Shown here: one piece after another, positions 1-60,766 of the stretch | How positions within the stretch are numbered: the stretch's first letter is position 1 | Layout of the letters: every line of letters begins with the position of its first letter | Translations under genes and position numbers: made by a program | DNA from: an uncultured Clostridia bacterium | GTDB lineage: Bacteria > Bacillota > Clostridia > Oscillospirales > Ruminococcaceae | NCBI GenBank assembly: GCA_947649285.1 | Contig: CANSRB010000001.1 | Location: 1-60,766, forward strand | Direction: 5' to 3' | DNA: 60,766 nucleotides | Notes under the pieces: generated by a model | What the model was told of the DNA's origin: nothing | Databases searched by the model: none | The model's input: the letters and a program-made list of their open reading frames with translations, nothing else

Positions 1-1
1 T

Positions 2-1240
2 AAGACCCTGCAGGACGAAGTCAACCAGCTGAACGAGGAAATCGACCGCATTTCCGAGTCTGCAAACTTCAACGGCATGAAGCTGCTCGATGGTTCCATG
101 GGCGGCGGCGCATCGAGCGGCAGCACTGGCGGGATTACCACCGATCTGACCACCACTGCAGTTGACGCTACAGCTGGTAAATACGTTTCGGCAGCTACCG
201 GTTTAACCGCTCCTACCGCAAACAAAGATAAGGTATCCTTTACGGTTTCCTTGGATAACGGCAACTCCTACACCTACGAGTTTACGGTTAAGGACGCTGC
301 GAATAAGGTAGTTGTTGGGCCTGATGGGAAAGAAAGCACACTTTCCGGCTTGACCGAGGCTGATTTCGCTGCTGAAGTTCAGAAAGCGCTTACTGAAGAC
401 CTGAAAGGCCAGTTTAAAGTTACACAGGCTGCTGGCGCTTTCACCTTTGACGCAGTAGAGCCAGGTACCGCTGCTCCGGCTGTTACCGGTATTTCTTCGA
501 CCGTTACGGTTGCTGCGACCGGCGCTCAGACCACGAAAGCCGGTGCGCTGACTGTAACTGCCGCTAAAGATGACTCGACTGAGATTGCTTCATCCGCTAT
601 CACAGCGTATGACGGCACGAACTTTGACGATGCAGTATTTGAAATCAACGGCAAAAAATTTGTCGTTGCAGCAGATAGCGTAGACGTTTCTTCTTTGGAT
701 AAGGATATCAATGTTCTCACTGGCGCCGCTGTAAACGCAAAAGTTGCTCAGCAGCTCTCCCAGGTATTGGGGACCGAAGTTAAGTTCGATACCAATAAGC
801 TGGTCTTCGCAGGCGCTCCCGGTGCTGCTGGCGGTTCGACAGGCGGCCTGGTTCTCCAGATCGGTGATACCGATGAAGATTACCAGCAGCTGAATGTGTC
901 CATCGACAGCATGAGCGCGACTTCCTTGGGCGTTGCTTCGGTTGACATTTCCTCGCTGAAAGGCGCACAGGGTGCAATCAACACCATCCGCAGCGCGATC
1001 GACAAGGTTTCCGCACAGCGCGCAAGCCTTGGTGCAATCCAGAACCGTCTGGATTACACCATCAACAACCTCGACACCACCGTCGAGAACCTGAACGCTT
1101 CCAACAGCCGTATCCGCGACACCGATATGGCCAAGGAAATGATGGAATACACCAAGATGAACGTTCTGGTTCAGTCTGCACAGGCTATGCTTGCTCAGGC
1201 AAACCAGCAGCCGCAGTCGGTTCTCCAGCTCCTGCAATAA
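2..1240 (+). CDS. fliC: Flagellin (5' part lies before the window)
   Basis: Frame open from base 2 (KTLQDEVNQLNEEIDRISESANFNGMKLLDG); C-terminal flagellin motifs QRASLGAIQNRL, SRIRDTDMAKEM, QANQQPQSVLQLL. Confidence 0.97.
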   Translation, partial: KTLQDEVNQLNEEIDRISESANFNGMKLLDGSMGGGASSGSTGGITTDLTTTAVDATAGKYVSAATGLTAPTANKDKVSFTVSLDNGNSYTYEFTVKDAANKVVVGPDGKESTLSGLTEADFAAEVQKALTEDLKGQFKVTQAAGAFTFDAVEPGTAAPAVTGISSTVTVAATGAQTTKAGALTVTAAKDDSTEIASSAITAYDGTNFDDAVFEINGKKFVVAADSVDVSSLDKDINVLTGAAVNAKVAQQLSQVLGTEVKFDTNKLVFAGAPGAAGGSTGGLVLQIGDTDEDYQQLNVSIDSMSATSLGVASVDISSLKGAQGAINTIRSAIDKVSAQRASLGAIQNRLDYTINNLDTTVENLNASNSRIRDTDMAKEMMEYTKMNVLVQSAQAMLAQANQQPQSVLQLLQ

Positions 1241-1274
1241 TCCGGAGTTCACGGATTCCAAGCATAAAGCGAAT

Positions 1275-1305
1275 AAAAGCCGTCCCATTTGGGACGGCTT
1301 TTTTG
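1275..1305 (+). terminator. Rho-independent terminator of flagellin
   Basis: AAAAGCCGTCCCA-TT-TGGGACGGCTTTTTT hairpin plus T-run. Confidence 0.85.
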
Positions 1306-1318
1306 ATGCGGGAAGGGG

Positions 1319-1347
1319 TTGACATTCCCGTAGATTGGGGATATACT
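1319..1347 (+). promoter_or_regulatory. Sigma-70/A promoter of a putative antitoxin sRNA
   Basis: TTGACA(1319-24)-17 bp-TATACT(1342-47); no + strand ORF downstream before a terminator. Confidence 0.8.
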
Positions 1348-1353
1348 GAAATA

Positions 1354-1441
1354 AGGAAGGTACTGCCGATACAAACGGTTAGTCCCCTGTTGCGTTGAAG
1401 TAACCGCAAGCTTGGAAAACTGGTGCGGTTACTTCTTTTTT
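1354..1441 (+). ncRNA. Putative type I antitoxin sRNA (~90 nt)
   Basis: Consensus promoter upstream; ends in GAAGTAACCGCA...TGCGGTTACTTC hairpin plus T-run that overlaps the 3' end of the convergent small ORF. Confidence 0.65.
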
Positions 1442-1524
1442 ATGTCTTTATAAACCTGATAGAACAGGCTCAGAAGACTTACGGTTAGCAGGCCGATCTG
1501 AATCAGGTCGGAATATATAACCAT
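1429..1524 (-). CDS. 31-aa hydrophobic peptide, putative holin-like type I toxin (MVIYSDLIQIGLLTVSLLSLFYQVYKDIKKK)
   Basis: Translated by hand; RBS GGAAGGGGGG upstream; one hydrophobic helix plus basic tail; convergent antisense RNA. Confidence 0.8.
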   Translation of the reverse strand: MVIYSDLIQIGLLTVSLLSLFYQVYKDIKKK

Positions 1525-1633
1525 AAACATCCCCCCTTCCATCATGGGATTTCAGGGGGGCAAGAAGCTCCCCTGGTTAAAGAGGGGACGAACCGCTTGC
1601 CGTTTATTGGCAGTACCGATTATAATGCAGCAC

Positions 1634-1680
1634 AAATCAGGGCGGATTACAAGGAAATCCGCCCTGATTTGCGTTTTTTC
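1634..1680. terminator. Hairpin/terminator between the ComFB gene and the toxin leader
   Basis: AAATCAGGGCGGATT...AATCCGCCCTGATTT inverted repeat. Confidence 0.6.
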
Positions 1681-1694
1681 CGCAGAAAAAGCCC

Positions 1695-2147
1695 CTAATG
1701 CCGGGGCTTGGAACGGATCGAAAGCACCGCCTGGATCAGCGCGGCGGTAATGTCCTTGTCGGGCACCTCGTCGGCCATCCGCTGAAGCTGGCTGGGAGTT
1801 CCGACGACATACCGTGCAGGCAGCTTGCTGAGCGCGAGCGCGGCGGCGTCTTTTTTGCACCGGTCGCATTTACAGCAGTTGAATTTGGAGAACACCTGGT
1901 CCAACTTGAGGAGCACCAGGTTTTCCATCAGGTTGACAAGATGGGTGCCGTCCCGGTCGAAGTCTGCAAACAGGTTTTGCTGGGGGAAGAGCCGGGTCCG
2001 CAGCTGGGAAAGCGGGTTTTCCTCTTCCTTGGGTTCGGCAACGATAGGGGCAGGCGGAAGCTCGGCGGGTTCCTCCCCCCGGCCGGCCGAGGGCATGATT
2101 TTGCTGTACATCAGGTCTTTATCGAATTCTTTTTTTGACTTTGCCAA
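1695..2147 (-). CDS. ComFB-family protein with N-terminal extension
   Basis: LVNLME...CCKCDRCKKDAAALALSKLPARYVV and C-terminal PRH typical of ComFB; TTG start after GGAGG. Confidence 0.85.
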   Translation of the reverse strand: MAKSKKEFDKDLMYSKIMPSAGRGEEPAELPPAPIVAEPKEEENPLSQLRTRLFPQQNLFADFDRDGTHLVNLMENLVLLKLDQVFSKFNCCKCDRCKKDAAALALSKLPARYVVGTPSQLQRMADEVPDKDITAALIQAVLSIRSKPRH

Positions 2148-2162
2148 GAACAAAACCTCCTG

Positions 2163-2924
2163 TTATAGCCCGCGCCGCAGCAGTTCGTCTGCCAGGGCAA
2201 GATAATCCAGTACGGCGTTATTTTTGGGGGCGTAATCAAGGATATCCTCCTGAAGGGTCTGAGCCTGCGCCAAAACGACACTGCGGCGGATGGTTGTCTT
2301 CATAAAAGGGATATGGTAATCCCGCGCGATCATCTGGGCGGCGCCTTTGGTCTGTTTGCAAAGATTCTGCATCGCGTTGTACTGGACGAGGAACGCACCC
2401 CCGACGGTGAGCTTGGGGTTGCAGCTTTTACGGACGCGGTCGATCGTGTCACCGATCCGGGCAATGCCCTGAAGGCTGTAGATATCGGGAAGCAGCGGGA
2501 TGAGCAATGAATCCGACGCGGCAAAGGCGTTGACGGTGAGGGCGCCAAGCCCGGGCGGGGAGTCAATGAAGATGTAATCATAAAGATCCAGGATGGATTT
2601 CAGCGCGTCCCGCAGGAGGAATTCACGGCCTTTCCCGGTGAACTCCACCTCGATCCCGCTGAGCAGGATATTGGCGGGGATGATATCGCCGATGGGGGTA
2701 TGCTGGATGGAAAATTGGGCGCTGATTTCTTTTTTGAGGGTATTATAAATGGTGGCGGACATTTCGGCGTCCGCCTGGAAGCCGAACGAAAGGTTGCCCT
2801 GCGGGTCGAAATCGACGCAGAGCACCTTGAAGCCTTTTCTTCGGAAAACCGAGGCGAGCGCGTTGACGGTAGTGGTTTTGCCTACGCCGCCTTTTTGATT
2901 GGAAACGGTGATCACCTTCGCCAA
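2163..2924 (-). CDS. ParA/Soj-family ATPase (orphan, no parB)
   Basis: Deviant Walker A KGGVGKTT, DFDPQGN, IDSPP; TTG start after GGAGGA. Confidence 0.92.
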   Translation of the reverse strand: MAKVITVSNQKGGVGKTTTVNALASVFRRKGFKVLCVDFDPQGNLSFGFQADAEMSATIYNTLKKEISAQFSIQHTPIGDIIPANILLSGIEVEFTGKGREFLLRDALKSILDLYDYIFIDSPPGLGALTVNAFAASDSLLIPLLPDIYSLQGIARIGDTIDRVRKSCNPKLTVGGAFLVQYNAMQNLCKQTKGAAQMIARDYHIPFMKTTIRRSVVLAQAQTLQEDILDYAPKNNAVLDYLALADELLRRGL

Positions 2925-3074
2925 GAAAAACACTTCCTCCAGGTTATTGTGGGTTGTAAGAGAGGAACCGGCCATGTTTGGAACCAGCCGGCTTGAAAAA
3001 CCGTTGACAAGTATCATTATAAACAATAATCCGTCAAAAGACAATGTGCAAAGAAAGAATTTTCGCGGAGAGTG

Positions 3075-3101
3075 TTTAGATTTTTAAGAACAGGACGATA
3101 T
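3075..3101 (+). promoter_or_regulatory. Putative sigma-28 (FliA/SigD) promoter of flgM operon
   Basis: TTTA-N15-GACGATAT resembles TAAA-N15-GCCGATAT. Confidence 0.55.
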
Positions 3102-3168
3102 TTATATTAGACAAATCACGTACAAGTGTGGGATTTTCGGCAGAAAGTCCAGGATTGGAGAGGTTCCT

Positions 3169-3477
3169 ATGAAGATCAACGCAGTATCCGCCTATGGCGC
3201 ATATCAAACTCCGTCCACCGTTCGGGTCTCGGGGGCAAAGCGTTTGCCGGGGAAAAGTGCAGAGCCGGCATATAAAACGGACCGGATCTCCTTTAGCCGT
3301 GAAGCTGCCGGCCAAAAAGAATTAGAAGATATTTCTAAAGCGGTGGTCCGTGAATCGGCCAAAGGGGCGGATCCCGCCCGCTTGGAGCGGCTGAAAACCG
3401 CTGTTGCGGACCGGAGCTATCATATTCCAAACGGCGCGCTGGCCGACGCGATCCTGAACCGGGCATTTTTGCGCTGA
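3169..3477 (+). CDS. flgM: Anti-sigma-28 factor FlgM
   Basis: D-x-I-S-F-S motif, RLERLKTAVADRSYHI...LADAIL; first gene before flgN-flgK. Confidence 0.85.
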   Translation: MKINAVSAYGAYQTPSTVRVSGAKRLPGKSAEPAYKTDRISFSREAAGQKELEDISKAVVRESAKGADPARLERLKTAVADRSYHIPNGALADAILNRAFLR

Positions 3478-3493
3478 GAAAAAGGAGGCCGGG

Positions 3494-3970
3494 ATGGAAT
3501 ACAGGAAAAAGGAATTGGATGACCTGATGCGCTTTATGGAAGAATACACCCTGTTCTTTGAACAGCTTGCCGCGCAGGAAGCCGACAAACGGGAAGCGCT
3601 GGTGTCCAATAAAATGCCCCAGCTGGAGCGCTGCCTTTCTCAGCAGCAGGCTGCTGTCATGCAGATGGGGAACCTGGAAAAGGAACGGGAAGCGCTTCTG
3701 GCCAAGGCTGGGCTTTCCGGGAAAACCTTCCGCGAGATTGCGGGGGGCTTGGAAGGGGAAGAACGCAGTGCCTGCGAAGCGGTTTTTAACCGGATGGAGC
3801 AGGCGGTCCAGAGCATTAAATTCAGCAACGAAAAATCCATGGCAATTGCACAGGATAAGCTCCGGATTCTGGCAGAAATCCTGCCGGAAGCAAAAAAACG
3901 GGAAAGCTACACGCCTTACGGCAGAAAAGGTCCGGATGCAGGCCGCCGGGTGTTTGAATCAAAAATATAG
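3494..3970 (+). CDS. flgN: Flagellar export chaperone FlgN
   Basis: Helical 158 aa between flgM and flgK. Confidence 0.8.
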   Translation: MEYRKKELDDLMRFMEEYTLFFEQLAAQEADKREALVSNKMPQLERCLSQQQAAVMQMGNLEKEREALLAKAGLSGKTFREIAGGLEGEERSACEAVFNRMEQAVQSIKFSNEKSMAIAQDKLRILAEILPEAKKRESYTPYGRKGPDAGRRVFESKI

Positions 3971-3989
3971 ACAGAAGGAGTGAAGGCTT

Positions 3990-5564
3990 ATGCGTCCAAC
4001 TTTTTTAGGCTTTGAAACTTGTAAACGGGGTCTGGCTACGAACCAGAAGGTACTCGATATTGTCGGCCAGAACCTGACTAACTGGGATACGCCCGGTTAT
4101 ACCCGCCAGCGGATTGATATTGTTTCGGTATCGCTAAATTCCTCTGCCAGCCGGTATGCTGTCCAGCGGACAGATCTCGCCGGGCAGGGTGTTGATATGG
4201 CGGGGGTCTCCCAAATCCGCGACCCCTATCTGGACCGCCGCTTCCGCGCGGAATATGGCGACGCGTCCTATCAGTCGCAGGCGAACACCATCCTCGGGGA
4301 TCTAGAGGCCGCGCTGCGCGAGGACGGCCTGAACGGAACCGACGGCGGCGGTATTCAGGTGGCGCTCAGCGACCTGTTCTCCGCTTGCTCCAAATATGCG
4401 GAAAATCCCGCAGATGAAGCGCTGGCAAACCTGGTAGGCGTAGCGGCGAAAAACGTGACCCAGACGCTCCGTGAGCTCAGCAGCAAGCTGGACGGTGTGG
4501 AAGAGCAAACCAAATATGACATGGAGATCTCGGTCAAGGATTATAACGACAAGCTCCAGAAGCTGGCACAGCTGAACAAGGCTATCCGGGACGATGTCGC
4601 GGCAACCGCCCGCAATGAATACTACGGCCCGAACGAGCTGCTCGACCAGCGGAACCTTCTGCTTGACGAGCTTTCCAGTTATACGGATACCGATATTAAG
4701 GAAGAAAAAGACGGCACCGTTACCGTAAAGGTAAACGGACATACCGTTTTAGCCGGTGAAAAAGCGGATGAAATCAACCTCCGCGAAAACAATGACGGAA
4801 CCGTTACCATGAGCTGGAACTCCACCGGCAAGGAGATGAATTCGACCACCGGCTCGCTGAAAGCTTATGGGGATTTCGTCAACGGCGCCGGCCCGAATAT
4901 GAGCAGCAAGGGTGAAACGCTGGAGCGGGGGATCCGGTACTACCGTGGGAAGTTGGATACCCTGGCTCGTACCTTCGCCACCGCGATGAACCAGGTAGTT
5001 CCCTCCCAGGTGGATGCCCAGGGCAACCCGGTGCGGAACCCGGACGGCAGCATTGCAGGCTATAAAGTGCTGTTTGGCGCGCGCGTCCCGAAAGAGGGGG
5101 CTCCCGGCGAATATACAACCACGATTGATTTCCCGATTGATGCGTCGAATATTGCCATCAGTGACGACTGGGTATCGGATCCTACTTTCGTAATGTTCCA
5201 GAAGGGCAACGGCGATCCGACCTACGCATTTGATATGCGCAACCTTCTCAGCGGGGAGGACGCAAGCATTGACTTTATTTCCAACGGGGAAAAGTTTACC
5301 GGCTCCTTCCAAAGCTATGTCAATGATTACTGCAACACCCTTGCGGCGGACGTCAACTACTATACCAGCCGCGCCAAGGCGACGGCAACTATTGCAGACG
5401 AAATGCTGGACCGCCGGGATGAGGTTTCCGCTGTCAACCAGGATGAGGAAACCCAATCCATGATGATTTACAATAAAGCGTATCAGGCGATTTCCCGTGT
5501 GTTGACTACCATGGATGAGGCGCTGGATGTGCTGATCAACAGAACTGGTATGGTTGGCCGCTAA
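3990..5564 (+). CDS. flgK: Hook-associated protein FlgK
   Basis: GQNLTNWDTPGYTRQR, LLDQRNLLLDELS, VSAVNQDEE motifs. Confidence 0.95.
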   Translation: MRPTFLGFETCKRGLATNQKVLDIVGQNLTNWDTPGYTRQRIDIVSVSLNSSASRYAVQRTDLAGQGVDMAGVSQIRDPYLDRRFRAEYGDASYQSQANTILGDLEAALREDGLNGTDGGGIQVALSDLFSACSKYAENPADEALANLVGVAAKNVTQTLRELSSKLDGVEEQTKYDMEISVKDYNDKLQKLAQLNKAIRDDVAATARNEYYGPNELLDQRNLLLDELSSYTDTDIKEEKDGTVTVKVNGHTVLAGEKADEINLRENNDGTVTMSWNSTGKEMNSTTGSLKAYGDFVNGAGPNMSSKGETLERGIRYYRGKLDTLARTFATAMNQVVPSQVDAQGNPVRNPDGSIAGYKVLFGARVPKEGAPGEYTTTIDFPIDASNIAISDDWVSDPTFVMFQKGNGDPTYAFDMRNLLSGEDASIDFISNGEKFTGSFQSYVNDYCNTLAADVNYYTSRAKATATIADEMLDRRDEVSAVNQDEETQSMMIYNKAYQAISRVLTTMDEALDVLINRTGMVGR

Positions 5565-5616
5565 TCGGCCCGCAAGCAGCTGAACACGGAAGTCAGTTAA
5601 AGAGAGGTTATCAAGT

Positions 5617-6651
5617 ATGAGAGTGACAACCCGTTCAATGTCCAGAAATTATCTGAAGACATTAAACAACAATTTAGGGAAAAGATCAGAGTCCATGCGC
5701 CGGATGACGACTAAAATGAAATATGAAAACCTGTCCGAAAATGTAGCGGACGGATACCGTGCCATCCGGGCAGACCAGCGTATTTTCAAAATCGAGTCCC
5801 AGCTGTCCGGTATTGAAAATGCGATGGGCGAATTGGAAACCGCCGATCAGGTGCTCCAGGATGTCCTGGAAGTGATGACCGACTTGGCGCAGGGCGATAT
5901 CGAGCGGGCCGCGAATATCGGCGAGCCGGAAAAACGCCAGACTGTCGCCAACAACATTAAGATTATCAAGGATCAGATCCTCCAGTTTGCCAACGGGAAA
6001 TACGGGGATAAATACCTGTTCAGCGGCACCAATAATGGGTCGGCGCCGTTTACCGTGGATAAAGACGGGCAGATCTGCTATAACAGTATCCCGGTAAAGG
6101 ATATCCAAAAGGATGCGGACGGCTATTTCCGCGAGGATGTCAATACCGGCGAACGAATTCCGATCCCGTGGGATAAGGACGTTTATCTGGATATCGGGCA
6201 GGGGGTTAAGGTAGAGGAAAGCCATATTGACACCGCGACCGCTTTCAAAATTTCCTTCTCCGGGCTGGAGATCCTGGGTATGGGCGAAACGGATGGAATG
6301 CCCAACAATATCTACGATTTGCTGAGCGATATTGAAGACGCCCTGCGTGCAGAGCCTTACGGCACCGAAGAACAGAAGGAAGTGATGCGGCTGCACGACC
6401 AGTTCATGGAACGCCACAGCGCGCTGCTGATGAGCGAAACCGATTTGGGAAGCCGGGTGAACTTCCTGGAGCGGACGACGGACCGCCTGAAATCGGAAGT
6501 AGATACGCTGGAATCCGTAAAGAAAAACCTGGTTGCGACCGATATGGAAGAGGAAAGCGTCGCATTGCAGGAGCATGAAGCGGTTTGGAAAGCCACACTT
6601 GCCTTGGGCGCAAACCTGTTTCAACAGTCTTTGATTGATTTCCTGCGGTAA
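5617..6651 (+). CDS. flgL: Hook-associated protein FlgL
   Basis: MRVT start, KYLFSG, C-terminal QSLIDFLR; follows flgK. Confidence 0.9.
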   Translation: MRVTTRSMSRNYLKTLNNNLGKRSESMRRMTTKMKYENLSENVADGYRAIRADQRIFKIESQLSGIENAMGELETADQVLQDVLEVMTDLAQGDIERAANIGEPEKRQTVANNIKIIKDQILQFANGKYGDKYLFSGTNNGSAPFTVDKDGQICYNSIPVKDIQKDADGYFREDVNTGERIPIPWDKDVYLDIGQGVKVEESHIDTATAFKISFSGLEILGMGETDGMPNNIYDLLSDIEDALRAEPYGTEEQKEVMRLHDQFMERHSALLMSETDLGSRVNFLERTTDRLKSEVDTLESVKKNLVATDMEEESVALQEHEAVWKATLALGANLFQQSLIDFLR

Positions 6652-6684
6652 TTTGAGTATTTTTTGAGTAAGGAGGGTGCTAGG

Positions 6685-7278
6685 ATGCAACAGCTGCTGA
6701 AAATTACAAGTACTCCAATTGAGATCCGCTATAAAATAGAGCCTTCGCGTTTGGAGTTTAAACAAGCCGATAACGCCCGCTCCGAAGTTACTCAGAGCAG
6801 AGCGAAAATCAATATGGAGTCGAAAAATATTGAAGTGCGGCTGGATACCATGGATATGCGCCGGAGCCTCGGCTTCCGGACCAGTATGGACCGTGCAAAG
6901 GAAGGGGCTCAGCTGGGCCAGGAGAATCTGCAGCAATACTGTTCCAGTAAAAACCAGTTCGCAAAACAGGTCAGCCATATCGAAAACGGTGTGACGATCG
7001 GGCAGGTCGTCCGCCAGAAAATGATGGAACAGCCGGAATCCTATACGGCGTTCCTGCCTTCCACTGGTCCGAATATCAGCTGGCTGCCAAACCAGCTGAA
7101 TAAAAATTATCAGGCCGGTGAGTTGAGTTTTGACTGGCAGACAGCGCGCAATGTATTTGAGTATGTACCGGGACGTTTCCATATGGAAGTCTTGCAATAT
7201 CCCAAGGTGCAGATTGAATATCTCGGAGAGCCGAATTATGTGCCGAAGAGCGCGGATCCGAATTATGCAGGCGAATAA
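6685..7278 (+). CDS. DUF6470/YviE-like flagellar-cluster protein
   Basis: Position between flgL and fliW; C-terminal QYPKVQIEYLGEPNYVP typical. Confidence 0.7.
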   Translation: MQQLLKITSTPIEIRYKIEPSRLEFKQADNARSEVTQSRAKINMESKNIEVRLDTMDMRRSLGFRTSMDRAKEGAQLGQENLQQYCSSKNQFAKQVSHIENGVTIGQVVRQKMMEQPESYTAFLPSTGPNISWLPNQLNKNYQAGELSFDWQTARNVFEYVPGRFHMEVLQYPKVQIEYLGEPNYVPKSADPNYAGE

Positions 7279-7405
7279 AAGACCGGTTCGGATGGATCCC
7301 CGCTGACGGCCAGAAAAAGCGAAAGCAGCTATGGGACCCATGGCTGCTTTTTTCTATCATCAAGGCGCTCAAAAGAACAAATAGAGAAAGATGGAGGAGA
7401 GTTTC

Positions 7406-7843
7406 ATGCTTATTGAAACCAGGGATTTTGGACAGGTGGAGATCGGGGAACAGGACGCAATCCATTTCTGTCAGCCTATTTTTGGATTTGAAAATCTGCG
7501 GGAGTATGTGGTGCTGTTTGACGATGAAATCAGCGAAAGTTTTGTATGGCTGCAATCGCTGGAGGATCCGAACGTCTGCTTTATGATGGTGGATCCTGCG
7601 GTTGTGGATGCGGATTATCATCCGGCGCTTCCCGTTGGAGCGGCTAAAGAGCTTGGCGGTGAGGAGGCAGTTTGCTGGTGTATCCTGACTGTCCCGGGAA
7701 GTTTTGAACAGGCAACGGTCAACCTGAAAAGCCCGGTGATGATTCATCCGCAGCGCCGGACAGGGCTCCAGGTTATTTTAGACGGGGATTATCCGGTGCG
7801 CTACCCGCTGATGAAAAACAGGGAGGACACGGGCTCATGTTGA
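7406..7843 (+). CDS. fliW: Flagellar assembly factor FliW
   Basis: IETRDFG, WLQS, TVNLKSPV motifs; upstream of csrA. Confidence 0.92.
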   Translation: MLIETRDFGQVEIGEQDAIHFCQPIFGFENLREYVVLFDDEISESFVWLQSLEDPNVCFMMVDPAVVDADYHPALPVGAAKELGGEEAVCWCILTVPGSFEQATVNLKSPVMIHPQRRTGLQVILDGDYPVRYPLMKNREDTGSC

Positions 7844-8067
7844 TTTTAACACGGAAAAAGGGCGAGGCCTTTGTGATTAACGGGGATATCGAGCTGGTTA
7901 TTTCAGAAATTTCGGGCGATCAGGTTAAAATCGGTATTCAGGCCCCGGCCAGCTATAAGATCCTGCGCAAGGAATTGATCCAGACGATCGAATCCAACCG
8001 CCAGGCGGCCCATGCTCCAGCAGCTTCGGAGATGCGCAGCTTTATTGCAAAAATGAAAAAGGAATAG
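7837..8067 (+). CDS. csrA: Carbon storage regulator CsrA
   Basis: MLILTRKKGE...VKIGIQAP...ILRKEL. Confidence 0.95.
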   Translation: MLILTRKKGEAFVINGDIELVISEISGDQVKIGIQAPASYKILRKELIQTIESNRQAAHAPAASEMRSFIAKMKKE

Positions 8068-8113
8068 CCGGACATTGAAAAGCCGAAGCCCGCAATGACA
8101 GGCTCCGGCTTGG

Positions 8114-8788
8114 TCAGAACAGCTTGTTTTCTTTCTGGTGCAGCTCCGTGAGATGTTTTTCCCAGTTTTCCAGTACCTGTAAGGGCCATTTTTCAATCAG
8201 GCAGGAGTAGGTGCGGCCGCTGCTGCCGAATTGGAGAACCCGCTTGACCGCCAAGGGAAGCTGATATCCTTCCACCGGCTTTTCCATCGTCAAACAGAGG
8301 GTGCTTTGAGGAGGGAGCTCTACCGGTGAGGTAAACTCCAGCGCGTCCATGGCAACGAAATTCAGCGAAACAAGGAATTCCTGCGGGCCGGGAGGTGCGC
8401 TCCGCTTCCAGGGAAGCAGAGCACGGCGCGGAGGTTCAGCGGGAGGGAATGCAGTGACCTGCGCCGGGAAGTTGACAGGGAAAAGGTAAACCCGTTCAGA
8501 CCCGGGGAGCAGCTCGTCGGATACGGAGGTTAAGCGGAGAAGTTTCCGGGAGGAAAGGTATACTTCGCCCCGGAAAATATGGATTTCCTGTTCGCCGAAG
8601 GTGCGGACGATGGTCAGCGGCGTCCCCATTTTGAACAGCGGGACAAAATCGCCGACAAAATCGACCGAGTCCTGTTCCGCTGAAATGGAAGCCTGTCCGA
8701 ATTCCAGCAGCTTGCCTTCCTCGGAGAGCAGCCGGGCTGGGAACAGCACTCGCCGTTTATTCGCGTAAATATAAACTTTATCCCTCAC
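8114..8788 (-). CDS. Hypothetical protein, possibly degenerate PilZ-like
   Basis: GTG start after GGGAGG; beta-rich two-domain layout; canonical RxxxR/DxSxxG not present. Confidence 0.45.
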   Translation of the reverse strand: MRDKVYIYANKRRVLFPARLLSEEGKLLEFGQASISAEQDSVDFVGDFVPLFKMGTPLTIVRTFGEQEIHIFRGEVYLSSRKLLRLTSVSDELLPGSERVYLFPVNFPAQVTAFPPAEPPRRALLPWKRSAPPGPQEFLVSLNFVAMDALEFTSPVELPPQSTLCLTMEKPVEGYQLPLAVKRVLQFGSSGRTYSCLIEKWPLQVLENWEKHLTELHQKENKLF

Positions 8789-8996
8789 AGGAAAGCCTCC
8801 CCAGAATGCCTTATGCGGCGTGTTTTCTTTAATCATAATATAAAACGGCGGTTTTGTATAGGGGAATCTGTCAGAATTTCTTTTGGCTGTCTGTTTTTAT
8901 CTTTCTTTTAGATTTAAGGAGGAGCGGATGACCGATCCATATGCGGACACAAAGTCTGAACATTTATTTAGATGAGCAGCATTAGGAGGTGCAGTA

Positions 8997-9494
8997 ATGA
9001 AATCAACGCAGGAAATGGCCCAGGCTGTCTGCGGATGGCTGGAAAAAAAACGGGAGCTTTTCCTTCAGTATGAACAGGCAACCTATGCCATTACAGCCGG
9101 TACACAGGAGGAAATCGGCGGGCATATGGAAAAGCGTGAGGAGCTTCAAAAGCAGATCCAGGAAACTGACGCCCAGATTCTGGCCGTTACCGGAGGGGAT
9201 CAGCCGGATGAGGGGCAGCAGCTGTTGCGCAGGGCTGCCGGCGGCCAGGCCGGATATGAAGAATTAGCTCCGGAATTACAGCCGGTTCAGACAGCCGCAG
9301 CGGAGATCCGGGCGGTGATGTACCGTATCCGTGAAATGGAGCCGCTCGTGCTGGAGAGGCTGGAAACGGAGCGGAAGGACCTGCTTCAAAAAATCAAAAA
9401 TGTCAACCAGGGGAGCGGGGCGGCCGCTTCGAAGTATTACCAGAGCTCGATGAACCGTAAACCGCCTGCACGGCCTGGGTTCGCGAAAATTTAG
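8997..9494 (+). CDS. FlgN/FliT-like helical flagellar chaperone
   Basis: AGGAGG RBS, coiled-coil, directly upstream of fliD. Confidence 0.55.
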   Translation: MKSTQEMAQAVCGWLEKKRELFLQYEQATYAITAGTQEEIGGHMEKREELQKQIQETDAQILAVTGGDQPDEGQQLLRRAAGGQAGYEELAPELQPVQTAAAEIRAVMYRIREMEPLVLERLETERKDLLQKIKNVNQGSGAAASKYYQSSMNRKPPARPGFAKI

Positions 9495-9532
9495 CTTTTT
9501 CGGAAAAAAAGCGCCCTTGACGCAATCAGCCC

Positions 9533-9559
9533 TTTATTTTTCCCTAAACGGGACGAGTA
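9533..9559 (+). promoter_or_regulatory. Putative sigma-28 promoter of fliD-fliS
   Basis: TTTA-N15-GACGAGTA, same pattern as the flgM promoter. Confidence 0.5.
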
Positions 9560-9628
9560 ATTATAATGAAACAAATTCTTCTATAATATAGTTTGGAAAA
9601 TACAGATCAGACACAAGGAGGAATCAAC

Positions 9629-12600
9629 ATGGCATCGATCAGTACGTCAAACAGCTTCAGTGTAAATAAATATTCCAATAAAGGAATGTCCGGCTTGGCG
9701 TCGGGGATGGATACTGAGGGCCTGGTTGAACAGATGCTCTCCGGCACACAGTCGAAAATTGATAAGCAAACTGGGATCAAGCAGCAGCTTCTTTGGAAGC
9801 AGGAGATCTACCGTGAACTGATTAACGATATTAACTCGTTCAGAGATCTCTTTTTTAATCTGGATTCCAGTACGAATTTCCTGAGCAGCAGCTTCTTCGA
9901 CTCGATGACTGCGACTTCCAGTTCCAATTCGTTTAAAGTTACCGGCACCAGTTCCGCAGCGGCGGGCAATACCAGCGTCATTGTCAAACAGCTGGCTACC
10001 AGCGCAAAAATGACGTCCGGCTCTGCTGTCAGCCGAAACGGGATCGTCAGCAAATCGAATGTGGATATGCTGACAAACCAGACCGTTGTTTTTGAGGCAG
10101 GCGGCAAAGAGGTTAAGGTGGACTTGAAAGCGCTGGGGCTTTCCGGTGCGGAGGCCGATAAAGAAGCGGATTATGAGAAAATCAAAGACGCCCTGAACAA
10201 GGCTTTTGAAGACGCCGGGGTTGAAGGGGTAACCGTCGATGTAAACGAAAAAGGCGCGCTCTCCTTTAAGGGCAAGGACATCTGGGTTTCCGGGAAATCC
10301 GACCAGATGGGGCTGTCGATGCTGGGCCTTTCGAGCGGGATCAACATCCCTTCCAAGGGCGGTACCAGCCAGATGAATCTCGACCCTGAAATGGAGATGG
10401 AGATCGCGCTGGACGGCCGTTCCATCAAGTTCGGCCTGAAAGCTTCCGACCTGAAAACAACGGATGCCAACGGCTTGGCGGAAGCGCTGAATAAAAAGCT
10501 CGAACAGTTCGGCAAAACCAACGGCGGCGAGTGGATGGTCCGGGTACAGGCGGATGGGAACGGCAACCTGAACTGGAATCTGGCCGGGGCTGGTCATCAG
10601 CTCCAAATCGCAGGCGATGACGCTGCTCTGGAATTGACCGGCGTTCCGAATTACCAGTCCAGCAAGATCAGCTTGAGCACCCCGCTGAAGGATGTCATGT
10701 TCCAAAATGACCTTCAGGGCGGATCCTTTATTTTTGAAATTAACGGAAAAACCTTTGCTTTCGACGAAAATGCCAGCCTTTCTTCGATTATGAAGGAAGT
10801 CAACAACAGCGGGATCGGTGTCCGGATGACCTATTCCAGCCTGGATGACAAATTTGTATTGGAGTCTACGATTTCCGGCGCAGGCCAGAACGTCCAAGTC
10901 AAGGATGTTTCCGGCAACCTGATGAACAGTATGTTCGGTGTAAAATCCGGTTCCAGTGTTATCAGTAAGACGCTCGGCTCGCAGACGATGGCTGGCGGGG
11001 AAACCACGAACGTCGGCAAGATCGACGCCGGCAGCTTCAAGTTCAAGGTAAACGGCACCTCCTATACGCTGTCGCTGGCAGAGAAAGAGGGCGGCTATAC
11101 CCAGGGCGAGGCCATTAAAGAGCTGAACCGCCAGCTGGAACGCTACTTCGGCTTCACCGAAACGGACGCCGGCAAGGAAGCAACCGTTTCGATCGACACG
11201 GCAGACGGCAAGTTCCGCCTGAACGTGCTGGACGGCTCGGAGATCTCCTTCGAGGGTCAGGAATCGGATCTGGCGGAGAAGTTCGGCTTTTCCGGGACGA
11301 ACCGGGTTTCCTCGGAAACCACTCTTTCGGACGTTGGGCTTTCGGATCTGGCGAAGATCGCCGGGTTGGGTGACAACGCTACCCTGGGAGATCTGGAATC
11401 CGTATTCGGTGAGGGCAAAGGCTTTGTTTGGGATGAAGCAAGCGGCCGCCTGATGATGGATACGGACGGCCTAATAGCACTCAATAACGCGGTAAACAAT
11501 GGTACGGCGACTTTAGATGAGGTTCATGCGCTGGCTGAAAAGCTGTTCGGCACCTCGGACATCGGGCTGGGTGTTTCCGGCACAGCGGCGGACGTAGTGG
11601 AAGGCCAGAACGCAGTCGTCACGATCAATGGGGTCGAAACCGAACGCAGCAGCAATAATTTCAACGTAAACGGGCTGGATTTCCAGCTGAAGGATGTGCA
11701 TTCCGCTTATAAGAACGCGCAGAAAGGCTTTGTAGATGGTGCCGGGAACGCGGTTGCTGGTATTGTGGACGGGAAAGCAGCCTATGCGGCAGGCGTAAAG
11801 GAAGACGGCGGCGTACAGTACCTGGTAGACGCAAACGGCAGCTTTCTTACCGACTCCGCGGGCAATAAGATGGCCTATAACGCAGGCACGATGACAGAGG
11901 CCATGATCGATCCGGACGGCAAGGTGATTAAGGACTCGGACATCGTAGCGGATACGGTCACAACTGAGCGGGATACCGAGAAGGTTTTTGACGCGGTCAA
12001 GGACTTTGTAGAAAAATATAACGAACTGGTTGGGAAACTGAACAAGTATATCCGCCAGGATGCAAACTATAAGAAATATGACCCGCTGACCAGTGCGCAG
12101 AAAAAAGAAATGTCTGATCGGGAGATTGAGCTTTGGGAAGAAAAGGCCAAAGAGGGTCTGCTCCGCAACGATATGTATATCGAAAGCTTCCTTTCGGATA
12201 TGCGTCTGGCACTGTTCCAGAAGCCGGACGGCTCCAACTATGCCCTGTATGATTTGGGGATTGATACGATCTCGGGTATCGGCAAGAAAGAAGACAGCGG
12301 CAAGCTGAGCTTCGATGCTTCCAAACTGCGTCAGGCTCTGGCCAACGATCCGGACTCGGTACGTGAGCTGTTTACCAACGCAACAGACGGCTTGGCGGCG
12401 AACCTGAACAATGCCATCAAGAAAGCGGCAAACCTGAGTTCGGCTTCTCCGGGTTCCCTGGTATCGATGGCCGGTATGTCGGGCTACGGCAGTGATAAGA
12501 ACAACACAATCTACCGCCAGATCCAGGAAATTGAAAATAAGATCAAGGATTTGAACGCTAAATATGAGCGGGAAAAAGAAAGATATTGGAACCAGTTTAA

Positions 12601-12673
12601 CGCGATGGAAAAATATATTGCACAGATGAACAGCCAAAGCTCCTGGCTTGCACAGCAGCTGGGCGGTTATTGA
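9629..12673 (+). CDS. fliD: Flagellar filament cap FliD (long, ~1014 aa)
   Basis: GMSGLASGMDTE N-terminus; KYDPLT...WEEKAKEGLLRND and YWNQFNAME C-terminus. Confidence 0.95.
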   Translation: MASISTSNSFSVNKYSNKGMSGLASGMDTEGLVEQMLSGTQSKIDKQTGIKQQLLWKQEIYRELINDINSFRDLFFNLDSSTNFLSSSFFDSMTATSSSNSFKVTGTSSAAAGNTSVIVKQLATSAKMTSGSAVSRNGIVSKSNVDMLTNQTVVFEAGGKEVKVDLKALGLSGAEADKEADYEKIKDALNKAFEDAGVEGVTVDVNEKGALSFKGKDIWVSGKSDQMGLSMLGLSSGINIPSKGGTSQMNLDPEMEMEIALDGRSIKFGLKASDLKTTDANGLAEALNKKLEQFGKTNGGEWMVRVQADGNGNLNWNLAGAGHQLQIAGDDAALELTGVPNYQSSKISLSTPLKDVMFQNDLQGGSFIFEINGKTFAFDENASLSSIMKEVNNSGIGVRMTYSSLDDKFVLESTISGAGQNVQVKDVSGNLMNSMFGVKSGSSVISKTLGSQTMAGGETTNVGKIDAGSFKFKVNGTSYTLSLAEKEGGYTQGEAIKELNRQLERYFGFTETDAGKEATVSIDTADGKFRLNVLDGSEISFEGQESDLAEKFGFSGTNRVSSETTLSDVGLSDLAKIAGLGDNATLGDLESVFGEGKGFVWDEASGRLMMDTDGLIALNNAVNNGTATLDEVHALAEKLFGTSDIGLGVSGTAADVVEGQNAVVTINGVETERSSNNFNVNGLDFQLKDVHSAYKNAQKGFVDGAGNAVAGIVDGKAAYAAGVKEDGGVQYLVDANGSFLTDSAGNKMAYNAGTMTEAMIDPDGKVIKDSDIVADTVTTERDTEKVFDAVKDFVEKYNELVGKLNKYIRQDANYKKYDPLTSAQKKEMSDREIELWEEKAKEGLLRNDMYIESFLSDMRLALFQKPDGSNYALYDLGIDTISGIGKKEDSGKLSFDASKLRQALANDPDSVRELFTNATDGLAANLNNAIKKAANLSSASPGSLVSMAGMSGYGSDKNNTIYRQIQEIENKIKDLNAKYEREKERYWNQFNAMEKYIAQMNSQSSWLAQQLGGY

Positions 12674-12709
12674 TCTATAGCGGAATAAGGACTCTTTGAG
12701 GGGGCGCAC

Positions 12710-13087
12710 ATGATTCGAAAAAATCCGTATGAAACGTATAAGCAGCAGTCTGTCATGACAATGACACAGAGTGAAATGCTGTTAAAGCTTTTTGACGGTC
12801 TGATCCTTCAGCTTACCAGGGCGAAGGAAGGTATTGCACAACACGATGTGGTGAAGGCCAATACGGCAATGCAGAAATCGCAGAAGATCCTGAACTATTT
12901 AAGGTCAACGCTGGATTTCCAGTATGAGATATCGAACCAATTGTCAGCTCTCTATGACTATTTTGTCCGTCAGGTGATTGCTGCAAACGTTCGGAAAGAC
13001 GCCGCCCCATTAGATGAAGTTCTGACGATGATCCGGGAACTGCGCGATACATTTGCGCAGGCGGCAAAACAGGCAAAAACACAGTAA
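12710..13087 (+). CDS. fliS: Flagellin chaperone FliS
   Basis: NPYETYKQQSVMT, LRSTLDF, LSALYDY. Confidence 0.95.
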   Translation: MIRKNPYETYKQQSVMTMTQSEMLLKLFDGLILQLTRAKEGIAQHDVVKANTAMQKSQKILNYLRSTLDFQYEISNQLSALYDYFVRQVIAANVRKDAAPLDEVLTMIRELRDTFAQAAKQAKTQ

Positions 13088-13090
13088 GGC

Positions 13091-13121
13091 AAAACCTTCC
13101 GGCTTTTTAGCCGGAAGGTTT
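13091..13121 (+). terminator. Terminator after fliS
   Basis: AAAACCTTCCGGCT...AGCCGGAAGGTTTT. Confidence 0.75.
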
Positions 13122-13405
13122 TGATTTTTCCGGCAGAGCGTATCTGGAAAAAACAGGCAGTCTCGATTTTTTTTAAGAAAAAGGCTTTCATTTTAGAAAT
13201 CTCTGTCGAGTATTATTAAGAACGTTATTTTAATTGAGTTTTCCATCAAATGTTTTGATTGGAAATTCTGCGTGTTTTACATATCCAGGCTGCGTTTTTT
13301 CGCGTATCCTGCCATCTCATAGGCAAACGGCAAAAGCTTTATCGCCTGCCGGTATTGCTGTTTAACAGAACCGGCTGTTTGAAAGCCGGGGAAGGAGCTT
13401 CTGTT

Positions 13406-13771
13406 ATGGATCTGTTCCAAACGAAATCATTTAAAGCAATGGAAAGCAGTATGAATGCCCTGCAATTGCAGATGCAGATCAGCCAGCAAAACCTTGCGAA
13501 TATTTCTACCCCAGGCTATAAAGCAAAAAAAATAAGCTTCAAAGATGTACTCGCCAGAGCCGGCAGCGAACCGAATACGGGCAAGTATGACTTTAAAGCG
13601 TTTATTGAAACCGAGGAGGATACGGCGGTCCGTCCCGACGGCAATAACGTGGATTTGGAAATTGAAAGCGCACGCCTGAATAAAGCGTACTATCAATATT
13701 CGTATCTGACTTCAAAACTTACAGGGCAGATTTCCAACCTGAAATATGTCCTGGAAAATGCCCCGAAATAA
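13406..13771 (+). CDS. flgB: Basal-body rod protein FlgB
   Basis: NLANISTPGYK, RPDGNNVDLE; ATG after GAAGGAG. Confidence 0.92.
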   Translation: MDLFQTKSFKAMESSMNALQLQMQISQQNLANISTPGYKAKKISFKDVLARAGSEPNTGKYDFKAFIETEEDTAVRPDGNNVDLEIESARLNKAYYQYSYLTSKLTGQISNLKYVLENAPK

Positions 13772-13790
13772 GCAAAGGAGTTAAACGGTT

Positions 13791-14225
13791 ATGGGTTTTT
13801 TAAATTCTTATGATATTACGGCTTCTGCGTTGACAGCGGAGCGTTTCCGGGTAGACATTATCAGCCAGAACCTGGCGAACCAGAATGTCACCCGCACGGC
13901 AAATGGGGAGCCCTACCGCCGGAAACAGGTCGTCTTTCAGGAACGGGAGCTGACCTTTGACAAAGCTTTGAGTGACGCGGACGCTAAGCTGAAAAGCGGC
14001 GGCGTGATTGTAGCCAGAGTAGTGGAAAGCCAGGCGGATTTTGTGCCTGTCTATGACCCAACCCATCCGGATGCAGACGAGGACGGCTATGTTCTGCGTT
14101 CGAACGTAAACCGGATGGAAGAGCAGTTTGACCTGATGTCTGCCAGCAGTGCTTATTATGCCAACCTGACCGCGCTGGAAGTGGTCAAGGCCATGACGAT
14201 GAAAACGCTGGAAATCGGCAAATAA
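13791..14225 (+). CDS. flgC: Basal-body rod protein FlgC
   Basis: ISQNLAN, PYRRK, YDPTHPDADEDGYV. Confidence 0.95.
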   Translation: MGFLNSYDITASALTAERFRVDIISQNLANQNVTRTANGEPYRRKQVVFQERELTFDKALSDADAKLKSGGVIVARVVESQADFVPVYDPTHPDADEDGYVLRSNVNRMEEQFDLMSASSAYYANLTALEVVKAMTMKTLEIGK

Positions 14226-14429
14226 AAAGTGCAGAAAAAGCACCGGTATGTTTTGTCTGCCGGTGCTTTTTCCGTGAGCAGGGCCGTTTCAGCCCCTTTT
14301 GTTGAATTTGGAGGAAAGGACGTTTTTCACACCGGATGATACGGGAACCGCATAAAAACAGCATTTTTATACGGCTTCCTATAAGACGGGGCCGCCGGCT
14401 TGAATCGGCAATGAGTATGAAAAACCTGG

Positions 14430-14882
14430 TTGGAATATATGCGGTTGGATACCGAGTTTTTTTCCCAGCGCATCCAATGCTCGCGGGACGATAAACAGGA
14501 ATGCCTGTATACCGTGCGGATGCTGCTGGAACTGGCGTCAGTGGCCCGGGATAAAGGGATGCTGGCGATGGACCATATGGTGGATGCAAATCCGGAGCGG
14601 TATGCTTCCCCGTTCCTGCGCAAAGCGGTGCAGATGGTCTTGGATGTTGGCGAGATCGAACTGATTGAACGGGCGCTTTATGCGACGATTGTGGCGTCTA
14701 ACCATGTAGGAGGGAAATTCCTCAACAGTGTGATCATTGCGGAAACCATGATGGCGCTCCATCAGCGCGAAGAGATGGACTATATTTTCCGGTTTTTGGT
14801 GCCTTCCTTTTTTGGATTGGATTTCGAGCCCAATGTTGTCGCTGTTTATGACAATTTCCGGCAGATGAGGCCCAAGAAATAA
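14430..14882 (+). CDS. Hypothetical protein resembling the MotA cytoplasmic segment
   Basis: ARDKGMLAMD...PFLRKAVQMVLD resembles MotA ARxEGLLALE...PFLxKGLQLxVDG; no TM helices; start uncertain. Confidence 0.5.
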   Translation: MEYMRLDTEFFSQRIQCSRDDKQECLYTVRMLLELASVARDKGMLAMDHMVDANPERYASPFLRKAVQMVLDVGEIELIERALYATIVASNHVGGKFLNSVIIAETMMALHQREEMDYIFRFLVPSFFGLDFEPNVVAVYDNFRQMRPKK

Positions 14883-14991
14883 TTTGGAAATTGCAGGAAG
14901 CCGTGGAGGGAAACTTGTAGCGCACGAAAAACAACCGATAGTTTAAGTAGAACTTCGCGCAGAGATTGACAGAATAAACGAGGTGCAGGGT

Positions 14992-17900
14992 ATGAGAATG
15001 AGAAACGGACGGCTGGTATCGGAACGGGTAACGGCTTTTCTGATGGCGGCAATGATGCTGTTTTTGTCCGCTGGAGAGGGAATCCCGGCAAAGGCGGCCC
15101 CGAATGATAATAACGGCTATTATGTCGAAGCGGTTGATATCAACAACCAGCCCCAGCAGACACTGTATTTGCTGGAGGGTGAAACCCTGGATATCAGGCG
15201 GACCCGGGTACCGGATGGATATGAATATTCCACTCAAAAACCGTTTGAGGTATCCTTGACGGAGGGCGGTACCGCTGATCAGTCGGTAATTGAAGCCAAG
15301 ACCACACAGGTCGGCAGCAATATTGAGGCAAGTATTACGGCGGCGAAAGGAAAGCACCCGGGTCAGACTGCCTTAACCAGCTACAACCTGACGCCGGTTT
15401 TTCGCGCCTATTTTAAACGTAGCTCAACCGCAACGGTTGACTTTGATACGGTAAACACCGATGGGAATCTGGTCCATATCAGCAAGAATATTACGGCCAA
15501 CGTCCTTGGCACGGATGGGACGGCGAGCGGGCTGGAAATTTTAAATGAGGGTATATTGGAGTTCGAGGTTTTGGATGTCGGTTCGCCTGCGGCTCCAGGC
15601 GCGCCTGAGAACCCGGATGAAGGTGTAATTCAGTCGTTGGGAAAAGTGACGGCGCAAGGGGACTTAAAAACGGCTGGCTTTGATGGCGTACAGCCCTCTT
15701 GGGATAATGTGTCCCGTAATTCAATCACCGTAAGTATGAGCAATATGAGCGGTACCAATCAATCGTTGACTCTGCAGATCACCCTTCCTGGGGATAAATT
15801 GACCAAAGGCGCGAAGTTCAGGATTACCTTCCGGAAAGAAACCGTCCGCGGTATTACAATGGCGATTGTGGATCGTCAGAATGCGGTAAATATGATCAGT
15901 ACCGAGCAGATTCAGCGGACGCCGACGGATTATATCCTGCTCAAGCCGACGGACGCAGATCTTGCCCATATTGTCAACAACTTCGAGCTGCGGCATAAGG
16001 ACTTCAGCTATAACTATAAAGAAGGCTTTAACATTGAGTGGGAATGGGTACCGGATGATCCAAACAATGCAAACAGCCTGGAAATTCTGAATAAAAACCC
16101 AAACCAGGAAAAGTGGGCAGTTACGGTAACCCAGAAAATGGAAAATGTTTCAGGGAGACTGAGGGCAACGGTTAAATATGAAAAGGGGAAGGGTACTGCG
16201 AATGCGGAACCGGTGTATACGGCGCTTCCAGTCGAAATCCCGATTATCATTTTAGGTACCGGTAAAAGCCCGAGCCGGACGCCGGTAGAGCAGAAGGTCG
16301 GAACAGGCAATTGGACCTCGGTTACGGAATTCCCGCCTCAAATGGATGTCTACGACGGGACGCATCCGAACTGGCCGATCAAGCCTACTCTGCCCTATAC
16401 CTTCCGGGGCAAGCTGAATTTCGGCGAGGGGACATCCAAGGCGTATACTGCTAAGATCACTGTAGGGGACAACGACAGCGGCGAAGTGGAAGTTTTCGTC
16501 AACAATTCGACCACTCCCTATGTGTTTGGCAGTGAGATCCGGAACCCCAATACGGATGTAGATGATGAACAGCTGGTTACTTTTGAGGTGAAGGCCAAGG
16601 AATTGGGGTCTGTCCGGCTGATGGTTACCTTCTATGACCGGAACGGGAATGAGATCGTCAACCCGCCTCAGCAGCCCATCAATATCAATATTACTGCGGA
16701 CAGCTCGCCCAGCCCGGACTGGAGCCTGAAAGCGCTGGATTTATACGGAAATTTTGTATCCGAAAAGGACAGCGGCCTGGATAAAGAATCTTATCAGGAT
16801 CTTCAGACGCGGTTTGAAAAAGCGTATCCCGGGGGCCAGGTGGAGTATGGCTTCCAGCCCGGCCCGGAGAAGCCGACCGAGTTTACAATCCCTCTCCCCT
16901 GGGTCATTGACAAAGTGAACCTGGGACTGCTGTATAACAAAACGCCGCTGGCGGAAACGACCTCTCAGCGTGCGGTTACGGTCCGCTGGACGGATGATAA
17001 AGGGACTGCACAGGAGAGAAGGTATGAACTTTCCCCGGACGGATCCAAGACCGTCATGGATGAATGGATCCCGATCAACTATGAGCAGACTAAGGATATT
17101 ACCGTCAGCACGCTGGCGGATAATGGAGACGGCGGGACGTATAAATTTTCGATTACCCGTGAACCACAGGGGAGCAACGGCTTCCTGGAGCTGTTGGAGG
17201 CGACCCGGGCAGGGGGAGAAACGGCCCTTCCCTGGCTGGATGGGGTTGAACAGCCTGCCGATCAGCCATTGGATCTTGAGCTGGTACGGAATATCACCTA
17301 TCATATCCCTTATGCCGAGCGGGATAAGAAATTCACTCTAAAGGCAACGGCGGCGGACGACTGGGGGCGGAAACCCCAGTTTGAGGTTGTCGATCAGGAT
17401 ATTGATGCGCCGCTGAATACCCTCCGGCGGCTGCTGAACAGTCAGACCCGAGTTATTTATCCGCGATACCGTTGGAACCGGGATACCGGCGAGATCAATA
17501 ATATCAACCGGGTGGATGTCTACTCGACCAGTGCGGATGGGAAAACAACGATTATTTACCATGTGACGGTGATTGTAGACGATCCGGATCCGGATAATAC
17601 CCTGGCGGATCTTCGGGTGGTGAACCCTGTAGACGATTCGGTCTATGAGTTTATTGAAGGCGCTTATGCGGCGGATCGGATCAGCCGGTCCTACAGTATG
17701 AAGCTGCCCTATTCCACTGAAAAAATCCAGTTGGATGCGCTGCCGAACAGCGGGAAAGCCATCCAGGTGGAGGTCATGAAATATTCTACCGACACAGACC
17801 AGCCGCTTTGGAAAAATGCCAAGAGCAAGGTCGTGCGGGATAACGCCACCTATCTGGAATTTGCGGATGATGTATCCCCCAGCGACCCTGTAACAGACGA

Positions 17901-19647
17901 TGAGATGAATTTCTACTATGACATCCGGGTACAGGCGGAGAACGAGGAATACAGTTCGCCTTCTTACCGGGTCTATGTGGAGCGGAGCATCCCGAATAAG
18001 AATACCGATGTGACCATTACCGTGAACAATGCGGCAGATGATACCAACCTCTGGACGGGTCAGTCTACCGCGGGGGATAACGGTGAATTTACCCTCCGCG
18101 TCCCATATGATGTGCAGGAGGTCAAAGTATCGGCGATTGCAAAATATCCGGATGTGACGACAGTTGAAATCAACGGCCGGCCGGTAGCTGTGGACAGTTT
18201 CCGGCAGATTACGCTGGATATTGGGGAAAACCTGATTACCGTAGAGGTCATTCCGGAGTCCGGACGGACCGAACTGCGGCAGATCCTACTGTATATTATC
18301 CGTGAGAAGCCCAGCTCGGAAGCGCGGCTTTATCCGATTACCGGGTTGGAGGTCAGTGGGGCGGAGAGTATGGATCCGGTCAACCTGATCCCGGATATCA
18401 CGAACTATACGGTGGTCATCCCTCAAGGCACCCGGAACTTCACGATTAAGGCAATCCCGCTGGATCCCCACGCGAGTGTGGAGATGGAATATGACGGGAT
18501 CCAGCAGACGCTGGGCGTCGGCGGCGGCACATCGCAGCCGATTGTAACCACCAAGGGTGTTACCCGTGTCCGGATTACCGTCACCGCGCAGGACGGGCGA
18601 ACGAAAAAGACCTATACCGTGACGATCCGTGACTATAACTTCCTGAAAAAGAGCAGCGATGCGACCCTTTCAGACCTTTATGTCAATTATGGCGATTTGT
18701 CCCCCGATTTCCTGCCGAATGTAGAGGAATACGAGCTGTATATCAAGCCCAATGAGATGAAGCTGAGCCTTACGCCCACCCTTTCTGACAGCCGGGCGAG
18801 CATGGTTGTCAAGATGGACAGCAAGGTTTTGAGTGCGTATAACGGCGCTTATTCCAACTCGATCCTGGCGGATCAGACGGTGTTTACCATCGAAGTTACC
18901 GCCGAGGACGGCACCAAGAAAACCTATACCCTGAATGTGTATCGGAACGATGAGGAAAAGCAGGGGAACCTCAAGCCGATCAAGGCCGATATGATTGATT
19001 TTGATACTTCCAACCCGATTTATGTGGACATTACCCAGTATGCCCTGATCGACGCGGAGGTGTTCAAGAAGATGAAAGAGGAGTATCCGGATAAGACCAT
19101 TGTCTTCCAGGGGAATGACTATGCGCTGGAGATTAAAGGCAGTGAGATTGACGGTTTGACTCCGCATGTGGAAACCTATGACCTGCGTTTCTGCTTCGCA
19201 ACGCCGGATGAAGCGCTGATTCAGGACGCGATGATGCGGGGAGGGGAGGATCCGGATATTGACCCGGTTTACCTCTACTTCAACGACCATGGCGCGCTGC
19301 CCGGCCGGATGAAGCTGACCATCAACCTGGGCAGGGAATACCGGAATCAGCAGCTGTTCTGGAACTATTATAATGATGAACGGGATCGGATCGACTATTA
19401 CGGTTACGTCAATTCCAATGCAAAAGGGACATTCAGCGTCCCGATCACCCACTTCAGCACCTATTTCGTGACGGACAGCAAGCTGATCAGCGCGGAGAAT
19501 AAAGCGGGTGTGAACTACGATGGCACGATGGCCAACGGTTTAGGAGAAAGCAGCGATAATAGGAACCCCGGCGATATCAATGGCGGCAGCAGCAGCGGCG
19601 GCAAAAAGCCCAACCCGCAGACTGGCGTGTATGCTGAAATACGCTGA
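14992..19647 (+). CDS. Large secreted surface protein with cadherin-like beta-sandwich repeats and terminal NPQTG
   Basis: Signal peptide; repeated VTAxDGxxKxYTxxxxR strands; ends KKPNPQTGVYAEIR; class B sortase next door. Confidence 0.85.
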   Translation: MRMRNGRLVSERVTAFLMAAMMLFLSAGEGIPAKAAPNDNNGYYVEAVDINNQPQQTLYLLEGETLDIRRTRVPDGYEYSTQKPFEVSLTEGGTADQSVIEAKTTQVGSNIEASITAAKGKHPGQTALTSYNLTPVFRAYFKRSSTATVDFDTVNTDGNLVHISKNITANVLGTDGTASGLEILNEGILEFEVLDVGSPAAPGAPENPDEGVIQSLGKVTAQGDLKTAGFDGVQPSWDNVSRNSITVSMSNMSGTNQSLTLQITLPGDKLTKGAKFRITFRKETVRGITMAIVDRQNAVNMISTEQIQRTPTDYILLKPTDADLAHIVNNFELRHKDFSYNYKEGFNIEWEWVPDDPNNANSLEILNKNPNQEKWAVTVTQKMENVSGRLRATVKYEKGKGTANAEPVYTALPVEIPIIILGTGKSPSRTPVEQKVGTGNWTSVTEFPPQMDVYDGTHPNWPIKPTLPYTFRGKLNFGEGTSKAYTAKITVGDNDSGEVEVFVNNSTTPYVFGSEIRNPNTDVDDEQLVTFEVKAKELGSVRLMVTFYDRNGNEIVNPPQQPININITADSSPSPDWSLKALDLYGNFVSEKDSGLDKESYQDLQTRFEKAYPGGQVEYGFQPGPEKPTEFTIPLPWVIDKVNLGLLYNKTPLAETTSQRAVTVRWTDDKGTAQERRYELSPDGSKTVMDEWIPINYEQTKDITVSTLADNGDGGTYKFSITREPQGSNGFLELLEATRAGGETALPWLDGVEQPADQPLDLELVRNITYHIPYAERDKKFTLKATAADDWGRKPQFEVVDQDIDAPLNTLRRLLNSQTRVIYPRYRWNRDTGEINNINRVDVYSTSADGKTTIIYHVTVIVDDPDPDNTLADLRVVNPVDDSVYEFIEGAYAADRISRSYSMKLPYSTEKIQLDALPNSGKAIQVEVMKYSTDTDQPLWKNAKSKVVRDNATYLEFADDVSPSDPVTDDEMNFYYDIRVQAENEEYSSPSYRVYVERSIPNKNTDVTITVNNAADDTNLWTGQSTAGDNGEFTLRVPYDVQEVKVSAIAKYPDVTTVEINGRPVAVDSFRQITLDIGENLITVEVIPESGRTELRQILLYIIREKPSSEARLYPITGLEVSGAESMDPVNLIPDITNYTVVIPQGTRNFTIKAIPLDPHASVEMEYDGIQQTLGVGGGTSQPIVTTKGVTRVRITVTAQDGRTKKTYTVTIRDYNFLKKSSDATLSDLYVNYGDLSPDFLPNVEEYELYIKPNEMKLSLTPTLSDSRASMVVKMDSKVLSAYNGAYSNSILADQTVFTIEVTAEDGTKKTYTLNVYRNDEEKQGNLKPIKADMIDFDTSNPIYVDITQYALIDAEVFKKMKEEYPDKTIVFQGNDYALEIKGSEIDGLTPHVETYDLRFCFATPDEALIQDAMMRGGEDPDIDPVYLYFNDHGALPGRMKLTINLGREYRNQQLFWNYYNDERDRIDYYGYVNSNAKGTFSVPITHFSTYFVTDSKLISAENKAGVNYDGTMANGLGESSDNRNPGDINGGSSSGGKKPNPQTGVYAEIR

Positions 19648-19771
19648 GGCATTCGACACCCATTTTTGCAGTTATTTACTTTACTCCGGGGCGGATTTGC
19701 TCCGGAGTAAAAATTTATTGGAAAATCCTCCTGAACAAGGGGGATGAAGGAACGATCAGAGAGGTGAGCGG

Positions 19772-20722
19772 ATGAAGACGAATACGAAACCTTCGGCAAA
19801 ACCACCGGCTAAAACTCCGGCAAAAGCCCCAATAAAGCCTTCTGTAAAAGCGCCGGTCAAAGCCCCGGCTAAGGCTTCGGGCAAGGCCCCGGCAACTGTC
19901 CCCGAAAAGGCCGAGAAAAAGGGAGGGAAGGTATTCCTCCTCACCTTTTTGATTGTGCTGGCCGTGCTGGGCGCAGTATGGGCGGGATTTTTCTTTTGGA
20001 AACAGATGCCGGAGGAACAGGCCCCAACCCTGGAAATTGATGAAAACAATCCCAATGTACTCGGCCAGATCCCTCCTGCGGGAAATGAGGCGGATATTCA
20101 GAACAGCCTGGATTACGCCATTGGCCAGACCCCGGATGCGGTAGGATGGATCCAGATCCCGGATACCGATATCAACGGGCTGATTATGCAGGCGGATGAC
20201 AACCGGTATTATGAGCGCCGGAATGAAGATGGGAATTATGATGTATACGGCTGTTATTTCGCGGATTATGAGTGCGCGCTGGGGGCCAGGGAGGATTTTT
20301 CTCAGAATACCATCGTCTATGGGCATGGCAATTCCACGGATGATCCAAATGGGAAGCGTTTTTCCCAATTATTCCGGTTCCTGGATCAGGACTTTGCACA
20401 AAAGCATCCCTATGTGACTATTACCACCCAGGAGGGAAGCTATACCTTCCAGATTTTTTCGATCTTCTATACCTCGACGGACTTCAATTACATTGAAGTA
20501 AATATGAATGACCGGAAGAAGCTGTCGATTGCCAATAAGGCGCTGGAGCTTTCGATTTATGACTATGGCGTAACCGTATCGGAGGAGGATCGGCTGCTGA
20601 CGCTTTCCACCTGCGCCCTGGCGGAGGGAAAGGAGAACGAGCGGTTTGTGGTGATGGGGAAGCTTTGCCCCGAGAATTTCAGCAAAAGGGAAAGCATCCT
20701 GCTGACGAAAAGAGAGCCGTAA
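19772..20722 (+). CDS. srtB: Class B sortase
   Basis: N-terminal TM, VGWIQIPDT, NTIVYGH, LLTLSTC, ERFVV (His-Cys-Arg). Confidence 0.92.
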   Translation: MKTNTKPSAKPPAKTPAKAPIKPSVKAPVKAPAKASGKAPATVPEKAEKKGGKVFLLTFLIVLAVLGAVWAGFFFWKQMPEEQAPTLEIDENNPNVLGQIPPAGNEADIQNSLDYAIGQTPDAVGWIQIPDTDINGLIMQADDNRYYERRNEDGNYDVYGCYFADYECALGAREDFSQNTIVYGHGNSTDDPNGKRFSQLFRFLDQDFAQKHPYVTITTQEGSYTFQIFSIFYTSTDFNYIEVNMNDRKKLSIANKALELSIYDYGVTVSEEDRLLTLSTCALAEGKENERFVVMGKLCPENFSKRESILLTKREP

Positions 20723-20788
20723 TAAAAACGCCATGAGGGGCGTTTTGCGATCCTTTGGCAATAACCGTTCGAGGATGAAAGGAGAGAA

Positions 20789-21609
20789 TTGAAAATGAAT
20801 GTGCAGGAAGTCCGGAAATATTATGATGACAATAGCCTGAAGGAGTGGGAGCGCCTGGAGAAGAATCCTTTGGAATTTATTTTTACCACTTATAAGATGG
20901 ATCAATATATTCAGCCGGGTGACAGTATCCTGGACATTGGCGGCGGTCCGGGACGGTATTCCATCCATTATGCCCAGAAGGGCTGCGGGGTGACGCTGGT
21001 TGATTTATCCGAAAAAATATTGAGCTTGCCGGGAAGAAGGCGGAGGAATCCCAGGTCCGCTTTCCGATGTTTGCTGCGGACTGCCGTGCCCTTGACGGAT
21101 TAGGGCTGGGCCAATACGACCATGTATTTTTAATGGGCCCTTTATATCACCTGCAAAGGAAGGAGGACCGGATCCAGGCCGTTGAGTCGGCGATGGAACA
21201 CTTGAAGCCCGGCGGATTCCTTTATTGTTCCTTTATCCTGGATTTTGCAGGGCTTATTTATGATTTGAAAAACGGTCCCGGATATCTGCCGGAGGATTTG
21301 GCGAACCAATCCACGAGAGGGCTGCTCCGTTCCATTATTGAGGGGACGGAGTATGTTGGCCCCGCATTCACATCGGCTTATTTTATCAATCAGCGTCAGA
21401 TCGAACCCTTTATGCAGCAGTTCCCTTTAGAAAAATGCTGTTTGTTCGGGCAGGAAGGTATTTTGGCGCTTTATGCTAATCAGCTCCAGTCATTTCCCCA
21501 GGAGGAGTATGACCTTTGGGTGGAAACGGCGAAGGAATTTCTGGAGCTTCCTGAATTTCTGGCGTTTTCCGAACACGCGATGCATATTGGCAGAAAAAGA
21601 AGCAGCTAG
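20789..21609 (+). pseudogene. Class I SAM-dependent methyltransferase split by a frameshift at the A6 run 21012-21017
   Basis: ILDIGGGPGRYS in frame 1 and YDHVFLMGPLYHL in frame 2; adding one A joins them. Confidence 0.85.
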
Positions 21610-21755
21610 GATTTGGATGTAGGTATAATGCACAAATATTTTCAACAAAGTTTGTTTGTTTTTATTGTAGAAACTTCTGCTCTAATTTGATATACTGGGG
21701 ATGAAGAAAAAGGTTTCTTTCCGCACCATTCATTCTTGGGTAAGGAGGAGCAGGT

Positions 21756-21884
21756 ATGAAAAAATTGACAGCTGTCATTGTCGTTTCGGTTCTTTTCGTT
21801 ATTGCACCCCCACCTCTTTTTATTTCCCTCTTGGTAAAACCATCGAACTCGCCTGTTTATATTCAAGAAGAGGTACAGGATTAA
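21756..21884 (+). CDS. Unannotated 42-aa membrane/secreted peptide (MKKLTAVIVVSVLFVIAPPPLFISLLVKPSNSPVYIQEEVQD)
   Basis: AAGGAGGAG RBS, TGnTATACT upstream, terminator hairpin near 21939-21980. Confidence 0.5.
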   Translation: MKKLTAVIVVSVLFVIAPPPLFISLLVKPSNSPVYIQEEVQD

Positions 21885-22270
21885 AGTATTTCCTGTTGAA
21901 AAAAACCGCCGGGGTATTCCGCAGTTTATTTTAACCACAAAAGCCGCCTTTCTGCTTGAGCAGGAAAGGCGGCTTGCTTTTATCCCCTTTTCTTTGAGCA
22001 ATCAAAGAAAAGGGGACGGGGTGAGGATTCTTGGGCATTTCATAATACAGCTTTTTTATGAAACGGGCATAGGCTGTCTTACGATAATCATTCCCTTTTT
22101 ACTGAAATTATGATATAATAAAACTAAAATGCTTATTATACATTGATGGCCAGGGCGGTTTGTTCACGTTGTTCACTTCCGCTCCAATAGCCGATTATAT
22201 GCGGAGGGCTGGAGGGGCCTTGTGCCTGTGGAATAGCCAAGCCGCAAAAAGTAGGAAAGGGCCTGCAACC

Positions 22271-23428
22271 ATGAAATTACTTCAAACGAAGGATATCCGT
22301 GCCAGAAACCGGATGCAGATTATGCAGCAACTCATACAGTGCAAAGAGGTTTCGCGTGCGGAGATCGCGGAAATTACCGGGCTGAATAAGGCGACCGTTT
22401 CAACCATTGTGAAAGAACTGCTGGATAACGGGTTTATCGTGGAAACTGCCATGGGTGTTTCAACGGGAGGCCGGAAGCCAATCATGCTGACCCAGCAGGC
22501 AGATGCCGGCTATTGTATTGCGGTGGATTTGAATGTCACCCATATCCAAGTCACGGTGACGGATTTGGCAAATCGGTTTTGTGCAGAATCCTCGGTTCCA
22601 GTCAAAGGGGAGAGCTTCAAGCAGAATTTCCAGCGGCTGTGCGGGGAGATTCATCAGCTGGTTGAGAAACGACCGCCCAGTCGTTATGGACTGATCGGGA
22701 TCAGCGTGGCTGTGCGCGGCGTGGTGGACCTGGACGGGGTTATCCGCTTTATCCCCAAGCTGAAATGGCGGGACACGGATTTGAAAACGCTGCTGCATCA
22801 GGAATTCCAGGTGCCGGTTTATGTGGATAATGACGGAGATCTGGCCGCTATGGCAGAGCGCCGGGAAAATCCTGGCTGGGATGAAATGCTGGTGCTGAGC
22901 GTGGACGATGTCCTTTCGGCTGGTTTAGTTTCGCATGGGAAGCTTGTCCGGGGGTATTTGGGGTTTGCCAATGCGGTGGGGCATCATATCTTAAACTGTA
23001 AGGAAACCCGGCCGTGCAACTGCGGGAAATATGGCTGCTGGGAGCAGTACTGCTCCTGCCTGACCCTGCTGGAGGCGGCGAACCGGGGGGCAGAGCATCC
23101 TTCGGGGAGCATGGAGGAATTAGCGGAGCGGATCCGTATCGGGGACAGTCAGGCCCAGCAGGCGTTGAGGGAATTTCTGGATTATCTGTCCATTGGGATT
23201 ACCAACCTGATTTTTGTGCTGAACAGTGAAGTGATTATCTTGAATTCCCGGCTGTTTTCCGCTTTGCCGGAGCTGGTGGAGGAGGTTCAAAGGCGGATTA
23301 TCCTGCCGATTACCGGCTTAGGGACTCAGACGATCTATTTGTCCAAGCTGGGGCAGCGGGCTGCGCTGACCGGGGCGGCTGCCGTGGCGATTGAGGGGTT
23401 TTATTCCAACTGCATGGAACAGCTGTAG
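22271..23428 (+). CDS. ROK-family transcriptional repressor
   Basis: HTH SRAEIAEITGLNKATVS, GGRKP, CNCGKYGCWE Zn motif. Confidence 0.93.
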   Translation: MKLLQTKDIRARNRMQIMQQLIQCKEVSRAEIAEITGLNKATVSTIVKELLDNGFIVETAMGVSTGGRKPIMLTQQADAGYCIAVDLNVTHIQVTVTDLANRFCAESSVPVKGESFKQNFQRLCGEIHQLVEKRPPSRYGLIGISVAVRGVVDLDGVIRFIPKLKWRDTDLKTLLHQEFQVPVYVDNDGDLAAMAERRENPGWDEMLVLSVDDVLSAGLVSHGKLVRGYLGFANAVGHHILNCKETRPCNCGKYGCWEQYCSCLTLLEAANRGAEHPSGSMEELAERIRIGDSQAQQALREFLDYLSIGITNLIFVLNSEVIILNSRLFSALPELVEEVQRRIILPITGLGTQTIYLSKLGQRAALTGAAAVAIEGFYSNCMEQL

Positions 23429-23474
23429 TGAAACTAAAAAGAGGAAAGCAGATGCTTTCCTCTTTTTGTGTTAC

Positions 23475-24062
23475 TCAGCGGTTTATAATCCGCAAAGCGA
23501 AATCCAGATAACTGCGCACCGCAAGGGCCGTATCCTCCGTTGGTCGGAGGTCGGACATCGGGCCGGAAACATGGCTCACGCCATAGGCGGGCTGTTCCGG
23601 GCCCTGGATGTTACAGGGCACAGACAGGTTTACCATTCCCATATGCTGGGCAAAGGTATTCATCACCTGCATACAAAGCTCCACGCCACCGACCAGACTG
23701 CCGCTGGTGGCAAAACAGCCGAAGAATTTTCCGGCCATCCTGGCTTCGACCCAAATATCACAGAAGGAATCCATAAAGGCCTTCATCTGAGCGGAAACGC
23801 AGCCATAATAGGTGGGGGAACCGAGGAAAAGGGCGTCGACATCCGTGAAATCCTTCCCGCTTCCCGCAATGGGAAGGGAAAGGATTTCTTCCCGGTATTC
23901 CCGGGAGGAGTCAAACCGGAGGGAGGTTTCGGCAAAGGTATCATCCTTCACGCGGTAGAGGGTGACATCCTGCCCTTGGTCCTTCAGATAATCCGCGAAG
24001 CGTTTGGCAATGAGATAGGTATTTCCACAGACGCTGTGGAAGACAACGGCAATTTTTGCCAT
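23475..24062 (-). CDS. WrbA-like NAD(P)H:quinone oxidoreductase/flavodoxin
   Basis: HSVCGNT, GSPTYYG, QMKAFMD, GGVE, YGVS. Confidence 0.85.
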   Translation of the reverse strand: MAKIAVVFHSVCGNTYLIAKRFADYLKDQGQDVTLYRVKDDTFAETSLRFDSSREYREEILSLPIAGSGKDFTDVDALFLGSPTYYGCVSAQMKAFMDSFCDIWVEARMAGKFFGCFATSGSLVGGVELCMQVMNTFAQHMGMVNLSVPCNIQGPEQPAYGVSHVSGPMSDLRPTEDTALAVRSYLDFALRIINR

Positions 24063-24135
24063 GGGAAGCCCCGTCCTTTCAGCAGAAAACCGGCGGGGAA
24101 CTTCCCCGCCGATCTCTTTGTTTTTTCAAATCGTA

Positions 24136-25086
24136 TTAGTCATAAATCAGTTTATGGCGCAGGTAGAAGAAATGGTCGCTGTGGGAATGGATGGAAAGCA
24201 TCTTGGTATGCGGATGATCCTGGGAGCCGAACTCCTTCCCGAATTTGCCGATGGACAGCGCCTGCCCGCCGATATACAGGCAGGAGTAATTCAGGAAGAG
24301 TTCATCCATCATTTTCTGGGCTACCAGGAAATGCATATAGGAGGGGGTTTCAATCAGCATCCGGTCGATCCCGAATTTTTTCAGGATATAGAGCGCGGTC
24401 TTGGAGTCCGGCACTTTGTCTCCGGTGGCAAGGACGAGCACCTTATTGGCATTGGCCTTCATTTCATCAATCAGGGCCGGTGTGACCTCTTCCACCGAAC
24501 TTGCGGTAACCGCAAAATAATCGTTTTTGATTTTTTCCCGGACAATTTCCAGACCTGCCTTGGAGGTGCTGATCATCACCGGGACTTCCGGTGTATGGAA
24601 CAGTAAATGGTCGAACGGGATATCTGTGGCGTCCAGCGAAGTGATAATGTTCCACGGCACCGGGGGCTTTCCGGCAGAAATCCGCATATCCTCCAGATCC
24701 TGATCGAATACATGGCAGGTATAATCCGCTTCAGCATTCATGGTGCCTGCCCCCAGCATGACCGCGTCGGACAGGGAACGGAGCATATTCAGGATCCACC
24801 AGTCCGCGTCCGCGCCAGCCGGGTCACAGCGGTTCAGCTTAGCGATCAGCGGGCCTTGGGGAGCGTCGGCGAAAGCAATCTTGCCGTCGATCGACGTCAC
24901 CAGGGAAGTATAGGTGCAGGGACGGTCTTCATGCAGCTCCATGAATTGAAGATCCCCGTAAATCTGTTGGATTTTGTCGCAGGTCATGGTACCTGCCTGG
25001 CAGTTTTTCAGATCCTCGCTGGCATAAATCCGGCGGACCTTGGTTTTTTCAATATCAAACGGCATTTTGAACAGAGAAGTAGCCAT
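24136..25086 (-). CDS. RibD C-terminal/DHFR-fold reductase
   Basis: SLVTSIDGKIA, LRSLSDAVMLGAGT, MLIET, DELFL; no deaminase domain. Confidence 0.8.
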   Translation of the reverse strand: MATSLFKMPFDIEKTKVRRIYASEDLKNCQAGTMTCDKIQQIYGDLQFMELHEDRPCTYTSLVTSIDGKIAFADAPQGPLIAKLNRCDPAGADADWWILNMLRSLSDAVMLGAGTMNAEADYTCHVFDQDLEDMRISAGKPPVPWNIITSLDATDIPFDHLLFHTPEVPVMISTSKAGLEIVREKIKNDYFAVTASSVEEVTPALIDEMKANANKVLVLATGDKVPDSKTALYILKKFGIDRMLIETPSYMHFLVAQKMMDELFLNYSCLYIGGQALSIGKFGKEFGSQDHPHTKMLSIHSHSDHFFYLRHKLIYD

Positions 25087-25098
25087 GATCGTTCCCCC

Positions 25099-25839
25099 TT
25101 AAATATGCAGGGCGGTGGTACCGCCGCAAACGCCCAGCACCTCGCCGGTGACAAAGCTTGCGTCGTCGCTGGCCAGGTAAACGATCGCGTTGGTCATATC
25201 CTCGATTTTGCCGATCCGGGCCATTGGGTAGATAGCCGCCATTTCGCGCTCGACCGCTTCCGGATCCGGCGCTTCGGTAAAGCGGGCTTCGATCATCGGG
25301 GTGCGGACCAGGCCCGGCATGATGCAGTTGGCGCGGATGGCTGGGGCCTGCTCCAGCGCGATGCATTTGGTCAGCATAATCACAGCGGCTTTGGAGGGAC
25401 AGTAGCCGATCCGTTCCGGGATGGGGGCCAGGCCTAGGTCGGAAGCGATATTGACAATCGCGGCGCCCGGCTGTTTTTTCAGCTCCGGAACAGCGGCCTT
25501 GCACATATGGAATACCCCGTTGACGTTGATCTGGAATTCACGGGAGAAGCTTTCCGGAGAGGTGCTTTCCAGCGAACCGATGAAGGTAACGCCGGCGCAG
25601 CAGATCAGCTTGTCTACTTTGCCGAAAGCTTCCACTGCTTTGGCGACCACCTTTTCCGCAGCGGCATACTCGGTCAGGTTAGCTTGGACATAGATGGCGT
25701 TTGGATCTTGAATGTTCATCTTTTCTTCAATGCCGCAGCCGACCACCTTTGCGCCCTCTGCCAGGAATCTTTTTGCAACGCCTTCGCCAATGCCGGAGCT
25801 TGCGCCGGTTACGATAACGACTTGGTTTTCAAATTTCAT
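25099..25839 (-). CDS. Short-chain dehydrogenase/reductase
   Basis: TGASSGIG, YCPSK, NCIMPG. Confidence 0.93.
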   Translation of the reverse strand: MKFENQVVIVTGASSGIGEGVAKRFLAEGAKVVGCGIEEKMNIQDPNAIYVQANLTEYAAAEKVVAKAVEAFGKVDKLICCAGVTFIGSLESTSPESFSREFQINVNGVFHMCKAAVPELKKQPGAAIVNIASDLGLAPIPERIGYCPSKAAVIMLTKCIALEQAPAIRANCIMPGLVRTPMIEARFTEAPDPEAVEREMAAIYPMARIGKIEDMTNAIVYLASDDASFVTGEVLGVCGGTTALHI

Positions 25840-25852
25840 TTGAATTTCTCCT

Positions 25853-26034
25853 TATAGTAAATAAAGTTGAAAAGCATACCGGATGCTTTTCACCGGCGGT
25901 TTCCGCCGGGGCCGCCGAAAGCGGCCAGTTTATTTGGCTTCATTGTTCAGTAAGTGTGCACTTTGTGCACCGGCAGGCCAAGGGCCGCCGGGTGAAAACT
26001 GGCATTTTGCCAGTTTTCAACTTTACTGACAATA
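25853..26034 (+). repeat. Structured TA-ended repeat element, copy E1 (182 bp)
   Basis: Imperfect terminal IRs TATAGTAAATAAAGTTGAAAA / TTTTCAACTTTACTGACAATA; six hairpins; core GGCTTCATTG shared with 51122 and 57649 copies. Confidence 0.75.
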
Positions 26035-26102
26035 TCATGATATAGATTCTGATCCCATTGGATGCGTGATCGGGCATTCCCGGGCAACCCGGGAGGGGTG
26101 AT

Positions 26103-26672
26103 TTATAGGCCGTTTGCCTCCCGAACTTTCTGCGCCAGAGCACGGATTTCTTCCGCAATGTCGGGCCGGGTTTCCAGGGAATCCCGGTCGCTGTTCGGGA
26201 GAGTAACCTCCCCGGTGAAATGGATGCTCATATCCTTGAGCAGGTTTTTGAGGACCAGCTCGCCCCCCAGGAACTGGTTTTCGAAAGAAGGCGCGCCGCC
26301 GACCATCAGGATCGAGCCGGTTTTCCGGAAAGCTTCCGGCTTATCCTTACGCAGGCAGCTTGCCCAGTAGGGCTGGAGCCGGTCGATAATGGTTTTCAGC
26401 TTGCCGCTGATAGAGTGGAAATACATCGGGGAGGCCAGAACGATATTATCGGCTTCTTCCAGCTTTTCATACACGGAAACCATACCGTCTTTGATACTGC
26501 ACCCGTTTTTATGCCAGCAGAAACGGCAGTCCTTACAAGGGGCGATTTCCAGCTCGGTGCGGTAGGCGTCGATGATCTCCACCTCGCCGCCCAAGGTTTC
26601 CAGGAAGAGGTCGAGCATTGCCTTGGTATGGCCGTTGGCTCTTGCAGAGCCAAACAGGACAAGAGTTTTCAT
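26103..26672 (-). CDS. Iron-sulfur flavoprotein/NADPH-dependent FMN reductase family
   Basis: GSARANGHT, CKDCRFCW...C, ASPMYF. Confidence 0.85.
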   Translation of the reverse strand: MKTLVLFGSARANGHTKAMLDLFLETLGGEVEIIDAYRTELEIAPCKDCRFCWHKNGCSIKDGMVSVYEKLEEADNIVLASPMYFHSISGKLKTIIDRLQPYWASCLRKDKPEAFRKTGSILMVGGAPSFENQFLGGELVLKNLLKDMSIHFTGEVTLPNSDRDSLETRPDIAEEIRALAQKVREANGL

Positions 26673-26685
26673 AAAAGCTTCCTTT

Positions 26686-28227
26686 CTATTCTTTAAAAGC
26701 GGCTAATTGGGCTTCGAGCTCCGCCTTTTCCTGAGCTCCTTCTTCGGCCAGGGACGCTTCATAGGATTTCCGGTTGAATTTCAGGAAATGCAGCGCCAGG
26801 AAGACGACAGCACAGATCGCGTAAACCGCAATAAATCCCAGATCCGGCGCATAGGTATCCGTGAAGAGGACGCCGGGAGAATGCATCATACCGATCCCCG
26901 TAAGCGCCAGGCCGGCCAGGTTGGCAATCGAAGCCTTGAGCCATGCGTTGTCGATGATAAAGACAAAGATACAGCCGACGACCAATCCAATAAATGCGGA
27001 ACCATCTGTGAAGGCGGAGAATCCGGCCAAGCTTCCTTCGGCGACATTATCCGAGATAAAGTCGATTACCAGAGGCAGGGAGGCCATAACAACCGCCGGG
27101 AAGTATTTCCGCTTCACCACGTTGAACGCCTGGGTATAGCTGGAAATCCCGACAAAGACCAGGATGGGGAGAACCGTAGCTTCCGGAATAAAGGCGTTGA
27201 TAATCGCGGACAGCCCGGTCAGGGAAACGACGGCATAGAGCGCGGTGATCCCCAAATGGTAGCCGGTGCCGGCTTTCATTTCTTTCCAGCCCGGATAGCC
27301 CCAATACAGGCCGACTGCCAGCGGGCTTCCAAACAGGGCGCCGACCATACTTGCACAGCCGGAGAGTACCAGCGGCGTGGTGGTGGTAAAGAAGGTATCC
27401 CCGCATTCGCGCGCCTGCTCGACTGCCTGGATGCCGGTGATGACTTCGTTGAGGGAAAAGACGATGATAATCGGCAGGAACATGATGACCTGTTTCAGCA
27501 CATCGCCCGAGAAATAGCCAATAGTGAATTTGGGCAGATGGAAGCTCAGGTTTGCCAGGGAGTCTGTTACAGCGCTGAAGCTCATCTCACCGGTGACCCA
27601 GGCAATTGCCGCACCAACTACAATGGCAATCAAAGCAGCCGGAAGCTTGACATTGATCTTGCCCAGGTAAATTACAAAAAGTACGATCAGGGAAAGCCAG
27701 CCGATCAGCGGCATTTTCAGGGTTCCGTCCATGGACTGGAGGATCAGGAACGCCATCGCCCCGCCGGCCAGGGAGCCGAACAGCGCGCCGGCCGGGACAA
27801 TCTTCAGAATCAGCGGTACGACAAAGGCACCGGCGACGAAAACAGCCCCGCCGATGAAATGCGCGACGACACCGACCTTGAAAGCGAGCATCGCGTCGCC
27901 AGTGGACAGAAAGACCGGCAGCATGATGCTGTACAGCCAGATGAACATCCGGCCTGCCTGCAAGCCAGCCGGAACTGCCGTCAGGCCGGCATCCCCGCGC
28001 TGCTGGGCAATGCGGCGGTAGTAATACCAAAGCCCGCCGTTGAGCACAATGACGCTGATCATAACCCCCGGCATCATGACGCCGAATACGGTGGAGCTTT
28101 CCATGCCAAAGGTACCGACCAGGATGGCGATCGCCACAATAACCTTGGAAAAGCCGTCGAAGAATACGCCGATGGAGGCGTCGAGATCCGCTTTTTTGAA
28201 CAGCGGGATTTTAACATTAGAAGCCAT
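26686..28227 (-). CDS. NCS2-like (xanthine/uracil/vitamin C) permease, paralogue 2
   Basis: ~13 hydrophobic segments; DLDASIGVFFDGFSK; GYPGWK. Confidence 0.8.
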   Translation of the reverse strand: MASNVKIPLFKKADLDASIGVFFDGFSKVIVAIAILVGTFGMESSTVFGVMMPGVMISVIVLNGGLWYYYRRIAQQRGDAGLTAVPAGLQAGRMFIWLYSIMLPVFLSTGDAMLAFKVGVVAHFIGGAVFVAGAFVVPLILKIVPAGALFGSLAGGAMAFLILQSMDGTLKMPLIGWLSLIVLFVIYLGKINVKLPAALIAIVVGAAIAWVTGEMSFSAVTDSLANLSFHLPKFTIGYFSGDVLKQVIMFLPIIIVFSLNEVITGIQAVEQARECGDTFFTTTTPLVLSGCASMVGALFGSPLAVGLYWGYPGWKEMKAGTGYHLGITALYAVVSLTGLSAIINAFIPEATVLPILVFVGISSYTQAFNVVKRKYFPAVVMASLPLVIDFISDNVAEGSLAGFSAFTDGSAFIGLVVGCIFVFIIDNAWLKASIANLAGLALTGIGMMHSPGVLFTDTYAPDLGFIAVYAICAVVFLALHFLKFNRKSYEASLAEEGAQEKAELEAQLAAFKE

Positions 28228-28327
28228 AAAAGTTCTCCTTTAATTTTTGTCAGCAGGCTTGCAGAGGATGCAGAAAAGAGAGAAACGGCAGAGCCTTACA
28301 AGCGCGTGGATGTCCGGCTGAGGGGAG

Positions 28328-29290
28328 TTATTTGGTGCAGCTGAAGGACTGTGCCAGTACCTCCAGGTTGAATTCGCCTGCGGTAAAGACCCGGCCGGTC
28401 CGTTGATTGATGATGACCACCTTAGCGGGGGAATAGGTCTGCATCGGGACCTGATAGAAGTCACAGCCGTACTGCTGGTAGATTTCCTTGAACATCGTGC
28501 CGTAAACCGGGGATTTGTCACAGGTAATCTTGTCAATAACCGCCTCGATCTCGGAATCCTCACAGTCCACGGTATAGGTGGACTGGCCGCCATACATCAG
28601 GACGTCATTGACCCGGCCCATTGCGATCAGGTCGTCTTTGGCAACCGGCGGAATAACGCAGAAGCCATGAGCTTCGACAATGCTGTCCAGGTTGAAGCCT
28701 TCCTCGCGCAGGCGATGCAGGGTTTGCTCCAGGATACGGGCCGCCACTTCGACCGAGCAGACGGTGCTGCCGCTGGCTGCCAGGATGATGTAGAGGTTCT
28801 GCGGGTCGATGCCGACCGCGTCAATCAGATCCTGAACCTCGTCTTCGGACATGATGCTGCCCTTTTCCACCGTCAGGACGGCTTTCGTATACCGGTCCTG
28901 ATAATCCGAATAGACCTCCAGCCAATCGCCGGGTTTTCTGGCCAGCGTGCGGCCGGGGCCTGCCAGCACCGGCGCGTATTTCCCGGGGCGGAGCTCCCAG
29001 CCCGAGATGTTGCAGGCCGCCTGCTGAAGGACGGTGTAGTCCGAAAAAACGTTTACACAGTTGTAATAAACATTCCCGATCCGCTCCGGGAAGATCCCAT
29101 AGGAAATCTGATTCAGGCCGCCGAACAGGATCTCGGTGACCATTCTGGCGGATTCCCAGCCGCCGTCCGCTTCCACGCCGCAGTCGATGATATACGCGCC
29201 GCGGATCCGGTGGACTTTTGCCTTGTAGGCTTCCGGGTCGGCGACAATCTGCTCTGCGATCCGAACCGATTTTTCGTTTACGCTAATCAT
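28328..29290 (-). CDS. mch: Methenyltetrahydromethanopterin cyclohydrolase (Mch) homologue
   Basis: MISVNE, IDCGVEAxGG, GPGR, ARILE, AMGRVND..YGG, DFY, PAKVVI..TG...AG match Mch; ATG after AAGGAGG. Confidence 0.88.
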   Translation of the reverse strand: MISVNEKSVRIAEQIVADPEAYKAKVHRIRGAYIIDCGVEADGGWESARMVTEILFGGLNQISYGIFPERIGNVYYNCVNVFSDYTVLQQAACNISGWELRPGKYAPVLAGPGRTLARKPGDWLEVYSDYQDRYTKAVLTVEKGSIMSEDEVQDLIDAVGIDPQNLYIILAASGSTVCSVEVAARILEQTLHRLREEGFNLDSIVEAHGFCVIPPVAKDDLIAMGRVNDVLMYGGQSTYTVDCEDSEIEAVIDKITCDKSPVYGTMFKEIYQQYGCDFYQVPMQTYSPAKVVIINQRTGRVFTAGEFNLEVLAQSFSCTK

Positions 29291-29427
29291 GGCAAATACC
29301 TCCTTAAATGATAGCTGTACTATAGATGAATGCCGGCCAATGCCAAACAGACATTCCAAATAAGAAATAAGTTTGCGGTTTTAGTAAAAACCGCACGAAA
29401 TGAGGAAAAATTTCCCCCATATTTTAC

Positions 29428-29448
29428 ATAGTTCGAGAGATAAACTAT
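29428..29448. promoter_or_regulatory. Putative ROK operator upstream of mch
   Basis: ATAGTT-CGAGAGATA-AACTAT palindrome (GTT-N9-AAC), similar to 31085-31105. Confidence 0.55.
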
Positions 29449-29497
29449 CTTTTCGAAGAAATTCTCTCTCCGCGGGGAGAGAGGCTTCCTTCCGGTT

Positions 29498-31063
29498 TCA
29501 GTTGATATATTCGGGGATATTTTTGGCTTCCTCCGGGCTTTTTTTCCGGATGAATTTTTTCTGAAAAATAATCGCGCCAGTAGCGAGATAGAGAATCCCG
29601 AGAATAGTTCCGTTTTTAGGGAATAGGGCGATTGCGTCGTTATGGATCATGCCAATGAAGGAACAGCCAGCCAATACCAGGCAGAATACCGCCGCGTTGG
29701 TATATTTTTTGTCAATCAGGCAGGCAAGCATTCCGGCGATCAGCAGGCTGGAGAGGAATGCACCGTTTGCCAGCAGATTGATCCCGGTAATCGGGAGCGA
29801 GTTTTCCGCAAAGACCTCCAGCGGGATCTGTGCCGCGCTTTGCCCGGCGGACTCCAGCGCCGAATTGATCAGGGTTTGGATATATTGGAACAGGATGGGG
29901 ATCAGCGAAATCAGGATTACGGAAAAATACCGTTTGTCCGTGGTTTGGAAGTTCTCCGTACTGACCACCAGGCCGACAAAGATCAGCAGAACCAGGACGA
30001 CTTCATAAGGTACGACAGCCATAATGACGCCGGTCAGCCCGGTTAGGCAAACCGCCAAGTAGGCCAATCCGACAGCCAGGGAGTAGCCGGCGTGGGCATC
30101 GATGGCCTTCCAGCCGGGATGGCCAAAATAGACTGTGGTTGGGAATGGATTTCCCAGCAGGGAACCGACAGTAGTGCAAACGCCGTCCATAATCATGGAT
30201 TGACGTTCCGGGTAGGTATCCCCGGCAATTTTTGCGCTTTCGACCCCTTGCAGGGTGGTCAGGAAGTTATTGATCTGAAGCGGGATAATGATCGGCAGGA
30301 AGGGGATGACATCGCCGAAGCCGCCGAAGATATCGCCGGCAAAGAAACCGGGTACTGAAAATCCAAGATTGGAGAAAGAGGAGGTGAAGTTTTCCCAGGT
30401 CATATAGCCGGTTGCCCAGGCGATGATACTGCCGATCACAATGGCAATAATGCCGGTCGGGATTTTGCGGAAGCGGCGGTCTACCTTCGCGATATAATCC
30501 ATAATAACGATAAACAGCGGAAGCACCGCAATTTCCGGCTTGTCGAACACGGTGGCCATCCCGATGATGGAGAGCCAGACCAGCGCACTGGAAGCCATGT
30601 TGCCCAGCAGAGCGCTTTGCGGAACGTGCTTCACGATCCAGCGGCCTGCAAATGCACCGAGGATTTCGACCAGCCCTCCGATAAAACAGGCAGTCAGCCC
30701 TACCCGGAAAGCGAGCATCGCGTCGCCCGTCTGCCAGTAAACCGGGCCCATAATCAGGAAAAGCCATCCGGTCAGCTGGGAAGCGCCGATCCCAAAGGGT
30801 TGTGCCGTGACATTATGGCGTTTTTCCTTTTCCGCCAGCCGTTTAGCTTCATAAAAATACCAAAGGTTCCCCAGGAAGGTGGCCACGCCGATTGCCGGGA
30901 CGATTTTGCCGATAACCAAGCTGGCGGGCATCCCGAATACGTACAGCATGATGCCGATGGCAGAGATGATTTTGGAAAAACCGTCGAAAAAGACCCCGAA
31001 CGTTGCGTCCAGATCCCCTTTTCCCCACCACTTGTAGTTGAATTTTGCGGCCGTTGTTTCCAC
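29498..31063 (-). CDS. NCS2-like permease, paralogue 1
   Basis: DLDATFGVFFDGFSK; GNPFPTTVYFGHPGWK; polytopic membrane protein; GTG start. Confidence 0.85.
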   Translation of the reverse strand: METTAAKFNYKWWGKGDLDATFGVFFDGFSKIISAIGIMLYVFGMPASLVIGKIVPAIGVATFLGNLWYFYEAKRLAEKEKRHNVTAQPFGIGASQLTGWLFLIMGPVYWQTGDAMLAFRVGLTACFIGGLVEILGAFAGRWIVKHVPQSALLGNMASSALVWLSIIGMATVFDKPEIAVLPLFIVIMDYIAKVDRRFRKIPTGIIAIVIGSIIAWATGYMTWENFTSSFSNLGFSVPGFFAGDIFGGFGDVIPFLPIIIPLQINNFLTTLQGVESAKIAGDTYPERQSMIMDGVCTTVGSLLGNPFPTTVYFGHPGWKAIDAHAGYSLAVGLAYLAVCLTGLTGVIMAVVPYEVVLVLLIFVGLVVSTENFQTTDKRYFSVILISLIPILFQYIQTLINSALESAGQSAAQIPLEVFAENSLPITGINLLANGAFLSSLLIAGMLACLIDKKYTNAAVFCLVLAGCSFIGMIHNDAIALFPKNGTILGILYLATGAIIFQKKFIRKKSPEEAKNIPEYIN

Positions 31064-31084
31064 TGCCGAGGCTCCCCCTTTTTA

Positions 31085-31105
31085 TAAGTTTAATAGATAA
31101 ACAAA
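31085..31105. promoter_or_regulatory. Putative ROK operator upstream of permease 1
   Basis: TAAGTT-TAATAGATA-AACAAA, just downstream of a minus-strand TGnTATAAG -10 (31115-31123). Confidence 0.55.
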
Positions 31106-31300
31106 GAATTAATACTTATACCACGGAAAAATCATATTTTGTTCACTTTTTATTTGTTAAAATTTTATCACTATTTCAAACCAAAGTCAAGGTGTTTTGG
31201 CGAAAATTTGAACCATAGAGGGAAAAATTTTTTCCGGCGGCTGCAGGACAAAAAGAAAAGGGCCCTTCTTTTCACAGAAAGGCCCTTTTGTAGTGGAAAA

Positions 31301-31495
31301 CTATTCCTCTGTTGCGGTAAATCCGATGTCGTCCAGTTCTGCGATCGCCGTTTTGACGCAGTTTTCACAGCCATTGATCGAAACCGTTTTGTTTTCCAGC
31401 GAGACTTCAAAGTCCAGCCCGGCCGCGTTCAGAACACGGGTAATCCGCTCCACACATTTTCCGCAGTGCATTTCTTCCACTTTTAAGGTAGTCAT
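31301..31495 (-). CDS. copZ: Copper chaperone (HMA)
   Basis: MHCGKC motif, 64 aa. Confidence 0.85.
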   Translation of the reverse strand: MTTLKVEEMHCGKCVERITRVLNAAGLDFEVSLENKTVSINGCENCVKTAIAELDDIGFTATEE

Positions 31496-31510
31496 AGAAA
31501 GTCCTCCTTC

Positions 31511-31816
31511 TCATTTCATCAGTTTTTGCAGGGTGGAAAGCAGCTCGTCCACTGCTTCCTCCCGGCCTGCTTTTATATCCTCAGCCACACAGCTTTTGAT
31601 GTGGCTGCTCAGCAGCGTCTTGCAAAAGGCGTTTAAAGCCGACTGAATCGCACTGACCTGAGTCAGGATGTCGATGCAGTAAACGTCCCGTTCCACCATC
31701 CCGCGCACCCCCCGGACCTGCCCTTCGATCCGACTCAGGCGGTTGAGCATCGCTTGGATTTCGGCGGTTTCCCGGTGTTTGGTGCGCTCGGCACAGCAGT
31801 TTTGATTATTGTCCAT
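31511..31816 (-). CDS. csoR: Copper-sensing repressor CsoR
   Basis: RLSRIEGQVRG, YCIDIL, HIKSC. Confidence 0.92.
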   Translation of the reverse strand: MDNNQNCCAERTKHRETAEIQAMLNRLSRIEGQVRGVRGMVERDVYCIDILTQVSAIQSALNAFCKTLLSSHIKSCVAEDIKAGREEAVDELLSTLQKLMK

Positions 31817-31855
31817 CTAGGCTCCTCCTAACTTGGATAAGGTGGATTCCGGGGG

Positions 31856-34111
31856 TCAGAGCTTCTTCGCCCGCAGGCGGAGCGCGTTCAGCACTACGCA
31901 AACCGAGCTTAAAGACATCGCCAGACCAGCAAACATGGGATCCAGCAGCATCCCATTGAAGGGGAAGAGTACGCCGGCCGCAATCGGAATGCCAATGGTA
32001 TTATAACAAAACGCCCAGAATAAATTTTGCTTGATATTACGAATTGTATATTTACTTAATCGGAATGCCCGCCCGATATCCTTCAGATCGGATTTCATCA
32101 AGACCAAATCCCCGGATTCAATGGCAATATCACTGCCGCTGCCGATTGACGCACCAATATCCGCCTGTACCAGCGCCGGAGCGTCGTTGATCCCGTCGCC
32201 AACCATCATGACCACGTGCCCTTCGCCTTGGAACCGTTGGACAATAGCGGCTTTATCCTCCGGAAGCACCTCCGAAATAACCTCGTCTGCGGCTACCTGT
32301 TCCCCGATATAGCCTGCCGCCGCCGAATTATCGCCAGTCAGCAGGACGACACGGACTCCCATTTTCTGCAAGTCGGCGATCGCTTCCCGGCTGGTTTCCT
32401 TGATGACGTCTGCTACGCTGATAATCCCCTGGAGTATTCCGTCAAGCGCCACATACATCGGGGTTTGACCCTGGCGGGACAGCCGGCTGGCGTGCTCGGA
32501 GAGCTTTTCCAGCTTTATCCCGGATTCCTCCATCAGCCGGCGGTTCCCGACCAGGATTGGATGGGGGACGGATTCCAGGATCAGCTCCGCCCGGATGCCT
32601 TTGCCGGATAAATTTTCAAAGCCGCTTACTGGGTAAGAGGGCGCTTGCTCCTGCTCGCCCCGGAGGGTGATCGCCTTGGCCAGCGGATGGTCGGAAAGGG
32701 TTTCCACGGAGGCGGCCATCCCGAGGAGCTGATGGGCATCTCCGTCGGTGATGATCTCGGCAACCTGGGGTTTCCCCTCCGTGACGGTTCCGGTTTTATC
32801 CAACAGCACGACATCGGCCTTGTGGATCTGTTCCAGGGCTTCGCCGCTGCGGATCAGGATCCCGTTGGACGCGCCCAGCCCCGTCCCGACCATGATTGCT
32901 GTCGGGGTAGCCAGACCCAGCGCACAGGGACAGGCGATCACCAGCACCGCGGTAAAGACACGCAGAATAAAGGAGGCATCCTGCCCGGCGAGCGCCCAGA
33001 TCAGGGCTGCCGCCGCCGCGATGGCAATGACCACCGGTACAAAAACGCCGGCAACCCGGTCCGCAATTTTTGAAATGGGCGCCTTTTTGCCCTGAGCGTC
33101 CTCTACGATCCGGATAATCTTGGCTAGGGTCGTATCCGCACCGACCCGCTCGATCTGTACGGTCAGCGCGCCATTGTAACTGACGCTCCCGCCGATCACG
33201 CTGCTGCCCGGTGTTTTTTCCACCGGAAGGCTTTCTCCGGTCAGCATGGATTCGTCAACTCCGCCGCTTCCTTCCAGGACGGTCCCGTCCAGTGGGATTC
33301 GGGCACCCGGTCGGACCAGCACTCGGTCCCCGACCTTCAGACTGGAGGTCGGAACCTCGAGCAGACTTCCGTTATCCAGCAAAAGGGCGGTGTCCGGTGC
33401 TAAAGCCATTAGCTTTTCGATGGCGCCCTTGGTTTTTTTCCGGCTGTTTCCCTCAAGATATTTTCCCACCATGATAAAGGTGATAACTACCGCCGCCGAT
33501 TCATAGTACAAATGATGGGCCAGCATGGGATTGTCAGGAATCTGATAGGTCAGGATCAGGCTGTATAAAAACGAACAGCCGCTCCCGATGGCCACCAGCG
33601 AATCCATGTTGGGGTTCCGATGGAACAGCGCTTTCAGGCCGCCGGTAAAAAAGCGCCGCCCGAAATAGAGGATCGGGATACTCAGCAGAAGCTGGGTCAG
33701 GGCGAAGTTGGTGGGATAGAGGTTCATATCCAGAAAGGCAGGGACCGGCAGTTTCCAGGCGAACATCTGCCCCATGGAGATATAGAGCAGGGCAACGGTT
33801 AAAATCACCGCCCCGATGAGGTTGTTCCGCGCGGAATGATCCTCCTTGGCTGGTTTTTCCGGATGGAGAGGCGCAGCGGCTTCCGCGGACGGCTCTGGGA
33901 TATATGGCTTGATCCCATAGCCGGTTTTTTCGACTTTGGCGATGATTTGCTCGGGTGTGACCTGGTCTTCCTGATAAACGATGGTCATTTTATTGGTAGT
34001 CAGGTTGACGTCACTGCGTTCCACGCCCTCCATTCGGCGGGTGACCCGTTCCACGGCGCTGGAGCAGGCCGCGCAGGTCATCCCTTCAATGCAGTATACT
34101 TCTTCTTTCAT
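31856..34111 (-). CDS. copA: Copper-translocating P1B ATPase
   Basis: GMTCAAC, CPC, DKTGT, GDGIND, YN..M..SS. Confidence 0.96.
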   Translation of the reverse strand: MKEEVYCIEGMTCAACSSAVERVTRRMEGVERSDVNLTTNKMTIVYQEDQVTPEQIIAKVEKTGYGIKPYIPEPSAEAAAPLHPEKPAKEDHSARNNLIGAVILTVALLYISMGQMFAWKLPVPAFLDMNLYPTNFALTQLLLSIPILYFGRRFFTGGLKALFHRNPNMDSLVAIGSGCSFLYSLILTYQIPDNPMLAHHLYYESAAVVITFIMVGKYLEGNSRKKTKGAIEKLMALAPDTALLLDNGSLLEVPTSSLKVGDRVLVRPGARIPLDGTVLEGSGGVDESMLTGESLPVEKTPGSSVIGGSVSYNGALTVQIERVGADTTLAKIIRIVEDAQGKKAPISKIADRVAGVFVPVVIAIAAAAALIWALAGQDASFILRVFTAVLVIACPCALGLATPTAIMVGTGLGASNGILIRSGEALEQIHKADVVLLDKTGTVTEGKPQVAEIITDGDAHQLLGMAASVETLSDHPLAKAITLRGEQEQAPSYPVSGFENLSGKGIRAELILESVPHPILVGNRRLMEESGIKLEKLSEHASRLSRQGQTPMYVALDGILQGIISVADVIKETSREAIADLQKMGVRVVLLTGDNSAAAGYIGEQVAADEVISEVLPEDKAAIVQRFQGEGHVVMMVGDGINDAPALVQADIGASIGSGSDIAIESGDLVLMKSDLKDIGRAFRLSKYTIRNIKQNLFWAFCYNTIGIPIAAGVLFPFNGMLLDPMFAGLAMSLSSVCVVLNALRLRAKKL

Positions 34112-34246
34112 CCGGATTCCTCCATTCTCGTTGCAGCGGATCTCAGCATGATTGTGCTCCGATCCTCTCTATTTTCCCCTGTAACCCTTTTTTCTCTTCA
34201 AGCTGGACATGGATTTTTATGCCGTTTTCTTCCAGAAACAGATTAT

Positions 34247-34301
34247 AAACCCCCTAGGGGTATCTTGCTCTTAGTTTATACCCGGATGGGGTATTTGTCA
34301 A
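34247..34301 (-). promoter_or_regulatory. copA promoter with two CsoR-type operators
   Basis: TTGACA-17-TAAACT on the minus strand; AAACCCCCTAGGGGTAT (34247-63) and ATACCCGGATGGGGTAT (34278-94) C/G-tract pseudo-palindromes. Confidence 0.8.
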
Positions 34302-34399
34302 GAGGAAAATTTCCGTTAAGCGGAAGGAGCGCTTCCGTCCTGTTTGAAAAGGGTGTATAATAGACCTAAAATCAAAAGGAGAAAGGGCGGAGGATTTTT

Positions 34400-36253
34400 A
34401 TGTTGAAACAGGCGGTATATACCCCATTTTCCCCCAGGAGCTGCCGGCCGGCAGGATGGCTGAAGCGCCAGTTGGAGATCCAGGCAGCCGGGCTGAACGG
34501 GCATCTGGATCAGATGTGGCCGGATATCCAAAACAGCCGGTGGATCGGCGGGGAAAAAGAGGGCTGGGAGCGGGTTCCCTATTGGCTGGACGGCTTTATC
34601 CCGCTGGCTTGGCTGCTGGGTGATGAAGGGATGCAGGCGCGTGCCCGCCGTTATGTAGAAGCCATCCTGGAAGGACAGCAGGAGGATGGTTGGATTTGTC
34701 CCTGTTCAGAGAAGGAACGCGAAGGCTACGACCTCTGGGCGCTGTTCCTGATCTGCAAGGTGCTGGTGGTCTATCAGGACTGTACGGGAGATCCTCGGAT
34801 AGAGGAAGCGGTTTATCGCGCGCTTCGGCAGCTGCAAAGCCATTTGGACTCCCGCACCCTGCATAACTGGGGAGCGGCGCGCTGGTTTGAATGCTTGATC
34901 CCGCTGTTTTGGCTGTACGAACGCCGCCCCGAGGAATGGATGCTCGATCTGGCTTTCCAGCTGGAAATTCAGGGCTTCGATTATGAGAGGCTGTTTGAGT
35001 ACTGGCGGTTTGAACGTCCTTATGAAAAGGGACGGTGGAGCTTTGTTTCCCATGTGGTCAACCTGGCGATGTGTTTAAAATACAGCGCCCTGTACGCCCG
35101 GCTGACTAGTCGGGACGGGAATGCAGAGGCTAAGCGGATGATCCGGCTGCTGCTGCGGGATCACGGGATGGCGGTCGGGCATTTTACCGGGGATGAATGC
35201 CTGTCCGGATCCGGGCCTCTTCAAGGCAGCGAGCTTTGCTCCGTGGTGGAAGCGATGTATTCCTATGAGATCCTGTTCCAGCTTACTGGGGATCCGGAAT
35301 GGGCGGATCGTTTGGAAGAGCTGGCCTATAATGCGCTTCCGGCAGCTACTACGCCGGATATGTGGGCGCATCAATACGACCAAATGACGAACCAGATTGA
35401 ATGCAGCGTCTTTCCGGAGGAGGAAAAGCCGTTCCGTACGAACAGCGGGGAAGCCCATCTGTTTGGATTGGAACCGCATTTCGGCTGCTGTACGGCCAAT
35501 TTTGGGCAGGGATGGCCGAAGCTGGCTTTATCGGCTCTGTTGAAAAAGGAGGGCGGGTTTGGAATTGGCGCGATTGCCCCCTGTTCGGCGGAGGGCAGCG
35601 TGGAGGGCACAGCGGTTCGTCTGGAGCTTCAAACGGAATACCCGTTTGAGGACGGCTATACCTTGATCGTTTCTCCGGAGCGGCCGGTGGAACTGGAGCT
35701 GGATCTCCGCATTCCAGGGAAAGCGCTTTCCGCTGCATTGGACGGCCGGCCGGTCAGCGGTCCGGTTTTTCGCCTGTGCCGTCTTTTTGCAAAGGAAACC
35801 CGGCTGGAAGTTCGGTTCCACTTTGCACCGGAGTGGGTATCACGGCCGAGCGGCATGGTATGCGTCAAGCGGGGAGTCCTGCTTTATGCGCTGGGGCTGG
35901 AGGCCGAAGAAACCCGGCTGGAATATGTCCGGGATGGAGTGGAGCGGAAGTTTCCCTATTGTGATTACGAATTTCGGCCTGTTTCCTCTTGGAACTATGC
36001 CTTTGCAGGGACAGAACTGGAATTTCACCGCGGCCGGATCGGGAAATTCCCCTTTGACCCGGATTGTCCTCCGGTCTGGCTGACGGCACAGATGGTTCCG
36101 GTTCCATGGCGCAGGACAGGCGGATGCTGTGCAGAATATCCGGATTCCCTGGAACCGTTGGGACAGCCGGAGGAAAAACGGCTGATCCCTTATGGCTGTA
36201 CCTGTCTTCGGATGACAGAAATGCCGCTGATCGCTGATCCGCGGGAATTATAA
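34400..36253 (+). CDS. GH127-like beta-L-arabinofuranosidase family protein
   Basis: PAGWLKRQL, GWER.PYWLDG, ELCSVVE, CCTAN, LIPYG. Confidence 0.85.
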   Translation: MLKQAVYTPFSPRSCRPAGWLKRQLEIQAAGLNGHLDQMWPDIQNSRWIGGEKEGWERVPYWLDGFIPLAWLLGDEGMQARARRYVEAILEGQQEDGWICPCSEKEREGYDLWALFLICKVLVVYQDCTGDPRIEEAVYRALRQLQSHLDSRTLHNWGAARWFECLIPLFWLYERRPEEWMLDLAFQLEIQGFDYERLFEYWRFERPYEKGRWSFVSHVVNLAMCLKYSALYARLTSRDGNAEAKRMIRLLLRDHGMAVGHFTGDECLSGSGPLQGSELCSVVEAMYSYEILFQLTGDPEWADRLEELAYNALPAATTPDMWAHQYDQMTNQIECSVFPEEEKPFRTNSGEAHLFGLEPHFGCCTANFGQGWPKLALSALLKKEGGFGIGAIAPCSAEGSVEGTAVRLELQTEYPFEDGYTLIVSPERPVELELDLRIPGKALSAALDGRPVSGPVFRLCRLFAKETRLEVRFHFAPEWVSRPSGMVCVKRGVLLYALGLEAEETRLEYVRDGVERKFPYCDYEFRPVSSWNYAFAGTELEFHRGRIGKFPFDPDCPPVWLTAQMVPVPWRRTGGCCAEYPDSLEPLGQPEEKRLIPYGCTCLRMTEMPLIADPREL

Positions 36254-36303
36254 AAAAACAAGTGGAGCAGGAATTCCTGCTCCACTTGTTTTTGCTTTGG
36301 GTT

Positions 36304-36870
36304 TTAGTTTTTGGCTGCTTTTTCCCGGTCCAGGGTGATTTTGGCTTTCAGGATGGCAGCGATGGTTTTGCTGTCAGAAATCTGATTGTCCATAATCATA
36401 TCGATCAATGCGTCAATCGGGTATTTCTCTATATGGAGGAATTCGTCGTCATCCAATTTCTGGGCGGTAGGGGTTAGGCCACGGGCCAGATACATATGGA
36501 TAATCTCGGTCAGATAGGCAACGGAGGGACGGATTTCGCCCATATAGGTCAATTCCAGGGCGCGCTGGCCGATTTCCTCTTCCAGCTCGCGTTTGGCGGT
36601 GTCAGAGGGGACTTCTCCCGGATCCATCTTTCCGGCGGGGATTTCCAGTACCATTTCGTTGAAGGGGTAGCGGAACTGCCGTACCATATAAACCATCCCG
36701 TCTTCTGTGACCGGCACCACGCAGGCCGCGCCGCCATGCTCCACCACCTCGCGGATGGCCGAACGCCCGTTGGGAAGCAGGATATCGTCTACGCGCAGGT
36801 TGAGGATCTTCCCTTCATAGATCCGTTTGGTATCGACCGTTTTTTCTGTAAGCTGTGTATTTTTTTTCAA
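36304..36870 (-). CDS. nudF: NUDIX hydrolase, ADP-ribose pyrophosphatase-like
   Basis: REVVEH, QFRYP, EIPAG, AKRELEEEIG, DSKT. Confidence 0.85.
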   Translation of the reverse strand: MKKNTQLTEKTVDTKRIYEGKILNLRVDDILLPNGRSAIREVVEHGGAACVVPVTEDGMVYMVRQFRYPFNEMVLEIPAGKMDPGEVPSDTAKRELEEEIGQRALELTYMGEIRPSVAYLTEIIHMYLARGLTPTAQKLDDDEFLHIEKYPIDALIDMIMDNQISDSKTIAAILKAKITLDREKAAKN

Positions 36871-37038
36871 GCTTCTGCACTCCTTCCCCCACCCGCAAAA
36901 CGGGAGGGAATCTTTTCCTATATTATAGCCTAGAAGCTGGGAGGAAATCAACATATTTCTGTTTTTGCCGCCATAGAATAGAGGGAAAGGGTTGAGGGGA
37001 TACAGCTTCCCTCAAAAACACCGGTAAAGGAGTTCCTC

Positions 37039-37941
37039 ATGCAGCCTGATTTCTACGCAGCCCCGCCGACCTATGAACGCTATCTCAAGAAATTGCAGTC
37101 GTTAAAAAAAACCTACCCGTTTTTGCAGCTCAGCTCGGCCGGGCAGTCCCTCTGCGGGCGGCAGCTGTATGCGGTTTCCTTGGGGGCTCCGAATCCCTGT
37201 ACCCTCTTTGCAGGTGGGTTTCACGCGCAGGAATGGCTGACGGTACAGCTGCTGCTCCGGTTTACCGAGGATCTGGCGGAGGCCTGGCAGCAGGGGAAGA
37301 CTCTGGCCGGAGTCCGGATCGGGGCGGATCTGAATCAGCGGGGGCTAACCGTCCTACCGATGGTAAACCCGGATGGGATCAGCATCGCGCTGGAGGGGGC
37401 CGCTTCAGCGGGACGGTATGCGGATACTGCGGCCCGGATCCAAGCGGAGAACCCGGCTTTATGGCAGGCCAATGCCCGGGGAGTGGATCTGAACCATAAC
37501 TTTGACGCCGGATTTACCCAGCTTCGTGCCATGGAGCAGGAACAAGGCATCGACCAGCCCTCTCCCCGGCAATATGGCGGCCTGTTTGCCCACAGCGAAC
37601 CGGAAAGCCGTGCAATTGTCAGTTTTCTGCGAAGCTGCCGGGTGGAAACCCTCTACACTTTCCATTCTCAGGGGGAGGAAATTTTCTGGGAATATGGGGA
37701 GCGAACGCCTGCCCGGAGCCGTTATCTGGCTCAAATGCTGAGCAAGGCGAGCGGCTACCGGCTGGTGGAAAACGCCGGGCTGTTTTCCCATGGGGGATGC
37801 AAGGATTATTTTATCGAGCGTTTTCAGCGGCCTGGCTTTACAATCGAAATCGGGAAGGGGACGAATCCGCTGCCAGTAGAGGATCTGGACGGGATTTACG
37901 CCAAGCTTCAGGAAATGCTGGTGCTGGCGGCCGTGATTTGA
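37039..37941 (+). CDS. M14 metallopeptidase (gamma-D-glutamyl-meso-DAP peptidase-like)
   Basis: HAQEW, NPDG, NARGVDLNHNF, FHSQGE, FTIE. Confidence 0.85.
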   Translation: MQPDFYAAPPTYERYLKKLQSLKKTYPFLQLSSAGQSLCGRQLYAVSLGAPNPCTLFAGGFHAQEWLTVQLLLRFTEDLAEAWQQGKTLAGVRIGADLNQRGLTVLPMVNPDGISIALEGAASAGRYADTAARIQAENPALWQANARGVDLNHNFDAGFTQLRAMEQEQGIDQPSPRQYGGLFAHSEPESRAIVSFLRSCRVETLYTFHSQGEEIFWEYGERTPARSRYLAQMLSKASGYRLVENAGLFSHGGCKDYFIERFQRPGFTIEIGKGTNPLPVEDLDGIYAKLQEMLVLAAVI

Positions 37942-37994
37942 CAGGATCCCTGGATTGGGTGTAAAATGGACCTCATACGAAATGAGGTGAGCAG

Positions 37995-38486
37995 ATGGCA
38001 GCAAAAAACAAGGAAATGAAGACCAACGTCATGCGTCTGCTGGAGCAAAAGAAAATCCCCTACCAGGCTCATTTTTACGAGCAGGAAGGGGAAGGAGCCG
38101 GCTCGGATTACGGCCGCTCGGTGGCAGAAAAGCTGGGGGAAAATCCGGCCCAGGTGTTCAAGACCCTGGTTTTACAGGGCGCCAGCCGGGAATATGCAGT
38201 TTGTGTGATCCCGGTGGAACGGGAACTGGATTTGAAAATCGCTGCCCGCTGCCTGCATGAAAAATCGGCAGCCCTGATCCCGGTCAAGGAGCTGCTCCCG
38301 CTGACCGGTTATCTGCGGGGAGGGTGCTCCCCCATTGGGATGAAGAAACGCTTCCGGACGTATCTGGACCTTTCGGCCAAGGATTTCCCGGAAATCTATA
38401 TCAGCGCGGGGAGAATCGGGGCACAGGTGTCCCTGGCTCCCGGGGATCTCCTCCGGATCACGGGAGGGGAATGGGCCGCGTTTTGA
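37995..38486 (+). CDS. ybaK: Cys-tRNA(Pro) deacylase YbaK
   Basis: KTNVMR, VFKTL, TGYLRGGCSPIGMKK. Confidence 0.92.
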   Translation: MAAKNKEMKTNVMRLLEQKKIPYQAHFYEQEGEGAGSDYGRSVAEKLGENPAQVFKTLVLQGASREYAVCVIPVERELDLKIAARCLHEKSAALIPVKELLPLTGYLRGGCSPIGMKKRFRTYLDLSAKDFPEIYISAGRIGAQVSLAPGDLLRITGGEWAAF

Positions 38487-38541
38487 CGGGGATTTTGGCC
38501 TGGAAAAATAAAAAAACACGTTTCCTCAAACGTGTTTTCGT

Positions 38542-38616
38542 TGGTGACCCCTGGGAGAATCGAACTCCCGATTGCGCCGTGAGAGGGCGCCGTCTTAGCC
38601 GCTTGACCAAGGGGCC
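38542..38616 (-). tRNA. tRNA-Glu (CTC)
   Basis: GGCCCC...cloverleaf, anticodon loop CTCTCAC, encoded CCA. Confidence 0.95.
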
Positions 38617-38738
38617 GCGGAGTAAATTTATCTGAAACAGTTCCAAGGAACCGATTATCTTCAGAATAAAACATCACTTAAAACAAGAGACATTTTATAC
38701 TGCAAAAACAGCGAAACGATTGCCTCACTGCTTTTATA

Positions 38739-38813
38739 TGGTGACCCGTGCGAGAATCGAACTCGCGATTCCGCCGTGAAAGGGCGGTGTCTTGACCTCT
38801 TGACCAACGGGCC
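38739..38813 (-). tRNA. tRNA-Glu (TTC)
   Basis: Anticodon loop CTTTCAC, T-loop GTTCGA, encoded CCA. Confidence 0.95.
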
Positions 38814-38817
38814 GTTC

Positions 38818-38894
38818 TGGTAGCGGTAGTCGGATTTGAACCAACGACACTGCGGGTATGAACCGCATGCTCTAGCCAACTGAGCTATACCGCC
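38818..38894 (-). tRNA. tRNA-Met (CAT, elongator-type)
   Basis: GGCGGTATAGCTCAG...TTCATAC...ACCA; promoter TTGACT-17-TATAAT at 38926-38954. Confidence 0.93.
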
Positions 38895-39145
38895 ATGCGT
38901 TCACTCTTGTCAGAGAACGAAACTTATTATAACGCGGAACTTGGAAAAAGTCAACAGAAAAATGCAAGTTTGTCCATATTTGGCGAAATGGACATCGTTT
39001 TAGAAGGCGTCCGGCTTGTTTCTGACAAATCGAGCAAAAAGAAGGCGGATATTTTAAATATTTCCCGGAAACAGGGTATCTATTTTTTTGCGGCAACATA
39101 AACTGGAGATAGAAGGGACGATGGCCCTTCAAATTCTTTAAGGGA

Positions 39146-39394
39146 GTGTTTTGGTTGACTTATAAAAACAACAGCCAATTGGACGATCTGATCCGCCAGG
39201 CTGGGCAGAAAGCCGGGGTTGACCCAGCCAGCCTGAAAAATACGATTGACAGCGGCAAGCTGGATCAGCTGCTTCAGAAAATGAACCCCAAAGATGCCCA
39301 GAGGCTCGAGCAGGTGCTGGGGAATCCGCAGCTGGCACAGCAGATGCTGAATACGCCTCAGGCTAAAAAGCTGATTCAGCAGTTTATGAAATAG
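39146..39394 (+). CDS. Conserved small hypothetical protein (start uncertain, possibly TTG 39155)
   Basis: Helical ORF, first of a 3-gene co-directional run. Confidence 0.7.
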   Translation: MFWLTYKNNSQLDDLIRQAGQKAGVDPASLKNTIDSGKLDQLLQKMNPKDAQRLEQVLGNPQLAQQMLNTPQAKKLIQQFMK

Positions 39395-39445
39395 TTTTCC
39401 CGGCCGTTCAGGAGCCTGCTCCCGCGGTACGGAAAGAAGGAAAGG

Positions 39446-39982
39446 GTGTGGGTGATGGACGATCTGATGACAAAACTGCAAAACATACTCTCCAGCCCGG
39501 AAGGACAGGAACAGCTGAAGAATATCAGCGCCATGCTGAATCAAGGGAATGCGGGCTCCCCTTCACCGGCGGAGTCTTCTTCTCCGCCGGCTTCCCCCTC
39601 GGGCAGTGGGCTGGATTTGTCCGGTCTGGCGGCAATGCTTGGGGGAAATGCAGGGAGTTCAGCGCCTCCGCCCGAGCAGAATTCCCAGGGCCCGGATCTT
39701 TCCGCTCTGGCAGGGATGCTTTCCGGGCTTTCCGGTAATATGGGGGGCGGCGCACAAACGGCGGAAAGCACAGCCCCGAATATTGATATGGGGATGATCC
39801 TGAAGCTTCAGCAGGTCTTTTCCAAGATGAACGTCAATGATAAAAACAGCCAGCTGCTGCTGGCACTGAAGCCGCATTTCGGGGCACGGCGGCAGGCGAA
39901 GGTGGATCAGGCGATCAGCCTGATGCGGCTGTTCTCCATGCTGCCTGCCCTACGGGAAAGCGGGATTTTCGCGGGTCTGTAA
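39446..39982 (+). CDS. Hypothetical low-complexity protein (possibly sporulation-related)
   Basis: Repeated PDLSALAGML-type segments; LLLALKPH...KVDQAI C-terminus. Confidence 0.7.
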   Translation: MWVMDDLMTKLQNILSSPEGQEQLKNISAMLNQGNAGSPSPAESSSPPASPSGSGLDLSGLAAMLGGNAGSSAPPPEQNSQGPDLSALAGMLSGLSGNMGGGAQTAESTAPNIDMGMILKLQQVFSKMNVNDKNSQLLLALKPHFGARRQAKVDQAISLMRLFSMLPALRESGIFAGL

Positions 39983-40001
39983 GCGGGTCCAGGCAAGGGG
40001 G

Positions 40002-40367
40002 GTGAAGGCAATGGCCGGACAAAGCGAATATACCAGCGCGCAGATTATTGCCATGCAGAAGGATGCGATGCGCCGGGTTCATGAGATGCAGCGGATTTCA
40101 CAGGAAAAAATCCGGCAAAGCCAGCCGAACCGGCCGCCTTCCCCGCCGGCGCCTGCTCCGGAACCCGCGGCGGAAATGCCGGCGGCTCCGGAAGTTTCGT
40201 CCTCCCTGCTAGGCCCGCCGGAAAACAAAGGGAACGAAATGGCCGGTTTTTTTGACCAGATGAACCTGGATCCCGAGGTTTTGCTGCTGTTGGGCGTGGG
40301 GCTGCTGCTCATGAATGAAGGCGCAGATCCCATGCTTTTATTGGCGCTGCTGTACATCCTGCTTTAA
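40002..40367 (+). CDS. Hypothetical protein with Pro-rich linker and hydrophobic C-terminus
   Basis: MQKDAMRRVHEM...LLLALLYILL. Confidence 0.7.
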   Translation: MKAMAGQSEYTSAQIIAMQKDAMRRVHEMQRISQEKIRQSQPNRPPSPPAPAPEPAAEMPAAPEVSSSLLGPPENKGNEMAGFFDQMNLDPEVLLLLGVGLLLMNEGADPMLLLALLYILL

Positions 40368-40477
40368 TACTATTTCTTGATAAAAAGATACAAATCTTTT
40401 TATCGCGGCGAGATACGCCGCCGGACCGCATTCTGCGGCCCAATAAATCGACTGCGCCGTTTTATTGAGAATTAGTA
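40368..40477. repeat. ~110-bp TA-ended MITE-like element
   Basis: IR TACTATTTCTTGATAAAA / TTTTATTGAGAATTAGTA enclosing four hairpins; ends recur at 56382-56428. Confidence 0.7.
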
Positions 40478-40539
40478 TAAGCAGAAAAACAAGGATGGGA
40501 GGCTTCCCGCTTAGCCGGGCAGCCTCCCGCTGCTTTTGT

Positions 40540-41271
40540 CTAGCCGGAACCCCGTCCCAGCTTTTCAAAGGTATAATCAGAAAAACGCTGTTTTACAGCG
40601 ATCCAATTTTTGCGGGCGATCGGGATCCGCTCCCCGTTGCACATCAGGAAGTCCTTTTCGATCATATTATCCACCGCGTCCATATTTACGATACAGTTGC
40701 GGTAGCAATATAAAAATTGCGGATATACCAACAGCATATCCGCAAAGGCTCGGAAGGGCATATAGCTTTTTACCAGACGGCTGCGGGTATGGATCTGGAT
40801 ATAATGATTGGAATAGTCCACGTAAATGATTTCACGAAGCAGCACTTTGACCTGAATGCGGGATTCTTTTACCTCGATAAACGGGTCCTGCAGGACAACC
40901 GATTGCCGGCAAAGGGTAAAGACTTCTCGGAATCGTTCATAGTCATAAGGCTTGAGCAGATAGTGAAATGCGCGGACCCCAAAGCTTTCCACGGCATGGG
41001 CCGAGCTGACACTGGAGAAAATCAGCAGACAGTGGCTGTCAATCTCCCGGATCTTCCGGGCGGTCTCCATTCCGTCCATTTCGGGCATAAAAATGTCCAA
41101 GAAGATGACATCAAACAAACCCTTATGGAATGCGGAAAGGAAAGCGGTTCCAGACTTAAAAGATGTGATCTGCGCGGTATGCAGCGGTTCCTCCGCGTCA
41201 AAATAATGCTGGATATAACCAGCTAAAAGCTGGCGGTCGGCCAGCAGGTCATCAACAATTGCAATCCTCAA
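40540..41271 (-). CDS. LytR/AlgR-family response regulator
   Basis: IAIVDD, FLDIFM, YLLKP receiver; RNCIVN LytTR domain. Confidence 0.93.
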   Translation of the reverse strand: MRIAIVDDLLADRQLLAGYIQHYFDAEEPLHTAQITSFKSGTAFLSAFHKGLFDVIFLDIFMPEMDGMETARKIREIDSHCLLIFSSVSSAHAVESFGVRAFHYLLKPYDYERFREVFTLCRQSVVLQDPFIEVKESRIQVKVLLREIIYVDYSNHYIQIHTRSRLVKSYMPFRAFADMLLVYPQFLYCYRNCIVNMDAVDNMIEKDFLMCNGERIPIARKNWIAVKQRFSDYTFEKLGRGSG

Positions 41272-42067
41272 AAGAAAATCCCCCTGATTAAAACTGATGT
41301 TGTTTCACATATTGGAACAATTTCAAAAGTCCGGCAGACAGCCGCCTGTTTTTTTGAACGAGGGACTTATTTGTCCGGACTGACATAGGGATACTGCCAA
41401 AGTATTCCCGGGATGTTAAAAGGGGAACAGGTTCGCCGACCCTATCTTTCACCAAAGCTAGTGCTGGCTTTGCATGGGGGATATGAAAAAGACAACCGGT
41501 TTCAGCGGGGCAGACACCCTACTGTTGAAAGCCCGATTATAATCCGCACGCTTCCCGCAATAAAATTTTGCTTTGACTTCGAACAGCCATAGGCCGCTAG
41601 GCGTGTTGGGCACGCGGGTGCTTTAAATATAAGGCGAGATGCTTTTGCAGGGCTTTCGGATGAAACCTCCATTCATTCGGCTTGTTTTCCCGAAAAGAGC
41701 AGACCGGGAAAGGCGGGACGATTCCGTTTCGTCCGGCAGGTGCGGAGCATTCCCTCTGTGCCGCAAATGCGGCTTTCTCTTACTTTTAATTGTAAGAATC
41801 AACGGGGAGATTGTCAAGAGATTCAGCTTTGCGGTATTGGGAAAAAGCGACCATTTTCGGGAGGATTCTTTTCCCTGGCAGAAGGGCAAAGCAAGAAAAA
41901 GCGGAACGCTGACTGAATAAAACCTGGCTGGCGTTCAAGCAAATGGTTGAGCAGGATGGGATTTGTCAAGAGGACTTTCCCCCAAAAGATCAACTTTCTG
42001 AAAAGAGAGAGTCTTAAGCTTTCTCTTGGCTGCCAGCAAGGCGCAAGCTCGTTGGAGGGTCTCCTTC

Positions 42068-42137
42068 AAGGAGCGCACACTTGCTGTTAGGCAGTACCGC
42101 GCCCGCCCGCTTAGGGGTGGTGAGCAAGTGCGCTCTT
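42068..42137. mobile_element. oriT-like inverted repeat (MOBQ-type nic-like AAGTGCGC)
   Basis: GAGCGCACACTTGCT...AGCAAGTGCGCTC; resembles the TAAGTGCGCCCT core of MOBQ oriTs; no relaxase in window. Confidence 0.45.
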
Positions 42138-42155
42138 GGCATAATAATAAACTAC

Positions 42156-42184
42156 TTGTGGCTGTTTTCCTTATATGATATAAT
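42156..42184 (+). promoter_or_regulatory. Strong sigma-70 promoter pointing into the cassette site
   Basis: TTGTGG-17-TATAAT with extended TG. Confidence 0.7.
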
Positions 42185-42193
42185 TTGAATGAA

Positions 42194-42209
42194 ACAAATC
42201 GGGATTTTA
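42194..42209 (+). repeat. 16-bp cassette-boundary site
   Basis: ACAAATCGGGATTTTA; near-identical to 59944-59959 and 60744-60759. Confidence 0.65.
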
Positions 42210-42221
42210 AGGGAGCAGCTT

Positions 42222-42746
42222 ATGGGAATAGGGATTTTGATATGCGGTTTAAACGGCTCGGGAAAAAGTACACTGGGAAAGGCTCTTGCACAGAAACTGC
42301 ATTTTTATTTTATAGATATTGAAGACTTGTATTTTCCTAAAACAAACCCTACCTATATTTATGCCGCTCCACGTACTCGTGAAGATGTTGAAATACTTTT
42401 GTTCAATGAGATTAAAAAACATGAAAATTATGTTTTTGCGTCTGTAAAGGGTGATTATGGAGAAGCTATGTATCCTTTTTTTCAATATGCTGTATTGATT
42501 GATGTTCCCAAAAACATTCGGATAGAACGAGTTAAAAATCGTTCCTTTCAGAAATTTGGCAATAGGATGTTATTCGGCGGGGATTTATATGAACAGGAAG
42601 AACGATTTTTTCATTTAGTCAAATCCAGAGCTGAAGATACCGTTGAAAAATGGATACAGTCTTTAAGCTGTCCTATTATAAGAATTGACGGAACAAAACC
42701 CATAGAAGAAAATATAAACTTTCTTATGGAACAAATAGAAAGATAA
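42222..42746 (+). CDS. AAA/adenylate-kinase-like P-loop protein (AT-rich)
   Basis: GLNGSGKST Walker A; IRIDGTKP; visibly lower GC than flanks. Confidence 0.85.
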   Translation: MGIGILICGLNGSGKSTLGKALAQKLHFYFIDIEDLYFPKTNPTYIYAAPRTREDVEILLFNEIKKHENYVFASVKGDYGEAMYPFFQYAVLIDVPKNIRIERVKNRSFQKFGNRMLFGGDLYEQEERFFHLVKSRAEDTVEKWIQSLSCPIIRIDGTKPIEENINFLMEQIER

Positions 42747-42960
42747 GTTCTATTTTATTGGGCAGTCATCCACCAATGAATAGCTGCCCACTTTAGATAT
42801 TTTAACGAATGGTTTGGCGAAGCCGCTTTCAGCAACACCAATCTGAAAAGGGAGCTTATAAACTGCGGTTTGACACCCCTGCCTTCCATGTAGTATAATA
42901 AGGAATGAAACCATATTTTCGAGAAAGGAAATTCCTCCCCACCGAGGAACGGTATTGCCG

Positions 42961-43464
42961 ATGACGCTGCTGATTCACGACCTCTTCCCCTACGAATGGG
43001 CGCTTTACGAAGGGCTTGTCCCTGCTGACACCTGCGTAATTACGCCCAAAGAAAGCGGCATTCAAAAATGTAAGGGCTGTCTTTCCTGCTGGTACCGCAC
43101 ACCCGGCCGCTGTATCCAAAGCGACGGCTTCGACGAACTCCCCCGGCTGTTCGGTGAAGCCTCCGCCCTGGTTTTTATTACGGAAATTATTTATGGCGGC
43201 TTCAGCCCCGAAGTCAAAACCGTGCTGGACCGCAGCCTGGGCTACCTGCTCCCCACTCTTGCCATGCGGAAAGAAAAGCTTTACCGGAACGCCCGCTTCA
43301 ATTTTGTCCCGCCGCTGAAAATCCTGGCTTACGGCGGAACCCAGATCGAGCAGGAGCATTTCAAAGGGATGGCCGCGGCGCTGGGAAAAACGCTCGATCT
43401 GGATAACGTCCAGATCTCTTTTGCCTTTTCCCGGGAAGAAATGAACATTGGGGAGGTCTTTTAA
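42961..43464 (+). CDS. Flavodoxin-fold Fe-S flavoprotein
   Basis: CKGCLSCW.RTPGRC, YGGFS. Confidence 0.75.
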   Translation: MTLLIHDLFPYEWALYEGLVPADTCVITPKESGIQKCKGCLSCWYRTPGRCIQSDGFDELPRLFGEASALVFITEIIYGGFSPEVKTVLDRSLGYLLPTLAMRKEKLYRNARFNFVPPLKILAYGGTQIEQEHFKGMAAALGKTLDLDNVQISFAFSREEMNIGEVF

Positions 43465-44087
43465 TGAATATTGCGCTGCTGAATGCCAGTCCGAAGCGGA
43501 TTGACAGCACCTCGGGCGTTTTACTGGAGGAAATGGAACCCATGCTCAAAGGGCGGAACCGGACCAAGCTGGTTTCCATCCTGGATTTTTCCCCCTTTAC
43601 CATGGCCGGCTATGACGCCCTGGTCGTTTCCTCCCCGGTCTATTTTGACGGGCTCCCCTCCGAGCTGATCCGCTGCCTGACCCAGCTGGAGGCCTATTTT
43701 CACGCTAACCCCAATCCAACCTACCTGGTTTACGGCATTGCCAACGGGGACGCGCCGGAATCCGAACGCACCCGCTATGCACTCTGGAGCCTTCAGCATT
43801 TCTGCAATGCCGCCGGCGTTCAATGGGCGGGCGGCCTGGGGATCGGCGGCGGCGGATTGCTGCGCGCACTGGCGGAAAAAGGCTGGGATCATAAATGGAA
43901 AGCCCCTGTCTACGACGGGCTGAGCGAGTTTGCGGAGGATATAGCCGCAAGGCGCTTGCTGAAAGATCACCGCTATGTCGAGTTGGCGCTTCCCCGCAAA
44001 AAATACCTGAAGAAATTGACGGCGGACGCCAAAATGCTGGCCAAAGAACACGGTTACCGCTTAAAAGATCTGGATGTTGAGGAGTAA
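43464..44087 (+). CDS. NAD(P)H-dependent FMN reductase-like flavodoxin
   Basis: NASPKR, SSPVYFDGLPS, GGLGIGGG; overlaps upstream stop. Confidence 0.75.
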   Translation: MNIALLNASPKRIDSTSGVLLEEMEPMLKGRNRTKLVSILDFSPFTMAGYDALVVSSPVYFDGLPSELIRCLTQLEAYFHANPNPTYLVYGIANGDAPESERTRYALWSLQHFCNAAGVQWAGGLGIGGGGLLRALAEKGWDHKWKAPVYDGLSEFAEDIAARRLLKDHRYVELALPRKKYLKKLTADAKMLAKEHGYRLKDLDVEE

Positions 44088-44125
44088 TCCTCACTGGAAT
44101 TCAACGAAAAAGGAGGAAGCCCGCC

Positions 44126-45529
44126 ATGAGATCGGATGAAACTTTGGACAATACCATGACGCAGGGCGTCATTTGGAAACAGCTCTTGAATTTCTTTTTC
44201 CCCATCCTGCTGGGGACCTTTTTCCAGCAGCTTTATAATACGGTAGACGCCATCATTGTCGGCCAGTTTGTCGGCAAGGAGGCGCTGGCGGCGGTCGGCG
44301 GCGCAACCGGCACCTTGATCAACCTGCTGGTTGGTTTCTTCGTCGGCCTTTCTTCCGGCGCGACGGTCATCATCTCCCAATATTACGGCGCCAGACGGGG
44401 CGAGGACACCAGCAAAGCGGTCCATACCTCCATGGCGCTGGGGGTTGTGGGCGGGGTTGCCCTGACCCTGATCGGTTTGCTGGTATCCCCTTGGGCGCTC
44501 CGCGCCATGGGCACGCCGGACGAAATCCTGGTCCATGCGCTGACCTATATCCGGGTCTACTTTTCCGGCATCATCTTTTCCCTGCTGTATAACATCGGCT
44601 CGGGAATCCTGCGGGCAGTCGGGGACTCCAAACGCCCGCTCTATATCCTGATCGTCTGCTGCCTGGTCAACCTAGCGCTGGATCTGATCTTCGTTGTCTG
44701 GATGAGGATGGGGGTATTGGGAGCCGCCCTCGCCACCTTCCTTTCCCAGCTTATCAGTGCGGCGCTGGTGCTGTTCTGCCTGCTCCGGAGCGATCAGGTT
44801 TACCGCCTTTACTTCAAAGAAATCCGGTTCTATCCGGAAATCCTGCGGGAGATTATCACCATCGGGTTCCCGGCCGGGCTGCAGTCCGTGCTCTATTCGA
44901 TTTCAAACGTGATGATCCAGGCCAGCATCAATTCCTTCGGCACCGACATCATCGCCGCATGGACAGCCTATGGAAAAATTGATTCCATTTTCTGGATGAT
45001 ACTGACCGCTTTTGGTGTGGCGATCACCACTTTCGCCGGGCAGAATTTCGGCGCGCAGCAGTACGACCGGATCCGCAAAGGAGTGCGGGTCTGCTCGGGT
45101 ATGGCCGCGGCCACCTCGGCCGGGCTGAGCCTGCTGCTGATCCTGACCAGCCAATACCTCTACCGGCTGTTTACCGACGATCCCGCCGTCATCGAAAAGG
45201 GGATCGAGATATTGAACACCCTGACTCCCTTCTATGTCACCTTCGTCTGTATTGAAATCCTGTCCGGTGCGGCGCGCGGGGCGGGCGACTCCCTCATTCC
45301 CACCATTATCACCTGCTTTGGCGTATGCGTGCTGCGGGTCGCCTGGATTTTAATTGCCGTCCCGCTTTATCCGGATGTCAAAACAGTCATTTACAGTTAC
45401 CCGATCACCTGGATTTTGACCTCGATCCTGTTTATCATCTACTACATACAAGGCGGATGGCTCCGCCGGCGGATTGCAAAAGCCGGATTCCCGCCTGAGG
45501 AGAGAAAGCGCCGCCACAAAACGGCTTGA
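44126..45529 (+). CDS. MATE efflux transporter
   Basis: QQLYNTVD, LRAVGDSKRP, GQNFGA; 12 TM. Confidence 0.93.
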   Translation: MRSDETLDNTMTQGVIWKQLLNFFFPILLGTFFQQLYNTVDAIIVGQFVGKEALAAVGGATGTLINLLVGFFVGLSSGATVIISQYYGARRGEDTSKAVHTSMALGVVGGVALTLIGLLVSPWALRAMGTPDEILVHALTYIRVYFSGIIFSLLYNIGSGILRAVGDSKRPLYILIVCCLVNLALDLIFVVWMRMGVLGAALATFLSQLISAALVLFCLLRSDQVYRLYFKEIRFYPEILREIITIGFPAGLQSVLYSISNVMIQASINSFGTDIIAAWTAYGKIDSIFWMILTAFGVAITTFAGQNFGAQQYDRIRKGVRVCSGMAAATSAGLSLLLILTSQYLYRLFTDDPAVIEKGIEILNTLTPFYVTFVCIEILSGAARGAGDSLIPTIITCFGVCVLRVAWILIAVPLYPDVKTVIYSYPITWILTSILFIIYYIQGGWLRRRIAKAGFPPEERKRRHKTA

Positions 45530-45570
45530 AAAAGATGCCCTGAACTGTGTTCAGGGCATCTTTTTATTTG

Positions 45571-46320
45571 TTATCCAAGTTCAGGGAGTCGTTTGAATCC
45601 TTCTCCTACCGGCTCTTCCGGATGATACTCCAACCCGATCAGGCCGGGATACCCCATCTTCTGCAAGCGCTGGAAAATCCAGGGGTAATTCAGCTCACCC
45701 CGATCCAATTCATGCCGCCCGGGATTTCCTGCCGCATGAAAATGCCCAACCCATTCCAGATTCCTTTCCAGCCTTCGAAGCAGGTCCCCTTCGCTGATCT
45801 GCTGATGGTATAGATCAAACAGCAGCCGTACCGCCGGGGAATCCACTTCTTGAATCAAACGGAAGCCCCTCTCAGAAGAGGTCAGAAAATAACCCGGATG
45901 ATCGATCCTGTCGTTGAGCGGCTCCAGCAGCAGGGTAATCCCTTCCGATTCCAGCAGCGGCGCCGCCTGCCTCAGCGTATGGACAATCCGTCCTTCCTGC
46001 ACCTCCGCCGGCTCGCCGGTATCGTTCCCGGTCTGAGCGATCAACCGCTTGCAGCGCAGGGATTTTGCGGCTTTCATGCTTTCCTGCAATCCCTGCAAAA
46101 AATCCGTTTCTTTCCCTTGCCCCGTCAATGGAACCAGCCGGGTACAGCAAGCGGCAATCTCCACCCTCATTTCCTGCGCGGCTTCGTTGATCTTCTGTAA
46201 GTCCTTATCCCACCAGGACCAGAATTCCACCGCCGGGAAACCCATCCGGGCGCTTTCCCGGATAGCCTGGGTCGGGTTCACCCCCGCATAAACCGCATCG
46301 ATACAAATTGAATATTTCAC
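45571..46320 (-). CDS. Hydroxypyruvate isomerase-like TIM-barrel protein
   Basis: AVEFW, LLEPLN, LFDLYH.Q, PGRHE, GLEY. Confidence 0.85.
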   Translation of the reverse strand: MKYSICIDAVYAGVNPTQAIRESARMGFPAVEFWSWWDKDLQKINEAAQEMRVEIAACCTRLVPLTGQGKETDFLQGLQESMKAAKSLRCKRLIAQTGNDTGEPAEVQEGRIVHTLRQAAPLLESEGITLLLEPLNDRIDHPGYFLTSSERGFRLIQEVDSPAVRLLFDLYHQQISEGDLLRRLERNLEWVGHFHAAGNPGRHELDRGELNYPWIFQRLQKMGYPGLIGLEYHPEEPVGEGFKRLPELG

Positions 46321-47087
46321 CGCTGTTTCTCCTCTTTGTATAGTCCGGGTGTTTCTTCCTCCAGAGCCAGCTCAGCCAGCAGCTTCCGGTCCTCCGGTGC
46401 AGGCTGGTAGCGCGCCATGAGATCCGGACGTTTTTCCTGCGTCCGCAAAAGCTGCTGCTTCCGCCGCCAACGGTCCACATTGGCATGATGCCCGGAAAGC
46501 AAGACTTCCGGCACCCGACGCTCCCGCCAGACCTCCGGCTTGGTATACTGGGGATACTCCAGCAGGCCGTTATAGTGGCTTTCCTCCTCATAACATTCAC
46601 TGGAGGAAAGCACCCCCTCGCACATCCGCGCAATCCCGTCCACCAAAACCAGCGCCGGCAGCTCCCCGCCCGTGAGGACATAATCCCCGATGGAAATTTC
46701 TTCGTCCACGATTTCTTCCAGAACCCGCTCGTCCACCCCTTCGTAATGCCCGCAAAGCAGCAGCAGGTTCTCCATCCGGGAAAGCTCGACGCAGCGCTGC
46801 TGGGTCAAGGTTTTTCCTTGGGGGGAGAGGTAGATCACATGAGGCTTGTCCGGAAGCTGGGCACAGACAGCCTCATAGCAGCGATAGATCGGCTCGGCCT
46901 GCATAACCATCCCCTTGCCGCCGCCATAGCAGGTATCATCCACCCGGCGATGCTTATCCAGGGTATAGTCCCGGATTTGATGGCAGTAAACCGAAATCCG
47001 TCCGGACCGTCTCGCCCGGCCCAGGATACTGGCCGACAACACCGCTTCGCAAAGTTCCGGAAAAAGGGTCGCGATATCAATCCGCAT
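46317..47087 (-). CDS. trmD: tRNA (m1G37) methyltransferase
   Basis: TLFPE, CGHYEGVDER, SIGDYVLTGGE. Confidence 0.97.
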   Translation of the reverse strand: MRIDIATLFPELCEAVLSASILGRARRSGRISVYCHQIRDYTLDKHRRVDDTCYGGGKGMVMQAEPIYRCYEAVCAQLPDKPHVIYLSPQGKTLTQQRCVELSRMENLLLLCGHYEGVDERVLEEIVDEEISIGDYVLTGGELPALVLVDGIARMCEGVLSSSECYEEESHYNGLLEYPQYTKPEVWRERRVPEVLLSGHHANVDRWRRKQQLLRTQEKRPDLMARYQPAPEDRKLLAELALEEETPGLYKEEKQR

Positions 47088-47589
47088 CGAACAGCCCCTC
47101 CAGCGGACGGATCCGCATAATCCCCTGATCCGGGTCCGTTTCTACAATCACCTGCCGGATAGCCGGGATCAGCACGGTTTTCCCCTCCTGGACGATGTGG
47201 TAAACGTCGTTCGCACCGGTCGGGCTGACCTCTTTCAAAATCCCGTACTCAATCGAGGGGTCATCCGCGTCCACCACCCGCAGCCCAATCAGATCCTGGA
47301 TAAAATAAGAGCCCTCCTCCAGCGGGAAATCCTCCCGGCGGACATACAGGAGCTTACCCCGCAGCCCGTTTGCCGCATCCACATCATCCGTCCCTTCCAG
47401 CTTGAGCACGGCTACATTTTTCTGTACCCGTGCGCGTTCTACCCGAACCGGCCGGGCGCCCTCCTCAAAATAGAGGGTTTTCAGCCCAACCAGCACCTCG
47501 GGGGAATCCGTCCAGGGATCTACCCGCACTTCCCCCTTCAGCCCGGTGACCGAAACAATCCGCCCTGCTTCTAAATATGGTTTTTTCAT
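47077..47589 (-). CDS. rimM: Ribosome maturation factor RimM
   Basis: GLKGEV, DLIGL, GANDVY, LIPAI. Confidence 0.95.
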   Translation of the reverse strand: MKKPYLEAGRIVSVTGLKGEVRVDPWTDSPEVLVGLKTLYFEEGARPVRVERARVQKNVAVLKLEGTDDVDAANGLRGKLLYVRREDFPLEEGSYFIQDLIGLRVVDADDPSIEYGILKEVSPTGANDVYHIVQEGKTVLIPAIRQVIVETDPDQGIMRIRPLEGLFDAD

Positions 47590-47721
47590 CGCTTCCCCCT
47601 TTTTAGCTGGGTCCCGCACCCCTGACAGGGCCGCTGCGGGAATTGATTTTCCTTCGTCTGTAAGATCGACTGCCTGTTTTCCCGAAAAAGATAAAAACGG
47701 GAAGCTGACGCTTCCCGTTTC

Positions 47722-47955
47722 TCAGTCGATCTCAACCGCGACCTTTTGATTTACGCGTGTTGCGCCGGCACGCATCACTACCCGAACCGCCTTGGCAATC
47801 CGGCCCTGCTTGCCGATGACTCTGCCCATATCCTCCGGAGCCACATGGAGATGGTACACCACCACGTTCTCCTCGTTTGGTTCGTCAACTGTGACGGTCA
47901 CGCCATCCTTGTTGACCACCAACCCCCGGGCGATTGTTTCCAGCAATTCTTTCAT
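47722..47955 (-). CDS. khpA: KH-domain RNA-binding protein KhpA
   Basis: DMGRVIGKQGRIAKA. Confidence 0.93.
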   Translation of the reverse strand: MKELLETIARGLVVNKDGVTVTVDEPNEENVVVYHLHVAPEDMGRVIGKQGRIAKAVRVVMRAGATRVNQKVAVEID

Positions 47956-47982
47956 TTCAACCTCCGGCCCAAAAACCCGGCA

Positions 47983-48225
47983 CTAGATGGTGCCGTTTTC
48001 TTTGAGAATCTTCTTGACGGTATCGGTCGGCTGTGCGCCGTTTGCAATCCACTGCTTTGCTTTTTCCCCATCTACATGAACCACGGAAGGATTCTTGGTC
48101 GGGTCATAGTAGCCGATCTCCTCGATGAAGCGGCCGTCTCTCGGATATCTGGAATCTGCAACAACAATGCGGTAAAATGGAGCTTTCTTTGCGCCCAAAC
48201 GGCGCAGTCTGATTTTTACTGCCAT
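47983..48225 (-). CDS. rpsP: 30S ribosomal protein S16
   Basis: [24 protein letters not shown]. Confidence 0.98.
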
Positions 48226-48316
48226 TTTCAGCACCTCCTTATTCTTTTTGTTTTTCATTCTATATTACACCCTGCTTCGCAGGAGTAACGGCTTTTATAC
48301 GGCCGCGCGGCACCCG

Positions 48317-49660
48317 TTACATTGGGAACCGGGGAAACATTTTACGGCGGCCCTTTTTCCCTTTGGCAGAACCGGTCATCTGCTTCATCATCTTCTGCAT
48401 CATTTCGAACTGCTTGAGCAGACGGTTGACATCCTCCACCTTGGTGCCGCTTCCGGCGGCAATCCGGCGTTTGCGGCTGGGATTGATGATCGAAGGCTTT
48501 TCCCGTTCCTCCTTGGTCATCGAGGTGATAATCGCTTCGGTCAGAGCCAGCTTTTTATCGCTGTCCCCCAAATCCTCTTCCTTCACCTTATTCCCAATCC
48601 CCGGGAGCATGGAGATCACCTGCTGCATGGAACCCATATTTTTAATCTGCCGCATCTGATCCAGCAGGTCGTTCATATTGAAGCTGTTCTGCTGCATTTT
48701 CTGGATCATCTGGGCGGTCTTTTTCTCATCCAGGGAATCCTGCGCCTTTTCGATCAGGGTCAGGACATCGCCCATCCCCAAAATCCGGGAGGCCATCCGC
48801 TCCGGATGGAAGGGTTCCAGCTCATCCAGCTTTTCGCCGATACCGGCAAATTTGATCGGCTTTCCCGTCACAGCCAGCACCGAAAGCGCCGCCCCGCCCC
48901 GGGTATCGCCGTCCAGCTTGGTCAGCAGAACGGAATCAATCTCCAGCGCGTTGTTGAAGGCATCCGAAACATTCACCGCATCCTGCCCGGTCATCGCATC
49001 GACCACCAGCATAATTTCATGCGGCGAAACCTCCGCCTTGATTTCCTGTAATTCCTTCATCAGGGTTTCGTCGATATGCAGGCGCCCGGCGGTATCCAGA
49101 ATCACGATATCATTGCCGTGATCCTTGGCGTGCTTCACAGCCTCCGCCGCAATCCGGACCGGATTCCCCTGGCCCATCTCGAATACAGCCGCACCAGCCT
49201 GTTCCCCGACCACCTTCAGCTGGTCGATCGCTGCCGGACGGTAAACGTCACAGGCAGCCAGCAGCGGCCGATGCCCCTGCTTGAGGAAATATTTCGCCAG
49301 CTTGGCGGCGTGAGTCGTTTTCCCGGCACCCTGAAGCCCGCACATCATGATAATACAAGGCGGCTTGGAAGGCATCTGGATCCGCTGATTCTGCCCGCCC
49401 ATCAAAGCGCAGAGCTCATCGTTGACGATTTTGACGACCTGCTGTGCCGGGGTCAGGCTTTCCAGCACTTCTGCGCCGACGGCACGTTCACTGACGGTTT
49501 TGACAAAATCCCGCACCACTTTATAACTGACGTCCGCTTCCAGCAGCGCCATTTTGACTTCGCGCATTGCGTCTTTGATATCCGCCTCGTTCAACTTCCC
49601 CTTGGAGCGGAGCCGCTTAAACGCGTTGGACAGCTTGTCGGAAAGGGATTCAAAGGCCAA
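48317..49660 (-). CDS. ffh: Signal recognition particle protein
   Basis: GLQGAGKTT, DTAGR, TKLD, Met-rich M domain. Confidence 0.98.
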   Translation of the reverse strand: MAFESLSDKLSNAFKRLRSKGKLNEADIKDAMREVKMALLEADVSYKVVRDFVKTVSERAVGAEVLESLTPAQQVVKIVNDELCALMGGQNQRIQMPSKPPCIIMMCGLQGAGKTTHAAKLAKYFLKQGHRPLLAACDVYRPAAIDQLKVVGEQAGAAVFEMGQGNPVRIAAEAVKHAKDHGNDIVILDTAGRLHIDETLMKELQEIKAEVSPHEIMLVVDAMTGQDAVNVSDAFNNALEIDSVLLTKLDGDTRGGAALSVLAVTGKPIKFAGIGEKLDELEPFHPERMASRILGMGDVLTLIEKAQDSLDEKKTAQMIQKMQQNSFNMNDLLDQMRQIKNMGSMQQVISMLPGIGNKVKEEDLGDSDKKLALTEAIITSMTKEEREKPSIINPSRKRRIAAGSGTKVEDVNRLLKQFEMMQKMMKQMTGSAKGKKGRRKMFPRFPM

Positions 49661-49685
49661 GAGCGTTCCTTCCTTTCGCCTGTAA

Positions 49686-50057
49686 TCAGGAATTTTTCTT
49701 CAGATAATCTTCAATAATCCCCAGCGCCTGGCTGATATTTTCATCAATCGCGTGGGAGTAGTGATAGGTACTGTTTTCTTTCTGGATCCGTTCGAGCACA
49801 TAACGGACTTCCTGGAACGACTTCATGGTTTCGATATATTGGTCGAACATCCGGAGCTTATCCTCCAGCTCGAACAAAAATACCTCGCCGCGTTTGATCG
49901 AGTCCCGTACACCCTGTCGGGTGATATTTTCATGCTCGGCGATTTCTGCGAGGGAAAGATCCTGATTATAATAAAGGTCGATCGCATCCCGCTGCTTTTC
50001 GGTCAGCATCTCGCCATAAAAATCCAACAGGACCGCAACATCCAGGTTCTTGCTCAT
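49686..50057 (-). CDS. ylxM: YlxM DNA-binding protein
   Basis: LLDFYGEMLTEKQ...DLSLAEIA; upstream of ffh. Confidence 0.93.
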   Translation of the reverse strand: MSKNLDVAVLLDFYGEMLTEKQRDAIDLYYNQDLSLAEIAEHENITRQGVRDSIKRGEVFLFELEDKLRMFDQYIETMKSFQEVRYVLERIQKENSTYHYSHAIDENISQALGIIEDYLKKNS

Positions 50058-50405
50058 TCCGCCGCCTCCTCGCCTATTGTGTAAAGCCAAAAACTTTACA
50101 TTTGTTATTATACTGGATTCCCTCTGGTTTGTCAAGAGCCAAATTCCGACCCCGTCCGCAAAAATTCCGCCTGTTTCCCCCTGCCGAACTGGACAGTTTG
50201 CCGAACCGGCCCCAACGGTTTTCTTTTTCCGGCGCGGGGCAGACATTACGCCCGGTTGACAACCCGCCTGAAATCCTCTATCCTATAATACTGTATTCCC
50301 CCCGGCGGCGCTAAAATATTCCTGCCTGTCTTTATGGAAAGAAACCGATGGAGCAGAAGCCCCCCTCCGGCAGGGAAACCCGATACAGAAAGGAACTGGA
50401 TCTGA

Positions 50406-51107
50406 ATGCGAATGCGTACTAAAAAGTGGGCAAAGCCGGAGCTGGCTGTCTGCCCGTTTTATATCCCGGCCCCCTCCCCCTGCCGGGGCCGGTGGGCAGA
50501 AGAATTTGCGGCTCCCCAGCCGCTCTGGCTGGAGCTGGGCTGCGGCAAAGGCAGCTTCCTGGCCCAGGCGGCCCTGGCCCATCCGGACAAGAATTTCCTG
50601 GGGGTGGACCTGAGCACGGATGTGCTGGGCGTTGGCCGGCGGAAAATCCAATCCGCTTATTTTGAAGCCGGCCGCGAGATCGGCAACCTGCGGATGACTA
50701 TTTTCGATATCACCCGGATCGACCTCTTCCTCTCCCCGGAGGATCAGGCGGAGCGGATCTTCATCAATTTCTGCAATCCCTGGCCCAAGCCCAAACAGTA
50801 TAAAAAACGGCTGACCCACTCCCGCCAGCTTGCCAAATACCGGGCTTTCCTGCTCGACGGCGGGGAAATCTGGTTCAAAACTGACGATGACGAGCTGTTC
50901 GCACATTCGGTGCGTTATTTTGAAGAGAGCGGCTTCGGCATCCGATACCGCACGGAAGATCTGCATAAAAGCGGGTTCGAGCCCAATTTCCGGACCGAAC
51001 ACGAGGAGATGTATTCGGCGGAGGGAATCAAAATCAAATTCCTAATCGCAGAAAAGCTGCCGGACGGCCAAAAGGAATTTCCTTCTTGCCTCACGCCTGT
51101 CTCATAA
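50406..51107 (+). CDS. trmB: tRNA (m7G46) methyltransferase
   Basis: LELGCGKG, NFCNPWPK, FKTD, TEHE. Confidence 0.95.
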   Translation: MRMRTKKWAKPELAVCPFYIPAPSPCRGRWAEEFAAPQPLWLELGCGKGSFLAQAALAHPDKNFLGVDLSTDVLGVGRRKIQSAYFEAGREIGNLRMTIFDITRIDLFLSPEDQAERIFINFCNPWPKPKQYKKRLTHSRQLAKYRAFLLDGGEIWFKTDDDELFAHSVRYFEESGFGIRYRTEDLHKSGFEPNFRTEHEEMYSAEGIKIKFLIAEKLPDGQKEFPSCLTPVS

Positions 51108-51121
51108 AAAGAATCAAACTT

Positions 51122-51304
51122 TATAATCGGCACACCCTCAAATCGATACCCGATTTGAGGGTCAGGCTTTGCCTGTTCGCGCATAAAATGCGCTGTGCGC
51201 CGTCTATGAAGCCCTACCGCATGGCCGCTTCGTGGCCCACTGCGGCATATTATGCCGCAGTATTGAAAAGAAGCTAATGCTTCTTTTCAAGTGCGTTGAC
51301 TATA
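51122..51304 (-). repeat. Structured TA-ended repeat element, copy E3 (183 bp, reverse orientation)
   Basis: Reverse complement reads TATAGTCAACGCAC-hairpins-GGCCACGAAGCGGCC-GGCTTCATAG-hairpins-TATA. Confidence 0.75.
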
Positions 51305-51537
51305 AAGAGGAGCAGCCCCCGAGCTGTCGAGACATTCCTCCGACGTTCAGTCGGGGCGGCCCGACAGACAGCAGAGAGACATCCCCACATGGCAGACCGT
51401 GCGAAAACCCTTGAACCTTTCATGATACTGCTTTTTTATGAAACGCGCATGTTCTTTTCTCCCCCGCACTTGACAATCCCTTGCCAGGTGGCCTATACTA
51501 AATGTAATAGAACCTTACTAGAAGGAGGACCCGCCGT

Positions 51538-52719
51538 ATGGATGCCGGAAATCAAACTCTGCTGAAAAAAAATAATCAGCGTGCCATTATTGATTATATC
51601 ATTAAAAACGGCCCTATTTCCCGCGCAGACCTTTCCAAGGTGCTCAAAATCAGCAAGCCGACGGTTTCTGCCAATGTTACTGAGCTGATTCAGATGGACC
51701 TGCTCACCGAAATCGGGTTCAGCGAAACCTGCGTTGGAAAAAAACCGATGCTGGTGGATTTTAATAAGGATTTTAAGTACGTCTTGGCGCTGGACTTCAT
51801 CAGCTATATCACTCGGAACAAGATTTCCGTGGCTGTCTGCAACCTCTACTGCGAGCCTATTTTCACCGATAACATTGAACTTCCCTGCGATTACAGCGCA
51901 GCTGTTATTTTTAATTATGTGCCCGAGGCGCTGAACCGCATTTTCCGCAAGAACGAAATTGATGTGCATAAAATCGGCCGGCTGGTTTTAACAGCGCCTA
52001 CCTCCCGTTATGATGAGGATCATATCGACTTCCGCTGTATGTACAGCGGCGAAATTATCAATCTGGCCGATGTTTTCCGGCCTTATTTCAAAGATAAAAT
52101 CGTCGTCATGAACGATATCAACCTCGCGGCGCTTGGGGAAAAACACTTCGGCGTGGGCAAAGAAGCCGACAGCCTGGTCTTCTTCTGGGCTGGCTTCGAT
52201 GTCAGCGCCGGGATCATCCTGGATGGCGAGCTTTACGAAGGGCGGAACCACGCGGCCGGTGAGATGGAATTCTCCTGGGTTTACAATGAGCTGACCGGGG
52301 CGTACTGCTATATTGGGGAGATCGCCTCCGGCAAAGGGATCCGCAGCTTTTTGAACCAATATGCCGAAGAAGCCCGGCACTCGATTTTAGCGGAACGGTT
52401 TGCCTCCGGGGATTATTTTTTGGACACCCTGATCGACGCCGCCCTAAAGGGGGACGAGTTCTGCCAGGATTTCGGGCGGTACATGGGCCGGACCTTCGGC
52501 CAGCTGATCGCCAACCTGACCTATACGCTGGATGTGGAAGCGGCCATTATCGGCGGCGAATATTCCCGTTTCGGCGATGTCTTTTTTGAAGAGATCTACC
52601 GCTGCTTCAACGGGCCGCATCCGGTACGCTCCTGGGTAAAAGCCCCGCTTTATACCAACTCCGCCATCTATGGCGCGTTTAAATTCGGCGCGGACAGTAT
52701 CATTGCCGGATTGATCTGA
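51538..52719 (+). CDS. ROK-family transcriptional regulator
   Basis: ISRADLSK HTH, GKKP, NDINLAALGE, AGE; lacks the Cys Zn motif. Confidence 0.9.
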   Translation: MDAGNQTLLKKNNQRAIIDYIIKNGPISRADLSKVLKISKPTVSANVTELIQMDLLTEIGFSETCVGKKPMLVDFNKDFKYVLALDFISYITRNKISVAVCNLYCEPIFTDNIELPCDYSAAVIFNYVPEALNRIFRKNEIDVHKIGRLVLTAPTSRYDEDHIDFRCMYSGEIINLADVFRPYFKDKIVVMNDINLAALGEKHFGVGKEADSLVFFWAGFDVSAGIILDGELYEGRNHAAGEMEFSWVYNELTGAYCYIGEIASGKGIRSFLNQYAEEARHSILAERFASGDYFLDTLIDAALKGDEFCQDFGRYMGRTFGQLIANLTYTLDVEAAIIGGEYSRFGDVFFEEIYRCFNGPHPVRSWVKAPLYTNSAIYGAFKFGADSIIAGLI

Positions 52720-52786
52720 AGCAACCCGCCGGACGGAAATTCCCATCCGGCGAGTTGAAATAAACTACAGCAAAGGGGAGCCGCAT

Positions 52787-53242
52787 ATGGATAGAAGCGA
52801 AAGGGCCGTATTTACCAATATGTGCATGATCTTGGACGGGGAGGGCAACGTATTGATCCTGGACCGGGTGGATCCAAGCTGGCCCGGCATTACTTTTCCG
52901 GGCGGCCATGCCGAAAAGGGCGAATCCTTTACGGACGCTATCATCCGGGAGGTTTTTGAGGAAACCGGGCTGACGGTATCGGACCTTCAGATGTGCGGCG
53001 TCAAAGACTGGGTCGAGGAGGATGGAACCCGAACGGTCGTGTTTCTCTACAAGACGGATCAGTTTGAGGGGAAATTGGTTTCCTCGGATGAAGGGGAGGT
53101 CCGATGGGTCCCGCTGGCCGCGCTGCCCGGGATGAAGCTGGCAAGCAGTATGCCAAATATGCTCAAGCTGTTTTGCAGCGATACGCTGACGGAGCACTTT
53201 TTCTATCTGGAAAACGGGGAATGGATCGAAACGCTGAAATAA
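52787..53242 (+). CDS. NUDIX hydrolase (8-oxo-dGTPase-like)
   Basis: PGGH...IREVFEETGL, SSDEG. Confidence 0.88.
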   Translation: MDRSERAVFTNMCMILDGEGNVLILDRVDPSWPGITFPGGHAEKGESFTDAIIREVFEETGLTVSDLQMCGVKDWVEEDGTRTVVFLYKTDQFEGKLVSSDEGEVRWVPLAALPGMKLASSMPNMLKLFCSDTLTEHFFYLENGEWIETLK

Positions 53243-53328
53243 CCCCGCAAAAAACAAACAAACCGCCGGACAGGGATCACCTGCCCGGCGGTTTGTTCAG
53301 AGGTTATTGGGAATAGGGGAGATCTCTT

Positions 53329-53718
53329 CTATTCCCATTTCGTCCAAGGGTCGGGATTGATATCTTCAATCCACTCGCCCCTTCCATCTGATACATAGAC
53401 CTTTTTCTCCAAAAGAGAAATCGCGAATGAATTTAAGTATTCATCTTCCGAAAAGTATACCTTGAACACGCTGTATTCCTCTTGATGCAGTTCAATAACC
53501 GCATCAAAAACAAATCGGTAAACACCCTCGCGATATCCCCAGCAATCCGTTAGATAACGGATCAAGGTTTCTCGAGCGGAATCCATATCGGGCTGTGTAT
53601 CATTCGCTATGGAGGGATTTTCCGCCAGCATGGGCCTTTCATTTTCCGTTTGATCCACCTGGCAGCCTACCAGCAGCAGACTGAACCCTATTATTGCCGC
53701 AGCGAGTCGCTTTTTCAA
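53329..53718 (-). CDS. Putative lipoprotein
   Basis: TTG start after GGAGG; MKKRLAAAIIGFSLLLVGC lipobox. Confidence 0.7.
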   Translation of the reverse strand: MKKRLAAAIIGFSLLLVGCQVDQTENERPMLAENPSIANDTQPDMDSARETLIRYLTDCWGYREGVYRFVFDAVIELHQEEYSVFKVYFSEDEYLNSFAISLLEKKVYVSDGRGEWIEDINPDPWTKWE

Positions 53719-53795
53719 GCCTCCATACCTCCTCAAACAAAAAACCAGCCAACCCGTTTCCTGCTGAATCTCTATAGCATATCTGAAGCCCCCGC

Positions 53796-53963
53796 CTACT
53801 CTTCCTCCTCATCTCCACCGATAAACATCTCTTCAGTGGTTTGCTGGGCCAGCTTAAGCTTCCGGGTAATATCCGAAAGTGCGTTCGTGGTGGCCTCCAG
53901 CGCATCTATCGCTGTTGCCATCCGGCCCGCCAAATGATAGTACATCGCTTTGTAATCCGGCAT
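53796..53963 (-). CDS. 55-aa conserved hypothetical protein (MPDYKAMYYHLAGR...LAQQTTEEMFI), missed by the ORF track
   Basis: Translated by hand; AAGGGG RBS; resembles a small helical family I recall from Oscillospiraceae. Confidence 0.7.
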   Translation of the reverse strand: MPDYKAMYYHLAGRMATAIDALEATTNALSDITRKLKLAQQTTEEMFIGGDEEEE

Positions 53964-54060
53964 TCTGCCATCCCCTTTACCTTGCTTTTGGAATTTCCTG
54001 ATGATAAAAAAACGCTTCGGAAAATCCGAAGCGTTTTTTTATGTTCGGCTTTGAAACCGT

Positions 54061-54153
54061 TGGCGGAGAAGGAGGGATTCGAACCCTCGATGAGCTATTA
54101 ACCCATACACGAGTTCCAGTCGTGCGCCATAAACCGGGCTAGGCGACTTCTCC
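54061..54153 (-). tRNA. tRNA-Ser (GGA)
   Basis: 93 nt with long variable arm; anticodon loop CTGGAAC; CCA; TTGACA-17-TATAAT promoter at 54183-54211. Confidence 0.95.
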
Positions 54154-54214
54154 AAAGCATCTTTTCTATCAGATGCTTGTTTATTATACCCGATCCGGGC
54201 AGGGTTGTCAAGCC

Positions 54215-55282
54215 CTAAATAAAATAAAAATTGGTTTCCCAAGCCGGGACATAAGGATGATGCCGCAAATAGACCCGGTATGCCGGATTCAGTTTCAGAA
54301 TCTGCAAAGGCAGCGCAAACAAGTCCTCGTTTTTATGATAAGCGCTCAGCATGATTTTGGGCTTCTGCTCCCGGATGGTACGGGAGGCACCCCGGACCGC
54401 TTCCGATTCCGCCCCTTCCACATCCAGCTTGAGCAGGCTGACCCGGCCCGTACAGACCCGGTCCACCGTATCCACCTCAACCGCCCGGCTGCCCTCCTTG
54501 GAAAGCATGGAGTTCCGGCCGCCCTTCCCGCCCTTGAAATATAGGGTGCCCGGTTCGCTCCAAGCGCCGAACGGATACGCCTCTGCCCGCTCTACCCCGG
54601 ATTCCTTCAGATAGGCAGTCAGCTTCCGGAAGTTCCGGCTGTCCGGTTCAAAGGCGATAATCCGTTCATAAGAGGGGCAGTACCGCAAAAACTCCCGCAC
54701 CGTATCCCCGTTATACGCGCCTAAATCCACATAGGCTTCTTCGGGGGAAAGCTCCAGCAGCCGGTAAGCCTCGGCAGTTTCGGTTTCACAGTCCCGCAGA
54801 TAGCGGATTTTACCGCTGACCTTATAATCCAGCACATCCCGGAATACCCGACGGGACTGTTCGTCCGCCAGCCGGCGGTAGACCTCGTCCAGCTCGGGCT
54901 CATGCCGCCGCAGGTAATCCAGGTCAAAAACCTGCTCATCCACCGGGATGACTGGAACATCCGGCGCGTAAAACTCGCATTCTTCGTCCATCTGATTCAG
55001 GCGGGAAAGCATCGGTTCATAGTCGATGGCAAAGGCCAGCAGCGCAATCAGATCCGGATGCTCCGCGCGGACCTCGCCGTATTTCCGCACCAAATGCCCC
55101 TTGAAGGAATGCCCCCGGACAAATTCGTCACTGGCGAAAAATCCCGCAATGGAAATGCCCCGCCGTTCCAGTACGGAAAGAATTTTCTCCGCCCCATCCC
55201 CCATGCCGTACAGAAAAATCGGACGGCCGGCCCGGCTTAAATGAGTCCAGAGATCCTGCTTTTCATGTAAAAGCTCCTGCAT
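54215..55282 (-). CDS. FkbM-family methyltransferase
   Basis: YVDLGAYNGD, FEPD, KLDVEGAE, SAYH. Confidence 0.9.
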   Translation of the reverse strand: MQELLHEKQDLWTHLSRAGRPIFLYGMGDGAEKILSVLERRGISIAGFFASDEFVRGHSFKGHLVRKYGEVRAEHPDLIALLAFAIDYEPMLSRLNQMDEECEFYAPDVPVIPVDEQVFDLDYLRRHEPELDEVYRRLADEQSRRVFRDVLDYKVSGKIRYLRDCETETAEAYRLLELSPEEAYVDLGAYNGDTVREFLRYCPSYERIIAFEPDSRNFRKLTAYLKESGVERAEAYPFGAWSEPGTLYFKGGKGGRNSMLSKEGSRAVEVDTVDRVCTGRVSLLKLDVEGAESEAVRGASRTIREQKPKIMLSAYHKNEDLFALPLQILKLNPAYRVYLRHHPYVPAWETNFYFI

Positions 55283-55286
55283 GGGC

Positions 55287-56321
55287 CTAAACCGCGTACA
55301 GGCAGATCAGACGGAAGGTGTTCTCCGCCCCATCCCGATGGGAGCGCTCATAGCCATGGGACGCATAAACCCCCGGGCCGATCAGGGCATGGCGCAGGTC
55401 ATTCCCGGCGCTGACGGCCGCGTCTGCGTCCGAGCCATAATACGGATAAACGTCCACCGCGTAATTCAGCCCGTTTTCTTTCGCCAGCCGGATCAGCCGG
55501 GTGGTCATATCATAATGATACGGCCCGGCGCTGTCCCGCGCGCAGATGGACACCATCTGCTCATCACAAAGCAGGCCCTCGCCTACACAGCCCATATCCA
55601 CAGCCAGCATCTCCGTCACATCCGCCGGGACAGAGCCGGAGCCGCCATGCCCGCACTCTTCATAAACCGTAAAATGCAGGTAAACCCGGCGGGAAAGGGA
55701 AACCCCCTCTTCCTTGAGATACCGCGCATAGCCCAGTAGGATTGCCGCACTCAGCTTATCGTCCAAAAACCGGCTTTTGATATAACCGGAAGCCGTTACC
55801 CGGGTGCGCGGGTCGAAGCAGACGATATCTCCCGGCTGGATACCCAGCGCCAAGGTGCTCTCCTTGGAGGCGGTGGCTTCATCGATCACTACCTCCATGG
55901 TCGTGCTGTCCCGCTTTTCGGTACGGTAGTCTTTATTGACATGGATCGACGCGTTGTTCAGCTGATAGGTCCCCTCATAACGCTTGCCCTCCCGGGTGAT
56001 AATCGTCACGTTTTCCGCCTCGGTATTGGGATTGGCAAACCCGCCGGAAGCCAGCCGGAGCCGCCCGTTTGACTTGACCTCGGCGACCATCCCGCCCAGC
56101 GTGTCCACGTGTGCCGAAAGCAGCAGCCCTTCCGAGCCTTCCGGCCCGCCTAAACAGCAGAGCACGCCGCCCTTGCGGGTCTGTTCCGGCGCATAGCCCA
56201 GCTTTTTCAATGCGTGGAACACGTAATCCGCGGCGTCTTTAGTATAACCTGTCGGGGAATGGATCGCCGTCAGCTCGGAGAGAGTGCCCAGGATCCCATC
56301 CACATAAGAAGAAATTTCCAT
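55287..56321 (-). CDS. M42 family metallopeptidase
   Basis: SPTG, AHVDTLG, LDDK, EE, GSDA, SHGYER. Confidence 0.92.
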   Translation of the reverse strand: MEISSYVDGILGTLSELTAIHSPTGYTKDAADYVFHALKKLGYAPEQTRKGGVLCCLGGPEGSEGLLLSAHVDTLGGMVAEVKSNGRLRLASGGFANPNTEAENVTIITREGKRYEGTYQLNNASIHVNKDYRTEKRDSTTMEVVIDEATASKESTLALGIQPGDIVCFDPRTRVTASGYIKSRFLDDKLSAAILLGYARYLKEEGVSLSRRVYLHFTVYEECGHGGSGSVPADVTEMLAVDMGCVGEGLLCDEQMVSICARDSAGPYHYDMTTRLIRLAKENGLNYAVDVYPYYGSDADAAVSAGNDLRHALIGPGVYASHGYERSHRDGAENTFRLICLYAV

Positions 56322-56381
56322 GATATCGCATCCTTTCTGTTTACAGCCATTATAACCTATTCTGCGGCAGATTTCCAGTAA

Positions 56382-56428
56382 TACTATTCTTGATAAAAAG
56401 ATTAAAATCGTTTTATTGAGAATTCGTA
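56382..56428. repeat. Internally deleted (47-bp) copy of the 40368 element
   Basis: TACTATTCTTGATAAAAAGAT...GTTTTATTGAGAATTCGTA. Confidence 0.7.
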
Positions 56429-56554
56429 TAATGCCGCTGCTTTCATGGAAAATTCCGCGTATCCACACCCTGCCTTCTGTATTTTCCGTTTCAGGAAACC
56501 CGGTTAAAAAATTCCCCTCTGCACAGGTTTCCTGCACAGAGGGGAGGCTGGTTC

Positions 56555-56842
56555 TTAATTCAGCGCCTTTTTCAGCCAGATCGACGCGATATCCAGCGCC
56601 GGATACAATCCTACCTTTTCGCTTTTTTTCACGATAATATCCTGCGGCTTGATCTCCTTGCCGGTACGCATCAGCTGGACAATCACATTGTTGGCGACCT
56701 CCTCGCCGTCAAGCTTCGCCTGATCTACAATCTGAAGCATACAGACGTATTCGTCCGTCATGCTGCCATAATAGATGGTGTTCCCGCTGCGGACCAGCGG
56801 TTTGCCTTTATAGCACAAAAACTTCTTTTCCGCTTCATTCAT
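56555..56842 (-). CDS. Conserved hypothetical protein
   Basis: YKGKPLVRSGNTIYYG; GGAG RBS. Confidence 0.75.
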   Translation of the reverse strand: MNEAEKKFLCYKGKPLVRSGNTIYYGSMTDEYVCMLQIVDQAKLDGEEVANNVIVQLMRTGKEIKPQDIIVKKSEKVGLYPALDIASIWLKKALN

Positions 56843-57000
56843 TCTGCATCCTACTCCCCCAGGGCTGCGGGGATTCTCCTCTCTTCCAAATTCTGCAAAG
56901 GACGAAAGCCTGCCCTTCTGAGCTTCCGCCCGGTGTCTTTTTTCATCTCTATTATGCTTTCTATTATAAAGAATAAACCAATTTTTGTCAAATTTGAAAT

Positions 57001-57444
57001 CTAAACAATCTTTGAACTTTGGCTGGGCATTTCCTTCACCATCCAGACATGGGGGCAGTGCTCGTCCAGATACTCCTCACCCTCCTGCCGGTATCCCAGC
57101 TTTTCATAAAATCCCCGGGCCTGCTTCTGCGCCGAAAGTACAAACCTTTTCGCCCCGAGCGCCGCCGCCTTTTCCTCCAGCTGCTCCATGATTTTCCTTC
57201 CCAATCCGGCTCCCCGATATTCCGGCAGGACGCAGATCCGTCCAAAATGCCAGGAATCCTCCCCTTCCGGGAAGACCCGCGCCGTAGCAACCGGCCCCCC
57301 GGATTGACGGACTATCAGATGCCAGGCTGTTTCATCCGTCGAATCGAACTCGTCGTGAAAGCCCTGCTCCTCCATAAAAACTTTTTTTCGAACAAAGAAG
57401 CTGCCTTCAAAATCCGTTTTGCCCATACTCCAAGAAAATTCCAT
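57001..57444 (-). CDS. GNAT acetyltransferase (ElaA/YjcF-like)
   Basis: VRKKVFMEEQ, GRICVLPEYRGAGLG, AQ..A.GFYEKLGY. Confidence 0.9.
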   Translation of the reverse strand: MEFSWSMGKTDFEGSFFVRKKVFMEEQGFHDEFDSTDETAWHLIVRQSGGPVATARVFPEGEDSWHFGRICVLPEYRGAGLGRKIMEQLEEKAAALGAKRFVLSAQKQARGFYEKLGYRQEGEEYLDEHCPHVWMVKEMPSQSSKIV

Positions 57445-57648
57445 CTGATTTCCTCCTTTTCCAATTTCGTCTGGCTCCGCGCCGCTGTCAAAGCGGGCCG
57501 CGCAGGCATAGAATGCTCTGCGGGGCCGATTGCCCCGCGCGTTCTTCCCCCTTGTTTGGAAAGAACGCAGAATACAGAATAATACCGGCCGTTTTTCCCG
57601 ACTGTTTCAAAAACAGGACTGTATAAAACCAGCAGATTTGCCCCAAAC

Positions 57649-57840
57649 TATAGCCGAAACACTTCAAAAGAATCATTTTGATTCTTTTGAAGCCTGCGGC
57701 AAAGAACCGCCGCAGGAGGCCGCAGAAGCGGCCTCGGTTCGGACTTCATAGTTAACACTGGTGTGCAGAGCGCACAGCCGACGGGCTACGACCGCCGGCT
57801 GAAAAACGCAATTTGCGTTTTTTCAAGTGTGTTGACTATA
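57649..57840 (+). repeat. Structured TA-ended repeat element, copy E2 (192 bp)
   Basis: Terminal IRs 17/21 identical; GGCCGCAGAAGCGGCC hairpin and GACTTCATAG core. Confidence 0.75.
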
Positions 57841-57888
57841 CAAACAGCCGGCCCCACTATTCTGAAAAATAAAGGAGCGTGAATCAAC

Positions 57889-58245
57889 GTGTCAATACGC
57901 CGGGGAGAAATCTATTACGCGGATTTAAGCCCAGTCGTAGGAAGCGAGCAGGGCGGGATCCGTCCTGTGTTGATTGTACAAAACGACGTAGGCAACAAAT
58001 ACAGCCCCACCGTGATCGCCGCGGCGATCACCAGCCAGCATGAAAAAGCCAGGCTGCCCACCCATATCGAGCTTTCCACCCAGAGCAGCGGCCTGCAAAA
58101 AAATTCGATCGTTCTACTCGAACAGATCCGAACCATAGATAAAAAACGTTTAAAAGAAAAAATGGGCAAACTCGACAGCAGCTCCATGAACCGGATCGAC
58201 AATGCGCTGACCGTCAGCTTTGGGCTGGGACGCCGTCCGGAATAG
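57889..58245 (+). CDS. mazF: MazF/PemK (NdoA-like) endoribonuclease toxin
   Basis: [29 protein letters not shown]. Confidence 0.95.
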
Positions 58246-58485
58246 CCCCCGTTTTTAGAAGGAAGTCTCAAGCACAGGATGTCAAATGCTACATACCTGA
58301 TGCTTCTCCGGTTTCGGCTGATCTGTTTGATACCGTCGCTTACGCACTTGGCCTGTTGAATCAGGCCAAGTGCGTTTACTATAGCACAAAAATAGTTGAA
58401 AAGCAAATTCCATTGTATTATAATAAAAGAAAAATCCCCTGTTTTCGCCGCGTTCCCGGCAGAATACGGGAGAATGGAGTTTGAA

Positions 58486-59055
58486 ATGAAAATTTTAGTC
58501 GAAACTTCTGCACGGCATCTGCACGTTACCAAGGCAGATCTGGAAACCCTGTTCGGCGCAGGCGCCGCTTTGTCCCATAAAAAAGACCTGTCCCAGCCGG
58601 GGCAGTTCGCCACCAATGAAAAAGTCACCGTTGTAGGCCCCCGCGGCCAGCTGAGCATGAGCATCCTCGGGCCGGAGCGCCCCAGCACTCAGGTGGAGGT
58701 TTCCCTCTCCGACGCACGCGCCCTCGGCCTGAACCCGCCCATCCGCGAATCCGGGGATATCGCCGGAAGCGCACCCTGCAAGCTGGTCGGCCCCTGCGGC
58801 GAAGTCGAGCTGAGCGAAGGGGTGATTGTGGCGAAACGCCATATCCATACCACACCGAAGGACGCCAAGGAACTGGGCGTTTCAGACAAGGAAGTGGTCT
58901 GGGTGAAGATTGAAACCGGCGACCGCAGCATGATCTTGGGCGATGTGGTGGTCCGCGTCAGTGAAAAATTCGCTACCGCGATGCATCTCGACACGGACGA
59001 AGCCAACGCGGCGCACTGCTCCGGTGTGGTCTACGGTGAAATCGTCAAAATTTGA
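58486..59055 (+). CDS. pduL: Phosphate propanoyltransferase PduL
   Basis: SARHLH, LSQPGQF, KRHIH, MHLDTDEANA. Confidence 0.93.
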   Translation: MKILVETSARHLHVTKADLETLFGAGAALSHKKDLSQPGQFATNEKVTVVGPRGQLSMSILGPERPSTQVEVSLSDARALGLNPPIRESGDIAGSAPCKLVGPCGEVELSEGVIVAKRHIHTTPKDAKELGVSDKEVVWVKIETGDRSMILGDVVVRVSEKFATAMHLDTDEANAAHCSGVVYGEIVKI

Positions 59056-59221
59056 TTCTGAAATATAATGAATAAAGGGCGGTTTTGCCGCCCTTTATTC
59101 ATTTACGTGAATTTAAGCAAACCAAAATGAATGCATTTATTTCATCAAGAATTTATGTTATCGTTCCCCAACGACATACCTTCCATACGCCGAATAATCT
59201 GCAATACTTAGGACAATTAAG

Positions 59222-59947
59222 ATGAATAAAATAAATACAAAAGGACTTATATGGAGAGTATTTATCCCTACAGCAGCTTTGAGCTTGAGCTATTTGATAT
59301 TGGGGCATTTTTGCAGTATACCGCATATTCTATTATTTTGCATTTTAGGGACATTTATTTTAATGCCGATAGAGCTCGGGATGATTCTGAAAGCAAGCAA
59401 ACGTGAATACGGGAAGTACTCCCTTCAAAGCGCGTTTGCCGGACAAGAAAAGTGCTCCATTTGGAAAGTGCTGATGATTGCGTTTGTGCTTTTCGGAATG
59501 GCAGGTCTGCTGTCCGCTTTTATCGCGCCGATTGAAAATCAAGTTTTTGCAGGGATCAGAAGCGATCTGCTTCAGCATTTGCCAAGCGGCTTTGATTGGA
59601 CAAATTACGAGTATCTGAAAACTTTTTCAAAGCCAATGCTGGTTTTGACCTGCGTCTATTATGGGATTTTCAATGTGTTCATTGGGCCGGTAACAGAGGA
59701 ATTGTTTTTCAGAGGATATTTAACCTCGCATTATGAAAAGCAAGGTCCGATTACCCCCATCCTAATTGCCGTTTTGTTTTCGCTCTATCACTTTTGGCTT
59801 CCCTTTAACAACCTATTCCGCATATTGGTATTTGCGCCGGCTGCGTATGCAGCGTATAAAAAAAGGGACTTATACATCAGCCTGTGTTTTCATTGCCTGT
59901 GCAATCTCTTTTCAACATTAAGTTTTATATGGGCGGTATTCGCATAA
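59222..59947 (+). CDS. CPBP (CAAX/Abi) intramembrane metalloprotease
   Basis: EELFFRG, FSLYH, HCLCN; AT-rich. Confidence 0.85.
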   Translation: MNKINTKGLIWRVFIPTAALSLSYLILGHFCSIPHILLFCILGTFILMPIELGMILKASKREYGKYSLQSAFAGQEKCSIWKVLMIAFVLFGMAGLLSAFIAPIENQVFAGIRSDLLQHLPSGFDWTNYEYLKTFSKPMLVLTCVYYGIFNVFIGPVTEELFFRGYLTSHYEKQGPITPILIAVLFSLYHFWLPFNNLFRILVFAPAAYAAYKKRDLYISLCFHCLCNLFSTLSFIWAVFA

Positions 59948-59959
59948 ATCGGGATTTAT
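59944..59959. repeat. 16-bp cassette-boundary site containing both convergent stop codons
   Basis: ATAAATCGGGATTTAT; TAA at 59945-47 (+) and TAA at 59956-58 (-). Confidence 0.7.
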
Positions 59960-60735
59960 TTTAGCAATAATATCCTCTCGTATGCTAATGCCACAAATTC
60001 ATTTGCCGATAAGCCCTTATACAATGAACTTGTTTTATGATTGCGGTTAAAATCTACCTTCAAAGTCAGATATCTAATGTCGTTGCATTTTTTTAGCTTC
60101 TGTTTTATTATATCCCACTTTATGTTACCATCATAAGGGAGTAGATGTGTATCATCATCTCCGCAATTATCATCCAAGTGTACCGCAAATAATTTACTAC
60201 CATATCGTGATAAACAATCAGCATCTCGATGATTAAAGTATTCGTGTCCACTGTCATAGCAAAAACCTAAATACTCTGATTTTATATTTTCATAAATATA
60301 ATCAAGGTGCTGTATACTATCCAGATTTTCAAGAGCCAAGTTTATCTTCTTTTTTTCAGAAAAATCTACCAATCTTTTCATTCGCTCTAAACCAATTTGT
60401 GCAACCTTGGGTTTCGAGGATAATCGCGTAATATGCATAACGACTGTGGGGATATTGTAATGTTCACAATCGCTAATACACGATGCGATTGTACGAAGAT
60501 AATCGTCACCATTCAATCCATCTATCCATAAATCATTAGGATTATTGCATGGTGCATGAATATAGTCAATATCAAGCCCCAATTTTCTTGCCATCTCAGG
60601 TTGACTATTTTTATCCTGCAATTCATCCCCCCACCAAAGAGATACCGCATCAAATCCTGAACTCCTTATCATTTGCAATCGTTGCTGTATGGGTAATTGA
60701 TAGCTGAACCATGAAAACATTCCAAAACCAGACAT
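59956..60735 (-). CDS. Sugar phosphate isomerase/epimerase-family TIM barrel (AT-rich)
   Basis: ALEN, CYDSGH, VHLDDN, HLLPYDG. Confidence 0.85.
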   Translation of the reverse strand: MSGFGMFSWFSYQLPIQQRLQMIRSSGFDAVSLWWGDELQDKNSQPEMARKLGLDIDYIHAPCNNPNDLWIDGLNGDDYLRTIASCISDCEHYNIPTVVMHITRLSSKPKVAQIGLERMKRLVDFSEKKKINLALENLDSIQHLDYIYENIKSEYLGFCYDSGHEYFNHRDADCLSRYGSKLFAVHLDDNCGDDDTHLLPYDGNIKWDIIKQKLKKCNDIRYLTLKVDFNRNHKTSSLYKGLSANEFVALAYERILLLK

Positions 60736-60743
60736 ATTCCTCC

Positions 60744-60759
60744 ATAAATCCCGATTTGT
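60744..60759 (-). repeat. 16-bp cassette-boundary site directly before the RBS
   Basis: Minus strand ACAAATCGGGATTTAT-GGAGG-AAT-ATG. Confidence 0.7.
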
Positions 60760-60766
60760 TGAGCCG

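Follow-up and report, generated by a model that had tools for sequence, protein, structure and literature searches.

Organization of the gene cluster

Positions 22271-31105 of the window (the whole stretch of DNA that was analysed, 60,766 nucleotides) hold eight genes, all of which are intact and lie in the positions and orientations first read for them. Gene calls and domain matches agree on a co-directional series of permease 1, mch, permease 2, an Fe-S flavoprotein, an SDR, a RibD_C-type reductase and a WrbA-like protein, with a convergent ROK repressor gene, as the earlier sequence-only reading had described it. The features are as follows.

22271..23428, + strand: ROK-family repressor with HTH and ROK domains (PF00480, E 9e-44, and HTH matches), convergent to the other seven genes
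23475..24062, - strand: WrbA-like flavodoxin-fold oxidoreductase (PF03358), an optional member
24136..25086, - strand: stand-alone RibD_C/DHFR-fold reductase of an uncharacterised subfamily (PF01872), a core member
25099..25839, - strand: classical SDR with an Asn-Ser-Tyr-Lys tetrad (PF13561/PF00106), a core member
25852..26033, no strand: variable spacer with inverted repeats, from comparison among cluster copies
26103..26672, - strand: Isf-like FMN_red protein, an iron-sulfur flavoprotein (PF03358; Cys motif CxxCxxCxxxxxC), a core member
26686..28227, - strand: permease 2, with about 12 predicted TM segments, a paralogue of permease 1 (TM prediction, pairwise comparison)
28328..29290, - strand: cyclohydrolase of the Mch family, from a non-methanopterin clade, 320 aa with an ATG start (PF02289/TIGR03120), an accessory member
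29429..29447, no strand: palindromic operator-like site 5' of mch, top-scoring in the genome by matrix scan
29498..31063, - strand: permease 1, with about 10 or more predicted TM segments, of a family without a Pfam name (TM prediction; NCS2-like only by language-model features)
31086..31104, no strand: palindromic operator-like site 5' of the permease 1 gene, third-ranked in the genome by matrix scan
31162..31190, - strand: candidate sigma-70-type promoter with an extended -10, upstream of the permease 1 palindrome (consensus match only, 10 of 12 positions)

The WrbA-like protein scores 86 bits on NF002999, under the cut-off of 141, and among the homologous loci compared its gene occurs elsewhere only in L001, L003 and L047. 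In other copies of the cluster the spacer holds a small TIGR03792-like gene, which is absent from the copy in the source genome.

Conservation of the cluster with and without mch

Together with mch, the cluster recurs as a conserved unit in five other genomes (loci L002, L003, L004/L021, L019 and L032), among them those of C. amylolyticum, Massiliimalia and C. paraputrificum; the first reading thus withstands one of its two refutation tests, that of a cluster conserved nowhere else. A version of the module that has no mch occurs in five more genomes, in none of which PF02289 is found. The core therefore consists of the permeases, the DHFR-fold reductase, the SDR and Isf, to which Mch is an add-on; the orphan status first claimed for Mch has stood, and the central place given to it has not, given the five genomes in which the module occurs alone. 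Records from Enterocloster and Lachnospiraceae also contain members of the reductase subfamily, and a plasmid search for RibD_C gave no match. DNA of the window occurs in mouse-gut metagenomes of two studies, one of them holding a possible source run, and loci related to the cluster were found in metagenomes or MAGs of digester, sediment and saline origin. Of 30 bins, 26 have contigs from RNA run X16 and 19 from X17, at low depth and with intergenic DNA included, which is no demonstration of transcription.

An orphan cyclohydrolase

The cluster Mch is a recognizable member of its family, with 253.2 bits against a TIGR03120 cut-off of 228.8 and 304.8 bits on PF02289. Its predicted structure matches the Mch structures in the PDB (EC 3.5.4.27; 1QLM, 4GVQ and 4FIO) with TM values of 0.89-0.91 (0.91 to 1QLM, by Foldseek), with which it shares the fold and the MGRxND segment at 28-34% identity. 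Arg185 and Glu188 are the equivalents of Arg183 and Glu186, which we take to be the catalytic pair of the A. fulgidus enzyme, and are invariant in all 39 aligned sequences. The gene is under purifying selection, with 40 synonymous changes and a single non-synonymous one relative to the L001 copy. The binding-cleft segment SQ[K/Y]AGW, a position that varies across the family, reads CNISGW in the cluster clade, and the cluster proteins form a separate clade with the signature C[NQD]ISGW, in which Ile stands where canonical Mch has Lys94 or Tyr. They belong to a large, apparently non-methanopterin branch of 94 sequences, in whose genomic surroundings deaminases, Mo-hydroxylases, nucleoside-type importers and polyol-cleaving enzymes are encoded. 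A lipoyl-Mch fusion (P0339) was rejected as a recurrent design; it is a singleton among 49 matches and may be an artefact.

A genome-wide search for H4MPT and methanofuran genes, set in advance as a refutation test, found no pathway, and Mch is thus an orphan at the level of the genome. No Ftr, MptG, Mtd or FwdA/FhcA above cut-off was found across the whole source genome (98.25% complete), which places Mch outside methanopterin C1 metabolism and rules out its canonical H4MPT role. In the cluster-bearing genomes Ftr, Mtd and FwdA over cut-off were each found in 0 of 5, and MptG in none of those searched, the single-contig genome G009 included; among 17 related genomes MptG occurs in two, those of the archaeon and the planctomycete. 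Because Mch serves as a marker for methanopterin C1 metabolism, a clade that exceeds the curated cut-off in genomes without that pathway, as this one does, will be misread in metagenomes.

Probable regulation by the ROK protein

The conserved palindrome that precedes both permease 1 and mch is likely to be the operator of the ROK protein, and it ties the repressor to the cluster genes as had been proposed. It is of a GTTT-N7-AAAC type that presumably resembles XylR sites. A matrix trained only on the homologous loci placed the mch site first and the permease 1 site third in the 2.0 Mb source genome. Locally shuffled genomes (n=5) gave 0-2 sites above 13 bits versus three real sites, and one unrelated site in the real genome scores 17.8, so that a single palindrome is by itself no proof. 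The same scan gave no convincing additional site that would point to a wider ROK regulon in the source genome.

Aligned with 10 orthologues, the ROK protein keeps the N-D and Zn-type motifs. The canonical hexose-binding motifs of ROK proteins, G-T-G and G-E-x-G-H, are replaced in all 10; three HTH-less ROK paralogues in the source genome retain them, and the cluster protein scores under the NagC/Mlc cut-offs. Riboswitch control was considered and rejected: an Rfam gathering scan of seven loci returned only a glmS ribozyme and tRNA outside the cluster, with no folate or FMN riboswitch.

The reductases and permeases

Asp95 of the RibD_C protein is invariant in 29 of 29 sequences and profile-aligns with D33 of Rib7 and D67 of Rv2671; canonical RibD, mapped onto the subfamily profile, gave no alignment at Asp95. 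The best structural matches of its predicted fold are archaeal Rib7 ribosylamino-pyrimidinone reductases rather than DHFR, and the PDB holds Rv2671 with bound dihydro- and tetrahydropteridine rings. The protein scores 34 bits on TIGR01508 (cut-off 186) and is the product of the sole PF01872 gene of the source genome; the riboflavin synthesis gene ribH was found in 0 of 5 genomes, that one included.

The SDR had been thought a possible pterin reducer, a role that its features do not favour. Pteridine-reductase SDRs (PTR1/FolM/PruA) carry the signature TGxxxRIG, which is missing here, the cofactor motif reading TGASSGIG/TGAASGMG in the window protein and all aligned orthologues, and no pteridine reductase is among its best 60 PDB matches. 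It resembles an alcohol/ketone dehydrogenase; its nearest solved relatives are aldose/glucose dehydrogenases, and a butanediol dehydrogenase model is among its top NCBIfam matches, under cut-off.

The two permeases share 35% identity and have no sequence match in Pfam, NCBIfam or the PDB. Their assignment to the NCS2 carriers was not borne out by any sequence match to PF00860 or to a solved NCS2 protein. A permease profile meets two AzgA-type proteins at E 0.22 and 4.2, and the nearest Pfam-bearing cluster in language-model features is PF00860 (0.89, 173 shared features), a likeness that serves as a lead only.

Neighbourhoods of related loci

Loci with related RibD_C or Mch genes encode ring deaminases (one scoring over the cut-off for 8-oxoguanine deaminase, others cytosine-deaminase-like), Mo enzymes of the xanthine-dehydrogenase type, UbiD/UbiX and Bmp-type importers. 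Some have polyol-cleaving sets of Zn-ADH, FGGY kinase and class I aldolase together with two RibD_C copies, and others xylose isomerase/xylulokinase, PTS, adenine deaminase or lipoyl dehydrogenases. Given such diverse neighbours, several compounds may be acted on. Thirteen of 14 neighbouring COG0402 deaminases have no PCS motif and, where scored, fall under the curated cut-offs; neither motifs nor PDB matches gave a deaminase subtype. Deaminase and XDH queries from these loci found no tblastn match in the source genome at E<=1e-8, so that the conversion there is probably partial and not full mineralisation; 22271-31105 itself contains no pterin deaminase, Mo-dehydrogenase, isomerase or UbiD.

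A possible role in the uptake and conversion of pterin-type compounds

We tentatively favour, as a plausible reading that falls somewhat short of being probable, a conserved, ROK-switched module that takes up and converts a pterin-type compound bearing a polyol side chain, in which the optional Mch hydrolyses a ring C=N near N5 and does not act on methanopterin. By pterin-type we mean a 2-amino-4-oxo-pyrimidine ring, as in neopterin, monapterin, biopterin or their dihydro forms. The import, reduction and ring-opening of a heterocycle, as first suggested, is still the best reading; of the substrates then named, methanopterin from neighbours has become a weak candidate. Asp95 of the reductase, the altered sugar site of the ROK protein, and the deaminases, Mo enzymes and polyol-cleaving sets of related loci speak for a pterin.

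In such a scheme the ROK protein would sit on the two palindromes found here and be released by the substrate or its product. The two permeases would bring the substrate in and possibly export a product. The RibD_C protein, by its fold and its Asp95, might use NAD(P)H to reduce the ring, with Asp95 reading the 2-amino-4-oxo edge, and the SDR, judging from its family, could interconvert C-OH and C=O on the side chain or on a ring-opened product. Arg185 and Glu188 of Mch, both in place, would add water across an amidine or imine C=N, whereby the ring opens, and Isf and the WrbA-like protein might shield reduced products prone to autoxidation from oxygen or quinonoid cycling. Among the points against a pterin, the Rib7-like fold suits a guanosine-derived substrate equally well, and unconjugated pterins lack the N5-C-N10 amidinium, which would oblige Mch to catalyse a different reaction.

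A ring-opened or 7-alkylated guanosine as the substrate has a modest chance of being correct. Mch would then open the imidazolium of 7-methylguanosine to an N5-formyl-pyrimidinone, the RibD_C protein would reduce the 6-ribosylamino group in the manner of Rib7, and the SDR would act on the ribityl chain. By its established chemistry Mch itself hydrolyses an imidazolinium to give an N-formyl compound, Rib7 gives the best folds for the reductase, and Bmp/PnrA-type importers, NodB-like deacetylases, sarcosine-oxidase-like pairs and methyltransferases are encoded in related Mch loci. Yet freeing ribose needs no reduction of ribosyl to ribityl, the Mch-less core of five genomes would miss its entry step, and the window cluster has neither a deformylase nor a nucleoside hydrolase.

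A rather unlikely alternative is that the cluster lets a folate auxotroph take up folates in oxidised or formylated form, with the RibD_C protein as an Rv2671-like DHFR and Mch interconverting 5-formyl- and 5,10-methenyl-THF. The source genome does have neither FolP nor FolA, its RibD_C gene is the only one of its family, and a haloarchaeal orphan Mch (HVO_2573) is assumed in the literature to use tetrahydrofolate (PMC8305020). Against this, FolD is present in 5 of 5 cluster genomes and 5-formyl-THF cyclo-ligase (5-FCL) in 10 of 11, the source genome having both, and Mch was accordingly rejected as a substitute for either. The RibD_C protein is likewise unneeded as a DHFR of the thymidylate cycle, given that the source genome uses ThyX and that ThyA occurs in two of 11 cluster genomes, both with FolA. 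FolA itself is present in three of the 11, so the cluster persists where there is no gap to fill; the seven loci scanned hold no folate riboswitch, and ROK control is of a catabolic type.

We doubt still more that the cluster breaks down riboflavin or 8-ribityl-lumazine, with Mch hydrolysing the lumazine pyrazine ring, the SDR reducing a diacetyl-type fragment and the RibD_C protein oxidising ribitylamine. The RibD-family fold, the butanediol dehydrogenase match of the SDR and the ThDP/lipoyl E1-E2-E3 sets beside related Mch loci would suit it, and the fin locus described in PMC13492142 shows a similar aldolase, ADH and kinase chemistry; the RibF-like kinase and aldolase of that locus are, however, both missing from the cluster. 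Asp95 and the recurring deaminases suggest a 2-amino ring, which flavins and lumazines do not have, and the scan of seven loci gave no FMN riboswitch.

Scavenging of methanopterin, or of its C1 derivatives, released by neighbouring methanogens was proposed from the sequence, and has become a weak candidate that we consider very improbable. Methanopterin is the native ligand of Mch, and the digester, sediment and saline origins of related loci would fit it. Against it, the cluster has no phosphodiesterase, Ftr or other processing gene, the ligand would seem large and phosphorylated for a secondary permease, Mch is dispensable in the module, and the window DNA occurs in mouse-gut metagenomes. 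Methanogens are usually scarce in the mouse gut. That Mch is part of an H4MPT C1 pathway with its remaining genes overlooked is, despite its passing the TIGR03120 cut-off, next to impossible and effectively refuted by the lack of Ftr, Mtd, FwdA and MptG in the source genome and in the searched cluster genomes, G009 among them.

Our preferred reading, uptake and conversion of a pterin-type compound, could extend to an undescribed reductive scavenging of pterins in gut and other anaerobic Clostridia, with a new permease family, DHFR-fold ring reductases and a repurposed branch of Mch as ring-opening hydrolases; we regard this wider claim as possible but doubtful. If it is true, commensals would consume neopterin, monapterin or biopterin released by the host and by enterobacteria. 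A pterin substrate would bear on anaerobic pterin breakdown and on pterin transport across bacterial membranes; bacteria excrete pterins, and the mode of membrane crossing is stated as unknown in PMC13259868. Cultured C. amylolyticum, Massiliimalia massiliensis and C. paraputrificum offer a compact test system, the natural versions with and without mch isolate the step of Mch, and a repressor with a defined palindrome is a handle for ligand screening.

Comparison with known systems

No description of the cluster or of its Mch clade was found in CC-licensed papers or bioRxiv, in keeping with the first impression that no pathway of such composition had been described. Repressors of the XylR/NagC/Mlc type share the HTH and ROK architecture and the Zn-type motif with the cluster protein, but they possess the two sugar motifs that are replaced in it. 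Archaeal Rib7 (PDB 5XUX) and the M. tuberculosis DHFR analogue Rv2671 (PDB 4XRB) share the fold and the ring-reading Asp with the RibD_C protein, which differs from them in having 17-21% identity, about 60 extra residues and E-[TSG]-P in place of EGG. Unlike canonical Mch, the cluster enzyme is encoded in a ROK-linked uptake operon, is dispensable there and occurs in a host without H4MPT synthesis or partner enzymes. HVO_2573 is likewise an Mch without methanopterin, for which a cofactor shift has been proposed, but the role assumed for it in PMC8305020 is one of housekeeping C1 metabolism, whereas the cluster host has FolD and 5-FCL and keeps mch in a transport cluster.

The riboflavin-induced fin locus of Clostridium scindens and Faecalicatena fissicatena also belongs to anaerobic gut Clostridia, and has two permeases and a heterocycle-polyol substrate; it differs in its RibF-like kinase, class I aldolase and ADH, and the terms "RibD" and "cyclohydrolase" occur 0 times in the main text of its report (PMC13492142). 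The only genetically defined pterin catabolic cluster that we found is cluster I of Cupriavidus sp. LA-1, which, in the portion of its report available (PMC12391406), degrades pterin and lumazine oxidatively, via xanthine, in aerobic soil bacteria. Its description there includes no Mch or DHFR-fold reductase, whereas its enzyme classes (deaminase, Mo-dehydrogenase and UbiX/UbiD) adjoin relatives of the RibD_C and Mch genes in other genomes, a likeness by class.

Organization and conservation of the cluster

The cluster lies on contig C1 of a 2.02-Mb genome that is 98.25% complete, and its genes are arranged as follows.

Genes of the cluster (positions 22271-31105)
Minus strand, seven co-directional genes in this order: perm1, mch, perm2, Isf-like (iron-sulfur flavoprotein), SDR, RibD_C (stand-alone DHFR-fold reductase), WrbA-like
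Plus strand, convergent to these seven: ROK gene

An RBS-like sequence precedes the start of all seven minus-strand genes, and the GC content of the cluster is that of its flanking DNA. L001 is a near-identical copy of the locus, and cluster DNA is present in mouse-gut, faecal and sediment metagenomes; matching contigs from RNA runs do not demonstrate transcription. The sequence-only reading would have been refuted had no other genome kept the cluster as a unit. The unit perm1-mch-perm2-Isf-SDR-RibD_C plus ROK is in fact found again, at 43-79% identity and with different flanks, in L002 (C. amylolyticum), L003 (Massiliimalia massiliensis), L004 (C. paraputrificum, to which L021 also seems to belong), L019 (a metagenome contig) and L032 (genome G009). 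Its distribution is patchy: Mch occurs in 3 of 41 relatives, the present genome counted, and the RibD_C subfamily in 8/301 genomes of that genome's family, 2/251 of its order, 4 of 238 scored members of G043's family and 3/351 in that of G276. Five genomes (G258, G949, G1076, G947 and G956) carry the module without mch, and PF02289 is found nowhere in them (0/5). The core consists of two permeases, Isf, SDR, RibD_C and ROK, with Mch and WrbA as add-ons; it is often accompanied by a small TIGR03792-like gene, located in the Isf-SDR spacer of other copies and lacking in the present genome. The cluster is real and conserved, and likely co-regulated.

Other features in and beside the cluster
14983-20722: 1554-aa secreted-looking protein with a terminal sorting-like motif, then a sortase (PF04203)
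20789-21609: class I methyltransferase gene in two ORFs (104 and 180 aa), a single 316-aa ORF in L001; a frameshift or an assembly error
25852-26033: Isf-SDR spacer with several inverted repeats; contigs from three further runs skip it or have other sequence in its place
31320-36253 (upstream): csoR, short copZ-like ORF, copA, then a GH127-family gene; a flank absent beside other cluster copies

An orphan Mch

The window Mch scores above the TIGR03120 cut-off, its predicted structure (pLDDT 93.9) matches solved Mch at TM 0.89-0.91, and its gene differs from that of L001 by 40 synonymous changes and 1 non-synonymous change; mch is a real, maintained gene. Ftr, MptG and Mtd have no match, and FwdA none above cut-off, in the whole genome, with methanogen controls positive, and four other genomes with the cluster gave the same result. 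Among 17 genomes searched, MptG occurs in two (an archaeon and a planctomycete) and in none with the cluster or related orphan Mch loci. The orphan status first claimed from the window thus extends to the genome, which does not encode the full H4MPT pathway expected around a standard Mch, and the cluster is not methanopterin metabolism.

The Mch clade comprises fifty proteins of 47-100% identity and one fragment, including Halothermothrix, Caloramator and Cloacimonetes records, and keeps the equivalents of Arg183 and Glu186 and a signature C[NQD]ISGW. In a midpoint-rooted FastTree tree of 174 sequences, from which fragments and long fusions were excluded, this clade (58 sequences, support 1.0) falls within a 94-sequence branch (0.976). 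Among copies of known genomic context, the branch takes in every orphan one apart from two second paralogues that are very divergent, and both copies of MptG-positive genomes sit outside it; most of the other tips lack context. Neighbours of the branch include Bmp-type ABC importers, COG0402 deaminases, NodB-like deacetylases, sarcosine-oxidase-like pairs, Mer-like and AcsE-like proteins, XDH-type enzymes and SDR-mch-E1-E2-E3 lipoyl sets.

Orphan paralogues recur within ThDP/lipoyl dehydrogenase operons (SDR-mch-E1a-E1b-E2-E3), and in P0339, a metagenomic singleton, lipoyl and E3-binding domains are fused to Mch; such copies may have an acyl- or formyl-handling role. A ~45-kb catabolic island (G770:C65, L053-L055) holds three Mch paralogues, two XDH-type enzymes, deaminases, sarcosine-oxidase-like pairs, an aldolase and two E1 sets.

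ThDP/lipoyl-Mch operons
L022:1909-10966
L025:2653-10969
L054:7787-13865
L053:10540-13344
L029

The ROK repressor and its putative operator

A 19-bp palindrome, WWGTTT-N7-RAAYWW, precedes perm1 in nearly every cluster copy (with a weaker match in L019) and also mch in L002, L003, L019 and L032. Three sites in the 60.8-kb window fit the pattern, including 31086-31104 (perm1) and 29429-29447 (mch). A matrix built from 13 sites, all from other genomes, ranks the mch site first and the perm1 site third across the genome, and locally shuffled genomes yield 0-2 sites above 13 bits; the second-ranked site (17.8 bits, C132:4353, near a secreted-looking ORF) is unrelated and may be a chance match. On this basis the palindrome is a candidate ROK site that would tie mch to the ROK gene. 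The repressor keeps its N-D and Cys motifs, while G-T-G and G-E-x-G-H, the canonical hexose-binding motifs, are replaced in 10/10 orthologues and retained in three kinase-type paralogues of the same genome, which makes a plain hexose an improbable effector. The repressor and palindrome together offer a direct experimental handle on the ligand of the cluster.

The RibD_C reductase and related loci

The reductase belongs to an uncharacterised subfamily with 176 matches, in which E-[TSG]-P stands in place of EGG and Asp95 is invariant in 29/29 aligned sequences, aligning with Rib7 D33 and Rv2671 D67. Its predicted structure is closest in fold to archaeal Rib7, followed by Rv2671, and the matches include entries with bound pteridine rings. 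In DHFR the corresponding Asp reads the 2-amino-4-oxo-pyrimidine edge, and by analogy Asp95 would do the same. A modelling study gives DHFR and Rv2671 a ligand-binding Asp in common (PMC10530724).

Other loci with members of the RibD_C subfamily
L035:12238-L036:2767 and L037:7913-17927: operon with two RibD_C, class I aldolase, Zn-ADH, FGGY kinase, a permease of the cluster-permease family, Isf and GntR; a candidate pathway for cleaving the side chain of a heterocycle that bears a polyol
L033:8437-19186 and L034:203-4020 (G487): PTS-linked, two RibD_C, PHP, two GPI-type cupins; SDR at 51% identity, deaminase above the 8-oxoguanine deaminase cut-off
L041: UbiD/UbiX and a deaminase
L052: cytosine-deaminase-like gene
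L031: XDH-type cluster, divergent from the core
L050: xylose isomerase and xylulokinase

Possible substrates

Tentatively, we favor a module whose substrate is of the pterin type and bears a polyol side chain, because of two enzymes predicted to bind a 2-amino-4-oxo-pyrimidine ring, an alcohol/ketone SDR, a repressor of modified sugar type, and neighbours predicted to deaminate, hydroxylate, decarboxylate and cleave polyols. The compound would be imported and its ring reduced, the side chain might undergo a redox step, Mch might optionally open the ring, and Isf and WrbA might give protection. Against a pterin stand the modelled fold of RibD_C, which is closer to Rib7 than to Rv2671, the fact that unconjugated pterins lack the amidinium native to Mch, and the absence from the genome of any match to the downstream deaminase and XDH queries from related loci. 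A ring-opened guanosine or 7-methylguanosine is an unlikely substrate. Folate vitamers are rather more doubtful: FolP, FolA, ThyA and RibH were not found in the genome, but FolD, 5-formyl-THF cyclo-ligase and ThyX are encoded, so that there is no obvious folate gap for Mch to fill (a family search found neither ThyX nor ThyA in genomes G042 and G949). Ribityl-lumazines or riboflavin are improbable, and methanopterin is very improbable.

Comparison with published systems

A description of this cluster was not found in the literature searched, which comprised CC-licensed papers and bioRxiv. Its Mch resembles the EC 3.5.4.27 enzymes in predicted fold and catalytic pair, but the H4MPT pathway that these require is lacking. 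H4MPT gene sets, full or partial, are on record for Firmicutes (PMC5020050), THF use is assumed for the orphan Mch of haloarchaea (PMC8305020), and a review calls the route of pterins across membranes unknown (PMC13259868). The fin riboflavin locus, as partly available, differs in gene content (PMC13492142). A defined pterin catabolic cluster runs oxidatively, and the components described in the excerpt available do not include Mch and RibD_C, both of which are encoded in the window cluster (PMC12391406).

Follow-up and report, generated by a model that had tools for sequence, protein, structure and literature searches.

A polarised 16-bp palindrome as the likely crossover point of gene exchange in gut Clostridia

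In the window (the whole 60,766-nt stretch of DNA analysed here, from an uncultured Clostridia bacterium), we found a 16-bp palindrome that is likely to be where an apparently undescribed gene-swapping system makes its crossovers, because it bounds passenger genes at both ends and near-identical strains break exactly there. A literature search found no description of such a system. Our best explanation, to which we give a probability of about 0.55, is that the 16-mer forms the core of a site at which single promoterless genes are rejoined to different carriers, likely by a serine recombinase acting in trans. That the 16-mer is a recombination site we regard as very probable; if it is, a serine-type enzyme is somewhat favoured. 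The first-pass annotation of this DNA had proposed site-specific capture and shuffling of genes in gut Clostridia, and both the enrichment of the site at gene borders and the strain breakpoints support that proposal. To it we add the carrier, the polarity rule and the strain-level rearrangements.

The site and its rearrangements in the window

All four copies of the 16-mer that had been claimed in the window are present (Table 1), and the three genes beside them have a lower GC content than the window, which stands at 0.52. The decayed copy matches the inverted window site at 11 of 16 positions and the 3'-type consensus that we derived later at 13 of 16. The start of the AAA_18 gene is backed by a ribosome-binding site, and its stop codon is at 42744-46. 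As the first-pass annotation had stated, the CPBP gene has no full upstream site; a possible half-site at 59149-56, 66 bases 5' of the gene, is too short to count, and the gene was not found at the corresponding place in 12 other congeners. A promoter does lie beyond the first site, but "strong" overstates it: it consists of just an extended –10, for which the scanner gave no –35/–10 pair. An Rfam scan of 41000-43500 gave no match above the gathering score. In other genomes, sites are mostly missing beside the homologues of either gene (29 loci for the P-loop gene, 29 for the TIM-barrel gene), so neither is an obligate cassette.

Table 1. Features of the site, its passenger genes and their carriers in the window.
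Feature	Position	Strand	Remarks
Promoter arm of second carrier family "x"	41954..42193	+	Hairpin 42071-42135; extended –10 at 42176-42184
5'-type site, GG centre	42194..42209	+	5' of P-loop gene ribosome-binding site; breakpoint relative to G501 and run X4
Housekeeping block, 17.7 kb (flavodoxin-like, MatE, trmD, rimM, ffh, pduL, others)	42194..59959	.	Opposite orientation to flanks in G501 and X4
P-loop cassette gene, AAA_18 (Pfam) / P-loop kinase-like, 174 aa	42222..42746	+	GC 0.34
3'-type site, decayed	42743..42758	+	Contains AAA_18 stop codon
Hairpin of carrier 3' arm	42760..42789	+	First bases double as outer arm of site
Right terminal inverted repeat of mini-transposon, 25 bp	42830..42854	+	Left repeat and promoter at end of contig C64
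8-bp target duplication	42855..42862	+	Twin on C64 and in G501, ahead of left terminal repeat
CPBP/Rce1-like gene (Pfam Rce1-like)	59222..59947	+	3' end within site; GC 0.41
Site, GG centre	59944..59959	+	Holds TAA of CPBP (+) and of TIM-barrel gene (–)
TIM-barrel cassette gene, AP_endonuc_2 (Pfam), 259 aa	59956..60735	–	Flanked by two inverted sites; GC 0.35
5'-type site, GG centre (minus strand)	60744..60759	–	5' of TIM ribosome-binding site; breakpoint relative to G501 and X4
Mini-transposon 5' promoter arm, last 7 bases	60760..60766	–	Remainder on contig C64

Taken alone, the pattern first proposed for the site is weak, with 2 window matches at up to one mismatch against 0.57 expected and 13 of 100 shuffles reaching 2. 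Exact copies of the 12-mer core number 3 in the window, where 0.04 would be expected, and 7 in the genome, where the expectation is 1.4. Across the order we counted 330 sites in 150 of 301 genomes, as compared to 35 in 34 for a reversed-pattern control, and the enrichment at accessory-gene borders that the first-pass annotation had suggested looking for was found. The sites of one genome, G119, are mostly inside coding repeats.

The centre of the site is mostly GG 5' of genes and CC 3' of genes, a polarity that had gone unnoticed. Among 50 units, 26 have GG followed by CC and 3 have GG followed by GG; the 5' centre is GG in 33, a figure partly fixed by the queries, and many sites are decayed. 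On the gene side of CC the bases are TT in 32 of 36 sites and on the carrier side they vary, which argues for a short central overlap. We liken this to the crossover of the Tn4451 serine integrase, which spans 2 bp, as described in an excerpt of PMC5704250.

In a sister genome (G501) and an independent metagenome run (X4), the same DNA is rejoined within the 12–14-bp core, and the order and orientation of the 17.7-kb block and the TIM-barrel gene differ from the window. In G501, which is 96–97% identical, the P-loop gene follows the C64 promoter arm and CPBP abuts the TIM start, both joins falling in the core; from this genome, the end of the window would adjoin the C64 promoter arm. In X4, which comes from a separate study and is >99% identical, the joints are 42195 to 59946 and 59959 to 60743, with 12 and 14 shared bases, and the C64 arm stands before 42193. 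The site at 59944-59959 connects CPBP with the TIM start in both. Nothing but joins inside the core distinguishes the three layouts, the window and X4 are two inversions apart, and GG polarity is preserved in every window join, the 12–14 shared bases being too wide to map the cut. The inversions are conservative, with neither duplication nor footprint at the 16-mer joins, and the 8-bp target duplication is intact only in the layout of G501 and X4. Judged from these joins, the window layout is itself a recombination product, which the first-pass annotation had missed; its "two loci", presented as independent cases, turn out to be the two ends of one rearranged segment. Breakpoints away from the motif had been named there as evidence against a mobile cassette, and in G501, in X4 and in the cassette pair described below they coincide with it. 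The window's own junction is spanned by four further runs (X2, X6, X7, X13) and not by X10; in these data, which are contigs only, we saw neither an intermediate between window and X4 nor free cassette circles.

Carriers and arrays

The carrier of the P-loop gene, overlooked in the first-pass annotation, is a 0.75-kb mini-transposon without a transposase. It brings its own promoter, ends in 25-bp terminal repeats flanked by an 8-bp target duplication, and is split by the inversion in the window. A BLAST-type search for its 3' arm in 300 order genomes, with 2 candidates per genome scored, found none; a later pattern scan found the arm. When we scanned for the hairpin alone, 105 loci were recovered, 55 of them with the right terminal repeat. 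Complete elements with the 8-bp duplication number 17; they come from other Clostridia, measure 481–848 bp, have no transposase and carry at least 12 different genes. At 53 of the right-repeat loci, the 16-mer, which had not been queried, stands at a fixed register (2.1 mismatches in 12 positions, versus 7.3 when shifted), and the centre is CC in 33 of these 53 unbiased 3' sites. Two empty carriers (L124 and L107) each keep a single site, whose centres are AA and TA rather than GG or CC, a point against our best explanation. The arm of the second family, "x", is joined to the P-loop gene in the window and to the 3' end of the TIM gene in X4, and contig C106 and G493 have related arms. When plasmids were searched, the 3' arm and the x arm drew no match or three weak ones. 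A viral scan for the terminal repeat gave 73 matches, 0 of which passed the filters, and thus turned up no autonomous transposon.

The 16-mer also punctuates arrays, phages and integrative elements, including carriers that lack the mini-transposon terminal repeats; one gene is found in different carriers and one carrier type with different genes, the cargo including Vat-like, GNAT, APH and glyoxalase genes. In the arrays (L066, L067, G381 and 7 of 7 metagenome matches), co-oriented promoterless cassettes follow an external promoter. The chromosome of G381 and phage PV036413.1 share a peptidase-S51 cassette with 97.3% identity over 659 bp; the match starts at the 5' site and stops at the CC of the 3' site, the next two bases being different. 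The serine reading rests on this one clean cassette pair and on the base counts. Our first viral scans for adjacent site pairs yielded one irrelevant giant-virus match and one empty result, and a search for symmetric "empty" sites in phages gave 10 matches, 0 of them at a fixed place beside an integrase.

Under our best explanation, the enzyme would be a serine recombinase that acts in trans and cuts at the GG/CC centre. The carriers (mini-transposons, arrays, phages, integrative elements) bring the promoter, the –10 usually being 7 bases 5' of a GG-centred site, and the cassette gene terminates in a CC-centred site. A cross of GG with GG would insert or excise a gene plus its downstream spacer, as in arrays, and a further cross of CC with CC would replace the gene residing in a single-gene carrier. 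A pair of oppositely oriented sites would invert the DNA between them, which may be why the TIM gene and the 17.7-kb block have flipped. A separate DDE transposase, again acting in trans, would likely mobilise the carrier itself.

Candidate enzymes and alternative explanations

The recombinase had been predicted to be encoded elsewhere; there is indeed none near the window sites, but co-occurrence and linkage searches tied none to the site. Sites lie within 1.5 kb of recombinase genes at 1 of 54 loci, and that one is weak. We rejected a small serine recombinase of C8, which in family f1 is in 2 of 18 genomes versus sites in 16 of 18, and a small tyrosine recombinase of C27, whose family tallies do not follow the sites; both tallies were compared by eye in related genomes that are not independent. 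Large serine recombinases are near a few arrays (L066, L181/182/186, L207, L471) at no fixed position, and at six such or resolvase loci a search for a site hidden within the gene gave no profile match with a score of at least 10. IntI was rejected as well, since TIGR02249 exceeds its cut-off in 0 of 5 site-bearing genomes (3 of them fragmented MAGs); the 14 control genomes yielded no positive control for this test. RAYT fared no better, Y1 being found in G336 and G381 but not in G000, G501 and G475. The IS1595 transposase domain PF12762 was not found in G000 and is present in 5 of 151 genomes of the family; of 12 loci, 0 have this pair of ends.

The full site reads 12+6+12 with AAA-6 bp-TTT at its middle, and the three recombined window sites have all six central bases in common. 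This would suit the alternative that survives best, unlikely as we hold it to be: the same cassette system, with a tyrosine recombinase whose site, as in Acinetobacter pdif modules, consists of two arms around 6 bp. The best candidate would be the order's single-copy Xer-like enzyme, whose gene (on C58 here) is in 58 of 61 order genomes, and many orthologues have an upstream palindrome of cassette-site geometry, which in this genome shares 7 of 11 positions with the cassette arm. A host enzyme would also account for use by many kinds of element, and genes lie between inverted sites as they do in the pdif modules of an excerpt of PMC9771954. However, the arm upstream of Xer has an invariant C(–5) and T(–9) where the cassette arms have A and mostly C, its centre is AT-rich, the two carriers between which the S51 cassette has moved have 3' sites with mismatches at two of the six central bases, and the C27 enzyme does not track the sites.

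It is quite improbable that no dedicated recombinase is involved and that the 16-mer binds a protein or plays a structural part where transcription starts and ends, the joins arising through microhomology or template switching at hairpins. The –10 box is 7 bases ahead of the 5' site in 18 of 21 cases, which puts the first base of that site at about the predicted +1; the centres of the cassette pair L100 and L137 look locally inverted, and our searches yielded no enzyme. Yet an operator needs neither a polarised centre nor a copy at the gene end, and such a motif fits poorly with sites inside stop codons, cargo exchanged at both ends, empty carriers, or two inversions among three 12–14-bp cores in strains >99% alike with polarity always kept.

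We see only a slim chance that a transposase makes the joins, whether the carrier's DDE enzyme or an HUH/RAYT enzyme acting on single-stranded hairpins, with the 16-mer as element end or target. The carriers' ends are transposon ends, and G336 has both Y1 genes and 35 sites that serve as terminal repeats of REP-doublet units; against this stand the three genomes in which no Y1 domain was found, the clean and conservative 16-mer joins, and the sites in carriers without these terminal repeats. Assembly words are usually longer than 12–14 bases, and although all evidence comes from contigs and the window contig stops 7 bases from a site, it is hardly credible that the layouts are assembly errors at so short a repeat when two joins agree independently in G501 and X4, four runs agree with the window, and only the G501/X4 layout keeps the target duplication whole.

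Wider reading and comparison with known systems

To our knowledge, integrons are hardly known from gut Clostridia. With a little less than even confidence, we suggest that these bacteria may own an independently evolved cassette system, in which one polarised, serine-cut site is a common plug for mini-transposons, prophages, integrative elements and chromosomal arrays; it would allow capture, expression and replacement of single genes, with inversions of housekeeping blocks inside one species as a side effect. If true, this would explain how small AT-rich accessory genes, many of detoxifying or resistance-type families, reach promoters without integrons and move among chromosomes, transposons and phages. 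The site would be a source of chromosome inversions and could serve as a marker to mine mobile genes in about half the genomes of the order, and since it is short and a strain pair already shows products, the missing enzyme can be hunted directly. If that enzyme is Xer, the system becomes a form of pdif modules; its status as a separate kind assumes a non-Xer enzyme.

Like the integrons and CALINs (IntI, attI, attC) of an excerpt of PMC9892861, the system has a promoter outside its first site, promoterless single-gene cassettes with a ribosome-binding site, and GNAT/VOC/resistance-type cargo; a double-box spacer separates the genes of its arrays, and arrays occur with no enzyme close by. The kinship with integrons that the first-pass annotation had read into this is not supported: there are no GTTRRRY or RYYYAAC boxes and no IntI over the cut-off, attC R boxes (G|TTRRRY and its complement) occurring at 0 of 50 cassettes before starts and 1 of 50 near stops. 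Unlike integrons, the system has a 16–30-bp palindrome with a GG/CC centre, inverted sites around genes and chromosomal-block inversions.

With the XerC/XerD pdif modules of Acinetobacter plasmids, as far as the excerpt of PMC9771954 describes them, the system shares short inverted sites around genes, shuffling at the sites and an enzyme in trans. It differs in that its site is symmetric, tight against ribosome-binding site and stop codon, and found in chromosomes, phages and mini-transposons, and in that its cassettes are promoterless. The site also differs from the Xer-upstream palindrome (at the invariant positions) and from three canonical-looking dif motifs in the genome, all putative dif.

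The mini-transposons resemble the IS1595 transporters MTnSag1 and tISCpe8 and mobile insertion cassettes (excerpts of PMC5704250 and PMC6542083) in their 25-bp terminal inverted repeats, 8-bp target duplication, single passenger gene and Firmicutes hosts. In contrast to these, they have no transposase inside or matched and also exist as empty copies, and an internal exchange site marks the limits of their passenger, which differs from copy to copy. Finally, the order's core Xer-like gene, with a palindrome of AAA-6 bp-TTT geometry just upstream, recalls the single-recombinase XerS/difSL module as outlined in an excerpt of PMC1914069; that Xer-upstream palindrome is separate and single-copy with other arms and centre, whereas the cassette site is multi-copy and dispersed.

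Distribution and anatomy of the site

All four motif copies described in the first-pass annotation are at the positions it gave. The degenerate pattern used to describe them is not significant alone (two matches in the window, 0.57 expected; at least two in 13 of 100 shuffles). Under a third-order Markov model, the exact 12-mer core is present three times in the window (0.04 expected) and seven times genome-wide (1.4 expected). Of the strong promoter proposed just outside the 42194 site, an extended –10 is present and nothing beyond it.

Features of the window (contig C1) and of other contigs of its genome (G000)
Feature	Positions	Strand	GC (comparison value 0.52)	Basis
Site before P-loop gene	42194-42209			
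AAA_18 P-loop protein gene	42222-42746		0.34	Pfam
Decayed site copy	42743-42758			
CPBP/Rce1-like protein gene	59222-59947		0.41	Pfam
Site at convergent gene ends	59944-59959			
AP_endonuc_2 TIM-barrel gene	59956-60735	minus	0.35	Pfam
Site before TIM-barrel gene	60744-60759			
Three tRNA-like genes	38543-38895	minus		by eye
Dispersed repeat, ~185 bases, palindrome inside	51121-51306			~20 or more copies in genome
Second dispersed repeat family	56387-56431			~20 or more copies in genome
Second mini-transposon	C42:2549-3358			
Xer-like recombinase (L002, L255-L284)	C58:3055-3095 and 3125-4123			
Canonical-looking dif motif	C27:7867			one of three short-pattern matches

Across the order, pattern AYAAAYYSSRRTTTRT has 330 sites in 150 of 301 genomes (counted from the tabulated matches), as compared to 35 sites in 34 genomes for its reversed control, and a matrix scan of the window's genome gave 55 matches as compared to 11 in the reversed genome. 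Cassette arrays are found behind a single promoter in two genomes (G475 and G396), and all seven metagenome matches to a CC-site/GG-site pair query have this arrangement. Tandem units in genome G381 belong to another carrier family, sites on viral contigs surround single inserted genes, and 35 copies in genome G336 bound REP-like doublets (loci L050–L064). The doublet units, often beside another short arm family, are either non-coding cargo or a derived MITE. One array (L067, G475:C7) holds an alkyltransferase, a Vat-like acetyltransferase and a PC4/YdbC gene. At loci L195 and L196 the site lies inside GIY-YIG-like nuclease genes, spelling part of the motif, which is probably coincidence.

In 50 script-found units, the centre of the 5' site is GG in 33 and that of the 3' site is CC in 36; these bases were fixed by the viral and metagenome queries and free in the carrier scan. 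The arm on the carrier side reaches about CTGCYCGAYAAA. Beside CC, the gene-side bases are TT in 32 of 36 and the carrier-side bases are variable. In 21 of the 50 units a –10 box is found no more than 45 bases from the site, and in 18 of these the distance is seven bases.

Partners are exchanged inside the core

Among 13 congeners, G501 is 96–97% identical to the window. There, the promoter arm that ends contig C64 in the window's genome adjoins the P-loop gene, and together they make up a complete element of 755 bp; the CPBP gene is joined to the TIM-barrel gene start, and the latter gene is cut after 186 bases and then fused to window position 41953 in reverse. Judging from G501, C1 and C64 would be adjacent in the window's genome (4-base gap). 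The target duplication after window position 42854 has its twin at the C64 end, so the two ends were once one element.

When we compared metagenome contigs from six runs (five studies) with the window, we found that one 3015-base contig of run X4 has joints 42195→59946 and 59959→60743, on opposite strands, with 12 and 14 shared bases, and that the C64 arm is the loose end before 42193. This matches the prediction for how G501 was arranged prior to its deletion. Position 42194 is spanned as in the window by X2, X6, X7 and X13, and 59944 by X2, X6 and X7; X10 spans neither among the pieces listed. Two inversions turn the X4 layout into that of the window, and each takes place between GG cores of opposite orientation; no intermediate was seen in the runs and genomes compared. 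Breakpoints between strains had been expected at the site, and both X4 joins, like the G501 joins at the P-loop gene and at the TIM-barrel gene start, do fall in the core. Many other contigs in four runs pile on the 3' arm, ending at 42853–56, the carrier end.

A peptidase-S51 cassette present in both G381 and phage PV036413.1 is 97.3% identical over 659 bp, the match starting at the 5' site and running up to the CC in the 3' site. An alkyltransferase gene opens one array and lies at inner positions in two more, with identity beginning at the site. Not every cassette pair is exact, because identity in the L204/L192 pair stops roughly ten bases before the 3' site is reached. Taken together, these data show that partners are exchanged inside the core and that polarity is kept.

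Mini-transposon carriers

Behind the P-loop gene lies a ~110-base conserved arm composed of the site, a hairpin and a terminal repeat, and copies of it occur on further contigs; profile searches (E<1e-6) found 3' arms on eight contigs and 5' arms on six (C3, C64, C42, C147, C12, C68). Inverted repeats of 25 bp close off the arms, and target duplications of 8 bp are present at C3, C42 (7/8 matching) and C147. A hairpin-only scan of the genome collection gave 105 loci (full flanking DNA for 80), mostly titled Oscillospiraceae and Lachnospiraceae; 55 have the right terminal repeat, and the other 50 include chance matches and variants. Seventeen are complete carriers (481–848 bp; target duplication with at most one mismatch) that lack a transposase and hold one short gene or ORF each, at least 12 different genes by translations. 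A relaxed re-count of 53 loci found the 5' arm in 27 and the duplication in 18. The 16-mer was absent from the hairpin query and hence not imposed; it keeps a constant register upstream of the hairpin with a mean of 2.1/12 mismatches, as compared to 7.3 at shifted positions, and its centre is CC in 33 of the 53. Visual reading of 22 loci showed L124 and L107 to be empty carriers, in which a single 16-mer separates the promoter arm from the 3' arm and duplications are present. Cargo exchange and empty carriers are both observed. Pfam domains were recognised in 32 of 34 chosen cargo proteins; these include GNAT acetyltransferases, glyoxalase, APH, methyltransferases, metallo-beta-lactamase folds and a hexapeptide acetyltransferase whose DNA is 65–66% like vat genes, besides others. 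The second mini-transposon carries a frameshifted TIM-barrel gene 33% identical to the window's. At locus L140 a right terminal repeat is followed directly by a left one, which suggests two mini-transposons inserted in tandem.

Candidate enzymes and known systems

The site is real and widespread, and very probably serves recombination in a system for exchanging cassettes. GG × GG crosses would add or remove array units, CC × CC crosses would complete a gene replacement, and inverted site pairs would invert the intervening DNA. The enzyme is somewhat better than evenly likely to be a serine recombinase (about 0.55). A central cut is consistent with the base counts and with the S51 cassette pair, and the Tn4451 serine integrase makes a 2-bp crossover (PMC5704250). 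Against a serine enzyme, no linked serine recombinase was found in five site-rich genomes, where a weak site is near one of 54 recombinase loci. A tyrosine recombinase is a doubtful candidate whose one real lead is the Xer-like gene, which 58 of 61 genomes examined in the order carry. A palindrome with the site's geometry stands upstream at 16–19 of 30 orthologue loci; at invariant positions its arms are unlike those of the cassette sites. That no recombinase is involved is improbable, and that a transposase makes the joins is more improbable still.

Besides the favoured serine recombinase in general, we considered the small serine and small tyrosine recombinases of the window's genome and rejected both, since their distribution across families does not follow the sites. 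The dif motif on C27 lies ~1.1 kb from a small tyrosine recombinase gene. Genomes of the order have the Xer-like gene in single copy and preceded by a conserved palindrome; the gene's coordinate is roughly half-way in two closed genomes. The site difSL stands before xerS (PMC1914069); the palindrome is placed likewise, and gene and palindrome are likely a difSL-like module.

The site had been read as integron-like. Set against the integron definition and R box of PMC9892861, this kinship is not supported: IntI exceeds the cut-off in none of five genomes searched, and R boxes are found in 0/50 and 1/50 units at the two cassette ends. The pdif modules, as described in PMC9771954, are alike in layout and unlike in site, and the available parts of PMC3025954 and PMC8138268 hold no match to the site. 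In searches of the open-access literature, we found no description of the site system. It works like integrons and pdif modules, yet membership in both fails. A mobile insertion cassette is a passenger element without a transposase. Although the searches made found no transposase matching its ends, the carrier fits the mobile-insertion-cassette idea (PMC6542083), and its ends and duplication match the 25-bp ends and 8-bp duplication described for MTnSag1 and tISCpe8 (PMC5704250).
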